Assembly: GCF_037042905.1 (NCBI RefSeq)
Contig: NC_087250.1
Coordinates: 16,866,001 to 16,930,000 of the forward strand
DNA length: 64,000 nucleotides
DNA from: Lytechinus pictus
Taxonomy: Eukaryota
Direction of reading: 5' to 3'
The position numbers and the translations under genes are program-made. Below, in pieces: positions 1-64,000 of the stretch. Position 1 is the first letter of the stretch; every line of letters starts with the position of its first letter. Below the pieces are notes generated by a model that did not search any database, had not been told where the DNA came from, and worked only from the letters and a program-made list of their open reading frames with translations.

Positions 1-1007
1 TCTGGTGTTGATTTAACACCAGCCCGGAATGTATATGTCCACACCAGAGAAATATTGAAACAACACCAGTTTGGAATCAAACTGATGCTGTTTTAATACC
101 AATTGGTGTTGTATAAACACCTTTTGGGTGTTAGACCAAAACCAAACTGGTGTTGTTTAACACTTGTCTGGTGTGGACAAGAGCTCACTTGCAATAGGGG
201 TTAGGTCCATTTTTCATCAAATTCGATTTTTATATCTCAATGTATAGATTTTTAGTAGCTATATAAGATGATACCAAACAAAAGTTGAATTTCATATTAA
301 AAAGTGAACTAAAATGGCAAAGAAAAATCACTTTTTTTTTCAAAAGGGTTTAGGTCCATTTCAGTTTAGTTGCAAAGGGGGTTAGGTCCACACATATTTT
401 TGGAAAAGAATATCTTTAAAAATATGAAGACAGGTAAATTTCTTTTATACCCAATTTTATTTTCTCATGGTAGGGTATCATGAACATTCAGTTTCGCATA
501 AGAATATTGCAATAGGGGAGAATTAAAAAAAAATATTTTCTTGGAGTGGACCTAACCCCTTTTGCAACTAAACTCTTCTGAAGAACTCATTTGTCAAAAG
601 GGGTTAGGTCTATTTTTCATAATTTTTTTTATTGTTTTCTGTCTCTAAACCTCTAAATTTTTTGTAACTCTGATACAAAAGAAAATTTGAAATTCAAATG
701 AAAACGTGAATGAAAGTGGCAAAGAAAAATAACTTTTTTAATTAAAAGAGATTGGATTCATTTCACTTTACTTGCAAAAGGGGTTAGGTCCACAATGATA
801 TTTTTTTGAAAAATATATAGAAAAAAATGAAGACAGGTAGATTTCTTTTATACCCAATTTTATGTTCACATGATAGGGAAGTACATCATGATAATTTAGT
901 TTCTCATAAGAATATTGCAATAAATGAGAATAAAAAACATGTTTTCCAACTAAACTCTTCTATAGATTCCGGGCTGGTGTTAAATCAACACCGGAGTTTT
1001 TTCAGTA
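1..1007. mobile_element. Palindromic MITE (same family as 16552-16811), interrupted by an insertion; left end cut by the window edge
   Basis: GGTGTTGATTTAACACCAGCCCGGAAT at the window start is the inverse of ATTCCGGGCTGGTGTTAAATCAACACC at about 966-992; matches the uninterrupted copy at 16552-16811. Confidence 0.75.
179..960. mobile_element. Tandem dimer of a ~400 bp TIR element nested in the MITE
   Basis: Two similar units (179-578, 580-960) with recurring GCAAAAGGGGTTAGGTCC and its inverse GGACCTAACCCCTTTTGCAACTAAACTCTTC; both units end in AACTAAACTCTTC. Confidence 0.65.
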
Positions 1008-1555
1008 TATGTTCAATGACATATCATTGGTTGGTTTAGAGCCCGCGTTTATTTCGTAAAAGACTATATGCATAATGAGTATTCATGATACGAATGGTAA
1101 AGCTATAAAATATTTTGTCAACGACCTTGTGCTTAAATGGCATGTTCGCGTGTTCGAATCCCAATAAAGGCAAGAAACTATTACGAAAAAAATACATACA
1201 TGTATTTTAAAATAAAAATTCAGGCGAAGCTTTAAACAGCTAGCATAGAAGTAAGTCTTTTAGCTTAAAGTCAGACTCCAAAATTGATTATATGTATTAC
1301 GGAAAGATAAAAAAATGCCTCAAGTTCGTGGAGGGGGTGGCGCCAAATGGGGCAGCTGGTGGGGGGGGGGGGGGGGGCTCAACATGGCCTGTTACCCACG
1401 CACGCCTAGAATGTGCGAATGCCATCAAATGTTGGCGGTAATATTTTTTTTCATTAGGAATATTATTTGTGTGATATCAAGTGTTTTCTTGAGTCGTTTT
1501 TGGTCATGTATGTTCAATTAATATAGATCAGAATGGCATTAAGAATATCAATTAT

Positions 1556-1658
1556 TCGACTGAGACATGCCCTTTTCACTTGACTGATTATCTGAGAACT
1601 AATATTTCTAGGGGGCAATTCGTTGGGATGGTACTCCTAGATCTTCAAAAAGCATTTT
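1556..1658 (+). pseudogene. 5' piece of an old CR1/L2-group LINE RT fragment, split by a nested LINE
   Basis: Translates TETCPFHLTDYLRTNISRGQFVGMVLLDLQKAF, which continues as (D)TVNHGILLKK at 6835. Confidence 0.8.
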
Positions 1659-2003
1659 TTGATTGATTGATTGATTGATTTTATTTCTCATGATAAAAAA
1701 CAATACAAAATATATACATTCAAAATATAAAACGTTAATAATTGAATTACATATATAGAAATCAGGTACATGAATTTGAGATTATAAAAAACTTATAGGA
1801 GAAATATGGGAAAAACCAAAAAGCTACAAGGAGCTTGAAAGGGGTTATTCCCAATTAAAGAATACGATTGCAGAAATACATATACATAACTTGATAAAAT
1901 AACATACAAATAAAGCATAAATAAACTTAACTGTAACTTGCCCAGATAACTCCTAAACACCCCCCCCCCCCCCTTACATGAACAAAATCGACCTATCTTC
2001 CAA

Positions 2004-4979
2004 CTAATATGTAGATAAAATGTGGTATTTTAATTTTCTTTTGAATGCCGATAAAAACGAGTATTGCTTGATCTCGGTGGGAAGTGAATGCCAGACGTCG
2101 GGGCCCCTGTGTCTTATTGATTTAGATGTTAACAAAGTTCGCGGATTTATTAAATGGTAATTTTCTGAGCCTCTTGTGTTATACGAATGAATTTGGTAAT
2201 TACATATGAACATAGAATTGAATTGGGAAGGCAATATCTTATTTTTCAATCTAAACATGAAAAGTGCTGTCTGGATGGTATTTATATCCGCAACCTTTAG
2301 TAATCCAAGCTCTTTAAAAATTGGGTCGGTGTGGGCTAGATAATGAGACCCTGTACACAACCTTACAGCTCTCTTTTGTAATTTGAACAGCATATCTATA
2401 TGTTTGGAATAACAATTTCCCCAGACAATAATACCATATGACAATGAAGACAAGATAAATGAGTTGTACAATAAAATCATCGCCTTAGTGGGAAGGTAGA
2501 ATTTAAGCTTAGACATGATGCCAAGCGTACGTGATACATTAAGTTTAAGGTTTTCAAACTGGGGGTTCCATGTAAGACATTCGTCAAGTAAAATACCTAG
2601 GAACTTCACTGTTGACTTCTTTTCTAAGATAGTATTGTTTGCAATAATGTTATGATTTGGGTTATCGACGATTGGTTTGTTTTTACTGTGAAATACTATA
2701 TAATTGGTCTTACTGATATTGAGCGATAATTTATTAGAACGAAGCCAATTTAATAATTTAGGGAGTTCGGTGTTATACAGAGAAAAAATATTATCCAGAT
2801 TTTCATCAGCGTAAAGTAGGGTTGTGTCGTCAGCAAACAAGACATATTGTAGATTGGGAGAAACATGTGAGATATCATTTACATAAACTAAGAATAAGAG
2901 AGGCCCGAGTATAGACCCTTGTGGGACGCCACATTTCAGATTTAGGATATCGGATTTATGATTGTCAAATTCAGTATATTGTTGCCGGTTGGAAATATAA
3001 TCACTAAACCATCCAAGTGGCGTTCCCCTTACACCACTTTGTTCGAGCTTATGGAGTAGAATTTTATGATTAAGGGTGTCGAATGCCTTGGACAGGTCTA
3101 ACATGACACCTACGACAAATTGCTTTTTGGCGATGGCAGATGTTATTTTATCATATATGTCCAATATTGCCAAATCTGTAGAGTAATTCTTACGAAAACC
3201 ATATTGTGTAGGAAGCAGTAAATCATGTTTAAGTAAGAAAGCATATAATTGATTGTAAACTATCCGTTCGAGAATCTTAGACATACAAGGCAATATTGAA
3301 ATCGGTCGATAATTGTTACATTGATTGCGATCACCCTTTTTGAAAATTGGTATTACCTTTGCCAGTTTGAAGGATTGGGGGAAAGTTCCTGTCGTGAGCG
3401 ACATGTTGAATATATGACATAAAGGATCAGCGATATTATGGATAATCTTTTTTAAAATAAAAGTATTCAATCCTTCGTGACCACATGATTTACTGTTTTT
3501 CAGAGTTTTGGCAATGGATATTATCTCGCTAGGGGTAACATGTTGGAAAAATATTGATTTGCTGCATCTTGGTAATAATGACTCCTTTGGAGACGGCTCA
3601 TTACTACCTGTAGAATCTGATAAATTTACACCGATGTTGACAAAGTAACTATTAAGCATATTAACTAATTCGTTTGGTTCACTAGTTTTTAAGTTATTCA
3701 TATTAAGTTCAGAAGGAAAATCTTTTCCTTTTCTTTTCCCTAGTATCTCGTTTAAAATTGTCCATGTTGCTGAGGTTTGACCGGATGCAGCATGCAATTT
3801 GTTAAAATAATATTGTCTTCGAGAATGCTTAATCAAGGCGTTCAATTTGTTACGATACCTTTTAAACTTATTGTGTAGTGATAAGTCACTTGGATTACGT
3901 ATGTAATTCTTGAATAAGACGTTTTTCCTGGTAATTGATTTAAGTAAACCTTTAGTGATCCACGGTTTACGAATTATATTCCTTCTATTGCCTTTCACAA
4001 GTCGACGTGGGACGTGTTCATTGAATTTTTTAAATAAAATATCAAGAAACAGATCATAGGCCTTATCGACATCATTTTGCACTTCAAAAACTACTGACCA
4101 CTTCTCTTTGCAAAGAGCATTATTCAATTCTTTAATTTCTTCTGGCGTATTTTTTCTAAAATAAGTAGGCCCTTGTTTAGGATTATTGATTATTGTTGGG
4201 TGACTGTGTGTTTTATGAAAAGCGAAGACTGGCATGTGGTCGGAGACGTCCGAATATAGTATTCCACTTTGAAGATTTTCAGATAAAGAACTTGTAAAAA
4301 CATTATCAAGCAGGGTTTGTGAGGAGCCAACAACGCGTGTCGGCTTGTCTATTAATGGATACAATGCATACGAATGAAGAAAATTGGTAAATGTGCCACT
4401 AATTCGAGAATCTGAAGATTGGAGGTTGATGTTAAAATCTCCAAGGAGAAAGATTTCTTTACCCCCTCGAGTAAAAGAACTTAAAAGAGGATCAAGGTAT
4501 TCAATGAAATCGTCTATGACAGTAGATGGGGGACGATACGTTACACCGACTATGACGTTCTTTTTATTCCCGTTGTTCTTAATTTCAATGAAAAGAGATT
4601 GGAAGTCGGGAGAAAGGGAGGTGTCGTTGAAAAAATGAAAAGAGATATCATCCTTAACGTACAAAACAACTCCACCTCCACGGCCAGTCTTTCTATCTGC
4701 ACGAAGCATTTTGTAGCCTTCGAGTTCTAACAATTGACATGGGGATTGAGCATGAAGCCATGATTCGCTTACACAGATAACAGAGAAACTATGTCTAAAA
4801 GAACACAAAAGACTCTGGATTTTATCTATATTACACGATAAGCTCCGGGCATTGAGGTGAAGAAGGCTTAAATCTGATGAACTAATTGGTACATCATTAA
4901 GTTTGCTCGGTAAGTAGTATTGGCATTCTTTGATATCGATTAAATCTGGAGGAGTATTAAGTAGTTCAGAGTCGATCAT
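2004..4979 (-). CDS. LINE ORF2: APE endonuclease plus reverse transcriptase (991 aa)
   Basis: EN motifs HLNARSL, SESWL, YRPP, GDFN, LDN, SDH; RT motifs QYGFR, DLSKAFD, GVPQGSILGP, FADDT. Confidence 0.95.
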   Translation of the reverse strand: MIDSELLNTPPDLIDIKECQYYLPSKLNDVPISSSDLSLLHLNARSLSCNIDKIQSLLCSFRHSFSVICVSESWLHAQSPCQLLELEGYKMLRADRKTGRGGGVVLYVKDDISFHFFNDTSLSPDFQSLFIEIKNNGNKKNVIVGVTYRPPSTVIDDFIEYLDPLLSSFTRGGKEIFLLGDFNINLQSSDSRISGTFTNFLHSYALYPLIDKPTRVVGSSQTLLDNVFTSSLSENLQSGILYSDVSDHMPVFAFHKTHSHPTIINNPKQGPTYFRKNTPEEIKELNNALCKEKWSVVFEVQNDVDKAYDLFLDILFKKFNEHVPRRLVKGNRRNIIRKPWITKGLLKSITRKNVLFKNYIRNPSDLSLHNKFKRYRNKLNALIKHSRRQYYFNKLHAASGQTSATWTILNEILGKRKGKDFPSELNMNNLKTSEPNELVNMLNSYFVNIGVNLSDSTGSNEPSPKESLLPRCSKSIFFQHVTPSEIISIAKTLKNSKSCGHEGLNTFILKKIIHNIADPLCHIFNMSLTTGTFPQSFKLAKVIPIFKKGDRNQCNNYRPISILPCMSKILERIVYNQLYAFLLKHDLLLPTQYGFRKNYSTDLAILDIYDKITSAIAKKQFVVGVMLDLSKAFDTLNHKILLHKLEQSGVRGTPLGWFSDYISNRQQYTEFDNHKSDILNLKCGVPQGSILGPLLFLVYVNDISHVSPNLQYVLFADDTTLLYADENLDNIFSLYNTELPKLLNWLRSNKLSLNISKTNYIVFHSKNKPIVDNPNHNIIANNTILEKKSTVKFLGILLDECLTWNPQFENLKLNVSRTLGIMSKLKFYLPTKAMILLYNSFILSSLSYGIIVWGNCYSKHIDMLFKLQKRAVRLCTGSHYLAHTDPIFKELGLLKVADINTIQTALFMFRLKNKILPSQFNSMFICNYQIHSYNTRGSENYHLINPRTLLTSKSIRHRGPDVWHSLPTEIKQYSFLSAFKRKLKYHILSTY

Positions 4980-5570
4980 TAAACAATTGTGATGGATAAG
5001 TGAAGACTAAGGTCAAATTCTAACTTAAAGATTTGGAAAATACAATGCTGTGGAAGAAAGGTTCCCTTGATAGGGGTACTAACTTTAAAAATATACAGTA
5101 CAATACGTGTGGGCTACTGAAGCTTGAAATGCCAAACTTAAAGGTTACAAGTGAGAAAAAAAAAATATATATATAAGATGAAACAAGAATCGATTAAACA
5201 AAGGTGATCGATGACATAAAAAGTATTACAATGGATAATATAAAATATTGAACCTATTACAAAACGGAAATCTGAATTTATATAACTGTGGATTTGGAGG
5301 AATCTGGATGTGCAGATAATTGATTTCGTCAAGTGCCGACAAATTGGTGAGGTAATAATGGAGTAATACCAATAATAGTTATATTTTACTTATATACAAT
5401 ATAAAAAATAGTAATGTAAATGAATTCATTTTAAGGCAGAAGTAATTATATCAATAATAGACATTGGTAGTATAGTCAATGTTGTGTTGATAGCAGAGTT
5501 TATACCATGCGAATAGGCGTGTTATCCGTTATCGGACAACAATATTGTATTGATGTTTAGAGTTTAATGT

Positions 5571-6419
5571 TTAGAGTTTAATCAAGTCACTCTCTCTGTG
5601 TATTTTCCTTTTCATAGTGATTTTCTCATCTGTTGTTTTCACTGCAGCGAGTATGCGACCATCAATAGTCCATGCTGCATTCACTTTTTCATGTTTGCTT
5701 GTTTTTTGGAGTAGATTTAAGTTCTGTAGCGTCAAATCTTCCTGGATAGAGACACCAGTTCCTTTGAGTTTCTTTTTGTTGATCATGAACATCCTTTTGT
5801 CTCTGTATGAACATAGCTTGACAATTATAGGTTTGGGCTTCTTGGGGTCCTTCTGCTGCACACGGTGAGATCGATCAATGTCGCGCACTGTCAGCTGAAA
5901 TCCAAGTTTTTTGGTGGCGATGTCGACTGCGATTTGATCGGTGTCCTCGTTTGTTTGCTCCTTGATGCCGAATATGCGAATGCTGTTTCTTCGTGTGTAT
6001 TGTTCAAGATCATTTAACTGTCTTCCGATCTCTTCCCTTTTCGTTGTTTCCATTTCCACAGATTTTTTCATCGATTGTATTTCTTTATTCTTATTCTCAA
6101 GGTCACATTGAAGATCGAGTATTGTGGATTCGTATTTTTCAAGTTGATCTTCCAGACTTTCACATTTCTTACAGACAACTTTCTCCATAGTTTTCAGACA
6201 CACATATTCTAACGTTTCCATGAACTCTTTACTCTTCAGGAGGTCCAATAGCAGTTGTCGTACAACTGGTTCCTGACCGGGAGTAAGATCAGTTAAAGAT
6301 ATTGGTTCATCACACACACTTTCTTCTTCTTTTTCATTCACATTTACTTTGTTTCTTTCAGATCTTGTGTTTCTGGTACTCCTTCCACCACCAGATCTTT
6401 TAGACGTGTCATTTGACAT
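5571..6419 (-). CDS. LINE ORF1: coiled coil plus RRM-like nucleic-acid-binding protein (282 aa)
   Basis: Basic N-terminus, heptad-rich segment, LEQYTRRNSIRIFGIKE, IDRSHR, PKPIIVK and EDLT motifs typical of L1-type ORF1 proteins. Confidence 0.88.
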   Translation of the reverse strand: MSNDTSKRSGGGRSTRNTRSERNKVNVNEKEEESVCDEPISLTDLTPGQEPVVRQLLLDLLKSKEFMETLEYVCLKTMEKVVCKKCESLEDQLEKYESTILDLQCDLENKNKEIQSMKKSVEMETTKREEIGRQLNDLEQYTRRNSIRIFGIKEQTNEDTDQIAVDIATKKLGFQLTVRDIDRSHRVQQKDPKKPKPIIVKLCSYRDKRMFMINKKKLKGTGVSIQEDLTLQNLNLLQKTSKHEKVNAAWTIDGRILAAVKTTDEKITMKRKIHRESDLIKL

Positions 6420-6799
6420 AATGTTATGTGTGCCAATGCACAGTGATGCGATGCGAGAATAAACACAATAGAGTACACGATCGATAGACTACACGTAGTA
6501 TATATATTACAGTGTATAGTGAAAGTGGTGCGGACCATATACTCACTATAAGTCTTGCGTATATGGGACTATCAGCGTGCACATACGGAGCAAATATGGA
6601 TCGGCCCTTGACTTTTTAATGATTATCTCCTCCAAATCCTGAAAAAGTTCCAAGTTGAAATCACAGTGATGGTGGTCCAAAGAGTTAACCAAAATTCATG
6701 TTCTCTATCTCAACTGGATATATCAAGAGTTTTTCCGGTATTTGGAGAGAATTACAGGATCCTAGCTAGTAGAGCATGTTACTCGCATTCGCATTCACG

Positions 6800-6834
<35 letters not shown>

Positions 6835-6839
<5 letters not shown>

Positions 6840-8481
6840 GTTAATCATGGCATCTTATTGAAAAAAATACAAACAATGGGTTTTAAACAGGTTACTGTAC
6901 ATAGCATGGTTCAAATCCTACTTGTCGAATCGACATCAAGTAGTGGCTATTCGCGATATTCGTTCCAAAATTATGCCTATAACGCGTAGAGTTCCACAGG
7001 GAAGTATTTTAGGCCCAATTCTATTTTCAACTTATATCCATGACATGTCTATTTGTATAAAAGCTGACTGTAAATTATTATTGTATGCTGATGATAGCGT
7101 ACTACTTTGTTCAAATTCCAACCCAAAATTTGTTGAGGAAAAACTTAGCAAACAGCTGTCTACATGTGTCGATTGGATGACTGATAATAGATTATCGTTA
7201 CACTTAGGCAAAACCGAGAGCATTCTGTTTTGTTCTGAAAGTAGTTATAAAACGTCATTTTAATTTAAAGTGACATACAATAATAAGATAAATCAGAGGT
7301 AAAAATATGTAAAGTATTTAGGCATTGAGCTGACCAGCTCCCTTTCATTTTCATCTTTAGTAGAATCAATCGTAAAAAAAGGCGAATGCCCGTTTGAAAT
7401 TTCTGTACAGGTATCAAAGCTGTATGGATCAGAAAGCAAGGCGCCTTCTCTGTTTTGCTCTTATTCAGAGTTTATTTGACTATGCTAACCCTGCTTGGTT
7501 TAGTGGCATAAGCGAACTCGATAAAAAGAAGTTGAAAATTATACAGAATAAAATGGTTAGATTCATTAACTGTTCTGGTCCCAGAACCCATGTTGGCTAC
7601 ACCAAACTCTCTGGAGCAGGTTTTCTTGAAGTCAACAAAAGATCAAAACAGCTTATTTTGCACCACGTGCATAAAATCTATCACAATATATCGAATCATT
7701 ATATTGGATCAAACTTTAATCTAGTTACCGAATTACATAAATATAATACAAGAAACAGCCATTTCAACTTTTGCTTACCAGAAAGGGTAGGTAGTATTGG
7801 TAACTCCTTTTATCACAATGCTATAAAACATTGGAATTCTCTTCCCGATGATATAAAGGAAATAGGAAACTTTTTGCATTTCAAGAGGAAATTGAAAGAA
7901 TACCTTTCACTTGAGAGTCAAAGAGAAGATGCAAATGATATGTTATACTGTTGATTTAGCCTGAATACTGACCACGTTCTTTTCTCTTCTCTACCAGGTA
8001 TTATTATTTATTTGACATAGTTTTATTGAAGTTTCGATATGTCCTTTCTTCTATTCTTTCTATTTCTTTTCTGTCTTCCTTCTATTCTCCTCTTCGTGTT
8101 ATTGTTGTCGCTGTTCGCTGCTGTTCTTCTCCTTATTCTTTTTCTTCCTCATCCTTTTTCTTCTGTAATTCTCCTTCTCCTCCTCATCCCTTTTCTTCTT
8201 CTATTCCTCCTCCTTCTGTTCTTCTTCTTCTTCGTTACATTTTTGTATACATGATCTCTATATCTTAGTTATTGATAATAGTAAATTCTGATTTTTTTTC
8301 TTCATCTTTTTTAAATATGTAAATAGTATAATTTTACCATCATATTATCTTAATTCTATATGCCGAGGACCCCACTGGAAATAAGCTTTCGAGGGTCATC
8401 CTGTGCAAGCCTGTTGTTTTTTAATGCTACTGTATATATGTTATGGTGACTTGCGAAATAAAATAAATAAACCAATCAATT
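6835..8481 (+). pseudogene. 3' piece of the old CR1/L2-group LINE: degenerate RT, C-terminus and 3' UTR
   Basis: Frameshifted pieces TVNHGILLKK, VPQGSILGPILF, YADDS, LSLHLGKTE, HWNSLP; 3' UTR with CTT-rich tract, then AATAAA and an AATC-like tail. Confidence 0.88.
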
Positions 8482-9193
8482 TAAAGGCACTTACGGTATG
8501 TCACAATGCAACGAACTGTCACGCTCTCGGTGTTACTTCTTTTTTTCCCTCTTCTTCTTCTTTTCATTTTCTTCTTTTGTTGTTGTTCTTTTTTTTTGTC
8601 TCGCCCACCGGAGGTGAGGGCGAGACTTAGGGATCCAAATGTCGTCCGTCGTCCGTCCGTCACAAACCAATGAGGACACATAACTCCACAACCGTAAGTC
8701 GCTTTTCAACCAAGCTTGGATGGTAGATGGACTTGGGGGACCTGCATGTTATGCTGCAGTCGGAGGTCACATGGGAAGGTCAAAGGTCATTTTCAGGTCA
8801 ACGTTAAAGTTTACATGCAAGACTCTTTTATGACACCTAACTCTGCAACAGTAAGTCACTTTTCAACCAATCTTGGATGGTAGATGGACTTGGGGACCTG
8901 CATGTTATGGTGCAGTCGGAGGTCACATGGTAAAGTGAAAGGTCATTTTCAGGTCAACGTTAAAGTTTACATGCAAGACTCTCTTATGACACCTAACTCC
9001 GCAACCGTAAGTCACTTTTCAACCAAACTTGGATGGTAGGTGGACTTGGGGGACCTGTATGTTATGCTGCAGTCGGAGGTCACATGGCAAGGTCAAAGGT
9101 CATTTTCAGGTCAACGTTAAAGTTTACATGCAAGACTCTCTTATGACACCTAACTCCGCAACTGTAAGTCACTTTTCAACCAAACTTAGATGG

Positions 9194-10621
9194 CACTGGC
9201 GTAAATCCGTGTTGATGGGTGGGGGGGATGACTGAAATATTTTGGCATTTTTTTGCAATCATGTTTTTAGATATGCAAGGAATTGTCATTGATATGTCCA
9301 CAGTGGCGTACCGTGGGTCACGGCATGGGGGGGGGGGCACCAGCAAAATTTTTGAGTCACTGAGTGAGTGACCTAATAAGAGACATTTTAAGGACAATGT
9401 CATTAAACGGATATGTATCTCACTGATCAAATAATGCGAGCGCGAAGCGCGAGCTGATTTTTTTTTATATTCACACCTAAAAAGGGACATTATAATCAAA
9501 TTTGTATAATCATGAAAGGTACCTGTCTCGCTAAACAATGCGAGCGCGAAGCGCGAGCTGAAAACTTAGATAATTCAGACCTGAAGTGGGGCATTCTAAG
9601 GTTTCTTTGTAGGAATTAACTAGGACCATTCGTATTTCATTAACCAAATGATGCGAGCGCGAAGCGCGAGCTGAAAATTTTTGATATTCAGATCAGAAGA
9701 AGGGACATTTTAAGGACTGATTTTAGGAATTCATGAAGAGCAGACATATCTCACCAATTAATGCGAACGTAATCACGGACAGGAAATATTTCATATATAT
9801 GAAGACCTTAACATGGGGCAATCACCTTTGAGTCATGAAAAAGAAGCATATGTCACAACATAAAACAATGATAACTCTAGTGCTAGGAAATATATTTGGT
9901 TTATGTTGACTTGAAAACGGGATGTTTTAGTACAACAGGATTATATCTCGTTAAATAGACAATGCGAGCACCAGGAACAATGAAGACGTAGGCCCTAGGC
10001 AAATTATGTTTCATAAAGTTATGATAAAAATGTTTCTTATGTAATGTAACATAACATAATTATAATATAATATAACATTATAATGAATAACATTTTCTTC
10101 TTTCCCACTACGTTTCTCTTCCTTTCCCCCTCTTTTCTCCTTTTCCCCCTTTCCCCCGGGGATGTGCCCCCCCCCCCATAGTTACGCCACTGCATGTCCA
10201 TATGGCAAATACCCCTCCAATATTATTATCTTTTTTACCCCATGATGGTTTAATGGTTTTATTTGAGATTACATTTAAAAAAATTTGACATTCCATCTTA
10301 ATCCCTTCCCAAAGACCCCAACATTGATGAATTCGAAGAAACGGGGGTTTCTCTTCAATGTTATAATAAGGACATAAGTATTTCGTTTGGAAATGGTGAA
10401 CTGGCTCTTTATTTGCATTTTATGATTCAATAATATTGTTTTATTTGTTAAGCGGTATTTTTTGAAGAATTTTCACCAATAAAACAATTATCTCTTGTGA
10501 TTTTTTTTTCATTTCTTTCGTAAAAAGTGGGGGGGGGGGGGATGTTTGTACAGGCCATCCCCCCCTCCTCGAAAAGTGGGGGGGATATATCCCCCCATCC
10601 CCCCCGGGATTTACGCCAGTG
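9194..10621. mobile_element. hAT-like MITE nested in the HINE repeat array
   Basis: TIR CACTGGCGTAAATCC / GGATTTACGCCAGTG; imperfect 8 bp flanks TTAGATGG / GTAGATGT; host repeat resumes after it. Confidence 0.75.
9301..10192. mobile_element. hAT-like MITE with internal GCGAGCGCGAAGCGCGAGC repeats
   Basis: TIR CAGTGGCGTA / TACGCCACTG; 8 bp TSD TATGTCCA / CATGTCCA; same family as 15121-16399. Confidence 0.85.
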
Positions 10622-11212
10622 GTAGATGTTAAGATGTACTTAGGCGACCTGCATGTTATGCTGCCGTCGGAGGTCACAAGGTCATTTTCAGGGCAACATT
10701 AAAGTTTACGAGCAAGACTCTTATGACAAGTGTTATTCCATCCCAGTCTGTTAACAATGAAGTTTCGATACAATTCTGTTGCGTGCCCTCGCAAATCACG
10801 ATATTTCTGGGGTTTTTTCATAAGTGGGCGAGACACAAAATCGCTTTTGCCTTGTCTTCTTCTTTTTCTTCTTCTTCCTCTTATTTTTTCCTTTTTTTTT
10901 TCTTCTTCTTCTCGGGTCACTACAAAAAGTCCTGTCCAGTTGAGGGTACAAATACGTAGCATGGCTTTCCTGATTTTATTTTCCATGTGAGTCTAAATGT
11001 AGCAAAATGGATTTACTAGTTGAATGTTTCGTAGACCAACGTTGTCAAAAATTTGAATTACAAAAGTGTGGCCAATCAACTGAAATTAGTGACATTATAT
11101 GAAAATAGGATGTTTTCTAAAACAAAAATGTGAAAAAAATAATAATGATATTACAAAGAATGGTTAAAAAATAATGTTTTTTTCTGAACAATTTGGATTC
11201 TAGCTTGTCAAC

Positions 11213-11464
11213 ATGCAGTTTCTCATCGTTGTGGCGCTGATCGCCGTAGCCATCTCTGGGTTGCCGAACGCGTGGGGTCAGTCATGTAGCTGCCCGGACG
11301 GTTGGACTAGATTCAACACAGATTGCTATCAGTATTTTTGCACTCTAAAGACCTGGCAAGAGGCACAGAACTCCTGCGAAGCCCATGGAGCCAACCTCGT
11401 CTCGATCCATAGTGACTGTGAGAACGCGTTCGCCTACGATCTTATCGATTCATGCTCGCCCCAG
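11213..11464 (+). CDS. First coding exon of a secreted C-type lectin (signal peptide plus N-terminal half of the CTLD)
   Basis: MQFLIVVALIAVAISG signal, then CPDGW..CYQYF..TWQEAQNSC...ANLVSIHS..EN; AG acceptor at 11202-11203, CAG|GTGAGT donor at 11465. Confidence 0.88.
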
Positions 11465-11533
11465 GTGAGTAGACCTACATCTTGCCATTTTAAAGTCCTG
11501 CCTGGGTTAAAAGGTGAGCGACCAACCGATTAG

Positions 11534-12022
11534 TAGCCTGCTCGGGCGCTGACCTAATCGAGCGGTCGCCGTCGAACGATTTAGGTCAAATATTGAACTC
11601 GTTGGATCAAAGGCTGTCGAGCGGCCGCCCAGAGATCGGTCGACGATATCGCAGCGAATTCAAGATCGGCAGCGCGATTAGTTAAAAATAGGCTTGTGGC
11701 GGGTGGGAGACTGCTTGGGAATCGGTGGGTAATTTTTCTATTTATTCATTTTAAGCATTGCCAACCGATTTTTGTAGAAGTCGAGCGGTGCCCTGTCGAT
11801 TATCAATTACTCATGGCTAAATCTGGGTCAAATCGGGGAACTTTTCTGTTTGGCCTCCGAGCAGTGACATGCTGTTGACCCACCGATTATTAATATAACT
11901 CCGTGCTAAATCTTGAGCGGCGACCAAGCGATGCCCCAGAAACAAGTGGTGCCCAGACGGCCGCCGCTCGTTGCCCGGGCGATATTGGCTAAAAACTCAC
12001 CGCCCGGTCGTCGAGCAGGCTA
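11534..12022. repeat. GC-rich inverted-repeat element, unclassified
   Basis: TAGCCTGCTCG at 11534 and its inverse CGAGCAGGCTA ending 12022; CpG-rich relative to flanks. Confidence 0.45.
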
Positions 12023-12023
12023 A

Positions 12024-13300
12024 AATCATTCCATAAACGATGTCTCAATCATGGCAATAGAACAGATCAACAATAAATACCGCTCAATCATCTTACACCG
12101 AGAATCGTACTGGATCACCACTCTACGCACCCTCACCCCAAACGGAATCAATGTTGATAATTAGAACCAATGACCCATTACATGCCCCACACACGCACAC
12201 ACACGCACATACACACACACACGCATTCACTTCACCTCACTTTACCTCATACCTGCACACCCAGTCGACACACTCTCACTGACATTATAGGTAACTACTT
12301 TTGTATTTAATTTATCTGATCTTGTGTAATATAAACATATTCATATATATGCATAATAATGTTTGGTAATTATTAAACCTGTTACATACCTTTTCGACCT
12401 ATTTCATTGTTTAATTTATAGTCTCACCCGCCCCAACAGGCCACTTCATAGTTTAATAGCCACATCTCCTTACCCCTATATAGTTTAGTTTGGTATGCTT
12501 TTAGTATCTTGATCACTTGATTATATCTGATTATTTGACTGATTATTACAATTTCCTTGCTCCTCATGGCTGTATGTTTATTTTGCTCCTGATGGCTGTA
12601 TGTTTAAACTGTTATTTTGTTTATTATGTTACTTACCGCTCAAACAACAATATAAATTACACGTATATACTTCCCTGCGCATACAATGTACCCTTTATGT
12701 CTCAAACTACAACTTGTGCCACCAGTTACTTGAACACTATGTAAACGGATCAATATAGTTATGTACCCAAATACAAGATACAATATTAAAACGAGTTGTC
12801 ATTTTACTTGAAACATTATCCTCATTTTTTCACAGTATTAACTACACAAGACTCACCACTCCTGATGAACAGAATCCCAAGCTAATTTCTATGCCGGTAA
12901 ATACCTTGTCCTTTCACACACTTAAGTTTCCCAATCGTTTCTTTTGTATTCCACCATCCCGTTCAAGTCATTACACCCTCTGTTGTTATTTTTGTTATCT
13001 TACTGTAATCCTTCTGTTCTGTACTCAACCCCCTCTGTTGTTAATTTCTGTTATTTTGATTATATTAGTGTAACCCTTCTGTTCTGTACCCTTTGTTACA
13101 CATTTACTTTGTTATTTCGACCTTATTTGTATGGTTTGTTCTGTTTGTTTCTATGCATTGTAGGCCTGATGAAGGCCCCATTGGCCGAAAGCTTGTATTA
13201 AAGAGATACATGGAAGCTACGTCTTGCGTTGATGCTGAATTATTGAATTACACCTGTACATAGAACATGACGCGCTGTAATACACGTTATGCAAAGGGCC
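12024..13300 (+). mobile_element. Penelope-like element 3' remnant (GIY-YIG C-terminus, 3' UTR, hammerhead-like motif)
   Basis: 12024-12164 translates NHSINDVSIMAIEQ...RESYWITTLRTLTPNGIN*, the RExxWIxxLxTxxPxGxN signature; CTGATGA..GAAA motif at 13166; ends at a (TA)n tract. Confidence 0.75.
13166..13195 (+). ncRNA. Minimal hammerhead-ribozyme-like motif, possibly degenerate
   Basis: CTGATGA-A-GGCC-CCATT-GGCC-GAAA-GCTT: core boxes, 4 bp stem II and palindromic AAGCTT; stem I pairs poorly. Confidence 0.5.
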
Positions 13301-13309
13301 CTCTTCTTT

Positions 13310-13349
<40 letters not shown>

Positions 13350-14219
13350 AGAGAGAGGGTTGCGTGTGTGTGTGGGGTGTATGTATATACATATATATAT
13401 AGAGAGAGAGAGAGAGACAGACAGAGACAGAGACGGAGGGGAGACAGGGAGACTGTAAGAGAATTAGATGAAGAAATTAAAGAGAAATGACAGAGAGACA
13501 AAGAGAGAGAGAGGGGGGCGTAGAGGGATGCCGAAGGGGAGAGGAGACTGCGAGAGAATACAAGTTAGAGGAAGAATTTAGAGAAAAGGTGCCAAAAGGG
13601 GATGGGGGTAGAGGGACGCGCAAGGGGAGAGGATACTGATATAATTATGAGGAAGAATTTACAGAGAAGGGACAAAGTAAGGGGATGTGATGGAGGGATG
13701 CGGAATGGGAGACAGAACACTGTGAAAGAACAAACGGAAACTTTAATGAGTATGGGTAATGTGCATAACAGAAGCCATAACTATATCCGACACCCTTAAT
13801 CGAAATTCAAAATCTATTGGATTATTGTCTTGGACTCGTACTAATGGCAGTGACTTTGTATTTAGCAAGCATAATTATTTTTACCGTATTTTCATGTTTG
13901 TAAAGTATTTTATTCCCGAGCATGGCCTATATCTGAACTGTTTTCATTTACAGATGTCAGTTACCAGATTCAAGATAAGCCTTTTTTATTGTTGACCTAA
14001 GCATTAGTTTAATTAATGATTGTCCTTCCCTTTCCCCACCGAGTTCTTCTCTTTCGCACATAATTATATATAAATATAGTTGTTACTCTTTATCTTAATA
14101 TTACGTAAGGGGAGGGGGTCAACATCAAACCATGGATCTAGTAGCTCCATGATCATACAGTCAAACATAATTATATACATGATGTGTGTACACATGTGAT
14201 AAATCATTGAATGTACGTA

Positions 14220-14503
14220 CACTGTTAGAAAATTTATCCTTCAAATAAGAGAAGTTCCTGCAGCAGAGTCTCGAGAACACCTGTAATCTTACCAGAATGC
14301 GTAATCTTACATTATATCTTATGTAAAATTACAGGAAATTCTTATTTGGTGTATGGAACCTTACAAATTTTCCCCTTTTTAAACAGACCTGTTCTGTTCA
14401 ATTGTAGAAAATTTCTTGTTTTATGAATTTACAGAATGATTCCGTTATTGCTTTCTGCAAAATCTCGTTTTTTTTGTTGTAAAATCAGGGCTTTTTAACA
14501 GTG
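14220..14503. mobile_element. CACTG-terminated MITE with TA TSD, copy 1 only
   Basis: CACTGTTA / TAACAGTG termini flanked by TA; empty site GTACGTATAGGC at about 35771. Confidence 0.8.
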
Positions 14504-15120
14504 TATAGGCATTTCGTGCAATGCGAGACCAAGCAATCTATTCAATAATTTATTTAATAAAATAGACAGTTTTTGTATAGCGCATGATTTAATTTCATTC
14601 TATCAATCATAAAATTATATTGATCAAACAATCATTCCATCAACCGATCAATCAATTAATCAGTCATCTATCCATCCATCTATATATCCTCCCATCTTTT
14701 TCAGGCGAGACAAAAACAAAACAAAAAAATATAAAGTTCATACAAACCATTAGGTACATATGATGAATTTTGAAGAACACTCCTTTTAATCAAACCACTG
14801 CAAACTCACACAGAATTCTGTATATTTTCTTGTATACCACGGTATAATTATATTGTAATGATTGTACTAATTTTTATATAGTGCATAAACATACGAATCT
14901 TGACCCCATTAGTATTTTTCAATTATTCTATTGAACATTGTTAATTTCTATTTGATAAATTTTAAGTTATTTATTTCAGGGGACTCACATGAACAAGCGA
15001 CGCTTTCCAGTGAGTTCCTTTTTTTCATTTTTGTTATTCATATTCTTACTTTGTAAATTCGTTTGAAATGAAGAAGAATAAATTTAATCAATCAATCCGA
15101 ATTAAATATTCAAATGCATG

Positions 15121-16399
15121 CAGTGGCGTACCGTGGGTCACGGCTCTGGGGGGGGGGGCACCAGCAAAAATTTCGAGTCACTTAGTGAGCGCGCGAAGCG
15201 CGCTCAGTTGCCAGGTATGCTGACCTAATAGAGACATTTTAAGGACATGCAGTGCCATTAAACGGATATATATCTCACTAATTAAATAATGCGAGCGCGA
15301 AGCGCGAGTTGAAAATTTTTAGACCTAAAAGGGGACATTATAAGCAATTTTTTTGTAATCATGATACGTACCGGATCCCTAAACAAACAATGCGAGCGCG
15401 AAGCGTTAGCTGAAATTTTTGTATAATTATATTGACACCAAACAGGGACATTTTAAGGACTATTTTTGTTGGAATCCATTTAAAGCATAAATATCTCACC
15501 ATAGTCATCTAATGCTAGTGCCATGCTTTGCTGATTTTATTAGAATTACATCTCAACACATGAAGTCATTGTAATCATGATTAACATACGCATCTCACTA
15601 ATCAATTATTGCGAGCGCGAAATGCGAGATGAAAATTTAGGAAATTAAGACCTGAAATGGAACATTTTAAGGCTTGTTTGTAGGAATTCATGAACGTATT
15701 TCACTAACCAAATGAATTAGATTGAATTGAATTGATTCACAAGATAGCAAAATAATAACATAATAAAATTGAGAAATACATTTGATTACATACAAAATAC
15801 AAAATATAACATGTATAATAGCAGTAAATAAAAATGATGCGAGCGCGAAGCTCGAGCTGAAATTTTTGTATATATTGAACCCAAACATGGACATTTTAAG
15901 GACTATTTTTTAGGAATCCATTAAGAGCAGACACCTTCCCATTCAACTAATGCGAACGTAAGCACGAACAGGAAATGTTCTATACTAAGACCTTTTAGAA
16001 GTCATGAAAAAGAAGCATAGAATTATCACTATTACCTAAAACAATAATAACTCGAATTGCGAGGAAATATATTTGGTGTATATTGACTTGAAAACGGGAG
16101 GTTTTAGTACAACATGATTATATATCTCGTTAGACTGTCTATGCGAGCACCAGGAACAATGAAGAAACATGCCCTGAGCAAATAATGTTTCATAAAGTTA
16201 TTAAAAAAAAAATATTATGTAATATAACAGAACATAATATAATATAACATTATAATGAACAATAATTTCTTCTTTCCCACTACGTTTCTCTTCCTTTCTC
16301 CCTCTTTTTCTCCCTTTTCCCGTTTTTTTTTTGCCAGACGATTGGGGGGGGGGGGGCACGTGCCCCCCCATGACCCCCCCCCCCGTAGTTACGCCACTG
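15121..16399. mobile_element. hAT-like MITE, copy 1 only
   Basis: TIR CAGTGGCGTA / TACGCCACTG; perfect 8 bp TSD AATGCATG; single AATGCATG at the empty sites near 29266 and 36787. Confidence 0.92.
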
Positions 16400-16551
16400 A
16401 ATGCATGTATTAAAATGCAATACACGAACAAACCATTGGAAATGTAATTGGTGATTTGATATCATTCAATTTGCATTACTGAAGTTTAACGGGAAGAGTT
16501 TACATTCCAATTTCTATAGATTTTAGTTTTTGACCCAGGGGCCTATAGGTA

Positions 16552-16811
16552 CACTGCAAAAACTTTGGTAATGATTTAACACCAGCCCGGAATCTATATA
16601 TGTCCACACCAGAGAAGTGTTAATTAACACCAGTTTCGTTTTCGTCTAACACCAGATAGGTATATATACAACACCAATTAGTATTAAAACAGCATCGGTT
16701 TGATTTTAAAACTGGTGTTGTTGAAACAACTTGTTTCAATTAATACTTCTCTAGTGTGGACATATATAGATTCCGGGCTGGTGTTAAATCAACACCGGTT
16801 TTATGGCAGTG
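16552..16811. mobile_element. CACTG-terminated palindromic MITE with TA TSD, copy 1 only
   Basis: CACTGC / GCAGTG termini, long internal inverted repeat, TA flanks; absent near 29423 and 36944. Confidence 0.85.
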
Positions 16812-18445
16812 TACTTTTTTAATTGTGGGCCTAAATTTTCATAAATGGCTTCATTATTTTCCATTATTCTGGTTCTCTAAAATATGAGTGAAGCATGTAC
16901 CATATCGGTGAATTGAATACAACATTGGGCCTATACGCCTGTCATACGTATTTCATTATTCATTATAAGTTACAGCGAGGTGGTTTATGATGGCAGTGCG
17001 AACAATTTATGTAGGCCTACACTTTGAATATAGGCCTATACTTTGAATACACGGGTCGTGTGAGCATTGGACTCATAAATTCAAAGGTTGTGAGTTCGAA
17101 TCCCCACTCTGCCATTGTCTCCACTTTGATAAAAAGGCCCAAAAGTAATATCTGTCGTCTATAATGTCAGCCACTATGGCTGATTAACCCAGACGTATAA
17201 TGTTTCCTACATAATTGGTTATAATATACCAGTTTGGCGTTTTCCAGCAAAATGCTGTCCTGCCGAGTTCCCACGGGAGTTACCATAAACAGAAACAGAA
17301 TAAAGTAATTTCGATTATAATTTTTGTTTTAATATCCAGGGGTATTAACCCCCGATTTATATATTGTCTATACCACACAACTTACGACTAGTATAGATAA
17401 AGTACACAAATTCCTATACGAAGAAAACCGTTATCCTGTTTGTTATTACACTCTGAAAATCGGTTTATCTATAGTTGGGTAAAAATAGAATATGCATGTG
17501 TTGGAGTACAATAGTGTGCATAATTCTTCAACATTTGAGTGTGTAGTAGGGAATCTCGACAGAGAGAAACTTTACTTTAACTTAACTGAGCTTTAACTTG
17601 TTTCAATTAATACTTCTCTAGTGTGGACATATATAGATTCCGGGCTGGTGTTAAATCAACACCGGTTTTATGGCAGTGTACTTTTTTAATTGTGGGCCTA
17701 AATTTTCATAAATGGCTTCATTATTTTCCATTATTCTGGTTCTCTAAAATATGAGTGAAGCATGTACCATATCGGTGAATTGAATACAACATTGGGCCTA
17801 TACGCCTGTCATACGTATTTCATTATTCATAATAAGTTACAGCGAGGTGGTTTATGATGGCAGTGCGAACAATTTATGTAGGCCTACACTTTGAATATAG
17901 GCCTATACTTTGAATACACGGGTCGTGTGAGCATTGGACTCATAAATTCAAAGGTTGTGAGTTCGAATCCCCACTCTGCCATTGTCTCCACTTTGATAAA
18001 AAGGCCCAAAAGTAATATCTGTCGTCTATAATGTCAGCCACTATGGCTGATTAACCCAGACGTATAATGTTTCCTACATAATTGGTTATAATATACCAGT
18101 TTGGCGTTTTCCAGCAAAATGCTGTCCTGCCGAGTTCCCACGGGAGTTACCATAAACAGAAACAGAATAAAGTAATTTCGATTATAATTTTTGTTTTAAT
18201 ATCCAGGGGTATTAACCCCCGATTTATATATTGTCTATACCACACAACTTACGACTAGTATAGATAAAGTACACAAATTCCTATACGAAGAAAACCGTTA
18301 TCCTGTTTGTTATTACACTCTGAAAATCGGTTTATCTATAGTTGGGTAAAAATAGAATATGCATGTGTTGGAGTACAATAGTGTGCATAATTCTTCAACA
18401 TTTGAGTGTGTAGTAGGGAATCTCGACAGAGAGAAACTTTACTTT
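16728..18445 (+). repeat. Near-perfect local tandem duplication, period 867 bp
   Basis: 16728-17578 is repeated at 17595-18445 with a 16 nt filler; I noticed one substitution. Confidence 0.9.
17053..17300 (+). mobile_element. tRNA-derived SINE (further copies at about 17920, 29666 and 37185)
   Basis: B box GTTCGAATCC; A-box-like TGGTCCAGTG intact in copies 2 and 3; AAACAG-type tail. Confidence 0.7.
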
Positions 18446-18516
18446 TATTTGATTCCCTCATTTTAGTTCACAACAATAGTTATATTAAGGTCAATTGTTT
18501 GCACAGCGTTACTAAT

Positions 18517-18680
18517 ACCTTGGTCACATTTGTTCTACGGCGGCCGTACGGCGAGTCGAAAACAGCTGTTTTAACATCTTTTGTACCAGCTACATAATTA
18601 TAGGTGGTTTGAATAAAAATGAATAAAACGACTGTTTTCGACTCGCCGTACGACTGCCGTAGAACAAATGTGACCAAGGT
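18517..18680. mobile_element. Hairpin MITE shared by copies 1 and 3 (second at about 38682-38845)
   Basis: ~50 bp TIR ACCTTGGTCACATTTGTTCTACGGC..GAGTCGAAAACAG; absent from copy 2 near 30795. Confidence 0.85.
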
Positions 18681-19097
18681 AAAATGAGTGTGACAATAAT
18701 CACAGGTAAGATTGGCAATATTATTCTTTCCATATACAAATCGAAAAATCAATTGCTTTTAAAGTCTCATATTTACAATAGGTTTTCTATTAGTACTAGA
18801 TGCCTGCTTATGTTCCCATCCAACATGTTTAACAAACCAACTGGAAACTACATTCTAAGTGAATGTTCACATTGACGTCAAGTTCATTATTTTTTTCTTT
18901 TTGAAGGTAGCGAAAAGGTTAAAAGAAGTATGCCACTATGTAGAAAATTTATTCACTGATAACTTAGAATTTTGAAATGTTATCTTAAAATGTCAAATGT
19001 GATGAGCTCCGCAATGATTTATGTCATATAATCTATTTCACTTGTATTTTTTTTTTGGGGGGGGGGGGGGGGCGGGGGGGGGGGTATTCATATAAAC

Positions 19098-20255
19098 CAG
19101 GAGCCGCGGAGCCTCCTACTTTTTTTCCAAAACCGTGCACAAAAACGTAAAAATGACCATATCTACCAATCTCTTATTCAGAGTATCCTCACTTTAAATT
19201 TTTTGTGAATTTTTGGTAATCTCTCAAATAAAAATCTGAAAAAAATCGAAAGACCAAGGAAAATCGCACAGAGACTGATTCACTCGGATCTTTCCCCCAT
19301 TAGTACTTTGTATGAAAAACGTGTGTTACTAAAAATACATACAATCATGAATGATTCATCGCATCCATTGCACAGTTTCTTTGGATTCAACCGCTCAGGC
19401 ATTCGCCTCCGTGCACCCAAGAGTAACCGTTCACGATTTAGACAATCGTTTGTACCCAATGCAATTCATATGTACAATGACAAAGTTAAACGCTGAAGCT
19501 TTTGTAATCACGCATGTCAGCATTCAATCCTTGACAACGTTTTTGCCTGCCTACCCTTTATTATCATTATTTTTAAGTAATTCAATTCAATTCGAACGCA
19601 CTTGCAATCGATCCTCAGCCCATTCTTGCCTCTGTCCTTCCCAGCTTGTTATGCACTCCAAAGTCGGTTTTTAATGTGTTCTTTTTTATTATGTAATTAC
19701 TTTTAACGTTATATAAAGCTGAGTATCCTTGCTTCAATTTGTAATACCTAATTATCATTCCGTCTAAGCTTTTTTGCTTTTTTGTTTATCTCCCTCTCTA
19801 TCTCTCTCTGTCTTTCTGCTATGATTTCCCTCTATCTTCTTCGCTCACTTTCTTTCTCCACTGTGTCCACCTTTGTTCTATCCAACTTATTCTTTCTCTT
19901 CTTGCTTGCATGGTCTTTTCCATCTATCTCTTAGTTAACTCTCAGCCGTTTCTCACTCTCTGTCTTTAATGGGTAAATTATTTGACATTTCCCTTCTATG
20001 TTGTATTGCAATATCTGTTTGAATTGTTTATGTATATTTTCTTTCAATATATTCGCCTAGTGTAGATGTCGTTGTGTTTGTATACTTTATATCATTTGTA
20101 TGTACAGCCAGTGGAGGCCAAATTTCTATGTATTTTATCATGGATCAATAATAAATGAATCTGAATCTGAATCTGATCTGAATGATTATGATTTTGTTTT
20201 TGCATGGTCAGCCCCCCCCCCCCCCCCCACTTTGAAAACTATTCCGCGGCCCCTG
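19098..20255. mobile_element. Short CAGG-terminated MITE, split by a LINE fragment (intact at 39241-39367)
   Basis: CAGGAGCCGCGG / CCGCGGCCCCTG termini; absent from copy 2. Confidence 0.7.
19163..20182 (+). mobile_element. 5'-truncated Rex1/Babar-like LINE fragment
   Basis: IMNDSSHPLH..SG.R...RFRQSFVPNAI C-terminal motif (19308-19496); AATAAA plus (TCTGAA)n tail; empty site near 39301. Confidence 0.75.
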
Positions 20256-21041
20256 TATACACATACAATCATATAAATATTTAAATTCATAGAGAATAAA
20301 TATGTGGAATAATAGGGCAGATAGTGTGCTTGTAAAATCCTTCTAAACATTTCTCAGAAAAGGTAAATAGAGGGAGCTGTTAAGTATTAAATGAAGACTA
20401 CAGACAATATCCTCATCTTCGTATCATAGAGACGCATGCGCAGAGTGCAAACAGGAGGACATCAAAAGCAAACACTACTAAATATATCTGTGCTAAATGG
20501 CTACTTATTGTGTTGTCTTGATAAGAACCCACTACTAAAAACATAACAGGTGCTATAGTTGCAATTTGTGCAGCTTGCAAGTAAGTAAAATCACAAACTT
20601 AAACAAATTTTGAAAAGTATATTGATATCATAAATCTTTAATCTTATGTCATAAGTCCTTATTCATATTCTACTAACTACCCTTTTCTTAGCTTAGTCAG
20701 ATTGGTTCTAATCAATATGTTTTAAATTTATCAGTGAATTAATAATAGAATATGGTGTTTATTATTGTCATTTTATGTTTGATTGAAAATCTGTAAATAT
20801 TTTACTTTGTATGTTTATTCGTATTTTGTTGAAGGAATACATTTGTAAATAAATCTAATTTAATATAATCTATTCTTTCAAACTTCGTTGATAATTTTAA
20901 AGAAATATTTTCTTTTTGTTTTGTTTTTTGTTTTTACTGAAACCAAGTTGACGTCAGCATAAATATCGCTTCCCAAACGTCTATATCTCTCCATGAAAAT
21001 TGAACCTTATTAGTATCTTGGGGCCCTCTCGCGTTGACAAA

Positions 21042-21334
21042 TCAAGCTAGTCCAAAATAAGTACACCCGTCAGAACGGCTGAAAAACCGAGCATCCGCCC
21101 TCTTCTTCAGCACGTAATTCAGCTCGCAAACACCACCCTGAATAAAGTTGACAGACTGGCACCCAACGATGTCAACACACATCAAAGCGCATCGTAACTG
21201 GCTCACCATTCGCACAGTCTCCATCACGTGACCAACTAGACAGTAGCCAATCAGATCACGTCCATTGTTATCTTTGCTTGGGAGGAACACGTTGGATTTG
21301 CTGATCTTGCGAAGTGGAGTTGCTCTGGGGGTAG
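21042..21334 (-). CDS. PAN/apple-domain terminal exon, copy 1
   Basis: Phase-1 acceptor TGCATGCAG|CT, open frame with six Cys (C..C...C....C.S.NF....CELN), stop; AATAAA at 20819-20814. Use in mRNA unproven. Confidence 0.7.
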
Positions 21335-22871
21335 CTGCATGCAATTAATCAACACACAGTAATGAAATAGTGATAAAGGCATATTATTAGCATAACGTGC
21401 CTGTAAATGGAGCATTAACCATATTAGCAATTAAATTAACAGTATGATTAATAAAATGTAGTAGTACAAACGTAACGGAATGCAAGCATGCAGACATACC
21501 AGAGCATATTCGCATCGGTACATGCCAAACTATGAATTAGTATATCTGGTTAATTTGTATGTGACATGTTACCCCAAACCCAAGTTAGTCGCCAGAGAAG
21601 ATACTCAGTACATAGAGAGAGAGAGATAAAAAAAAAGATACTTGATCTTCAAAATGTTAAAGTTACAAAATTTACCAGTTTCAAACAGCGCCTCTCCTTC
21701 TCCATACAACTTCTAACATTTTCTTTTACCGGACCTCCTGCTTGAGTGAAGCTTGAAAGTGAAACCTTCTTGTCTCCTCATTTTTTCCTCATTGTTTGAA
21801 GGTCTCACTAAATTTCTTCCATGCGAGGACGAGTTATTTCTTATTAATATTAAAGCATAGTGTACGATTTTTTTATGCTCAAATAAAATCTCACAATAAT
21901 TTTGAGCAACTTCTTGTTGATTATGTGGTGCCACGTCACATTTGCCAATAATTGTTGTAAAATAAGGTTTACATAAAAAAAACCAGGTCTACAAGTTAAA
22001 CTGTAATCTAAAAATAGAAAGGAAAGAATCGGATAAAAAGAGATCTAGAAATGGGGGAGGAAATCAACAATACTAGGGGAAAATATAGAAAGATCAGCAA
22101 AGAGAGAGCGAGAGAGAGAGGGATAACGATGCAATTAGGTCACGCATTTTGTCGGTATTTGTCGTTATTATTTGCCATGTACAATTGCTATGTAAAATGC
22201 ATCTATACTCTTTTGTTAAATTCACTGAACGGAAAAAATATCACTTCTAAAAAGGTGTACATTTGTATTATTCGGGTCGCATTAATCATTAATAATGATC
22301 CAATGCTTTTAATTCAATTGATATTTGCTGTCATTTTCAATGCAATTTTCCTACGCTTTTTTTGCGGGTGTCATGATGTACCACGTTCAAGAGAAGTGCA
22401 ACAAACTACAAGTAAGCATTCTCGAGAGTTTAAGCGAAGATGGAATTAAATGTAATGGATCGGTTACTTTATAGAGAGTTTTATGCATGATATGTTTTCT
22501 AAATGTTACTGAAGCTATGAAAGCAACAAATGACCACTTGACACCGCGCCTTTTTAGTAATCATAATAATATAAATGAACCTAGTTATTACTTTTAATAA
22601 TAACAACACGTTGTATTTTGTATCGAATTCTGCAATATACTATTTTCGTCAATTGTCTCAATCGTCACAAACTAAAATTACATTTTCAGCAAAAAATAAC
22701 TATAATGAATGATCAGATCGCTCGAGGCTGTATCATATTACCATACTTTGTATCGAATTATGGACTCCATAAGAACAAACACGTCGACATGACTATAGAT
22801 ATTGAGTAGGCATCTGGGTCAGTGTTGTAGTGTCTTGATGATCGGTCTTGGCCTTAAATAATGCCGGAAAA

Positions 22872-22943
22872 AAAATCTGCCGGGAATCGAACCCGGGCCC
22901 CCACCTTTGAACGCCGGTGCCTTAACCACTAGACCACAGAGAC
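22872..22943 (-). pseudogene. tRNA-like sequence, left arm of an inverted pair
   Basis: A box TGGTCTAGTGG, B box GGTTCGATTCC, T-run terminator; acceptor and anticodon stems imperfect. Confidence 0.7.
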
Positions 22944-23113
22944 GGGTTAGTGGCTAGGGCGACCACGATCCGATTGACCGTCAGATAGACAGATTTTCGA
23001 CACTATACCAATACCCACCTACACCCGACAAAGGAAATTATAATTGGTATAGTGTCGAAAATCTGTCTATCTGACGGTCAATCGGATCAGGGTCGCCCTA
23101 TAGCCACTACCCT

Positions 23114-23185
23114 GTTTCTGTGGTCTAGTGGTTAAGGCATCGGTGTTCAAAGCTGGGGGCCCGGGTTCGATTCCCCACAGATACA
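23114..23185 (+). pseudogene. tRNA-like sequence, right arm; tRNA-Glu-like body with TCA at the anticodon position
   Basis: Folds as GTTTCTG/CAGATAC acceptor (6/7), D arm, 7 nt loop GTTCAAA, 4 nt variable loop, TTCGATT T loop, then T6. Confidence 0.7.
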
Positions 23186-23340
23186 TTTTTTCGGCATTAC
23201 CAATTTTTCCAAAGGGGAGATAGCTCTGGGGAACTTTGATTTAAGCTACGCCTACCATTGTTCTCTTCATCAATTTCTTTCACAAAAAAAAAAAAAAAAG
23301 AGTTGCCAAAGCTGTTTTACATGTATAATTTCACACATTT

Positions 23341-23434
<94 letters not shown>

Positions 23435-23449
23435 ATATACATATACATG

Positions 23450-23485
<36 letters not shown>

Positions 23486-23935
23486 CGGAGGGGAGACGGG
23501 GAGACTGTAAGAGAACTAGATAAAGAATTTAAAATGAAAGGACAGAGAGAGAAAGAGAGAGAGAGAGGGGGTGGGGTAGAGGGATGCGGAATTGGCGAGA
23601 TGACTGTGAGAGAATAAGAGGAAGAATTTTGAGAAAGGGGGTTGGGGATAGAGGGACGCGGAATTGGAGACGAGACCGTGAGCGAATGAGAGGAAGAATT
23701 TAGAGAAAGGGGACAGAGAGAAAGGGGGTGGGGGTAGAGGGACGCGCAAGGGGAGAGATTCTGATAGAATTATGAGGAAGAATTTAACGAGAAGGGACAA
23801 AGTAATGGGAGGAGATGGAGGGATGCGAAGTGAGAAACAGGACACTGTGAAAGAACAAAGGGAAAATTTAATGAGAAGGGAAAGAGAGAGAGAGAGGGGG
23901 GGAGGTAATTTGCATAACATGAAGCCATACCTATA

Positions 23936-26900
23936 TAGTCTAGGTGATTGGTGAAAAAAACGTTCAGAAAATGATACAAGCATGAAAGTCGGCACAAAGG
24001 TAGAGTAAGTTATTCTAATTTATTTTAGCAGGGGGTGCCAACGTGAGTTCACCAAACATAGCAACGGTTGCTAGGTAATATATTTCCCTTCGCAACTTAG
24101 CTTTATTGGGCTTGAGTAACATTTTCACAAGCGATATGTCATACGAATTTTAATCTAAAGCATGTTCCTTTGTATCACAGCAGTTTTTATCCATTAATTC
24201 ATAGTAACGGTTGCTAAGTTACCCTCTTCCGTAGCATCTAATTCTTTATCTTAGTTCAGATCATTACAATTTACTCAGAATAGCTCAGAAATTCAATCTG
24301 GGCCCATATATTCGTCATGTGATGAATGTTTTCATAGGTAGACCCAATGAGTACCATAGCAACCGTTGCTAAGTAACATTTTAAACGGTAACCAATCATA
24401 ATAGGGTATCTTTTTATCATAATTTCTATAAATCGCATCTTTTCTATTAAAGCATTAATCACAACAACCCAAGAACAATTATACCATGTATACAAGCCCA
24501 TATATGCGAAGTAGTTGCTAAGTAATTACGTTATCTGTAGCAACCAATGGTTAAAGGCCGTAAGGTAAGATAATTGATGTGTATAAATCATAGAGGTACT
24601 AATAGATGCTTATAAAGTAAAACCTTGCACAAATTAAATTAACTCATGATATGGTTCATATTTCCAAAGACGATGTCTATGCGTTCCATATTATTGGTAT
24701 AATAATACTTATTGCATGTTAAAAGAACCTCACCTTAACACCAATCTTTATCCATTTAGAAACCATAATTATTATGGAATAAAGTAAACATAAGTAAAAG
24801 ACCGACCCTTGGAAAGAATTCCAAAATATCGACATTTAGCAAGAGGTCACTCTTGTAGAAGAACGGTTGCAAGAGCTCCCCAGGAGGTCATGGGTACTTA
24901 ACTAAATATATCTGATCTTGGAGAGATAAAAGAATGACCACCAAGAAACTAAGTTTAGAATTATTTCAAACATCAAAATCTCGCCAGAAGTTAATTTTCA
25001 AATGAGTACTCGGATAACAATTTATTTCTTGTTAACAATAACAGTAGTCGTTCGCTTGTAATCCAACACATTTTCCCTTAGTTTACCAACTTTCTTCCGT
25101 ACCCTGCAATGAAGATCATATTAGTTCTCCATGTCGTTCCCAAACCAAATGCCACGGGCAGGGGTCGATTTTGACCAGGCATTTGAATTAGATCAATCCT
25201 GCGCAGCTACGGGATCTATCATCTATTTGGACCATTCAGTTCCGTTTCCTGGCCTGTTGGCCTGAATCCTGCAGCTCCACGATCTATCATGACGTGACAG
25301 ATCTTGCTAGAGTTGATTTGGACCCGTCAGTTCCGTTACTATATAGGCATGCTGGCCTGGATCCTGGAGCTAAATGACTTGATCCTGCTGAATTTGATTT
25401 AGACCTGTCCGTTCTTTTTCCAAGTGTTTTGACCTGGAACAATCCTGCAGCTCCAGGATTTGTCATCACGTGAAAGATTTCACAACAGTTGATTTGGACC
25501 AGCCAGTTCTGTTTTCAGGCGTGCAGGCATGGATCCTGCAGCTCAGAGGTCTATCATGACTTGATAGATCTTGCAGGACTATGCGCCTCTGATTTTTTCA
25601 CCTACGTATGTGAAGCACTTGTGATATCAGGTTGGCTTGACGCGATCCATACTCTTCCACAGAACAGTAGCATGAAGTTCTGATATTCTTCTTCCTTACA
25701 TATACCTCTTATACTTGTTGGCATGTCCAACTCAGATGAAAATGATTCTGCAGATGGCACTACCACCTTGTCTCGCAATATAATTTCCTTATGGAGAGAA
25801 ATGTTTCTTACACTTTGATTGATGAACAATTAATTGTCCCATTGAAGAGGATGATGACTGTAACTTTCTTGATGTATTCCTCTGTTGCCTCTGATATTCT
25901 TTGTCGAGCATACTGCATGCTTCACAGTGGTCATGCTTTCCCGTACTTATGATTAACCCAGACAGTCTTAACTTAAATTTTGGACGAAATATATGCCCTA
26001 CTTTGAGAAGTCATGTGCGACACATATAATGTACGTTCGATTAATTCGTTAGAATTGTACCCGAAGTCCCAGGCTATTGGAAACTTACAGTGTAAATATA
26101 AATCATTTATTTTCCTTCATCCTCTAGAAACTATTGCAAAATATCCTGTAAATTATGTAAATGACTCAAGTGCCCAGCATTATGATCAAATAAAAGATAC
26201 ATACAATGGCAATTGCGTCTAGTAAACTTGGGATTAGAATCATTTTTTTAAGATGCTCAAATACCCGGTAAAATGGGCAAGAATGATGAAAGAAGTAATT
26301 CCAAGCAGGTTGGAAAGCTCTGTACCAACACCTTGACACTGCTTTCCATTTTCCAACCATACTTTTTGATGACCTGGTACAACATACAATATCTTGCACA
26401 TTACCGCTTTATCTTCATGATTTGTAGGATGCAGCGTTAATGATTAGTGTCAATTACAGAGATAACAATTTCTCTTAAAAGATTTTGCTGTATAATCGAC
26501 ACATTAATGTATGCTTCGTGACATACTCACAAGTGGTACATGGGCAATCGATTTTTTAAGCTGTTTCAGGTCTACTGTCCATGCTATGCATTGAACATAT
26601 CCAGTCAATGATGCTTGAGGCTCGTTTCAGGTCTACTGTCCATGCTATGCATTGAACATATCCAGTCAATGATGCTTGAGGCTGTTTCAGGTCTACTGTG
26701 CATGTTATGTACAGTGAACATACAGTCAATGATGCTTGAGGCCGTTTCATGTCTACTGTACATGCTTTTCAAGTCAGTCAATAATATCAAAACTTTCCTG
26801 ACAAGTAAGTGTGTGGGCATTAATCGCCATTGCTTCCCAATGAAGCTTTGTCATTTGGGAGCGATTATTCAGATTCCCTTTGCCCTAAAATTTCAGTGTC

Positions 26901-27550
26901 TTTCCCAGTGTTCCATGTACATCCACTACAATACCCTGTCTCATTTTCATAACAGGCGAGATCCTATATAATTATTAAATAGTAAGCACATTCAATGACC
27001 CAGTAATGATTTTTGTCGGTGTGTTAGCCGCGTGATGTATGAAGAAAAATAATCAAATCATGTATATCAAAATTAGGTTTGTTACCTAGATACGAATATT
27101 ATGCAGATATTATAATTATTTTGATTGCTTCTGAATTTTTCAGACTTATGAGACATTTTAAACTCCCAGGTTTCATACTTTGACCAATTTTCTAACCATT
27201 TTCATTCAAATATTATGACCAGATGGTGTATTCAGAAATATTATCTATAGTTCATATGGAAAATGTGTTGCTTAGCAACTGTTGCTGTACTTAGTTGGAA
27301 CGTTGGTATGTGATTGTAAAATTGGCGCTTAGAAGTCAAACTATAGTTTTTAACATGTAGATAACACCCCAAAATGGTAGTTGCTAAGGTAAATATGTTA
27401 CCTAGCAACTGTTGCTATACGAGGAGAGATCAGGTTGGCACCCCCTGCTAAAAATGTTCAGCACTGTTTACTCTACCTGTCAGCCAAATTTCATGCTTGT
27501 ACCATAATCTGAACAATTCTTGCTATTTTTTGCACCGATCATCCAGACTA
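23936..27550. mobile_element. Academ-like non-autonomous DNA transposon, copy 2 only
   Basis: TAGT...ACTA termini with a long imperfect TIR and repeated AGCAACNGTTGCT motifs; 3 bp TSD ATA confirmed by the empty site CCTATATCCGG near 34767. Confidence 0.8.
26559..26770 (+). repeat. ~61 bp minisatellite, about 3.5 copies, inside the Academ-like element
   Basis: Repeating GCTGTTTCAGGTCTACTGTCCATGCTATGCATTGAACATATCCAGTCAATGATGCTTGAG. Confidence 0.9.
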
Positions 27551-27765
27551 ATATCCGGCACCCTAAATCGAAATTCAAAATATGGTGGATTATTGTATTT
27601 GACTCGTACTAATTGCAGTGACTTTTGTATTTAGCAAGCATAATTATTATCATATTTTTATGTTTGTAAAGTATTTTATTCCCGAGGATGGCCTATATCT
27701 GGACTGTTTTCATTTACAGATGTCAGTTACCAGATTCAAGAAAAGGCTTTTTATTGTTTACCTAA

Positions 27766-28367
27766 AGGGATGGTCCGGGCTTAAAATATTTCTATCTAAA
27801 TAAATAGAGTAAAATTCACAAAGCAAAATGCTGAAAATTTCATCGATATTGGATAACAAATAACGAAGTTATTGAGTTTTGAAGATTATCAATAGTTTGT
27901 TAAAACAGTTATTTGCACATCGTCATGAATATTCATTAGGTGGGCTGATGATGTCACATCCCCACTTTGCTTTTTTTCTTACGTTATTACATGAAATCAT
28001 AATTGTTTCATTTTTTCATACATGTGTAAATGATGTGTCTCCATTCTGATGAAATAAGTTGCAGCAAACTAATGCAATTAATCAGTTTTCAATTCAATTG
28101 TTTTAGTTCTTGGTAGACATTTTTTGAAAAACCTGATTTCATATAATAAAATACAAAAGAACAAATGGGGATATGACATCATCAGCCCACCTAATGAATA
28201 TTTATGAGACATGCCTAGAACTGTTTCAGCGGAATAATGTAAGTAAATCTTTACAATTTAATAACTTCGTTATTTGTTACCCGATTTTGATCAAATTTTC
28301 AGCATTTTGCATTTTGAATTTTATTCTATTTATTGAGATATATATATCTCTAGCCTGGACCATCCCT
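27766..28367. mobile_element. Kolobok-like MITE shared by copies 2 and 3 (second at 34985-35543)
   Basis: TIR AGGGATGGTCC / GGACCATCCCT; absent in copy 1 (CCTAAGCATTAG near 13996). Confidence 0.75.
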
Positions 28368-29703
28368 TTCCCAAGCATTAGTTTAATTAATGATTTTCCT
28401 TTCCTTCCCTACCGATTTCTTCTCTTTCGCACATAATTGTATATAGCTGTTACTCTTTATTTTCATATTACGCAGGGGAGGGGGTCAACATCAAACCATG
28501 GATCTAGTTGCTCCATGATCAAACAGTCAAGCATAATTATAAATATGACGTGTGTAATAGTTCTAACTTTAAATTTTAGAAATTTTATCTATGTGATAAA
28601 CCATTGCAATGTATGTATAGGCATTTCGTGTAATGCGAGACTAAGCAATTTATTCAATGATTTATTTAATAATAGACAGTTTTTGTATAGCGCATAATTT
28701 AATTTTATTCTGTCAATCATAAAATTATATTCATAAAACAATCATTCCATCAACCAATCAATCAATCGAGTCAATTCATCCACCAATCTATCCATCCATC
28801 CATATATCCTCCCATCCTTTCCAGGCGAGACAAAAACAAAACCAAAAATACAAAGTACATACAAACCATTAGGTACACATGATGAATTTTGAAGAACACT
28901 CCTTTTAATAAAGCCACGGCAAACTCACACAGAATTTCGTATATTCTCTTGTATACCATGGGCATGATTGGTATGATTATATTGTAAGCATTGTATTAAT
29001 GTTTATATAGTGCATAAATATACAAAGCTTGATTCTATTAGTATTTTCAATTATTCTATTGAACATTGTTAATTTCTATTTGTATTTGATAAATTTTAAT
29101 CGTTATTTATTTCAGGGGACTCACATAAACAAGCGATGCTTTCCAGTGAGTTCCTTTTTTCATTTTTGTGATTAATATTCTGATTTGTTCCTACTTACTT
29201 TCTTAATCCGTTTGAAATGAAGAAAAACAAATTCAATCAATCAATCAATCAGAATTAAATATTAAAATGCATGTATTAAAATTAAATACATTAACAAACC
29301 ATTGGAAATGTAATAGGTGATTAGATATCATTCAATTTGCATTACTGAAATTTATCATCTTAACGGGAACAGTTTAAATTCTAATGTATATTGATTTTAG
29401 TTTTTGACCCAGGGGCCTATGGGTACTTTGTTTAATGTAGGCCTAAATGTTCATCAATGGCTTCACTATTTTCATGATTGTGGTTCTCCCGAATATGAGT
29501 GGAGCATGTACCATATCATTGAACTAAATACAATATTGGGCCTATACGCCTGTCATACCTATTTTATCATTGTTCATTATAAGTTTCAGAGAGGGGTTTA
29601 TGATGGCAGTGCTAACAATTTATGTAGGCCTACACTTTGAATATAGGCCTATTCTTTACATACACGGGTCGTGTGGTCCAGTGATTAGAGCATTGGACTC
29701 ATA

Positions 29704-30012
29704 GGCCAGTATTCTTAAGTCGGGTTTAATTTAAACTTAGGTTTAAAGTTGTGGTTTAAGTATGGATAGCCAATTGTTACATAAAACAGTAACAATAGAG
29801 ATATCATATTTCAGCTCATTTGACTCCCGAATCATATAATTGTCAAGGAAGTATAAATAGATGATTGTCTTCACCATCGATGAACCAAGAAATAGCAGAG
29901 TAAACATAAGTAACATAAAACTTAATAAAAAAATTGACTCTTTTGGCTTACCATAATTTTAGCACAGAGTTAGACCATGGTCTAAGTTAAACCTGACTTC
30001 AGAATACGGGCT
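29704..30012. mobile_element. MITE inserted in the SINE tRNA head, shared by copies 2 and 3 (second at 37223-37533)
   Basis: TIR GGCCCGTATTCTGAAGTC / GACTTCAGAATACGGGC, ATA on both sides; absent in copy 1. Confidence 0.8.
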
Positions 30013-30469
30013 ATAATCGCAAAGGTTGTGAGTTTGAATCCCCACTCTGCCACTGTCTCCACTTTGATAAATATGCCCACAAGTGATATCTGTCGTCTAT
30101 AAGGTCAGCCACTATAGCTGATTAACCTAGACGTAAAATATTTCCTACTTTAATTGGTTATTGTATACCAGCTTGGCGTTTGCCAGCAAAATGCTGTCCT
30201 GCCGAGTTACCATTAACAGAAACAGAATAAAGCAATTTCGATTATTATTTTCTTAATACCCAGGGGTATTAACCCCCGATTTATATATTGTCTATACCAC
30301 ACAACTTACGACTAGTGTAGATAAAGTACACATATTTCTATACGAAGAAAACCGTTATTATGTTTGTTATTACACTCTGAAAATCGGTTTATCTATAACT
30401 GTATAAAAATAGAACATGCATGTGTTGGAGTACAATAGTGTGCACAGTTTTTCAACATTTGAGTGTGTA

Positions 30470-30684
30470 TTGGTGCATTGGTGATTTTTTACCTGATTGC
30501 TAAGAAAGCATGAATGCTTGTAAGCAAGCAACAAGAGGACCGACGGCTTAAGGTCCTCTCCGAAGGACCTGGTACTGAGGATTAATGCCTTACCAAAGGG
30601 CACTAGCGCACCAAGTGGGAATCGAACCCGGGTCACCGAAATACGAGTCCCCCGCTCTACCGACTGAGCTATCGCGCCTCCTGT
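30470..30684 (-). mobile_element. tRNA-derived SINE, copy 2 only
   Basis: Minus strand has A box TAGCTCAGTCGG and B box GGTTCGATTCC; 8 bp TSD AGTGTGTA; empty sites in copies 1 and 3. Confidence 0.85.
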
Positions 30685-31933
30685 AGTGTGTAGTAAGGAA
30701 TCTCGACAGAGAAAAAACTTTATTTGTAATTGATTCCCTCATTTTAGTTCACAATGATAGTTATATTAAGGTCAATTGTTTGCACAGCGTTATTAAACAA
30801 TGTAACAATAATCACAGCTAAGATTGGCAATATTATTAATTCCATATATAAATCGAAATAATTGCTTTTAAAGCATCATATTTACAATAGGTTTTATATT
30901 AACAAACTAAGTGGAAACTGCATTTTAAGTGAATGTTCACATTGACGTCAAGTTCTTTTTTTCTTTTTGAAGGTAGCGAAAAGGTTAAAAGAAGTAAGCC
31001 ACATATGTAGACAATTTATTGACTGATAACTAAGAATTCTGAAATGTAGTCTGAAGACGTCACATGTTAAGAGCTCCACGATCATTTATGCCATGTAATC
31101 TACATTTCATTTGTATTTCTCTTTTTTTAGGGGTGGGGGTACTCATATATACACACACACATATACATATTTCAATTCATAGAGAATAATTATGTGGAAT
31201 AATAGGGCCGATAGTGTTCTTGCAAAATCCTTCTAAACCTTTCTGAGAAAAGGTAAATAGAGGGAGCTGTTAAATATTAAATGAAGACTTCAGACAATAT
31301 CCTCATCTTCGTTTCATAGAGACGCATGCGCAGAGTGCAAACATTAGGACACTAAAAGCGAACACTACTAAATATATCTGTGTTAAATGGCTACTTTTTG
31401 TGTTGTCTTGATAATAACCCACTATTAAAAAATAACAGGAGCTAAAGTTGCAATATGTGCAGCTTGCAAGTAAGTAACGTCACAAAATTAAACAAAATCT
31501 GAAAAGTATGTTTATATCAAAAATCTTTAATCTTATGTCATAAGTCCTTATTCATATTTTACTAACAACCCTTTTCTTAGCTTAGTCATACTGGTTTTAA
31601 TTGCTATATGTTAACTTCATCAGTGAATAAATGATATAATATTGTGTTTATTATTGTCCTTTTATGTTTGATTGAAAATCTGTAAATATTTTACTTTGTA
31701 TAATTTTTATTCGTATTTTGTTGAAGGAATACATTTGTAAATAAATCTAATTTAATCTAATATATTCTTTCAAACTTCGTTGATAATTTTAAAGAAATAT
31801 TTTCTTTTTGTTTTGTTTTTTGTTTTTACTGAAACCAAGTTGACGTCAGCATAAATATCGCTTCCCAAACGTCTATATCTCTCCATGAAAATTGAACCTT
31901 ATAAGTATCTTGGGGCCCTCTCGCGTTGACAAA

Positions 31934-32226
31934 TCAAGCTAGTCCAAAATAAGTACACCCGTCAACTCGGCTGAAAAATCGAGCATGCGCACTCTCCTTT
32001 AGCACGTAATTCAGCTCGCAAACACCGCCCTGAATGAAGTTGAAAGACTGGCACCCAACGATGTCAACACATATCATAGCGCATCGTAACTGGCTCACCA
32101 TTCGCACAGTCTCCACCACGTGACCAACTAGACAGTAGCCAATCAGATCACGTCCATTGTTATCTTTGCTTGGGAGGAACACGTTGGATTTGCTGATCTT
32201 GCGAAGTGGAGTTGTTCTGGGGGTAG
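31934..32226 (-). CDS. PAN/apple-domain terminal exon, copy 2
   Basis: Same acceptor, length, six Cys and stop as the other copies; AATAAA at 31711-31706. Use in mRNA unproven. Confidence 0.7.
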
Positions 32227-33745
32227 CTGCATGCAATTAATCAACACACAGTAAGGAAATAGTGATGAAGGAATAGTATTAGCAAAGCGTGCCTGTGAAT
32301 AGACCATTAACCATATTAGCAATTAAATTAACAGTATGATTAATAAAATGTAGTAGTACAAATGTAACGGAATGCAAGCATGCAGACATACCAGAGCATA
32401 TTCGCATCGGTACATGCCAAACTATGAATTAGTATATCTGGTTAATTTGTATGTGACATGTTACCCCAAACCCAAGTTAGTCGCCAGAGAAGACCCTCAG
32501 TACATAGAGAGAGGGAGATTAAAAAAAAAAGATACTTGACCTTCAAAATGTTAAAGTTACAAAATTTACCAGTTTCAAACAGCGCCTCTCCTTCTCCATA
32601 CAACTTCTCACATTTTTTTTACCCGGACCTCATGCTTGAGTGAAGCTTGACAGTGAAACCTTCTTGTCTCCTCATTTTTTCCTCATTGTTTGAAGGTCTC
32701 ACTAAATTTCTTCCATGCGAGTACGAGTTATTTCTTATCAATTTTAAAGCATAGTGTACGATTTTTTTATGCTCATTAAAATCTCACAATGATTTTGAGC
32801 AACTTATTGTTGATTATGCGGTGCCACGTCACATTTGCCAAAAATTGTTGTAAACAAAGTAAAAAAAACAGGTCTACAAGTTAAACTGAAATCGAAAAAT
32901 AGAAAGGAAAGAATCGGATAAAAAGAGATCTAGAAATGGGGGAGGAAATCAACAATACTAGGGGAAAATATAGAAAGATCAGCACAGACAGAGCGAGAGA
33001 GAGAGAGGGATAACGATGCAATTAGGTCACGCATTTAGTCGGTATTCGTCGTTATTATTTGCCATGTACAATTGCTATGTAAAATGCATCTATACTCTTT
33101 TGTTAAATTCACTGAACGGAAAAAATATCACTTCTAAAAAGGTGTACATTTGTATTATTCGGGTCGCATTAATCATAAATAATGATCCAATGCTTTTAAT
33201 CCAATTGATATTTGCTGTCATTTTCAATGCAATTTTCCTACGCTTTTTTTGCGGGTGTCATGATGTACCACGTTCAAGAGAAGTGCAATAAACTACAAGT
33301 AAGCATTCTCGAGAGTTTAAGCGAAGATGGAATTAAATGTAATGGATCGGTTACTTTATAGAGAGTTTCATGCATGATATGTTTTCTAAATGTTACTGAA
33401 GCTATGAAAGCAACAAATGACCACTTGACACCGCGCCTTTTTAGTAATCATAATAATATAAATGAACCTAGTTATTACTTTTAATAATAACAACACGTTA
33501 TATTTTGTATCGAATTCTGCAATATACTATTTTCGTCAATTGTCTCAATCGTCACAAACTAAAATTATATTTTCAGCAAAAGATAACTGTAATGAATGAT
33601 CAGATCGCTCGAGGCTGTATCATATTACCATACTTTGTATCGAATTATGGACTCCATAAGAACAAACACGTCGACATGACTATATATATTGAGTAGGCAT
33701 CTGGGTCAGTGTTGTAGTGTCTTGATGATCGGTCTTGGCCTTAAA

Positions 33746-34088
33746 TAATGCCGAAAAAAAAAATCTGCCGTGAATTGAACCCGGGCCTCCACCTTTGAAC
33801 GCCGGTGCCTTAACCACTAGACCACAGAGACGGGTTAGTGGCTAGGGCGACCACGATCCGATTGACCGTCAGATAGACAGATTTTCGACACTAGATCAAT
33901 ACCCACCTACACCCGACAAAGGAAATTATAATTGGTATAGTGTCGAAAATCTGTCTATCTAACGGTCAATCGGATCAGGGTCGCCCTATAGCCACTAACC
34001 CGTTTCTGTGGTCTAGTGGTTAAGGCACCGGTGTTCAAAGCTGGGGGCCCGGGTTCGATTCCCCGCAGATACATTTTTTTCGGCATTA
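33746..34088. repeat. Second inverted pair of tRNA-like sequences (33760-33831 minus, 34002-34073 plus)
   Basis: Near-identical to 22859-23199. Confidence 0.85.
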
Positions 34089-34214
34089 CCAATTTTTCCA
34101 AAGGGGAGATAGCTCTGGGGAACCTTGATTTAAGCTACGCCTACCATTGTTCTCTTCATCAATTTGTTTCACAAAATATTAAAAAAAAGCTGTTGTACAT
34201 GTATGATTTCACAC

Positions 34215-34279
<65 letters not shown>

Positions 34280-34287
34280 ACATATAC

Positions 34288-34326
<39 letters not shown>

Positions 34327-35891
34327 CGGAGGAGAGACGGGGAGACTGTTAGAGAATTAGATGAAGAATTTAAAATGAAAAGACAGAGAGAGAGAGAGAG
34401 AGGGGGTGGGGTAGAGGGATGCGGAATTGGCGAGATGACTGTGAGAGAATAAGAGGAAGAATTTAGAGAGGGTTGGGGATAGAGGGACGCGGAATTGGAG
34501 ACGAGACCGTGAGCGAATAAGAGGAAGAATTTAGAGAAAGGGGACAGAGAGAAAGGGGGTGGGGGTAGAGGGACGCGCAAGGGGAGAGAGTCTGATAGAA
34601 TTATGAGGAAAAATTTAACGAGAAGGGACAAAGTAATGGGAGGAGATGGAGGGATGCGAAGTGAGAAACAGGACACTGTGAAAGAACAAAGGGGAAATTT
34701 AATGAGAAGGGAAAGAGAGAGAGAGAGAGAGGGAAGGGGGGGTTATTTGCATAACAGAAGCCATACCTATATCCGGCACCCTAAATCGAAATTCAAAATA
34801 TGGTGGATTATTGTATTTGACTCGTACTAATTGCAGTGACTTTTGTATTTAGCAAGCATAATTGTTATCATATTTTTATGTTTGTAAAGTATTTTATTCC
34901 CGAGGATGGCCTATATCTGGTCTGTTTTTATTCACAGATGTCAGTTACCAGATTAAAAAAAAATGCTTTTTATTGTTTACCTAAAGGGATGGTCCGGGCT
35001 TAAAATATTTATATCTAAATAAATAGAGTAAAATTCACAAAGCAAAATGCTGAAAATTTCATCGAAATTGGATAACACATAACGAAGTTATTTGCACATC
35101 GTCATGAATATTCATTAGGTGGGCTGATGATGTCACATCCCCACTTTCCTTTTTTTTCTTACGTTATTACATGAAATCATAATTGTTTCATTTTTTCATA
35201 CATGTGTAAATGATGTGTCTCCATTCTGATAAAATAAGTTGCAGCAAACTAATGCAATTAATCAGTTTTCAATTCAATTGTTTTAGTTCTTGGTAGAAAA
35301 TTTTTGAAAAACCTGATTTTAAATGATACAATACAAAATAACAAGTGGGGATATGACATCATCAGCCCACCTAATGAATATTTATGAGACATGCCTAGAA
35401 CTGTTTCAGCGGAATAATGTAAATCTTTACAATTTAATAACTTCGTTATTTGTTACCCGATTTTGATCAAATTTTCAGCATTTTGCATTGTGAATTTTAT
35501 TATATTTATTGACATATAAATATCTCTAGCCTGGACCATCCCTTACCTAAGCATTAGTTTAATTAATGATTTTCCTTCCCTTCCCCACCGAGTTCTTCTC
35601 TTTCGCATAAAATTGTATTGTTGTTACTCTTTTTTTTTCAAATTACGTAGGGAAGGGGGTCAACATCAAACCATGGATCTAGTAGCTCCATGATCAAACA
35701 GTCAAGCATAATTATATACATGACGTGTGTAATAGTTCTAACATTTATCTATGTGATAAATCATAGCAATGTACGTATAGGCATTTCGTGTAATGCGAGA
35801 CCAAGCAATTTATTCAATAATTTATTTATTAATAGACAGTTTTTGTATAGCGCATAATTACATTTTATTCTATCAATCATAAAATTATATT

Positions 35892-36240
35892 ATACCAGAC
35901 TGAATAAACAGGCTCCAAAGTATTTAAGTAACTGCTTGAATCTGTATACACCAACTAGAGCACTTAGGTCAGCCAGTGATCACCTTCGCCTCACATATTC
36001 ATTAACTCGTACATTAGCTGGTGACATAACTTTTACGGTGTCGGCTTCAAAGTCCTGGAACCACCTGCCACTAATGATTAGACAGTCTCCAACATTAGCA
36101 ATTTTCAAAAAGTCATTAAAAACTCATCTCTTTCGTACTTTGTAGATTTTAAAATATTAAATTTAATTAATTCATTGTAAGCGCATTGGGCCTAATGGGA
36201 AAAGCGCAGTACAAATAATAAGTAATAATAATAATAATAA
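35892..36240 (+). mobile_element. 5'-truncated L2 LINE fragment, copy 3 only
   Basis: APKYL...YTPTRALRS...WNHLP..IR.....FKKSLKTHLF; 3' GCGC..GCGC stem-loop and (TAA)n tail. Confidence 0.85.
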
Positions 36241-37776
36241 TATATTAATCAAACAATCATTCCATCAACAAATCAATCAATCAATTAATCAATCGAGTCA
36301 ATTCATCAACCAATATATCCATCCATATATCTTCCCATCCTTTGCAGGCGAGACAAAAACAAAACAAAAATTACAAAGTACATACAAACCATTAGGTACA
36401 CATGATGAATTTTGAAGAACACTCCTTTTAATTAAACCACTGCAAACACACAGAATTTCGTATATTTTCTTGTATACCATGGGTATGATTATGTTGTAAT
36501 GATTGTATTAATGTTTATATAGTGCATAAAAAAACGAAGCTTGACTCCGTTAGTATTTTTCAATTATTCTATTGAACATTGTTAATTTCTATTTGTATTT
36601 GATAAATTTTAATCAGTTATTTATTTCAGGGGACTCACATAAACAAGCGATGCTTTCCAGTGAGTTCCTTTTCTTTTCATTTCTGTTATTTATATTCTGA
36701 TTTGTTCCTACTTACTTTGTTAATTCGTTTGAAATGAAGAAAAACAAATTCAAGCAATCAATCAATCAATCAGAATTAAATATTAAAATGCATGTATTAA
36801 AATTAAATACATTAACAAACCATTGGAAATGTAATAGGTGATTAGATATCATTCAATTTGCATTACTGAAATTTATCATCTTAACGGGAACAGTTTAAAT
36901 TCTAATGTATATTGATTTTAGTTTTTGACCCAGGGGCCTATAGGTACTTTGTTTAATGTAGGCCTAAATGTTCATCAATGGCTTCACTATTTTCATGATT
37001 GTGGTTCTCCCAAATATGAGTGGAGCATGTACCATATCGTTGAACTAAATACAATATTGGGCCTATACGCCTGTCATACCTATTTTATCATTTTTCATAG
37101 TTTCAGAGAGGGGTTTATGATTGCAGTGCTAACAATATTTATGTAGGCCTACACTTTGAATATAGGCCTATACTTTGAATACACGGGTCGTGTGGTCCAG
37201 TGATTAGAGCATTGGACTCATAGGCCCGTATTCTGAAGTCGGGTTTAATTTAAACTTAGGTTTAAAGTTGTGGTTTAAGTATGGATAGCTAATTGTTACA
37301 TAAAACAATAACAATAGAGATATCATATTTCAGCTCATTTGACTCCCGAATCATTCATAATTGTCAAGGAAGTATAAATAGATTATTGTCTTCACCATCA
37401 ATGAATCAAGAAATAGCAGAGTAAACATAAGTAACATAAAACTTAATAAAAAAATTGACTCTTTTGGCTTACCATAATTTTAGCACAGAGTTAGACCATG
37501 GTCTAAGTTAAACCTGACTTCAGAATACGGGCTATAATCGCAAAGGTTGTGAGTTTGAATCCCCACTCTGCCATTGTCTCCACTTTGATAAAAAGGCCCA
37601 AGAGTGATATCTGTCGTCTATAAGGTCAGCCACTATGACTGATTAACCTAGACGTAAAATATTTCCTACTTAATTGGTTATTGTATACCAGCTTGGCGTT
37701 TTCCAGCAAAATGCTGTCCTGCCGAGTTACCATAAACAGAAACAGAATAAAGCAATTTCGATTATTATTCTCTTAA

Positions 37777-38360
37777 AGGAGAATGAAACCCTTGAAACCA
37801 GCTGAATCACTAACAAAGAGAAAAATCAAAGAAACATATTGTTGAAAGTTTGAGGAAGATTGAATGAATAATAAGAAAGTTATGACCATTTGAATATTGA
37901 GACCACTAGTGCCATGTAGATCCTCCCATCGGCAATGCGACCAAGATCTGTGATGTCACACACGTACAACTCCCTCATTACTTTAGTACTTATTTCACTT
38001 ATATTCTCACTTTTATAGAGTCTATCACAAGGTGAGGTGTTCTTAATTATGAGATGACAAGTACAGAGGTTTCACAACATTATATCATTGATGAATCATT
38101 TGTCATATGATTAGAATGAGCAAAAAGAGATGTTTTGGGGTATATTTTCAGTGTCCAAATGGGAGAGTTGTACGTGTGTGACATCACAGATCTTGGTCGC
38201 ATTGCCAATGGGAGGATCTCCATAGCATTAGTGATTTCGACATTCAAATGCTCATAACTCTTTTATTGCTAGTCCTATTTTACTCAAACTTTTTTTGATC
38301 TTATTCTTTGATTTTTTTGCTTTCACAAAAGCTAACTTGCTCCAAGAGTTTCATTCTCCT
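37777..38360. mobile_element. Kolobok-like MITE with TTAA TSD, copy 3 only
   Basis: TTAA|AGGAGAATGAAAC...GTTTCATTCTCCT|TTAA; single TTAA at the empty site near 30253. Confidence 0.85.
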
Positions 38361-40131
38361 TTAATACCCAGGGGTATTAACCCCCGATCTATGTATTGTC
38401 TATACCACACAACTTACGACTAGTATAGATAAAGTACACACATTCCTATACGAAGAAAACCGTTATTATGTTTGTTATTACACTCTGAAAATCGGTTTAT
38501 CTATAGTTGGGTAAAAAAAGAATATGCATGTGTTGGAGTACAATAGTGTGCATAGTTTTTCAACATTTGAGTGTGTAGTAAGGAATCTCGACAGAGACAA
38601 ACTTTACTTTTATTTGATTCCCTCATTTTAGTTTACAACGATAGTTATATTAAGGTCAATTGTTTGCACAACGTTACTAATACCTTGGTCACATTTGTTC
38701 TACGGCGGCCGTACGGCGAGTCGAAAACAGCTGTTTTAACATTTTTTGTACCAGCTACATAATTATAGGTGGTTTGAATAAAAATGAATAAAACGACTGT
38801 TTTCGACTCGCCGTACGACTGCCGTAGACCAAATGTGACCAAGGTAAAATGAGTGTGACAATAATCACAGGTAAGATTGGCAATATTATTCTTTCCATAT
38901 ACAAATCGAAAAAATCAATTGCTTTTAAAGTCTCATATTTACAATAGGTTTTCTATTAGTATTAGATGCCTGCTTATGTTCCCATCCAACATGTTTAACA
39001 AACCAACTGGAAACTACATTCTAAGTGAATGTTCACATTGACGTCAATTTCATTATTTTTTTATTTTTAAAGGTAGCGAAAAGGTTAAAAGAAGTATGCC
39101 ACTATGTAGAAAATTTATTAACTGATAACTAAGAATTTTGAGATGTTATCTCAAAATGTCAAATTTGAAGAGCTCCGCAATGATTTATGTCATATAATCT
39201 TTTTTTTTTTTTGGGGTGGGGGGGGGGTATTCATATAAACCAGGAGCCGCGGAGCCTCCTACATTTTCCAAAACCGTGCACAAAAACGTAAAAATGACCA
39301 TATGATTATGATTTTGTTTTTGCATGGTCAGCCCTCCCCCACTTTGAAAACTATTCCGCGGCCCCTGTATACACATACAATCATATAAATATTTAAATTC
39401 ATAGAGAATATGAGGAATAATAGGGCAGATAGTGTGCTTGTAAAATCCTTCTAAACAATTCTGAGAAAAGGTAAATAGAGGGAGCTGTTAAATATTAAAT
39501 GAAGACGACACAATATCATCAACTTCGTATCACAGAGACGCATGCGCAGAGTGCAAACAGGAGGACATCAAAAGCGAACACTACTAAATATGGCTACTTA
39601 TTGTGTTGTCTTGATAAGAACCCACTACTGAAAACATAACAGGAGCTATAGTTGCAATATGTGCAGCTTGCTAGTAAGTAACGTCACAAAATTAAACAAA
39701 ATCTGAAAAGCATGTTCATATCATAAATCTTTAATCTTATGTCATAAGTCCTTATTCATATTTTACTAACTACCCTTTTCTTAGCTTTTTTAGGTTCTAA
39801 TTGATATGTTTTTAATTTATCAGTGAATTAATAATACAATATGGTGTTTATTGTTAACATTTTATGTTTGATTGAAAATCTGTAAATATTTGACTTTGTA
39901 TAATGTTTATTCGTATTTTGTTGACGGAATACATTTATAAATAAATCTGATTTAATCTAATCTATTCTTTCAAACTTCGTTGACATTTTAAAGAAATATT
40001 TTCATTTTGTTTTGTTTTTTGTTTTTACTGAAACCAGGTTGACGTCAGCATAAAAATCGCTTCCCACATGTCTATATCTCTTCATGAAAATTGAACCTTA
40101 TAGTATCTTGGGGCCCTCTCGCGTTGACAAA

Positions 40132-40424
40132 TCAAGCTCGTCCAAAATAAGTACACCCGTCAGATCGGCTGAAAAACCGAGCATGCGCACCCTCCTTCTG
40201 CTCGTAATTCAGCTCGCAAACACCGCTCTGAATGAAGTTGAAAGACCGGCACCCAACGATGTCAACACACATCATAGCGCATCGTAACTGGCTCACCATT
40301 CGCACAGTCTCCATCACGTGACCAACTAGACAGTAGCCAATCAGATCACGTCCATTGTTATCTTTGCTTGGGAGGAACACGTTGGATTTGCTGATCTTGC
40401 GAAGTGGAGTTGCTCTGGGGGTAG
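40132..40424 (-). CDS. Lectin gene exon 6: proximal PAN/apple-domain terminal exon
   Basis: Phase-1 acceptor matches the phase-1 donor of exon 5; six Cys PAN pattern; AATAAA at 39911-39906. Confidence 0.82.
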
Positions 40425-41900
40425 CTGCATGCAATTAACACACAGTAATGAAATAATGATAAAGGCATTATTAGCAATGCCTGTCTATCAATGGACCATT
40501 AACCATATTAACAATTACATTAACAGTATGATTAAAGAAATGTAGTAGTACAAACGTAACGGAATACAAGCATGCACACGTACCAGAGCATAACATAATT
40601 TACTTGCATCGGTATATGCCAAACTATAAATTAGTAGATCTGTTTAATCTATTTGTGTCCTGTTACCCCCAAACCCAATAGTTAGTCACCAGAGAAGATT
40701 ATTTGTAAATAGAGAGAGAGAGAAGGGGGGGGGGGGGACTTGATCTTCAAAATGTTAAAATTCCAAAATTTACCACTTTCAAATAGCACCTCCCCTTCTT
40801 CATACAACTTCTAGCATTTTTTTTACCCGGACATCATGCTTGAGTGAAGCCTGAAAGTGAAACCCTCTTGTCTCCTCATTTTTCCTAATTGTTTGAAGGT
40901 CTCACTAAATTTCTTCCACTTCGAGTTATTTCTTATCAATTTTAAAGCATAGTGTACGATTTCTTTTATGCTCAATGAAAACTCACAATAATTTTGAGCA
41001 ACTTCTTGTTGATTATGCGGTGCCACGTCACATTTGCCAAAAATTGTTGTAAAACAAAGTAAAAAAAAACAGATCTACAAGTTAAACTGAACTCGAAAAA
41101 TATAAAGGAAAGAAGACGACATAATAGGATATAAAGAAATCTAGAAATAGGGGAGGAAATCAACAATGCTAGGGAAAAATATAGAAAGATCAGCAAAGAG
41201 AGAGAGAGGGGGGGGATAACGATGCAATTAGGTCACGCATTTAGTCGGTATTTGTCGTTATTATTTGCCATGTACAATTGCTATGTAAAATGGATTTATA
41301 CTCTTCTGTTAAATTCACTGAACGGAAAAAATATCACTTCTAAAAAGGTGTACATTTGTATTATTCGGGTCGCATTAATCATTAATAATGATTTAATGCT
41401 TTTAATCCAATTGATATTTGCTGTCATTTTAAATGCAATTTCCCTGCGCTATTTTGCGTGTGTCATGATGTACCACGTTCAAGAGAAGTGCAATGAACTA
41501 ATGTAAGCATTCTCGAGAGTTTAAGTTGACAATGGAATTGAATGTAGTGGATCGGTTTAGAGAGTTCCTTGTATGATATGTTTTCTAAATATTACTGAAG
41601 CTATGAAAGCAACAAACGGCAATTGACACAGCGCCTTTTTAGTAATCATAGTAATATAAATGAACCTAGTTATTAGTTTTAATAATAACAACACGTTGTA
41701 TTTGTATCGAATTCTGCAATATACTATTTTTGTCACTTGCCTCAATCGTCCCAAACTAAAATTATATTTTCAGTAAAAATAACTTTAATAAATGATCAGA
41801 TCGCTCGAGGTTGTATCATACTACCATATATTGTATCGAATTATGGACTCTATAAGAACAAACGTGTCGACATGACTAGATATTGAGTAGGCATCTGGGT

Positions 41901-44297
41901 CAGTGCTGTAGTATCTTGATGATCGGCCTTGGCCTTAAGGCGCGTTAATGCCTACTTTTTTAAAGCCTTGGCCTTGAGGACTTTGAGCCTTGACATTTCA
42001 AGGCTTTTTCGATGCATTTTTTTTTATTTTGAACACATTTGTTTTTTGTAAGTAATTGTAAATGTTTCAATTGTTTTGTATATTTAATGACAATAATGGC
42101 CAATAACCCCAGTCAGCAGTAGTAGTAAGTTTACTGGCAGTGTCATCAATTGTAATTATCACCATTATAAATAATTATCATCATACATGTAACAAAAAAG
42201 AAACAGCAGTGATGAAAAAATAACATTATTGACACTGGTAATATGTAGTAATCATGACTAATGATGATAATGACAATAGAAATAATAATAATGATAATAA
42301 TAATGATAGTGTTAATAATTATGATAAATATAATAATAGCGATTATTAACATGATGACAGGAATAAGTATGACAGATCTGACTGCGATTTTGACAATACT
42401 TTTCATACTTTAAAATCTCTAAAAAATGATAACAAGGTTGATTTCTATTGCATAAGGATAATCTTTCTATTATTTTCTTGAGCCAGCAAGAATGTTTTAA
42501 GTCTCAACGTTATTCAGAAAAGATTTGGTTAACTTGAACACAATCTTCAATTTTGTCATATTCAAATTGGCTATGTCAATGGCAGGATGAGCCAAACAGA
42601 ATTTAGGGGCCAAACATGGCATATGGAGCAAAATTTCTGCCAAAAAAAGTTGGAAGCGATTGAAGCGAGCCAACAAAAAATTGTACTCTCTTAATAATTT
42701 GATAAAGAAAAGCTAATTTTGTGATAAACTGTGAGAATATGTTTAGAAAAAATAATATCACATTTACTCCTTTTCCTTTCCTTTTTTCCTTTTCTAAGCT
42801 TTTTCTTGGCGATGGAACTTCTCCTCTCTCTCTCTCTCTCTTTATTTTTTTTTGGGGGGGTCTGACATTTCTAAAAACAAGCGAGGAAGAGGAATGAGAG
42901 GACAGAAAGAGAAGAGAGGAGGAGGGGGAAAAACACTTGAAGGCTAAAGATAGATGGGGTGACACAATTGGCTGGTTGGGCAGAATAGCCCAGTTCGTAG
43001 TTACTTCATGGACAATTTTGGTGAAATGACATTTCTTTTCTTTCATTAAGATAGGCAGATTTCAAAGCAAGATATTACGTATGCATGCCTTACATAGCGG
43101 GATGAAGAAATTGAATAGACCAGGTGACGAGAATAGCACATCAATGAACACTCTATGAAGGTATTTTTGTTGTTGCATTTTTACTTTGAATGCATATTAG
43201 AGGATGTTGTACAATGTACTTGGCAAACTGTGAAATATACAAGTCATTCGTGGACGCATTGTTTTTTGTGGATGTGAATGAAAAACACAATTTAAAAGAA
43301 TAAATGAATGATCAAGACATCGACGTTGGTGCTTATCTCATTAAATTTGAAACCACCATGTCACTTTAGTACAAATGACTTTCCTCTGATCATGCACAGA
43401 ATCTTCTGATCATGCCCAGAGTGGAACTACGAACTGGCTTACATTTGTGTAATTACTGCAAAATCAGTTAATACGTTGATAAGCAGTACATCTTTTCTAA
43501 TTTTGTTTATTGTGATTTGAGTCTAGTGTCTCAGATCGACCAAAAACAAAGCAAATGTATATAAATATATATTTATCCTTTTGAATATCACTTTATTTTG
43601 TTAGTATTCTTTATTCCGGTTCTTTAGTTAGAGTAAGTGTAGAAGATACACAAAATGAGAATTGAAATTAAAAAGTGGTTGTAAGCAGAAAAGAAGCATG
43701 AAAACACACAAGAGTCCTAAAAATGACTCATTTTCAGGTCAGCATTTGAATATGTCAACCTGCGCTTTGTGCTCTCTTGCCCAATAAAATTATTTGTAGG
43801 AAAAATTCCCCTTTTTTTCAAAATGGATAATGCCTTTTTTCAAATGAAAAATATGCCTTTTTTAAAAACGAAATACCTTTCTTGAAGGTACATTTTGATT
43901 TTGAAAATCACTAAATTTTTGGCTCAAGCTTCGGGCTCACATCAATTATTGTTTAGTTAGGTACTAATCCTGTTCATGGTTGCAGAAATGTTCTGAATGT
44001 CCAGTGTTTTCAGGTTGGAATATCACAAAATTTTGGCTCGCGTTCCGCGGTCGCATTAATTATTGCTTAGTTAGTTAGGTACTCATTCCGTTGCTGGTTA
44101 CAAAAGTGCTTAGAATGTCCAGTTTTCAGGTTGGAATATCACATATTTTGAGCTCACGATTCGCGCTTGCATTATTTGATTTGTAAGATATGTATCCTAT
44201 TCATGAGTCAATAAATGCACTCCTTAACATGTTCTTTTTTCTGGTCAGTATATTAAATTTTCATAAGTGCCCTTTTTGGCTTTGCCCCCCCCCCCCC

Positions 44298-44332
<35 letters not shown>

Positions 44333-44795
44333 GTTCTGCCGCCCTTGTCCCAAACAATGGAGAAAGGGTAGACGTTGAGAATGGGCATGCCAGGATCGGA
44401 TGACAGGGGGATTAACGATTATTGCAATGTAAATCGCCTAAAGAAATAATAACAAAGGTAATTATTTTGTTACTATCATATTTTCATATTATGTCTAAAT
44501 CTATAATAAAATCAAATTTTCATGTACAAAAGGTCGAGAATTTTGCTCGCTCACACCTTTTGTAGATTTTGCACTGTTTGCCATGTCTGTACCCTAAGCT
44601 TAAGCAATGTTGGCTCATTGTTCCGTGTATCGTTTGAAATGCCTTTGCATTGAGGTTTTCAGGCCTTCGCCTTGGTCTTGGGTCTCTATGCCAGGCTTGG
44701 CCTTGGCCATGGGTATTAAAATCTTAGCTTTGGGCAATAAAGCCTTGGCCTGGGCATTGCGTGGCATTGGAGGTTTAGCCTTGACTACAACACTG
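41901..44795. mobile_element. 2.9 kb composite hAT-like non-autonomous element in intron 5
   Basis: TIR CAGTG(C/T)TGTAGT / ACTACAACACTG; perfect 8 bp TSD ATCTGGGT; subterminal GGCCTT repeats. Confidence 0.88.
42989..43439. mobile_element. TIR element nested in the hAT-like element
   Basis: CCAGTTCGTAGTT near 42992 and its inverse AACTACGAACTGG near 43425. Confidence 0.55.
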
Positions 44796-45194
44796 ATCTG
44801 GGTGGTATTTTATTACATACATGTATTCTGGTCAGATATAATTGTGTTATAAACAAATCAAAGCGGGAACTAGTCAAAATGACTAGAATAAGAATAACAG
44901 TGCCATACAGCCAGTAGCATAATGAACCAAAGCGCCCCCCCCCCCCCCTCCTTTCTGTACGCCAGTGCATGCAGCTGACCCATTTATCGAGTCATTTGAA
45001 ACCAATTTGCCATTCGATTTAATGAAAAATATAATTTATTGAGAAAAATCCATTAGTATTTACAAACAATTTTGGTCAACAAAATTTTTAACTTTTGTTG
45101 CAGTGATGCTGACGCATATTCTTGCCATGTCTTCCCATATATTGGGTATCATAATTACAAAATATTGTTTCAATACAATGAAATAATAACTTAC

Positions 45195-45243
45195 CATCGG
45201 TGTTAGTTCCACTTGAAACTTCATTAGCAATGGTGGTTCCATC
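45195..45243 (-). CDS. Lectin gene exon 5: 49 nt linker (DGTTIANEVSSGTNTD)
   Basis: TTTCCCCCAAG acceptor and GTAAGT donor; phase 0 to 1 bridges exons 4 and 6. Confidence 0.8.
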
Positions 45244-45591
45244 CTTGGGGGAAATAAATACACGAGACATTCAGCATTATCTCAGCTACTTCGAGGTTTA
45301 TAGCATCATTGAGCGATAATTTTACTGTAATATCTTTTCGAGGGACCATGGTGATTATAATGGCATTTTCTTTTTTGCAAAAATATGTTTTTTGTGTTTT
45401 TTTTTAATCTTGCGATCCTGCAGTTGATCCAACTGTTCACTCCTATATTAAGAGACATGCCAGAGATGTTTGACCGATGACCGGGAAACTTCGCACAATT
45501 TATATGAGGACAAAATCACAGAAGTGCTTCGCGGAATAATGCCCGCTTATCACAGGTAACAATTTCGCGGATACTCATGCTTTATGATTAC

Positions 45592-45938
45592 CTGTTCCGA
45601 ATCCGTGCCCCAATTTTGCATTGTTGAGGTCTTTGTGGTGGTTTGAGTAGGTGGACCTGGTGTGGTTGGTTGTGTAGGAACTTGGGTGGTTGGGCTTGTC
45701 GTGGTTGGTGTGGTAGGACCTTGGGTGGTTGGGCTTGGTGTGGTTTGTGTTGTAGGATCTTGAGTCGTTGGGCTTGTCGTAGTTGGTGTTATAGGATCTT
45801 GGGTGGTTCGGCTTGTCGTAGTTGCTGCTGTTGTTGTAGGATCTTGGCTGGTTTGTCCAGGTGTAGATGGCGTTGTAGCCTCTTGAGTGATTGGATCAGC
45901 AGGGGATGTTGTGGTTGTGGGTTCAGGTAGAGGATCGA
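45592..45938 (-). CDS. Lectin gene exon 4: Thr/Pro mucin-like stalk with 13-aa repeats
   Basis: TATGTAG acceptor, CAG|GTAATC donor, phase 1 to 0; PTTQDPTTxTTxS repeats. Confidence 0.85.
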
Positions 45939-46245
45939 CTACATAAATACAATGATTGTAATCAACCGGGTTTATGTCGGATGAGTCTTTATGCAAATAG
46001 TTATAACGTTTCCGTCATTCGACACCATTACCACATATATAGCATAGGGTGTGTATTGTATTGTATTGTTATTGTTAATATGCATGAATTAACATACACA
46101 TGGGGGTCGTTCTTACACCTTTCAAAATATCTGTGATTGAAAAATCAGAATTTATTAACCCCATTGGAATCTAATTTAACACATGTATCACGTGGTATAA
46201 AGATGGTGTATCTAGTCACTGCATTTAACTTTTTCCTAGCACTGA

Positions 46246-46575
46246 ATAATAATGATGATGATAATAATAATTATAATGAACAGTTCTGTCTTGTTTAGCG
46301 AAAATCACATTTATTTTTATGACGTCTCCATGCGCTTCCAAAGAACTTGGAAATTGCTACACCAGCTTTAGCTTGGTGGTCATGGTGGTTGTAATTACTT
46401 ACAGCGCACACGCATTTCAAAAAGTTAATTCCTACTAGGTAGCCATTTACCTCACCTGGGTCGAGTGCAGCACAATATGGATAAATTTCTTGCTGAATGA
46501 AACTACCCTTTGGTTGGGATTTGAATCCCCGACCCTTTATTTCAAGGTCCGGAGACTAATCCTCTGGTCACAATG
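46246..46575 (-). mobile_element. Degenerate tRNA-derived SINE
   Basis: B-box-like inverse GGGATTTGAATC near 46516, GC-richer body, TAA-repeat tail at 46246-46278. Confidence 0.5.
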
Positions 46576-47874
46576 AAATATAGAATATAGATTTTCGGGT
46601 GCCTTTTTTCTTCAAGGGCATTATTTCTACAACACATCACCAGTAAGGATAAAACATGAAAAAAAATGCTAACACAACGAGAGATGAACAACCCGTGTAA
46701 TAATAATAGCAGGGCCCGCTGGGAGAACAATTTTCGGAACTGAATTGGCTACCCTGGGTAAATATACCGTTATTATTATGATATAATATAACATGATTAT
46801 GATAATATGGTACAATATAAAATAGTTTCTTCTTCTTCGCCGACTACGTTTCTCTTTCTTTCTCCCTCTTTTTCTCCCCCCCCCCTTTTTTTTTGGGGGG
46901 GAGGGGGGGGGGCACGTTCCCCCTCCCCGTAGTGACAAACTGGATTTTTCAACCCACAATTCTTCATGTTTATGTCGACCACAACATGTTTATATTTCAA
47001 GAGAAACTCTGAAACTTCAAAACTTGTTTAGATTTTCATTAAATTTTCAGAATTGTGCTGAATAATTTTTGCCTTATTTCGTTCAAATCATTTTTATTTG
47101 TCGGAGTGCGGGACGTGTGGACTTGAACTTAAAAAGAGAAGAAATGGTATCAGTAATTCCTATCCCCAGCGCTCAATGAATTTTTGCGTTTTATATTAGA
47201 TTGAAAAAAATTAATGCTAAATGATCCATAAATGAATTACAAAATATACAATGTGTATACCGTATACGGTTATCGATCCGTGACGTCATACTATTCAAGC
47301 GAGGGTTGAAACAATACATCACCCATCCCCCCCCCCCTTGAACAATAGATTCACAACACAAATCAACACCCAAGGTACCATCATTAGTTAGCTATAGTAA
47401 TAACTGTTCATGGAACGAAGTGAAACTGAAATAACTCTTTTTCACATTGGACTTGTATGATATTTTCAGCCCCGCTTGTTTGATAATTTTTTTTCCTCTT
47501 TTGCTGGAATGTAATCTCAACCTTTAAATAATTAAACCAAAAAATACAAAGAATCACAAGATCACAAAATGACGTTGAATAGAATCGGAATTCTTAATCA
47601 AGAATCGTTCATGTTATCCTAAGCAATTATTTTTGTTTAATTACCATATCAATTAAATGCTACAGAAGATGATCAAAATTTGATTAGCGATTGTGAATCC
47701 AGTAAAGCCTTTCGATTGGGGTATTGAATAAGTGCAATACTATGATTATTATCATTTTTTAAGTATGCCTAATACTCTTCAATCTTTTTACTTGTCAAAT
47801 TTCATGTCGGGTAAAACATGATACATTTGAAGATGTGAATGTTGAGTAAATAGTCTTTCGATCTATAATAGTCA

Positions 47875-48698
47875 AATGATTGTTCGATTTGATTTATTTT
47901 TTTGGTAAGTCACCACAACATGATACTGTAGCAATTCAAAACAACAGGCTTGCACAGGATGACCCACGAAAGGTCGAAAGCTAATTTTCAGTGGGGCCCT
48001 CGACTTGTGTAGAATTACGAAAATAACATGTAAAATTATACTAGATACCCAAAGAAAACCCATCCAAAATATAAAATCCAAATTTACTATTACCAAAAGA
48101 TAAGATATAGAAATGAAATACGCAAGAAAAATCTAAAAAAGAAAAAAAAAAGAAGAAGGAGTAGAAGAAGAAGAAGAAGAAGAAGAAGGAGGAGGAGAAG
48201 AAGAAGAAGGAGAAGACGAAGAAGGAGAAGAAGAAGAATTACGGAAGAAGAAGGAGGAGCAGAGGAAGAAAAAGAACAAGGAGAAGAAGAACAACAAAAA
48301 CAACAACAAAAAAAGTAACAAGGCGAAGAGGAGAATAGAAGGAAGGGAGAAAAGAAAAGGAAAGAAGAAAGGACATATCGATCAAAGCAACTTTAATCAT
48401 ATTATGTAAAATAATAATAATAATACCTGGCAGAGAAAAGAAAAAGAACGTGGTCCGACTATTTAGCCTAAATCGACCAGTATACATGATATATAACAAA
48501 GAATTCCCATCTTCTCTTTGACTCTCAAGTGAAAGATATTCGTCAATTTCCTCTTAAAATGGAAAACAATTTCCTATTCCCTTTAGGTCGATCGTTGGGA
48601 AGATAATTCCAATGTTTTATAACATTGTAATAAAATGAGTTGCCAATACTACCTATCATTTCTGATAATCAGAAGTTGAAATGGCTGTTTCTTGTATA
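47875..48698 (-). mobile_element. 3' fragment of the same LINE family as 6835-8481
   Basis: Inverse match to about 7745-8480, including CTTTCACTTGAGAGTCAAAGAGAAGATG and the CTT tract. Confidence 0.85.
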
Positions 48699-49052
48699 AC
48701 ATATATATGTATATGTATACATGTATATACACACAAATGAAGGCATATTGTTCTCTTTACTTTTTAATAAAACGTATACTAATGTACACGAGGTAAAAAC
48801 AAACCAAATCAAAATGCCTTTGAAGACTAATTCTTCAAAGTGTCATAGAATATTAGCAGCAGTAGAATGATTAAATGACAATACAACATAATAAATATAT
48901 TAATTTTGATAATACATTGATAAATTAATGAATGAATAAATGAATGAAAAGAATCATGTAGTTTGCTTGAATTGTTATTCTAAGATTTCATGTGAGCTAA
49001 TAATATAACAGTGAACACTAAACAAATTACTGTGCGTATGCCTATCAGTCAC

Positions 49053-49190
49053 CTTCGCAGAGAGCGAACGCAAGTGAGTTGCAATCAGTATCCTCCAAGC
49101 CATTGCTGGTTGGTAAATAGTAAACACAGTCCTCAATGCCACCCCCTCCAACAGAACTCTTGGGATATCCTTGCGCACTAAGCCACAAAT
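49053..49190 (-). CDS. Lectin gene exon 3: C-terminal half of the CTLD (alternative in-frame acceptor at 49292)
   Basis: DLWLSAQGYP..EDCV...LEDTDC....ALCE; CATACAG acceptor, GAAG|GTGACT donor, phase 1-1. Confidence 0.85.
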
Positions 49191-49832
49191 CTGTATGAAT
49201 AAAACAGACATGATTTCTAAGACTTGAATTCATTGGCAAAATATCACATAACACATGACTCTTGGGGTATCCTTGTGAACTGCGCCACAAGTCTGTAAAA
49301 ATAGAAAATAAATTACTGAAGCCCGATTAAAATTCTGAAGACGATTCTCAAAACTTTAATTAATTTACTAAGTAAAATCAGAGGTTGTATCACACATCAC
49401 ATCTTGTGTGGAAGGTGTGATCTAACGCATCAAATTATCTGGTGACTGAAAAACAAATGAATAAAATCTTCTTTTTTATTGATCATTTCTCAAGCGCAAT
49501 GTTACGAACGAATTTTAGGATGTAATGTTCAAAGGTAACTTTTTTTTCAAATTCAGTGTCTAAATCTATAATACGGCCGTATGTCCTTCACATGTCTACG
49601 AAAAATGTGTTGAAATCTTGTTTTTTATTTCTAAAGAAAGTGTCCTTCAATATCATTCATCCCCTTGTGTGTGTTTGTTTGTTATTTGATGTTATTCGTT
49701 GGGATAGAGTTTTAATGGTAATGAGCCCCATCCCCTTGCATCCATTGAGTTCTATTGACACCAGATGCAGTTAATTCTTCCATGGTCCCTGTACATACAT
49801 GTATTTCAGTAATATTCGTTGAGTAAACTTAC

Positions 49833-50129
49833 CACTGTTTAGGGATAGCTGCGTACCGTCTTCACATTCAAATAAGCCCTCTACTTCGGCATCCGTACAG
49901 CCAACCCAGAAGTTAAATGGTGATCCAAGTGCAGCTCCCATAATATTAGTTGCATAAATATTACCTATATTACTCGTCTCACTCTGGCTGTTGAAAACTA
50001 CAAGTTTAGCACCCATGCCCGCACAAATTACTTTAGCCTCTTCATATGAAGGAACGTTAGACCAGTTAAGGTCTTGGAACTTGTAGCATCCGGAACCTTC
50101 ATTGTACCAGCCATCGGGACATGCGCTAT
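49833..50129 (-). CDS. Lectin gene exon 2: N-terminal half of the CTLD
   Basis: SACPDGW...GCYKF...SYEEAKVIC...AKLV...FWVGCTD..EG.F; TTGTAG acceptor, GTAAGT donor, phase 1-1. Confidence 0.9.
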
Positions 50130-50394
50130 CTACAATAAAGGGATGACAGAGGCATAATATAATAAATTTCCCTGAGTAGAGTTCTTATACAAACCTTAAA
50201 GATCAACATTTTGTATGATTTTTTCAAATTGCCCCCGCTTATAGCAGCATCGAGGGGAAATAATATGAGGGGTACTATTCTTCAATGATATTTGGAAACT
50301 ATAAAGCAATCACAGATGTTGTAAACCATCCGATTCATCAATAGGTAACAAAATATACCCTGTTCAAATATTTCCATATTTACTCTTTCCTTAA

Positions 50395-50998
50395 AGGACA
50401 AGTCCACCCCAGCAAAAAGTTGATTTGAATAATAAGAGAAAAATCCAACAAGCATAACACCGAAAATGTCATCAAAATCGGATGTAAAATAAAAAAGTTA
50501 TTACATTTTTAAGTTTCGCTTAATTTCACAAAACAGTTATATGCACATCCTGGTCGATATGCAAATGAAGGGACTGATGACATCACTCACTCACTATTTC
50601 TTTTGTATTTTATTATATGATATATGAATTATTCTAATTTTCTCCTCATTGTCCTGTGCGACAAAGTTTAATTCCTCCCTGAACATGTGGTATTACCATT
50701 GTTATGACATCTTATGGCTCAGTTAAGTTGGTCCTTAATGTCAAATTGGTGAAAATTGAAATATTGTATAATTCAAACAATAAAAACAAAAGAAATAGTG
50801 AGTGATGGACATTATCAACTCTCTCATTTGCATGTCACTGAGTTGTGCATATAACTGTTTTTGTGAAAAATGAACGTAACTTTAAAATGTCATAACTTTC
50901 TTATTTTACATCCGATTTCGATGAAATTTTCAGCATTATGCTTGTTTGATTTTTGTCTATTGATTCAAATCAACATTTTTCTGGAGTGGACTTGTCCT
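50395..50998. mobile_element. Kolobok-like MITE with TTAA TSD in intron 1
   Basis: TTAA|AGGACAAGTCCAC...GTGGACTTGTCCT|TTAA. Confidence 0.88.
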
Positions 50999-51062
50999 TT
51001 AATGAATTTAACATTATAACACTTTGTATAAGTTTACATATGTTTAATTGGATACTAGGTAC

Positions 51063-51126
51063 TTGAATGAAATGAGATAAGAAACCACAATGAAATGATG
51101 ACGACAATCTTGAGTTTCGCATCCAT
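51063..51126 (-). CDS. Lectin gene exon 1: signal peptide MDAKLKIVVIISLWFLISFHS
   Basis: Hydrophobic leader; phase-1 GT donor (weak, A|GTACCT) in frame with exon 2; TATA box upstream. Confidence 0.7.
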
Positions 51127-51190
51127 TTCTGGAAACTAGTGGAGAGGGATATATGCTTGGTCCAGAAACACAGTGCAAGGTAGTATGCAG

Positions 51191-51198
51191 TATTTATA
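51191..51198 (-). promoter_or_regulatory. Candidate TATA box of the lectin gene
   Basis: TATAAATA on the minus strand about 65 nt upstream of the ATG. Confidence 0.55.
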
Positions 51199-51743
51199 CC
51201 AACATATTACAAAATTTGAGAAAGCAATGATACCACACAACCGTCAAACGTTCGGAACAGTAGGCCCAATAATATGTGTAAGAGACATGGTTATGTTCCA
51301 ATTCACGAATTTTCCGTGACATAGGCAAAATACGAAAAAGTTGGGGAGACTTCAGCAGCCCCTTGCATGCCTGGAGAGGGTATGCTTCAGTGTTCCAGCA
51401 CATGTTAATAATACGTATCTGATAGAGAAAATCCTACTTTATTGCCTCCAAGTGATTAAAAAAACGGTAAAAATGGCTTTACTAATAAGCAGAAACGCAT
51501 TTTCCTCAATGAGGCTCCAAACTTCTACATGGACGCCGTTGTGTGAACAACTACTTCGACAGCTCCGGGTTGATTTGTTTCATTTTACTTACAATTTCAC
51601 ATATATATTCATTATATTCCGGATTTTAACAGCTCAAGAACTTTGCCTTGGTATTCAAGTATTCATTGGACCTATTTTGGAAAGATATTCCTCACTTATT
51701 TTCTGGGTTTTTGATGACATTAGAGAGAACAGCATAAGGTAAA

Positions 51744-52630
51744 ATGCCTCGCGACCTACGTTCGCAATCGAACCCTAAAACCAATGAGCGAATCCACGCT
51801 GCTGGCCCCGGTGCTATTGAGACTTCGGGGACTCAAAACGTTCCCGTACGCGCAACTACTGATAGTACATCGAATGCCAATGGGTCGCTATCACTTATGG
51901 ATGTGAACAAAAACATGGAATCATCGTTCTCAAGGGTTTTCGAAAAGCTGGACTTACAGCTGATATTGCTGCTATCAAAACAAAAGTAAATGATATGGAA
52001 GGAGCTGTTGAGTTCAATTCGGGAAAAGTTATGGAGATCGAGAAGGATATTATCCCGAAAATTACGGCCAACATGGAGTCTCGAATTGCTGACCCGCAAA
52101 ATCAGCTCACTTCGATGGAGATTTACAACCGCCGTTCCAACTTGCTCTTCTACGGTCTACATGAGGATCCTAACGAAAACGTCTTCCAAGTCATCCGCAA
52201 GTGCATCGTTGATCTCGGAATTGCCGCTGACGAAGCGGCCAACATGGCGTTTGTTAACGCTCATCGTCTTCATCGACGCGCAACCCAAGGTGCACGCAAC
52301 CCTACTCAACCCACAGCTCCCAGCCCAATAATCGTTAAATTTGTCTACATGACTGACCGAAACCAAGTTCTATCTGCCTTCGAGAATAGAGATCGACGAC
52401 CACGACCCAACGTGCAACATCCTGCCGGTACTCCAACTCGCATCTCGATCCGCACGGACCTCCCCCCTGCTCTCAAGGCTAGGCGTGGTCATCTCGCTAA
52501 GATTGCATACGACATGAGGAAAAAGGATGGCGTGTCGACCAAAATATTGCTAAAAAACAACAAGGTTTGTCTTCAATGGAAACAAAAAGGAGCATCTACT
52601 TGGAATGACTACCAACTTCAGGATGAGTAA
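51744..52630 (+). pseudogene. LINE ORF1 with one frameshift near 51950
   Basis: MPRDLRS...FEKLD continues in another frame as LTADIAAIKTKVNDMEG...EIYNRRSNLLFYGLHE, AHRL, PIIVKF, TDLP. Confidence 0.82.
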
Positions 52631-55600
52631 AGTATACCGGTAATCTTCTTCTAGTCAATTCATGCACTTTTAAAAGAAAAGAAAAAATGTTATCGAGAAG
52701 ATCCTATATTTAAGAAAAAAAAAATCCTTTGTGATACTCTGATGAATATTCACAGTCATTCCTATATTAATTTCAAGATCTCCCAACTGGTTTTCTTCAT
52801 TCCCTAAGATTTCTTGATGAATGAGAAAAAGATACCTGTATTCATTATGTAAAGAACAAACAGTCGAATCTACCAGTCGCTTCGTTTACTCCAATTATTT
52901 CCTGAGCATTTTTTATCTGTCGACATTTTATTGGAGTATACCTTGTTAATGTAATCGAGGTGTTCTTTAATCTTATTAGTCAAACTTTTTCTGAATGATC
53001 ATTGATTCGATATGTCTCTGTGATAATCAAACAAATTCTACGTAAGGTGAGTACATATTACTCTCCGTTAATATTTTTTGAATTATTTTACTTGTTTGAT
53101 AGAAGTAAGCTATAGTATTTGTGGTATTAGATATTCCCCTTTTCATGTTTTCCTCACATTTCACAGGGGTATACCTTTTTGTTATGACTATACATTATGA
53201 CTCATTTTGTCAGTGACAATTTGACAGCTCGAAACTAACATAACCACTTAGCCAAATAAAATGAAATGTAGTAGTTTATTCTACTCCCCCATCTGAGATC
53301 AAAGTTGTCAACTAAATAAATGCATGTGACATCAGTCACAACCTTTTCGATATTTCAAGAAACTGTTACTTTCTGATATTTCGTAGGAGTATACCTCGTG
53401 ATTATAACAGGTATAATCGAGAATCTAGATGTTCTTATTCCTAAAATGTTGTCCAAACTTGTCCCACCTTTGGATGGGTCTCATGATTTATTTTCTCTGC
53501 GATAATGACAGTGTCTCTTTATGTCTGTTAACTTATCCTTTTATTGAAGATTTTTGAAGATTGCATTCTCATGATTCACATTAATGATAATTTTTGCCAC
53601 AAGTATATAAATTACATTTGTAACTTTCGTCTGAAGTTCAATGGTTAAGATTATTACCAGTTGTAAATGGGATGAGAGATAGTAAAATTTGTATCAGATT
53701 GACAACTGGCTTAATAATTTACTTTGCATATTAATGTTGGATGATGAAAAGCATTCATGTATACAATGGCTCACTTTGTCAGTGAGAAATTTACATTTCA
53801 CAGACTTTGGCAGCTCGTGAATATCAAACCATCTTACGAAACTAACATTCAACCTATCAAATTTCTTTCCTAGTAAAGCTTGATTTCGTTCCTAGTAAAG
53901 CTTGATTTCGTTCACAATGTTCACATACCAATATGGTATGTGATCTTCTTTTTGATGTTTCAGCACAACTTTTCCTTCTGTACTTTCAACTAAGTTTTTA
54001 GCCATTTTGTCTAAAGTTCACTGGTTAAGACGAACAGGTGTATATATAACAGACAGAATCTAGGGTTAAATTTGAATCTGATTGTGGCTTATTGATATAC
54101 TTTACATATTGATAATCATTTTATTTTTTTTTACATGAAGAACCTTTTTGTCCCACATTTTATTTTTTACTAACAATTCACCGTAGACCGCAATTAATTT
54201 TGAATCTGATTGTGGACATTTATGCAGACATTTATATTTTACACTGATTACTATTCTAACTAAGAAAAGGATATGCATGCATATGGAATCATCATGATTT
54301 TCAAATTTCCTGGTTTTTTTTTATATAATACTTCCACAGTAATTTAACTTTTTATATAGGAGTCAAGTTCGTGATTACAGTTGATATAGCTATATACGCT
54401 TACATTGTCGCCCAGGCTTAGTCCACCAACACTTCTCCATTTCTATCCGATGGGAACTGTAATTCATTTTCTCTGTGTCAACATGATAGCTTATTCGGGT
54501 CATTGCAAAAACTTCTGAATCTATTTTTCAAGTTGACAATGAATCGGAGATTGAATTTTTCATTTCCACATCAAGATAAATCTTATGTTAGATGTATCGC
54601 ACCAAAAATAGGAATTTACTTATGTAACTGCCCTCAACATTATTTTGCCTCCCTGCTTATGTGTTTTATATTTCTTATAATTATTTGTACTTTAATCTTT
54701 CAATACATAAGTAGATGAACCTGGAACAGAATAGGGTCAGATTTAAATACGATTATTCATATACTGTACATCATGGATAAAGATACAAAACTTTGTTTTT
54801 TGTCCTTCATTATGAGAAAAACAAATTACCACGCAAGGCAATAAGTATGAATACAGTGTGAATATATACATTATACTTGAAATTAATTTTATATACAGAC
54901 AGAATATCATATTTGAATAACCTGGTTGGTTATTACTTTTATAATTTATTGTTTTAACTCGTTTTAGCTAAATTTAATACCCAATAAGTATTTTCCATAT
55001 TTTTTTTCTGATCAGTTCACTGGGAGTACACCAGTCTACAGTTAAGATCTTCAGAATCGCTCAATTCTGGTTGATGTATATTTAATTTAATGGTCATGTT
55101 GTAGTACAAAGTCTGGTTGATATAAACTGGGATTTTGTTTCAGCTAGACTTTTATGTAAAATAATTTCCTGAATTTCAGAATAATGACTGTTTCATTGTT
55201 ACTACTGTAGGGGGCTACTTCAATTTCGTTGTGATTAAGATAGTAATCTGATAGTCATTCACATTCACTTCAACTATCTGTAATACAAATACTAGTAATA
55301 CAAATATAGCAATCTTCTCTGTGTTAAGCTCTTAGCTTTTAAATATGCAAGAATTTTATCATGTCCATGAAACTCTATTCAATACATCTTCATTACTGTC
55401 TTGTTTGACACATCATTGATTACAGATAACGTTTACTGATATCAGTCTACCATTATTTATATTATGTGAGCCCTTTTTGGAAGTCATTCAGATGGTATGC
55501 ATGCTTCTGCTTTGTAACTGCTGTCTATACATTAATCATCTGCATACTTTCTAAGACCGATGTTTACCAGAGGATGCATACCTATTTCAGAACCCTTAAT

Positions 55601-56304
55601 TGAATAGTTGTATAGGGTTACAGATACGTCTACGGGGACCTTTACAATGGTGAATTATATACACTGTGCCCTCCCCCCCCCCAAAAAAAAAAAAAATTAT
55701 TCTGTTCAAATCTACTACAATCAACAAATATTTTGCTTTCAATGATCTTTTGTAAGTGTCAAATCTATGCATGTATTATGTTTATGTGTATATAGTCTAC
55801 GGGACAGGTGAGCATCTAGATTTAGCCATACAGCTAATTCGTATTCAAATGAGAAGTCTTAACCTAGAGATTGATGCATTGATTGAAAGCAAGGTATCTA
55901 TCCTGATTATTGCATTCCATAATACACGTGTCTGATGTGTAAATTTGGACTTTGTGGTCACGATTGCATGCACTTATTATGTCATTCTACATATTCCCAC
56001 GTGTTTGAATTTTTTATCACTCAAAGTCAGTCTGCTTTTACAGACCATTGGAACTTCTATTACTGTCTGTACCAAATTTCTTCACAAGGTTCAACGAATC
56101 CCGGATGATTTCTTTGTTTTCTCCTATTTCTCCCCCCTTTTCACTCGATTTGTCACTCAGCAGCCCGGAGTCTGTTCGTCACACTAGTGTACGCGCACCC
56201 AATCCGACACATCCTTACATTAAGCAAATACACTGCACCCACCTGCACGCACCTTTCACCCTAAATTCAGTACACCGTATTGGTAACCGAAATTTCAGCC
56301 ATTT

Positions 56305-59268
56305 ATGAACCTGGATGACGTTTTAAACAACGCTTTATTTACACCTCAGTGTAAATACTACACTGCAAACGAATTCAATATAGCTTTTAATACCACCAAA
56401 ATCGATAAACCAATCGACTTTAGCTTTATGCACATTAATATTAGAAGCTTGCAAAAAAACTTTGATACTTTCAGTGAGTTTTTATCCGTATTGAATACTT
56501 TTCCATTTTCTTTGATCGCAATGTCAGAAACCTGGTTACATTCAACAACTCCAAACATTTTTAATATTGACAATTATACATTAAAACATAACGATCGTAA
56601 ACATGGAATGGGAGGGGGTGTTGCTTTTTACATTCATAATGATCTACATTTCAAAATAAGACATGATATTAAACTTGAAGGTATAGAATCGTTATTCATA
56701 GAAATTGTTGAGGACAACAAAAAAAATAAAATAGCTGGTATTGTCTATAGACCACCAAATAATATCATTAACACATTTTTGGACAGATTGGAAACATGCC
56801 TTGAAAAGATATCACGCGAAAACAAGGACGTTTATTTCATGGGTAATTTCAATATAGACATTTCAAAGCCTTACACTCCACTTGGTCAACAGTTTATTGA
56901 TTTATTTTCCTCATTTTCTTTTAAATCACTCATTAATAAACCAACGCGGATAACTAGTACAACACACACAATACTAGATAATATTTTTTCCAATGTAGGT
57001 ACTTTTAATGATAAAGACAACAACGGAATAATTTACTATGACATTTCAGATCATTTACCCATATTCACGATATGTCAAGATGACAAACACTTACCAAAAC
57101 AACAAAATAACGAAAAAATTACCCGACGAAAAGAAACTTTACGTAACATACAATCTCTTAAAACTGATTTGAGTGCAGAGGGTTGGGCAGATGTTTATAG
57201 AGAAGACAATATCAATAAATCATATGACATATTTTTAAATAAACTTCTTTACTATTATGACAAAAATGTACCTTTGACAAGAATCAAACCTGGTAAAAAT
57301 AAGAATAAACAACCATGGATCACCCAAGGTATAATTCAATCAATATTCACCCGTAATCGATTATATAAGATATCGCTTAAATCACCAACTCTAGAACATT
57401 TAAATAAATACAAGAAATACCGTAATAAATTAACCTCAATAATTCGCTTGGCTCGAAGATCGTACTTTTCTAATAAAATTGAAATAAATAAGGATAATAA
57501 CAAAACATTGTGGCATACAGTAAATGAAATGTTAAATAAAAATACGCGTGATTTTAACAATGTTGAGTTCCTTTTAAACGGGCATAAAACGCAAGACCCT
57601 TCAGAAATTGCTAATGCATTTAATTCTTTTTTTACCAATGTTGGTCCTAATCTTGCATCTAAAATTGCAACTAATGCCAATGATTTTTCTACATATTTAG
57701 GTAATCATGCCGAACATTCTTTATTTTTTATCCCTACCAATACTCATGAAATCATAGAAATTGTTCGGTCTTTTAAATCTACTAAATCCAGTGGCCATGA
57801 CGGTATCAGTGTATGTTTACTTAAAGAAATAATTCATTATTTAGCTTCTCCGCTGTCATATATTTTCAATTTATCTCTCTCAAATGAAATTTTTCCGGAT
57901 CAACTAAAAATTGCAAAAATAATTCCTATTTACAAAAAAGAAGACCCTTGCCAAATCTCTAACTACCGTCCCATTTCATTATTACCCAGTATATCCAAAA
58001 TACTTGAAAAAATTGTTTACAAACGATTGTACTCTTTTCTGGATACAAATAAATTATTAATCTCAAATCAATATGGCTTTAGGAAAAATCATTCAACTGA
58101 CTATGCAATCTTACAATTACATGATAAAGTAATAGATTCACTTTCTAAAAATGAACACACCGTTGGGGTCTTTATGGATCTATCGAAGGCATTCGATACT
58201 ATGGATCACCATATTCTTTTGTGTAAATTAAAGACTTACGGAATCAGAGGTATTGTTTTATCATGGTTTAATGATTATTTATCCAACAGACGTCAGTATG
58301 TTAATTTTCATTATAAATCATCCCAAGTTTGTACCGTTAAGTGTGGGGTACCACAGGGCTCCATCCTAGGCCCTTTGTTATTTTTAATTTATATGAATGA
58401 TATAATTAATGCATCACCTCTACTTACCTATGTTCTCTTTGCAGATGACACTTATGTATTTTATTCTCACAAAAACTTAGACATACTTGAAACAATACTT
58501 AATCACGAATTAGATAAATTGTCTATGTGGTTTAAATCAAACAAACTCTCCTTAAACATTAACAAAACAAATTTCATATACTTTAAACACCTTAATTCTA
58601 AACATACATTTCGTGGTTCCATTCAAATTAATAACATCAGTCTCATTGAAAAACAAGAGACAACATTTTTAGGGGTAATAATCGATTATAATTTAACTTG
58701 GAACAGCCACATTCATAATGTTAGCACACTAGTTGCCAGAGGTATTGGTATATTATATAAACTCAAATATTGTCTTTCCCAAAGATCACTATTTATGTTG
58801 TACAATTCTTTTATTTTATCACATATTTCATATTGCAATATATTGTGGGGTAATAGCAACAAAACAAAAATAGATTCAATTCTGCGCCTTCAAAAAAAGG
58901 CACTCCGTATTTGCACCCATTCGCAATATTTAGCTCACTCTGATCCCATTTTTCGGAAACTCAAAACGTTGAAAATAAACGATATCCATACTTTACAATC
59001 TGCCATTTTTATGTACAAATTCTCAACCAATGCTATACCTACATCCTTTCAAAACATGTTTACCTACAATAGCGACATTCATTCACATCCTACACGTCAC
59101 TCATCAGACTTTCATTTGACAAACCCGAAAATAATTTTAGCACAGAAAACAATTACACACCACGGCCCAGATATATGGAACAACATACCAAATCATATTA
59201 AACTCACTGCATCTGTCTTTTCTTTTAAAGCTTCATTGAAAAAATATATTTTATCCAGATATTCATAA
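56305..59268 (+). CDS. LINE ORF2: APE endonuclease plus reverse transcriptase (987 aa), GDFN changed to GNFN
   Basis: HINIRSL, SETWL, YRPP, SDH; QYGFR, DLSKAFD, GVPQGSILGP, FADDT. Confidence 0.95.
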   Translation: MNLDDVLNNALFTPQCKYYTANEFNIAFNTTKIDKPIDFSFMHINIRSLQKNFDTFSEFLSVLNTFPFSLIAMSETWLHSTTPNIFNIDNYTLKHNDRKHGMGGGVAFYIHNDLHFKIRHDIKLEGIESLFIEIVEDNKKNKIAGIVYRPPNNIINTFLDRLETCLEKISRENKDVYFMGNFNIDISKPYTPLGQQFIDLFSSFSFKSLINKPTRITSTTHTILDNIFSNVGTFNDKDNNGIIYYDISDHLPIFTICQDDKHLPKQQNNEKITRRKETLRNIQSLKTDLSAEGWADVYREDNINKSYDIFLNKLLYYYDKNVPLTRIKPGKNKNKQPWITQGIIQSIFTRNRLYKISLKSPTLEHLNKYKKYRNKLTSIIRLARRSYFSNKIEINKDNNKTLWHTVNEMLNKNTRDFNNVEFLLNGHKTQDPSEIANAFNSFFTNVGPNLASKIATNANDFSTYLGNHAEHSLFFIPTNTHEIIEIVRSFKSTKSSGHDGISVCLLKEIIHYLASPLSYIFNLSLSNEIFPDQLKIAKIIPIYKKEDPCQISNYRPISLLPSISKILEKIVYKRLYSFLDTNKLLISNQYGFRKNHSTDYAILQLHDKVIDSLSKNEHTVGVFMDLSKAFDTMDHHILLCKLKTYGIRGIVLSWFNDYLSNRRQYVNFHYKSSQVCTVKCGVPQGSILGPLLFLIYMNDIINASPLLTYVLFADDTYVFYSHKNLDILETILNHELDKLSMWFKSNKLSLNINKTNFIYFKHLNSKHTFRGSIQINNISLIEKQETTFLGVIIDYNLTWNSHIHNVSTLVARGIGILYKLKYCLSQRSLFMLYNSFILSHISYCNILWGNSNKTKIDSILRLQKKALRICTHSQYLAHSDPIFRKLKTLKINDIHTLQSAIFMYKFSTNAIPTSFQNMFTYNSDIHSHPTRHSSDFHLTNPKIILAQKTITHHGPDIWNNIPNHIKLTASVFSFKASLKKYILSRYS

Positions 59269-59911
59269 ATCTCTCACCTGCACTTGCACCCACTAGCACT
59301 CACTAGCACACACTTCATTTGTCAATTTCTACCTTTTTCCCCGTTATTTGATGATTCGTGACATTAATTTTTTTTCTTACAGACACAATTAATTTCTTAG
59401 GTTTCCATGTAGCCCTTCCCTTTTTTGGCTGCTATGCTTCAAGCATATATTTGCTTATATAGTTTGCCTCTGCATTTTACTTATTATATATATTTTTTAT
59501 ATATTGTATTTATGTCTTTCTCCAGTCACTACATATAAGATTGTCACTTGGTTATGTACTTTATGCTATATTATGATTATGTCTCAAGCATTGTAAATTT
59601 GTTTTGTATATATTCCAATAAATGCAGAAAATCCTGCAAAAAAAAAAATGGCGGATTTTTCAAGAGATGGGCAAAACAGGATAAACGGATGCTGGGGTAA
59701 AATCTGCAGCCCCCCCCCCCCCCCCCCTGGGAGTAGGCTTTGCTGTGTCAGCACTTCTTTATGAATCTGATAGAGAAAGGCCCTTTTTTGCGTCTCCACG
59801 TGATTTCAAGAAAGTAAAAGTGTTTTTTCTACATAGCCGAAACACCATTTGCCACAATGGGGGTCCAAAAAGCACGATATTTTAATAGTCAAACTTTGGA
59901 TAAGGATGGGG

Positions 59912-60715
59912 CAGTGTTGTAGTGCCTTGGCCTGAATGCGCCTTAAGGCCTACTTTATCAAAGCCTTGGCCTTGAACATTCAAGCCTAGGCCTTGATGAT
60001 TTTGAGCCTTGAAACTTCAGGGCATTTTCAAGGCTTTTTAAAGGCATTTTGTATTTTGTACTTTCATTTGTTTTTATATAAGTAATTATACATTTTTCTG
60101 TATATTTAATGACACTAAGGTCAATACTACCAGTCAGCAGTAGCAGTAACATTAATAAGTGTACTAGCGGTGCCATCAATTGTAATTATCACCATTATCA
60201 ATAATTATCATCACATAATTATGTAACAAAGAAAACAGCAGTGATGAAAAGTAACATTATTTATTAGTAATGTGCTGTAATCATGACTAATGAGGATAAT
60301 GACCATATCAATAATAATGATGACAATATTTATGATAAATATTATTGTGATTTGATGACAGGAATAATTCTGACAGATCTGACTGCAATTTTGACTTTAA
60401 AGAATGATAAAAAGTTTGATTTCTATTCCACAAGGATTTTTCTTGCATTATTATTTGGCCAACAAAGGATTTTTTAAGTCTTAATGATATTCAGAAAAGA
60501 TTTGGTAAGCTTGAACACAATCTTCATTGTTTTCATTTCCAAGTACGCTATGTCAATGGCATGATGAGCCAAACATTTTGAGGGGCCAAGCATGGCATAT
60601 AGAGCAAAATTTCTGCCCCAAAAAGTTGAAAGCGATTGAAGCGAGTGAGCGAGTAAAATTTTTCACCCTCTTTCTATTAGAAAAGCTGATTTTGTGATAG
60701 ATTGTGACAATATCA
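59912..60715. mobile_element. Left part of a hAT-like element of the 41901-44795 family
   Basis: Starts CAGTGTTGTAGT and is collinear with about 41901-42740; right end not seen. Confidence 0.8.
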
Positions 60716-60847
60716 CAACCAAGATCTTTTTGAGATGTTCTGTAAATTTTCCACAGCCAATATGTAATTGAGAAATATCTTGGATTGTCCACAATCAAGT
60801 TCAATTGAAATATATTGTATGATTTGTGGCGTTCTCATTGTAGTCCC

Positions 60848-61018
60848 GGGGGCCGTTTCATAAAGCTGTTCTCAAGTTAAGAGCGACTTTAAGAACGACT
60901 GGTGAACCCTTATACGCGCTAAACAATCGCCAATTCAATACCATTTACCATAAGAAAGGATCACCAGTCGTTCTTAAAGTCGCTCTTAACTTACGAACAG
61001 CTTTATGAAACACCCACC
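60848..61018. mobile_element. Hairpin MITE
   Basis: GTTTCATAAAGCTGTTC..AAGTTAAGAGCGACTTTAAGAACGACTGGTGA and its inverse. Confidence 0.8.
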
Positions 61019-61979
61019 TGGATGTACTTTAATATCGCTAAATTTATTTATAATTTGATTGCCTTTGGACTAAGATTACATTAATCCAATCAGCATTTTA
61101 AATGCATTGTACATGTCATTGATGCCATAGCAAATACTGCATTTGCCTGTCAGCATTATCATGTTTTACTCATGCTTAAATCTATTCATGAATTCACTTG
61201 TGAACACAATGCGTAACGTATTCAGGAATCTAAAAGAAATTCTTTGCTCTGCTTTTACAACTTTAATTATTATTAATATATTCCGTCTCATTGAGTGACC
61301 AAATGTCTAATTAGAATCAAATATGTACGACCATTTGACCCTTGTATAGTTTAATGACAGAGACTCCTGTAAATACCCCCTCCCCTTCCAAACACAAATA
61401 AATGTGTATGTTCATTATGATTCTAATCACGCTTCCCCAAACTTGATTTTATTTGCTTGCATAAAATATAGATATACTGAGCAGGCCATTACAATTTTTT
61501 TTAATAGCATTTCTCGTGACATCATACTTATCTAATTTCTATTTCTGGTTCTTTGTATACAATTTTGTTCAAGCAGGTTCCTACCAATCATGCAGAAATT
61601 CGTAAATACCAAAGGGAACTTCTAAAATAGCTTTATCTATACACAAGCAGGGGTTAACCATCGCCGTTTCACTGTTTCGCTCTATTATCTCAAACATGCT
61701 CTATCTAAATGTTATGTTTTCATTTCATGTCATGTTTTCTTTTATTTCTTTCTCTCATATCATTGTCTCCTTCTCATCACTTAGTTATATCCCACTACAC
61801 ACACGCATTGCACTATCTAGTCCCTATTTCCAAATGTTGGGATCGTTATCCAGCTGGCTCAATTGGAATTGGAAAGTATTTATTACTAAAAATATTTATG
61901 TAGTGTTGGGATTCGTTCCCCAGTCTCTCTTGCGTTAGCAACGGAATTTCCTTTCAACTCTTTTGACGACGACGAGTTT

Positions 61980-63952
61980 TTGTTCCAGCTTCATGCAGAT
62001 AGGCAAATCACTAGAGCTCTAAATAATCCCGAATACGACAACAGCATCTCTTATGATTTAAATACAAACTCAGAAGAGTTTCCCCTTAACTTTGATGACA
62101 ATGACCCAGTACAACAGTTTGCTTCATCTAAATACTGTACGGTAAATGAATACAAATCGAATAGTTTGAACAATATAAATGAAAACACGTTTCTTTTACA
62201 TTTAAATATAAAGAGCCTGAACAAGAATGTTGATCAGCTTGATCTACTTCTAGAACATTTTAATTCACATGATAGCCCTATTATTGGTCTGACTGAAACG
62301 TGGCTCCAACACTCTAGTAACTCTCTTTTGAATATTGATGATTATTATTTACTCACAAACAACAGACATAATAGACCAGGAGGTGGTGTTGGTATGTATA
62401 TACCGAACCGACTAGATTACTCTTGTTTAAACAATCTTACCCACATGACTGAAAGTCTTGAATCACTTTTTATAGAGGTTAAAAATAAACACAGTAGGAA
62501 TGTTATAATGGGGGTGATTTACCGCCCTCCACAATGTCCCCATGATGATTTCCTAAGAGATATCCAAAACATTTTACAAAGTCCAATAATTCAAAATAAA
62601 CACTGTTTCTTAATAGGTGACTTCAATGCCAATTTGTTGCAGTCCAATGCTCAAGGATTTCCTCACGATTTTCTTGAAATGATTCTTTCGGCTTCTTTTT
62701 TACCTACCATAACTAAACCTACGAGAGTAACAGACCGATCTTCCACATTAATTGATAACATTTTTACTAATATGCAAGATATGCCTTTAGAATCAGGAAT
62801 CGTTATTTCTGATATATCTGACCATTACCCTATTTTTTTGTACTAGTAGAACTACTCTTTTAAACACCGAGATGAAAGTCGTAATTCTAAAATAAAAACT
62901 CGATGTTTAAATGCCAGAAATTTAGAACGCCTCAATAAAAATTTAAGTACAGTTGACTGGCAACAAATTTTTAATTCTGAATATGTGAATGAGGCTTACG
63001 ATAATTTTATTGATATTTTAAAGGATGAATTTGATATTTGTGTACCATTTAGAGAACGAGTGAGTAACTATAAAACATACCCTAGATCTTCATGGGTAAC
63101 TAAATCTATCTTAAGATCGATTAACCGGAAAAATAATCTGTTTTATAAATACAAAACTAATCCAAATAATAAGAATCGTGAAAAATACACTCGATATAAA
63201 AATGTTTTGACCAATTTACTACGACAAGCGAAAAAACATTATTATGCTATGCAATTTGAGCTTAATAAAAATAACATGAGAAACACATGGAAAATAATTA
63301 ACAGAACATTAAACAGAAACAGTAAAACGCAAAAAATATCAAAACTAAATCAGAGACTAACGATCTAATTGAAGAACCTCAACCGATAGCTGAGACTTTT
63401 AACTCGTACTTCTCTCAAATTGGAGAAAAACTTGCAGAAAATATTCCGCAGCTGGCAGTAAATTTGATAATTATCTGGGGAATAATAACACATCTTCTTT
63501 GTTTTTTGTCCCTACTGACCGTGCGGAAATTTTCGGTATAGTGAATAGGTTAGAAGGAAAGAAACGTTCAGGACACGACGAGATTGATAACTGTCTCCTC
63601 AAATCCATAATCTTCACAATAGCGACTCCGCTGGCCCACATTTTTAACCTATCACTCATTAGTGGCATTGTACCAAATAACATTAAAATTGCGAAAGTAA
63701 TCCCACTATTTAAAAAAGGAGACACATCTGAAACAAAAAAATTACAGACCAATATCACTGTCACCATCATTATCCAAAGTTTGGGAAAGGGTCGTATTTA
63801 TTTGAGTGACAGACTTCTTAAACAAACATAATATTTTTTGCGAATCACAGTTTGGCTTTCGAGCAAATCACAATACAACTCAAGCGGTATTAAAATGCAT
63901 CGATACATTATCACATGCCGTTGATCAACATTTACATACAATTGCAATATTC
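61980..63952 (+). pseudogene. Degraded CR1/L2-group LINE ORF2 (EN and start of RT), broken before DLSKAFD
   Basis: HLNIKSL, TETWL, YRPP, GDFN, SDH, KIAKVIPLFKKGD, QFGFR; stop at 62844 and several frameshifts. Confidence 0.9.
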
Positions 63953-64000
63953 CACATTTACTCTTAATGAAACATTTATAAATTCACATACGATGTAAAT

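What the first reader, a model, noticed from the sequence alone, without database searches (positions are those of the whole stretch)
21042..51198. One lectin front end, three intact alternative PAN terminal exons
Seen: exons 1-5 (signal, CTLD, mucin, linker) occur once and end in a phase-1 donor at 45195. Three same-strand PAN exons follow (40424, 32226, 21334). Each keeps the phase-1 acceptor, 293 nt length, six Cys, stop and a downstream AATAAA, while the flanks are full of indels and insertions. They differ at several residues, mostly late in the domain (YEQKEGAHA, YVLKESAHA, YVLKKRADA). The duplicated units stop inside intron 5, so the distal exons could only be used by splicing from the shared donor. 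Inference: an emerging alternative-last-exon cassette that swaps the PAN domain of a secreted recognition protein. Caveat: my by-eye count for copy 1 vs 2 (about 10 replacement, 5 silent changes) cannot separate constraint from neutral drift.
Basis: partly seen in the sequence, partly recalled or inferred. Interest (0 to 1): 0.72.

Follow-up and report, generated by a model that had tools for sequence, protein, structure and literature searches.

The report
Spare last exons, sea urchin lectin
A sea urchin lectin-like gene is followed by two intact extra copies of its last exon, which are likely mostly unused leftovers of ordinary tandem-gene turnover, and no RNA examined here showed them spliced in.

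Summary
The anatomy is right: one C-type-lectin-like/mucin front end, a phase-1 donor at 45195, and three intact 293-nt PAN exons with acceptor, six Cys, stop and AATAAA. The cassette reading is unproven. Three raw RNA runs were nearly silent over the gene, so junctions could not be counted. The public model of this gene (labelled Lytechinus pictus) uses copy 1 and has no near-identical isoform. The middle 10-kb unit is a hybrid, head like unit 3 and tail like unit 1: an unequal crossover, or two haplotypes assembled in tandem. Exon 2 versus 3 diverges no less than its flanks (15/293 vs 97/2265, p=0.54). Low divergence from copy 1 sits in a 163-bp identical tract that looks like gene conversion. 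L. variegatus relatives keep their PAN exons in whole genes. Best reading: orphan 3' copies, copy 1 used by default, as in cichlid agrp2 exon 3a/3b. The scan noted duplicated last exons in other genomes but nothing like this protein.

The parts
51193..51198 (-). TATA-like box upstream of exon 1
   Evidence: read from sequence; function untested
51063..51126 (-). Exon 1 coding part, hydrophobic signal-like peptide; donor uncertain (51063 weak, or 51056 with a shifted acceptor); in-frame TAG just beyond
   Evidence: relatives P0006 and P0007 have a leader of similar length before the same exon-2 start
49833..50129 (-). Exon 2, N-terminal two thirds of a C-type-lectin-like domain
   Evidence: Pfam Lectin_C 33.7 bits vs cutoff 22.6; matches P0001
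49053..49190 (-). Exon 3, C-terminal third of the lectin-like domain; canonical sugar-binding motifs not present
   Evidence: motifs recalled
45592..45938 (-). Exon 4, Thr/Pro-rich mucin-like stalk with 39-nt repeats
45195..45243 (-). Exon 5, linker, phase-1 donor ATG|GTAAGT
41901..44795 (.). Non-autonomous DNA-transposon-like element in intron 5 with 12-bp terminal inverted repeats; the duplicated units begin about 50 bp inside its 3' end
   Evidence: element class inferred from the terminal repeats and a 73% copy at 59924-60713
34216..41938 (-). Repeat unit U1 (end of intron 5, PAN copy 1, 3' flank)
40132..40424 (-). PAN exon copy 1, the annotated last exon; AATAAA at 39911 and 39852
   Evidence: 100% identical to the end of P0001
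33746..34312 (.). Junction J1: (TA)n, a tRNA-derived SINE-like element and an inverted, truncated second arm joined to intron-5 sequence at a 7-nt microhomology
   Evidence: Rfam tRNA hits 34002-34073 and 33760-33831; heavily covered by RNA reads of the repeat family
23361..33744 (-). Repeat unit U2, a hybrid: head like U3, tail like U1; carries a 3.6-kb insertion (23936-27543)
31934..32226 (-). PAN exon copy 2, intact, no own front end; AATAAA at 31711 and 31652
22859..23467 (.). Junction J2, 93.5% identical to J1
13308..22857 (-). Repeat unit U3; ends in unique sequence with no SINE
21042..21334 (-). PAN exon copy 3, intact, no own front end; AATAAA at 20819 and 20763

Best explanation
The gene likely splices exon 5 to the nearest PAN exon (copy 1) and likely ends at its poly(A) signal, while copies 2 and 3 are intact, promoterless copies that are likely mostly unused leftovers of turnover in a tandem lectin-mucin-PAN family. 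Shown: three units in tandem; unit 2 is a hybrid of units 1 and 3; both junctions carry the same truncated SINE joined into intron 5. Inferred history: a first duplication gave units A and B (about 9% flank divergence); B lacks a front end, either because a whole second gene lost exons 1-5 by deletion (slightly favoured) or because only the 3' end was copied; an unequal crossover then made the middle unit; conversion has shuffled patches between the exons. Low-level leak to the distal copies is likely possible, as in cichlid agrp2.
For: Hybrid unit: per 200 aligned bases U2-U3 differ by 2-12 in the head (U1 by 10-31), while in the tail U1-U2 differ by 3-13 and U2-U3 by 13-26. Copies 2 and 3 share the junction, so their divergence postdates loss of a front end; there the exon is no better kept than the flanks (15/293 vs 97/2265, p=0.54; dN/dS 0.6, p=0.35), and a neutral simulation leaves both intact with P 0.17-0.23. 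Copy 1 and 3 are identical from -14 to +149 although the last 300 intron columns differ by 13%, and silent divergence copy 1-2 is 0.03 against flanks 0.09: homogenisation. The public model uses copy 1 and its 90% cluster has 1 member; no short annotated product for copy 3 (0 of 2 candidates). L. variegatus P0002 and P0003 put PAN behind complete front ends, with three front ends for two PANs, and share residues 75, 78 and 80 in mosaic with copies 1 and 3. S. purpuratus isoforms X1/X2 differ by the lectin exon, not the last exon. No selector helix for distal copies beats shuffles apart from simple repeats. Precedent: agrp2 exon 3a dominant in 32 of 33 species (PMC6916709, passages).
Against: Default use of copy 1 was not observed directly: no spliced junction to any copy appears among the 15 joints shown, 214 being hidden. 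The only raw-read depth on a PAN exon above 0.1 was 0.6 in the copy-2 bin of one run, about one read pair, in the orientation expected for sense RNA. If B had been orphaned at the first duplication with no conversion, intactness has P about 0.03. Exon divergence from copy 1 is below flanks (p=0.007, 0.037). Private changes in copies 2 and 3 are 9 replacement to 6 silent, below the neutral ratio though not significantly (p=0.16-0.31 for neighbouring counts). C-terminal swaps are the enriched class of duplicated-exon events in human (77 of 236; PMC9741552, passages).
Confidence: 0.55

Rival explanations
1. A working alternative-last-exon cassette: the exon-5 donor is joined to copy 2 or 3 at regulated rates in some tissue or after challenge, giving proteins that differ at about 10 of 96 PAN residues.
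For: All three copies keep acceptor, frame, six Cys, stop and AATAAA; exon below flank divergence against copy 1; about one sense read pair in the copy-2 bin; variable residues 75-80 are shared with L. variegatus, so the PAN types look old; an unnamed gene model P0004 also has two tandem PAN domains.
Against: No junction seen; no annotated isoform; no constraint signal since copies 2 and 3 split; the only copied helix arm (12 bp, -17.5 kcal/mol) sits at the median of 25 shuffles, and the strongest helix (a G-run with a C-run, -46) is next to copy 1; known functional cases are mostly ancient (PMC9741552, passages).
Confidence: 0.2
2. The chromosome has two copies, not three: copy 2 and copy 3 are alleles of one orphan unit that the assembler placed in tandem by joining haplotypes through A/B similarity.
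For: The segment from the tail of U1 through J1 to the head of U2 repeats as tail of U2, J2, head of U3 at about 1-6.5% substitution, within sea urchin heterozygosity (2.9% L. variegatus, 4-5% S. purpuratus; PMC9557091, passages). This is the shape a false duplication would take.
Against: An unequal crossover between alleles gives the same shape. The window has no N. A contig from run X1 matches the U2-specific stretch 31400-31711 with 6 differences in 312, where U1 and U3 are only 89-90% alike, so that sequence exists, though not shown in cis with U3.
Confidence: 0.17
3. The whole locus is decaying: exon 1 has lost a usable donor, so neither a secreted protein nor a choice of ending matters.
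For: Weak exon-1 donor and in-frame TAG; public models in both Lytechinus species start at the internal Met; near-zero depth in three RNA runs; copy 1 has 6 private replacement changes and 0 silent.
Against: A 395-aa frame with a leader is open with the 51063 donor; all other splice sites are good; TATA box present; paralogues with leaders exist (P0006, P0007, P0104, P0106); tissues of the three runs are not on record.
Confidence: 0.08

Closest known systems
Cichlid agrp2 exon 3a/3b tandem duplication (PMC6916709, passages read)
   Same: Recent tandem copies of a Cys-rich last coding exon with flank, no own promoter, further copies by likely unequal crossover; there the proximal copy dominates (32 of 33 species), with 22-25% leak in two individuals and one case of resurrection.
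   Different: Units here are 7.7-10.4 kb rather than 1.6 kb, show conversion patches (none found in agrp2), and may come from a whole paralogue that lost its front end; expression bias and copy-number variation are untested here.
Drosophila PGRP-LC, CG42235 and pip 3' variable regions (PMC6191721, abstract and Discussion read; PMC9013439, passages and Discussion)
   Different: Those isoforms are documented and steered by docking/selector pairing; here no distal junction was seen and no pairing beyond chance was found.
Tandem duplicated exon substitutions with C-terminal swaps in human (PMC9741552, passages read)
   Same: Homologous last exons behind a shared donor; 77 of 236 events are C-terminal.
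   Different: More than 90% of those events have orthologues in bony fish; these copies are 95% alike and the arrangement is not seen in annotated relatives.
Sea urchin lectin-like domain (+ mucin stalk) + PAN proteins (P0001-P0008, P0102-P0107)
   Same: Same domain order and exon joins; P0001 is this gene with copy 1.
   Different: Relatives are annotated as uncharacterised whole genes with one PAN; my searches listed no paper on the family, judged from titles and abstract openings.

Membership tests
Functional alternative last exons (PGRP-LC / tandem duplicated exon substitution) | Homologous tandem exons in phase with one shared donor, each with acceptor, stop and poly(A) signal | tested here: met
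Functional alternative last exons (PGRP-LC / tandem duplicated exon substitution) | Transcripts join the donor to more than one copy | tested here: inconclusive
   gene nearly silent in 3 raw runs, about 6% of each read; 15 of 229 joints shown; copy 3 outside the laid stretch
Functional alternative last exons (PGRP-LC / tandem duplicated exon substitution) | Purifying selection on distal copies after they lost a front end | tested here: inconclusive
   copy 2 vs 3 exon not below flank, dN/dS 0.6 n.s.; private N/S 9/6 n.s.; low power
Functional alternative last exons (PGRP-LC / tandem duplicated exon substitution) | Arrangement conserved in other species | tested here: inconclusive
   protein annotations only: L. 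variegatus whole genes, S. purpuratus isoforms differ elsewhere; one unnamed model has two PANs; no genomic DNA of relatives available
PGRP-LC-type competing RNA pairing | Docking site with selector helices before each variable exon, beyond chance | tested here: not met
   12-bp terminal-repeat helix -17.5 vs shuffle median -17.8; stronger helices are simple repeats, best -46 before copy 1
Recent tandem last-exon duplication (agrp2 type) | Last exon plus flank copied in tandem downstream, without promoter or upstream exons, frame intact | tested here: met
Recent tandem last-exon duplication (agrp2 type) | Proximal copy dominates expression | tested here: inconclusive
   annotation uses copy 1; reads too few
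Recent tandem last-exon duplication (agrp2 type) | Copy number varies among individuals | not testable with these tools
   no raw DNA run was listed
PAN/apple domain | Pfam PAN_1 above cutoff, conserved Cys, PAN fold | tested here: met
   3 of 3 copies pass; copy-1 model pLDDT 87 ranks plasminogen, factor XI, HGF and apicomplexan PAN chains near the top, best E 3e-3, none at 1e-3
Ca2+-dependent sugar-binding C-type lectin | EPN or QPD plus WND motifs (recalled) | tested here: not met
   exon 3 translation lacks them; the domain itself passes Lectin_C
Secreted protein | Signal exon spliced in frame | tested here: inconclusive
   possible only through a weak donor; exon 1 was outside the laid stretch

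The most novel reading that the evidence does not exclude
A deletion removed the promoter and exons 1-5 of a neighbouring paralogue and handed its PAN exon to the upstream gene, so that PAN types older than the L. pictus / L. variegatus split, kept as separate genes in one species, now serve as alternative last exons of one gene in the other: paralogues turned into splice variants, caught at an early stage.
Probability: 0.13. Interest if true: 0.62.

Novelty: new member of a known kind. Interest (0 to 1): 0.3.

Why it matters
As most likely read, it is an ordinary product of tandem-array turnover and matters little beyond annotating an unstudied sea urchin lectin-PAN family. If distal splicing were shown, the locus would be a young, testable case of how alternative last exons arise, possibly by collapse of two genes into one, with copy-specific SNPs that make usage easy to count in a laboratory model species.

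Tried and rejected
Copy 1 alone shares 0.12-0.15 of those words. X1 contigs run unspliced and identical from exon 4 into intron 5 and from intron 5 through copy 1, with zero depth on the copy-2 exon; the run's nature is not on record and the tool warns that holes prove nothing, so I did not use the hole. The read lay did not cover exons 1-3 or copy 3. No whole genome is held, so other paralogues and read depth could not be checked. The MAFFT alignment of whole units misaligned across insertions; I used the BLAST projection instead. Sequence search of PDB gave nothing below E 0.45. Degenerate front ends between the copies: none. A simple tandem duplication with its breakpoint in the SINE was rejected, because the rest of that SINE arm is not at the end of U3 nor elsewhere in the window; a deletion or templated insertion is needed, and the junction alone does not tell whole-gene from partial duplication. 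Positive selection late in the domain was rejected: the last 143 nt differ from copy 1 at the flank rate (p=0.75-0.76). Private changes in copies 2 and 3 are not significantly confined to variable family columns (p=0.16). The L. pictus genome paper is not held, so its heterozygosity is not cited. No supplements were read.
Full report
What is there. The gene lies on the minus strand: TATA-like box at 51198, exon 1 from ATG 51126, exons 2-3 (50129-49833, 49190-49053) for a C-type-lectin-like domain, exon 4 (45938-45592) for a Thr/Pro stalk, exon 5 (45243-45195) for a linker with a phase-1 donor. Three PAN exons follow at 40424, 32226 and 21334. Each is 293 nt to the stop, free of indels, with six Cys, the same last 14 intron bases and two AATAAA. 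All pass Pfam PAN_1, and a model of copy 1 (pLDDT 87) finds PAN/apple chains as its nearest folds, weakly (best E 3e-3). Exons 1-5 occur once in the window. Two corrections: copy 1 vs 2 has 11 replacement and 2 silent differences, and exon 1 is in frame only through a weak donor, with a TAG just beyond it, so secretion is inferred. The lectin-like domain lacks the EPN/QPD and WND motifs (motifs recalled; translation), so sugar binding is not established.

Identity and family. Copy 1 is 100% identical to the end of P0001, labelled mucin-2-like of Lytechinus pictus. That model starts at an internal Met, uses copy 1, and its 90% cluster has one member; an isoform ending in copy 2 or 3 would be about 97% identical and should cluster with it (inference). 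No short product matched copy 3. The domain order recurs in S. purpuratus and in another L. pictus protein. In L. variegatus, P0002 runs two front ends into one PAN and P0003 is a further complete gene: three front ends for two PANs, the mirror of one front end for three PANs here. That reads as gain and loss in a tandem array (inference from gene models). The two S. purpuratus isoforms differ by the second lectin exon, not by the last exon. One unnamed model, P0004, has two PAN domains in a row, so PAN exons may have been duplicated elsewhere in the family too.

How the array was built. The units are U1 41938-34216, U2 33744-23361 and U3 22857-13308. Per 200 aligned bases, U2 and U3 differ by 2-12 in the intron head while U1 differs from them by 10-31; in the tail U1 and U2 differ by 3-13 while U2 and U3 differ by 13-26. 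U2 is thus a hybrid. That is what an unequal crossover in a two-unit array gives, and also what two haplotypes joined in tandem give; the divergence lies within reported sea urchin heterozygosity (2.9% and 4-5%; PMC9557091, passages). Both junctions hold (TA)n, a tRNA-like SINE and an inverted second arm that is cut off and joined at a 7-nt microhomology to the last 50 bp or so of a transposon-like element in intron 5. The rest of that arm is not at the end of U3 or elsewhere in the window, so the junction records a deletion or a templated insertion. Residues 75, 78 and 80 are shared in mosaic with the two L. variegatus PANs (copy 1 with P0003 at 78 and 80, copy 3 with P0002 at 78 and 80, the reverse at 75), which suggests two PAN types before the species split. 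With the whole genes of L. variegatus this tilts me, about 55 to 45, to a complete second gene that lost its front end rather than a copy of the 3' end alone.

Is there constraint? Against copy 1 the exons differ less than their flanks: 13/293 vs 199/2216 (p=0.007) and 14/293 vs 183/2214 (p=0.037). The deficit is all in the first 150 nt (1-2 differences); the last 143 nt differ at the flank rate (p=0.75-0.76). Copies 1 and 3 are identical from -14 to +149, and silent divergence between copies 1 and 2 is 0.03 against 0.09 in flanks (P=0.065), while the L. variegatus proteins differ from copy 1 at 3 and 7 of the first 49 residues. Conversion fits this better than selection alone, though the tract starting at the acceptor is also what selection would give. 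The clean test is copy 2 vs 3, which both carry the junction: 15/293 vs 97/2265 (p=0.54), dN/dS 0.6 (p=0.35). A neutral simulation at flank rates leaves both intact with P 0.17-0.23; had B been orphaned at the first duplication without conversion, P is 0.03. Private changes are 6 replacement and 0 silent in copy 1, 5 and 2 in copy 2, 4 and 4 in copy 3; none departs significantly from neutral. Intactness therefore does not require use.

RNA. Three raw stranded RNA runs of the matching species label and one contig set were laid on 31400-46100; about 6% of each raw run was read. Depth was 0-0.1 on the copy-1 exon bins and 0-1.1, on both strands, on the exon 4-5 bins. The copy-2 bin had 0.6 in X6, about one read pair in the orientation expected for sense RNA, and 0 in X7 and X8. 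No joint from 45195 is among the 15 shown; 214 are hidden. The gene is nearly silent in these samples and the junction test is inconclusive. X1 contigs are unspliced and identical to the window over 40037-42560 and 44935-45920, and one contig matches the U2-specific stretch 31400-31711 with 6 differences in 312, which shows that this sequence exists in a sample but not where.

Mechanism. All three acceptors end alike, and copy 1 comes first with its own poly(A) signals, 8 and 19 kb ahead of the others. By general knowledge of last-exon definition the proximal copy should win unless something steers the donor. I looked for docking/selector pairing as described for PGRP-LC (PMC6191721, abstract and Discussion). 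One arm of the transposon's terminal repeat was indeed copied with each unit, the geometry proposed to seed competing structures (PMC9013439, Discussion), but the helix is 12 bp at -17.5 kcal/mol, the median of 25 shuffles, and the strongest helix is a G-run/C-run pair before copy 1.

Comparison and verdict. The closest case is cichlid agrp2, where a duplicated last exon varies in number, the proximal copy dominates in 32 of 33 species, and the distal one leaks or is resurrected now and then (PMC6916709, passages). Functional C-terminal swaps are common but mostly ancient (PMC9741552, passages). Searches for a paper on this protein family listed none that treats it, judged from titles and abstract openings. 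The scan's earlier notes hold similar architectures in other genomes and nothing like this protein. Odds: mostly unused spare exons 0.55, working cassette 0.2, partly false duplication 0.17, decaying locus 0.08. New member of a known kind; interest 0.3.

Noticed in passing
window 49292-49191 (-): A degenerate copy of the intron end and start of exon 3 lies 102 nt upstream of the true acceptor and reads in frame into exon 3; its AG could add 34 residues to the lectin-like domain.
   Followed up: partly
window 11215-11464 (+): First coding exon of another C-type lectin gene with a leader peptide, convergent to the array, 33% identical to exon 2 over 49 residues; later exons not located.
   Followed up: partly
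window 33746-34210 and 22859-23332: Head-to-head pair of tRNA-derived SINE-like arms; reads of this repeat family reach depth of about 15,000 on one strand in rRNA-depleted RNA.
   Followed up: partly
window 16728-17578 and 17595-18445: An 851-bp direct tandem repeat at 99.9% identity inside U3: very recent duplication or assembly error.
   Followed up: no
window 2004-5006 (-), 56287-59268 (-), 61890-63831 (+), 6862-7954 (-): Endonuclease/reverse-transcriptase-like LINE frames, two of about 1000 codons unbroken, with gag-like ORF1 frames at 5571-6488 (-) and 51866-52630 (+); read by eye from translations.
   Followed up: no
protein P0004 (unnamed): A gene model with two PAN domains in tandem whose linker reads through an acceptor like the one here, hinting at an independent PAN-exon duplication in another urchin.
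   Followed up: no
window 8675-9193: A 157-bp tandem repeat, 3.3 copies, 93% alike.
   Followed up: no
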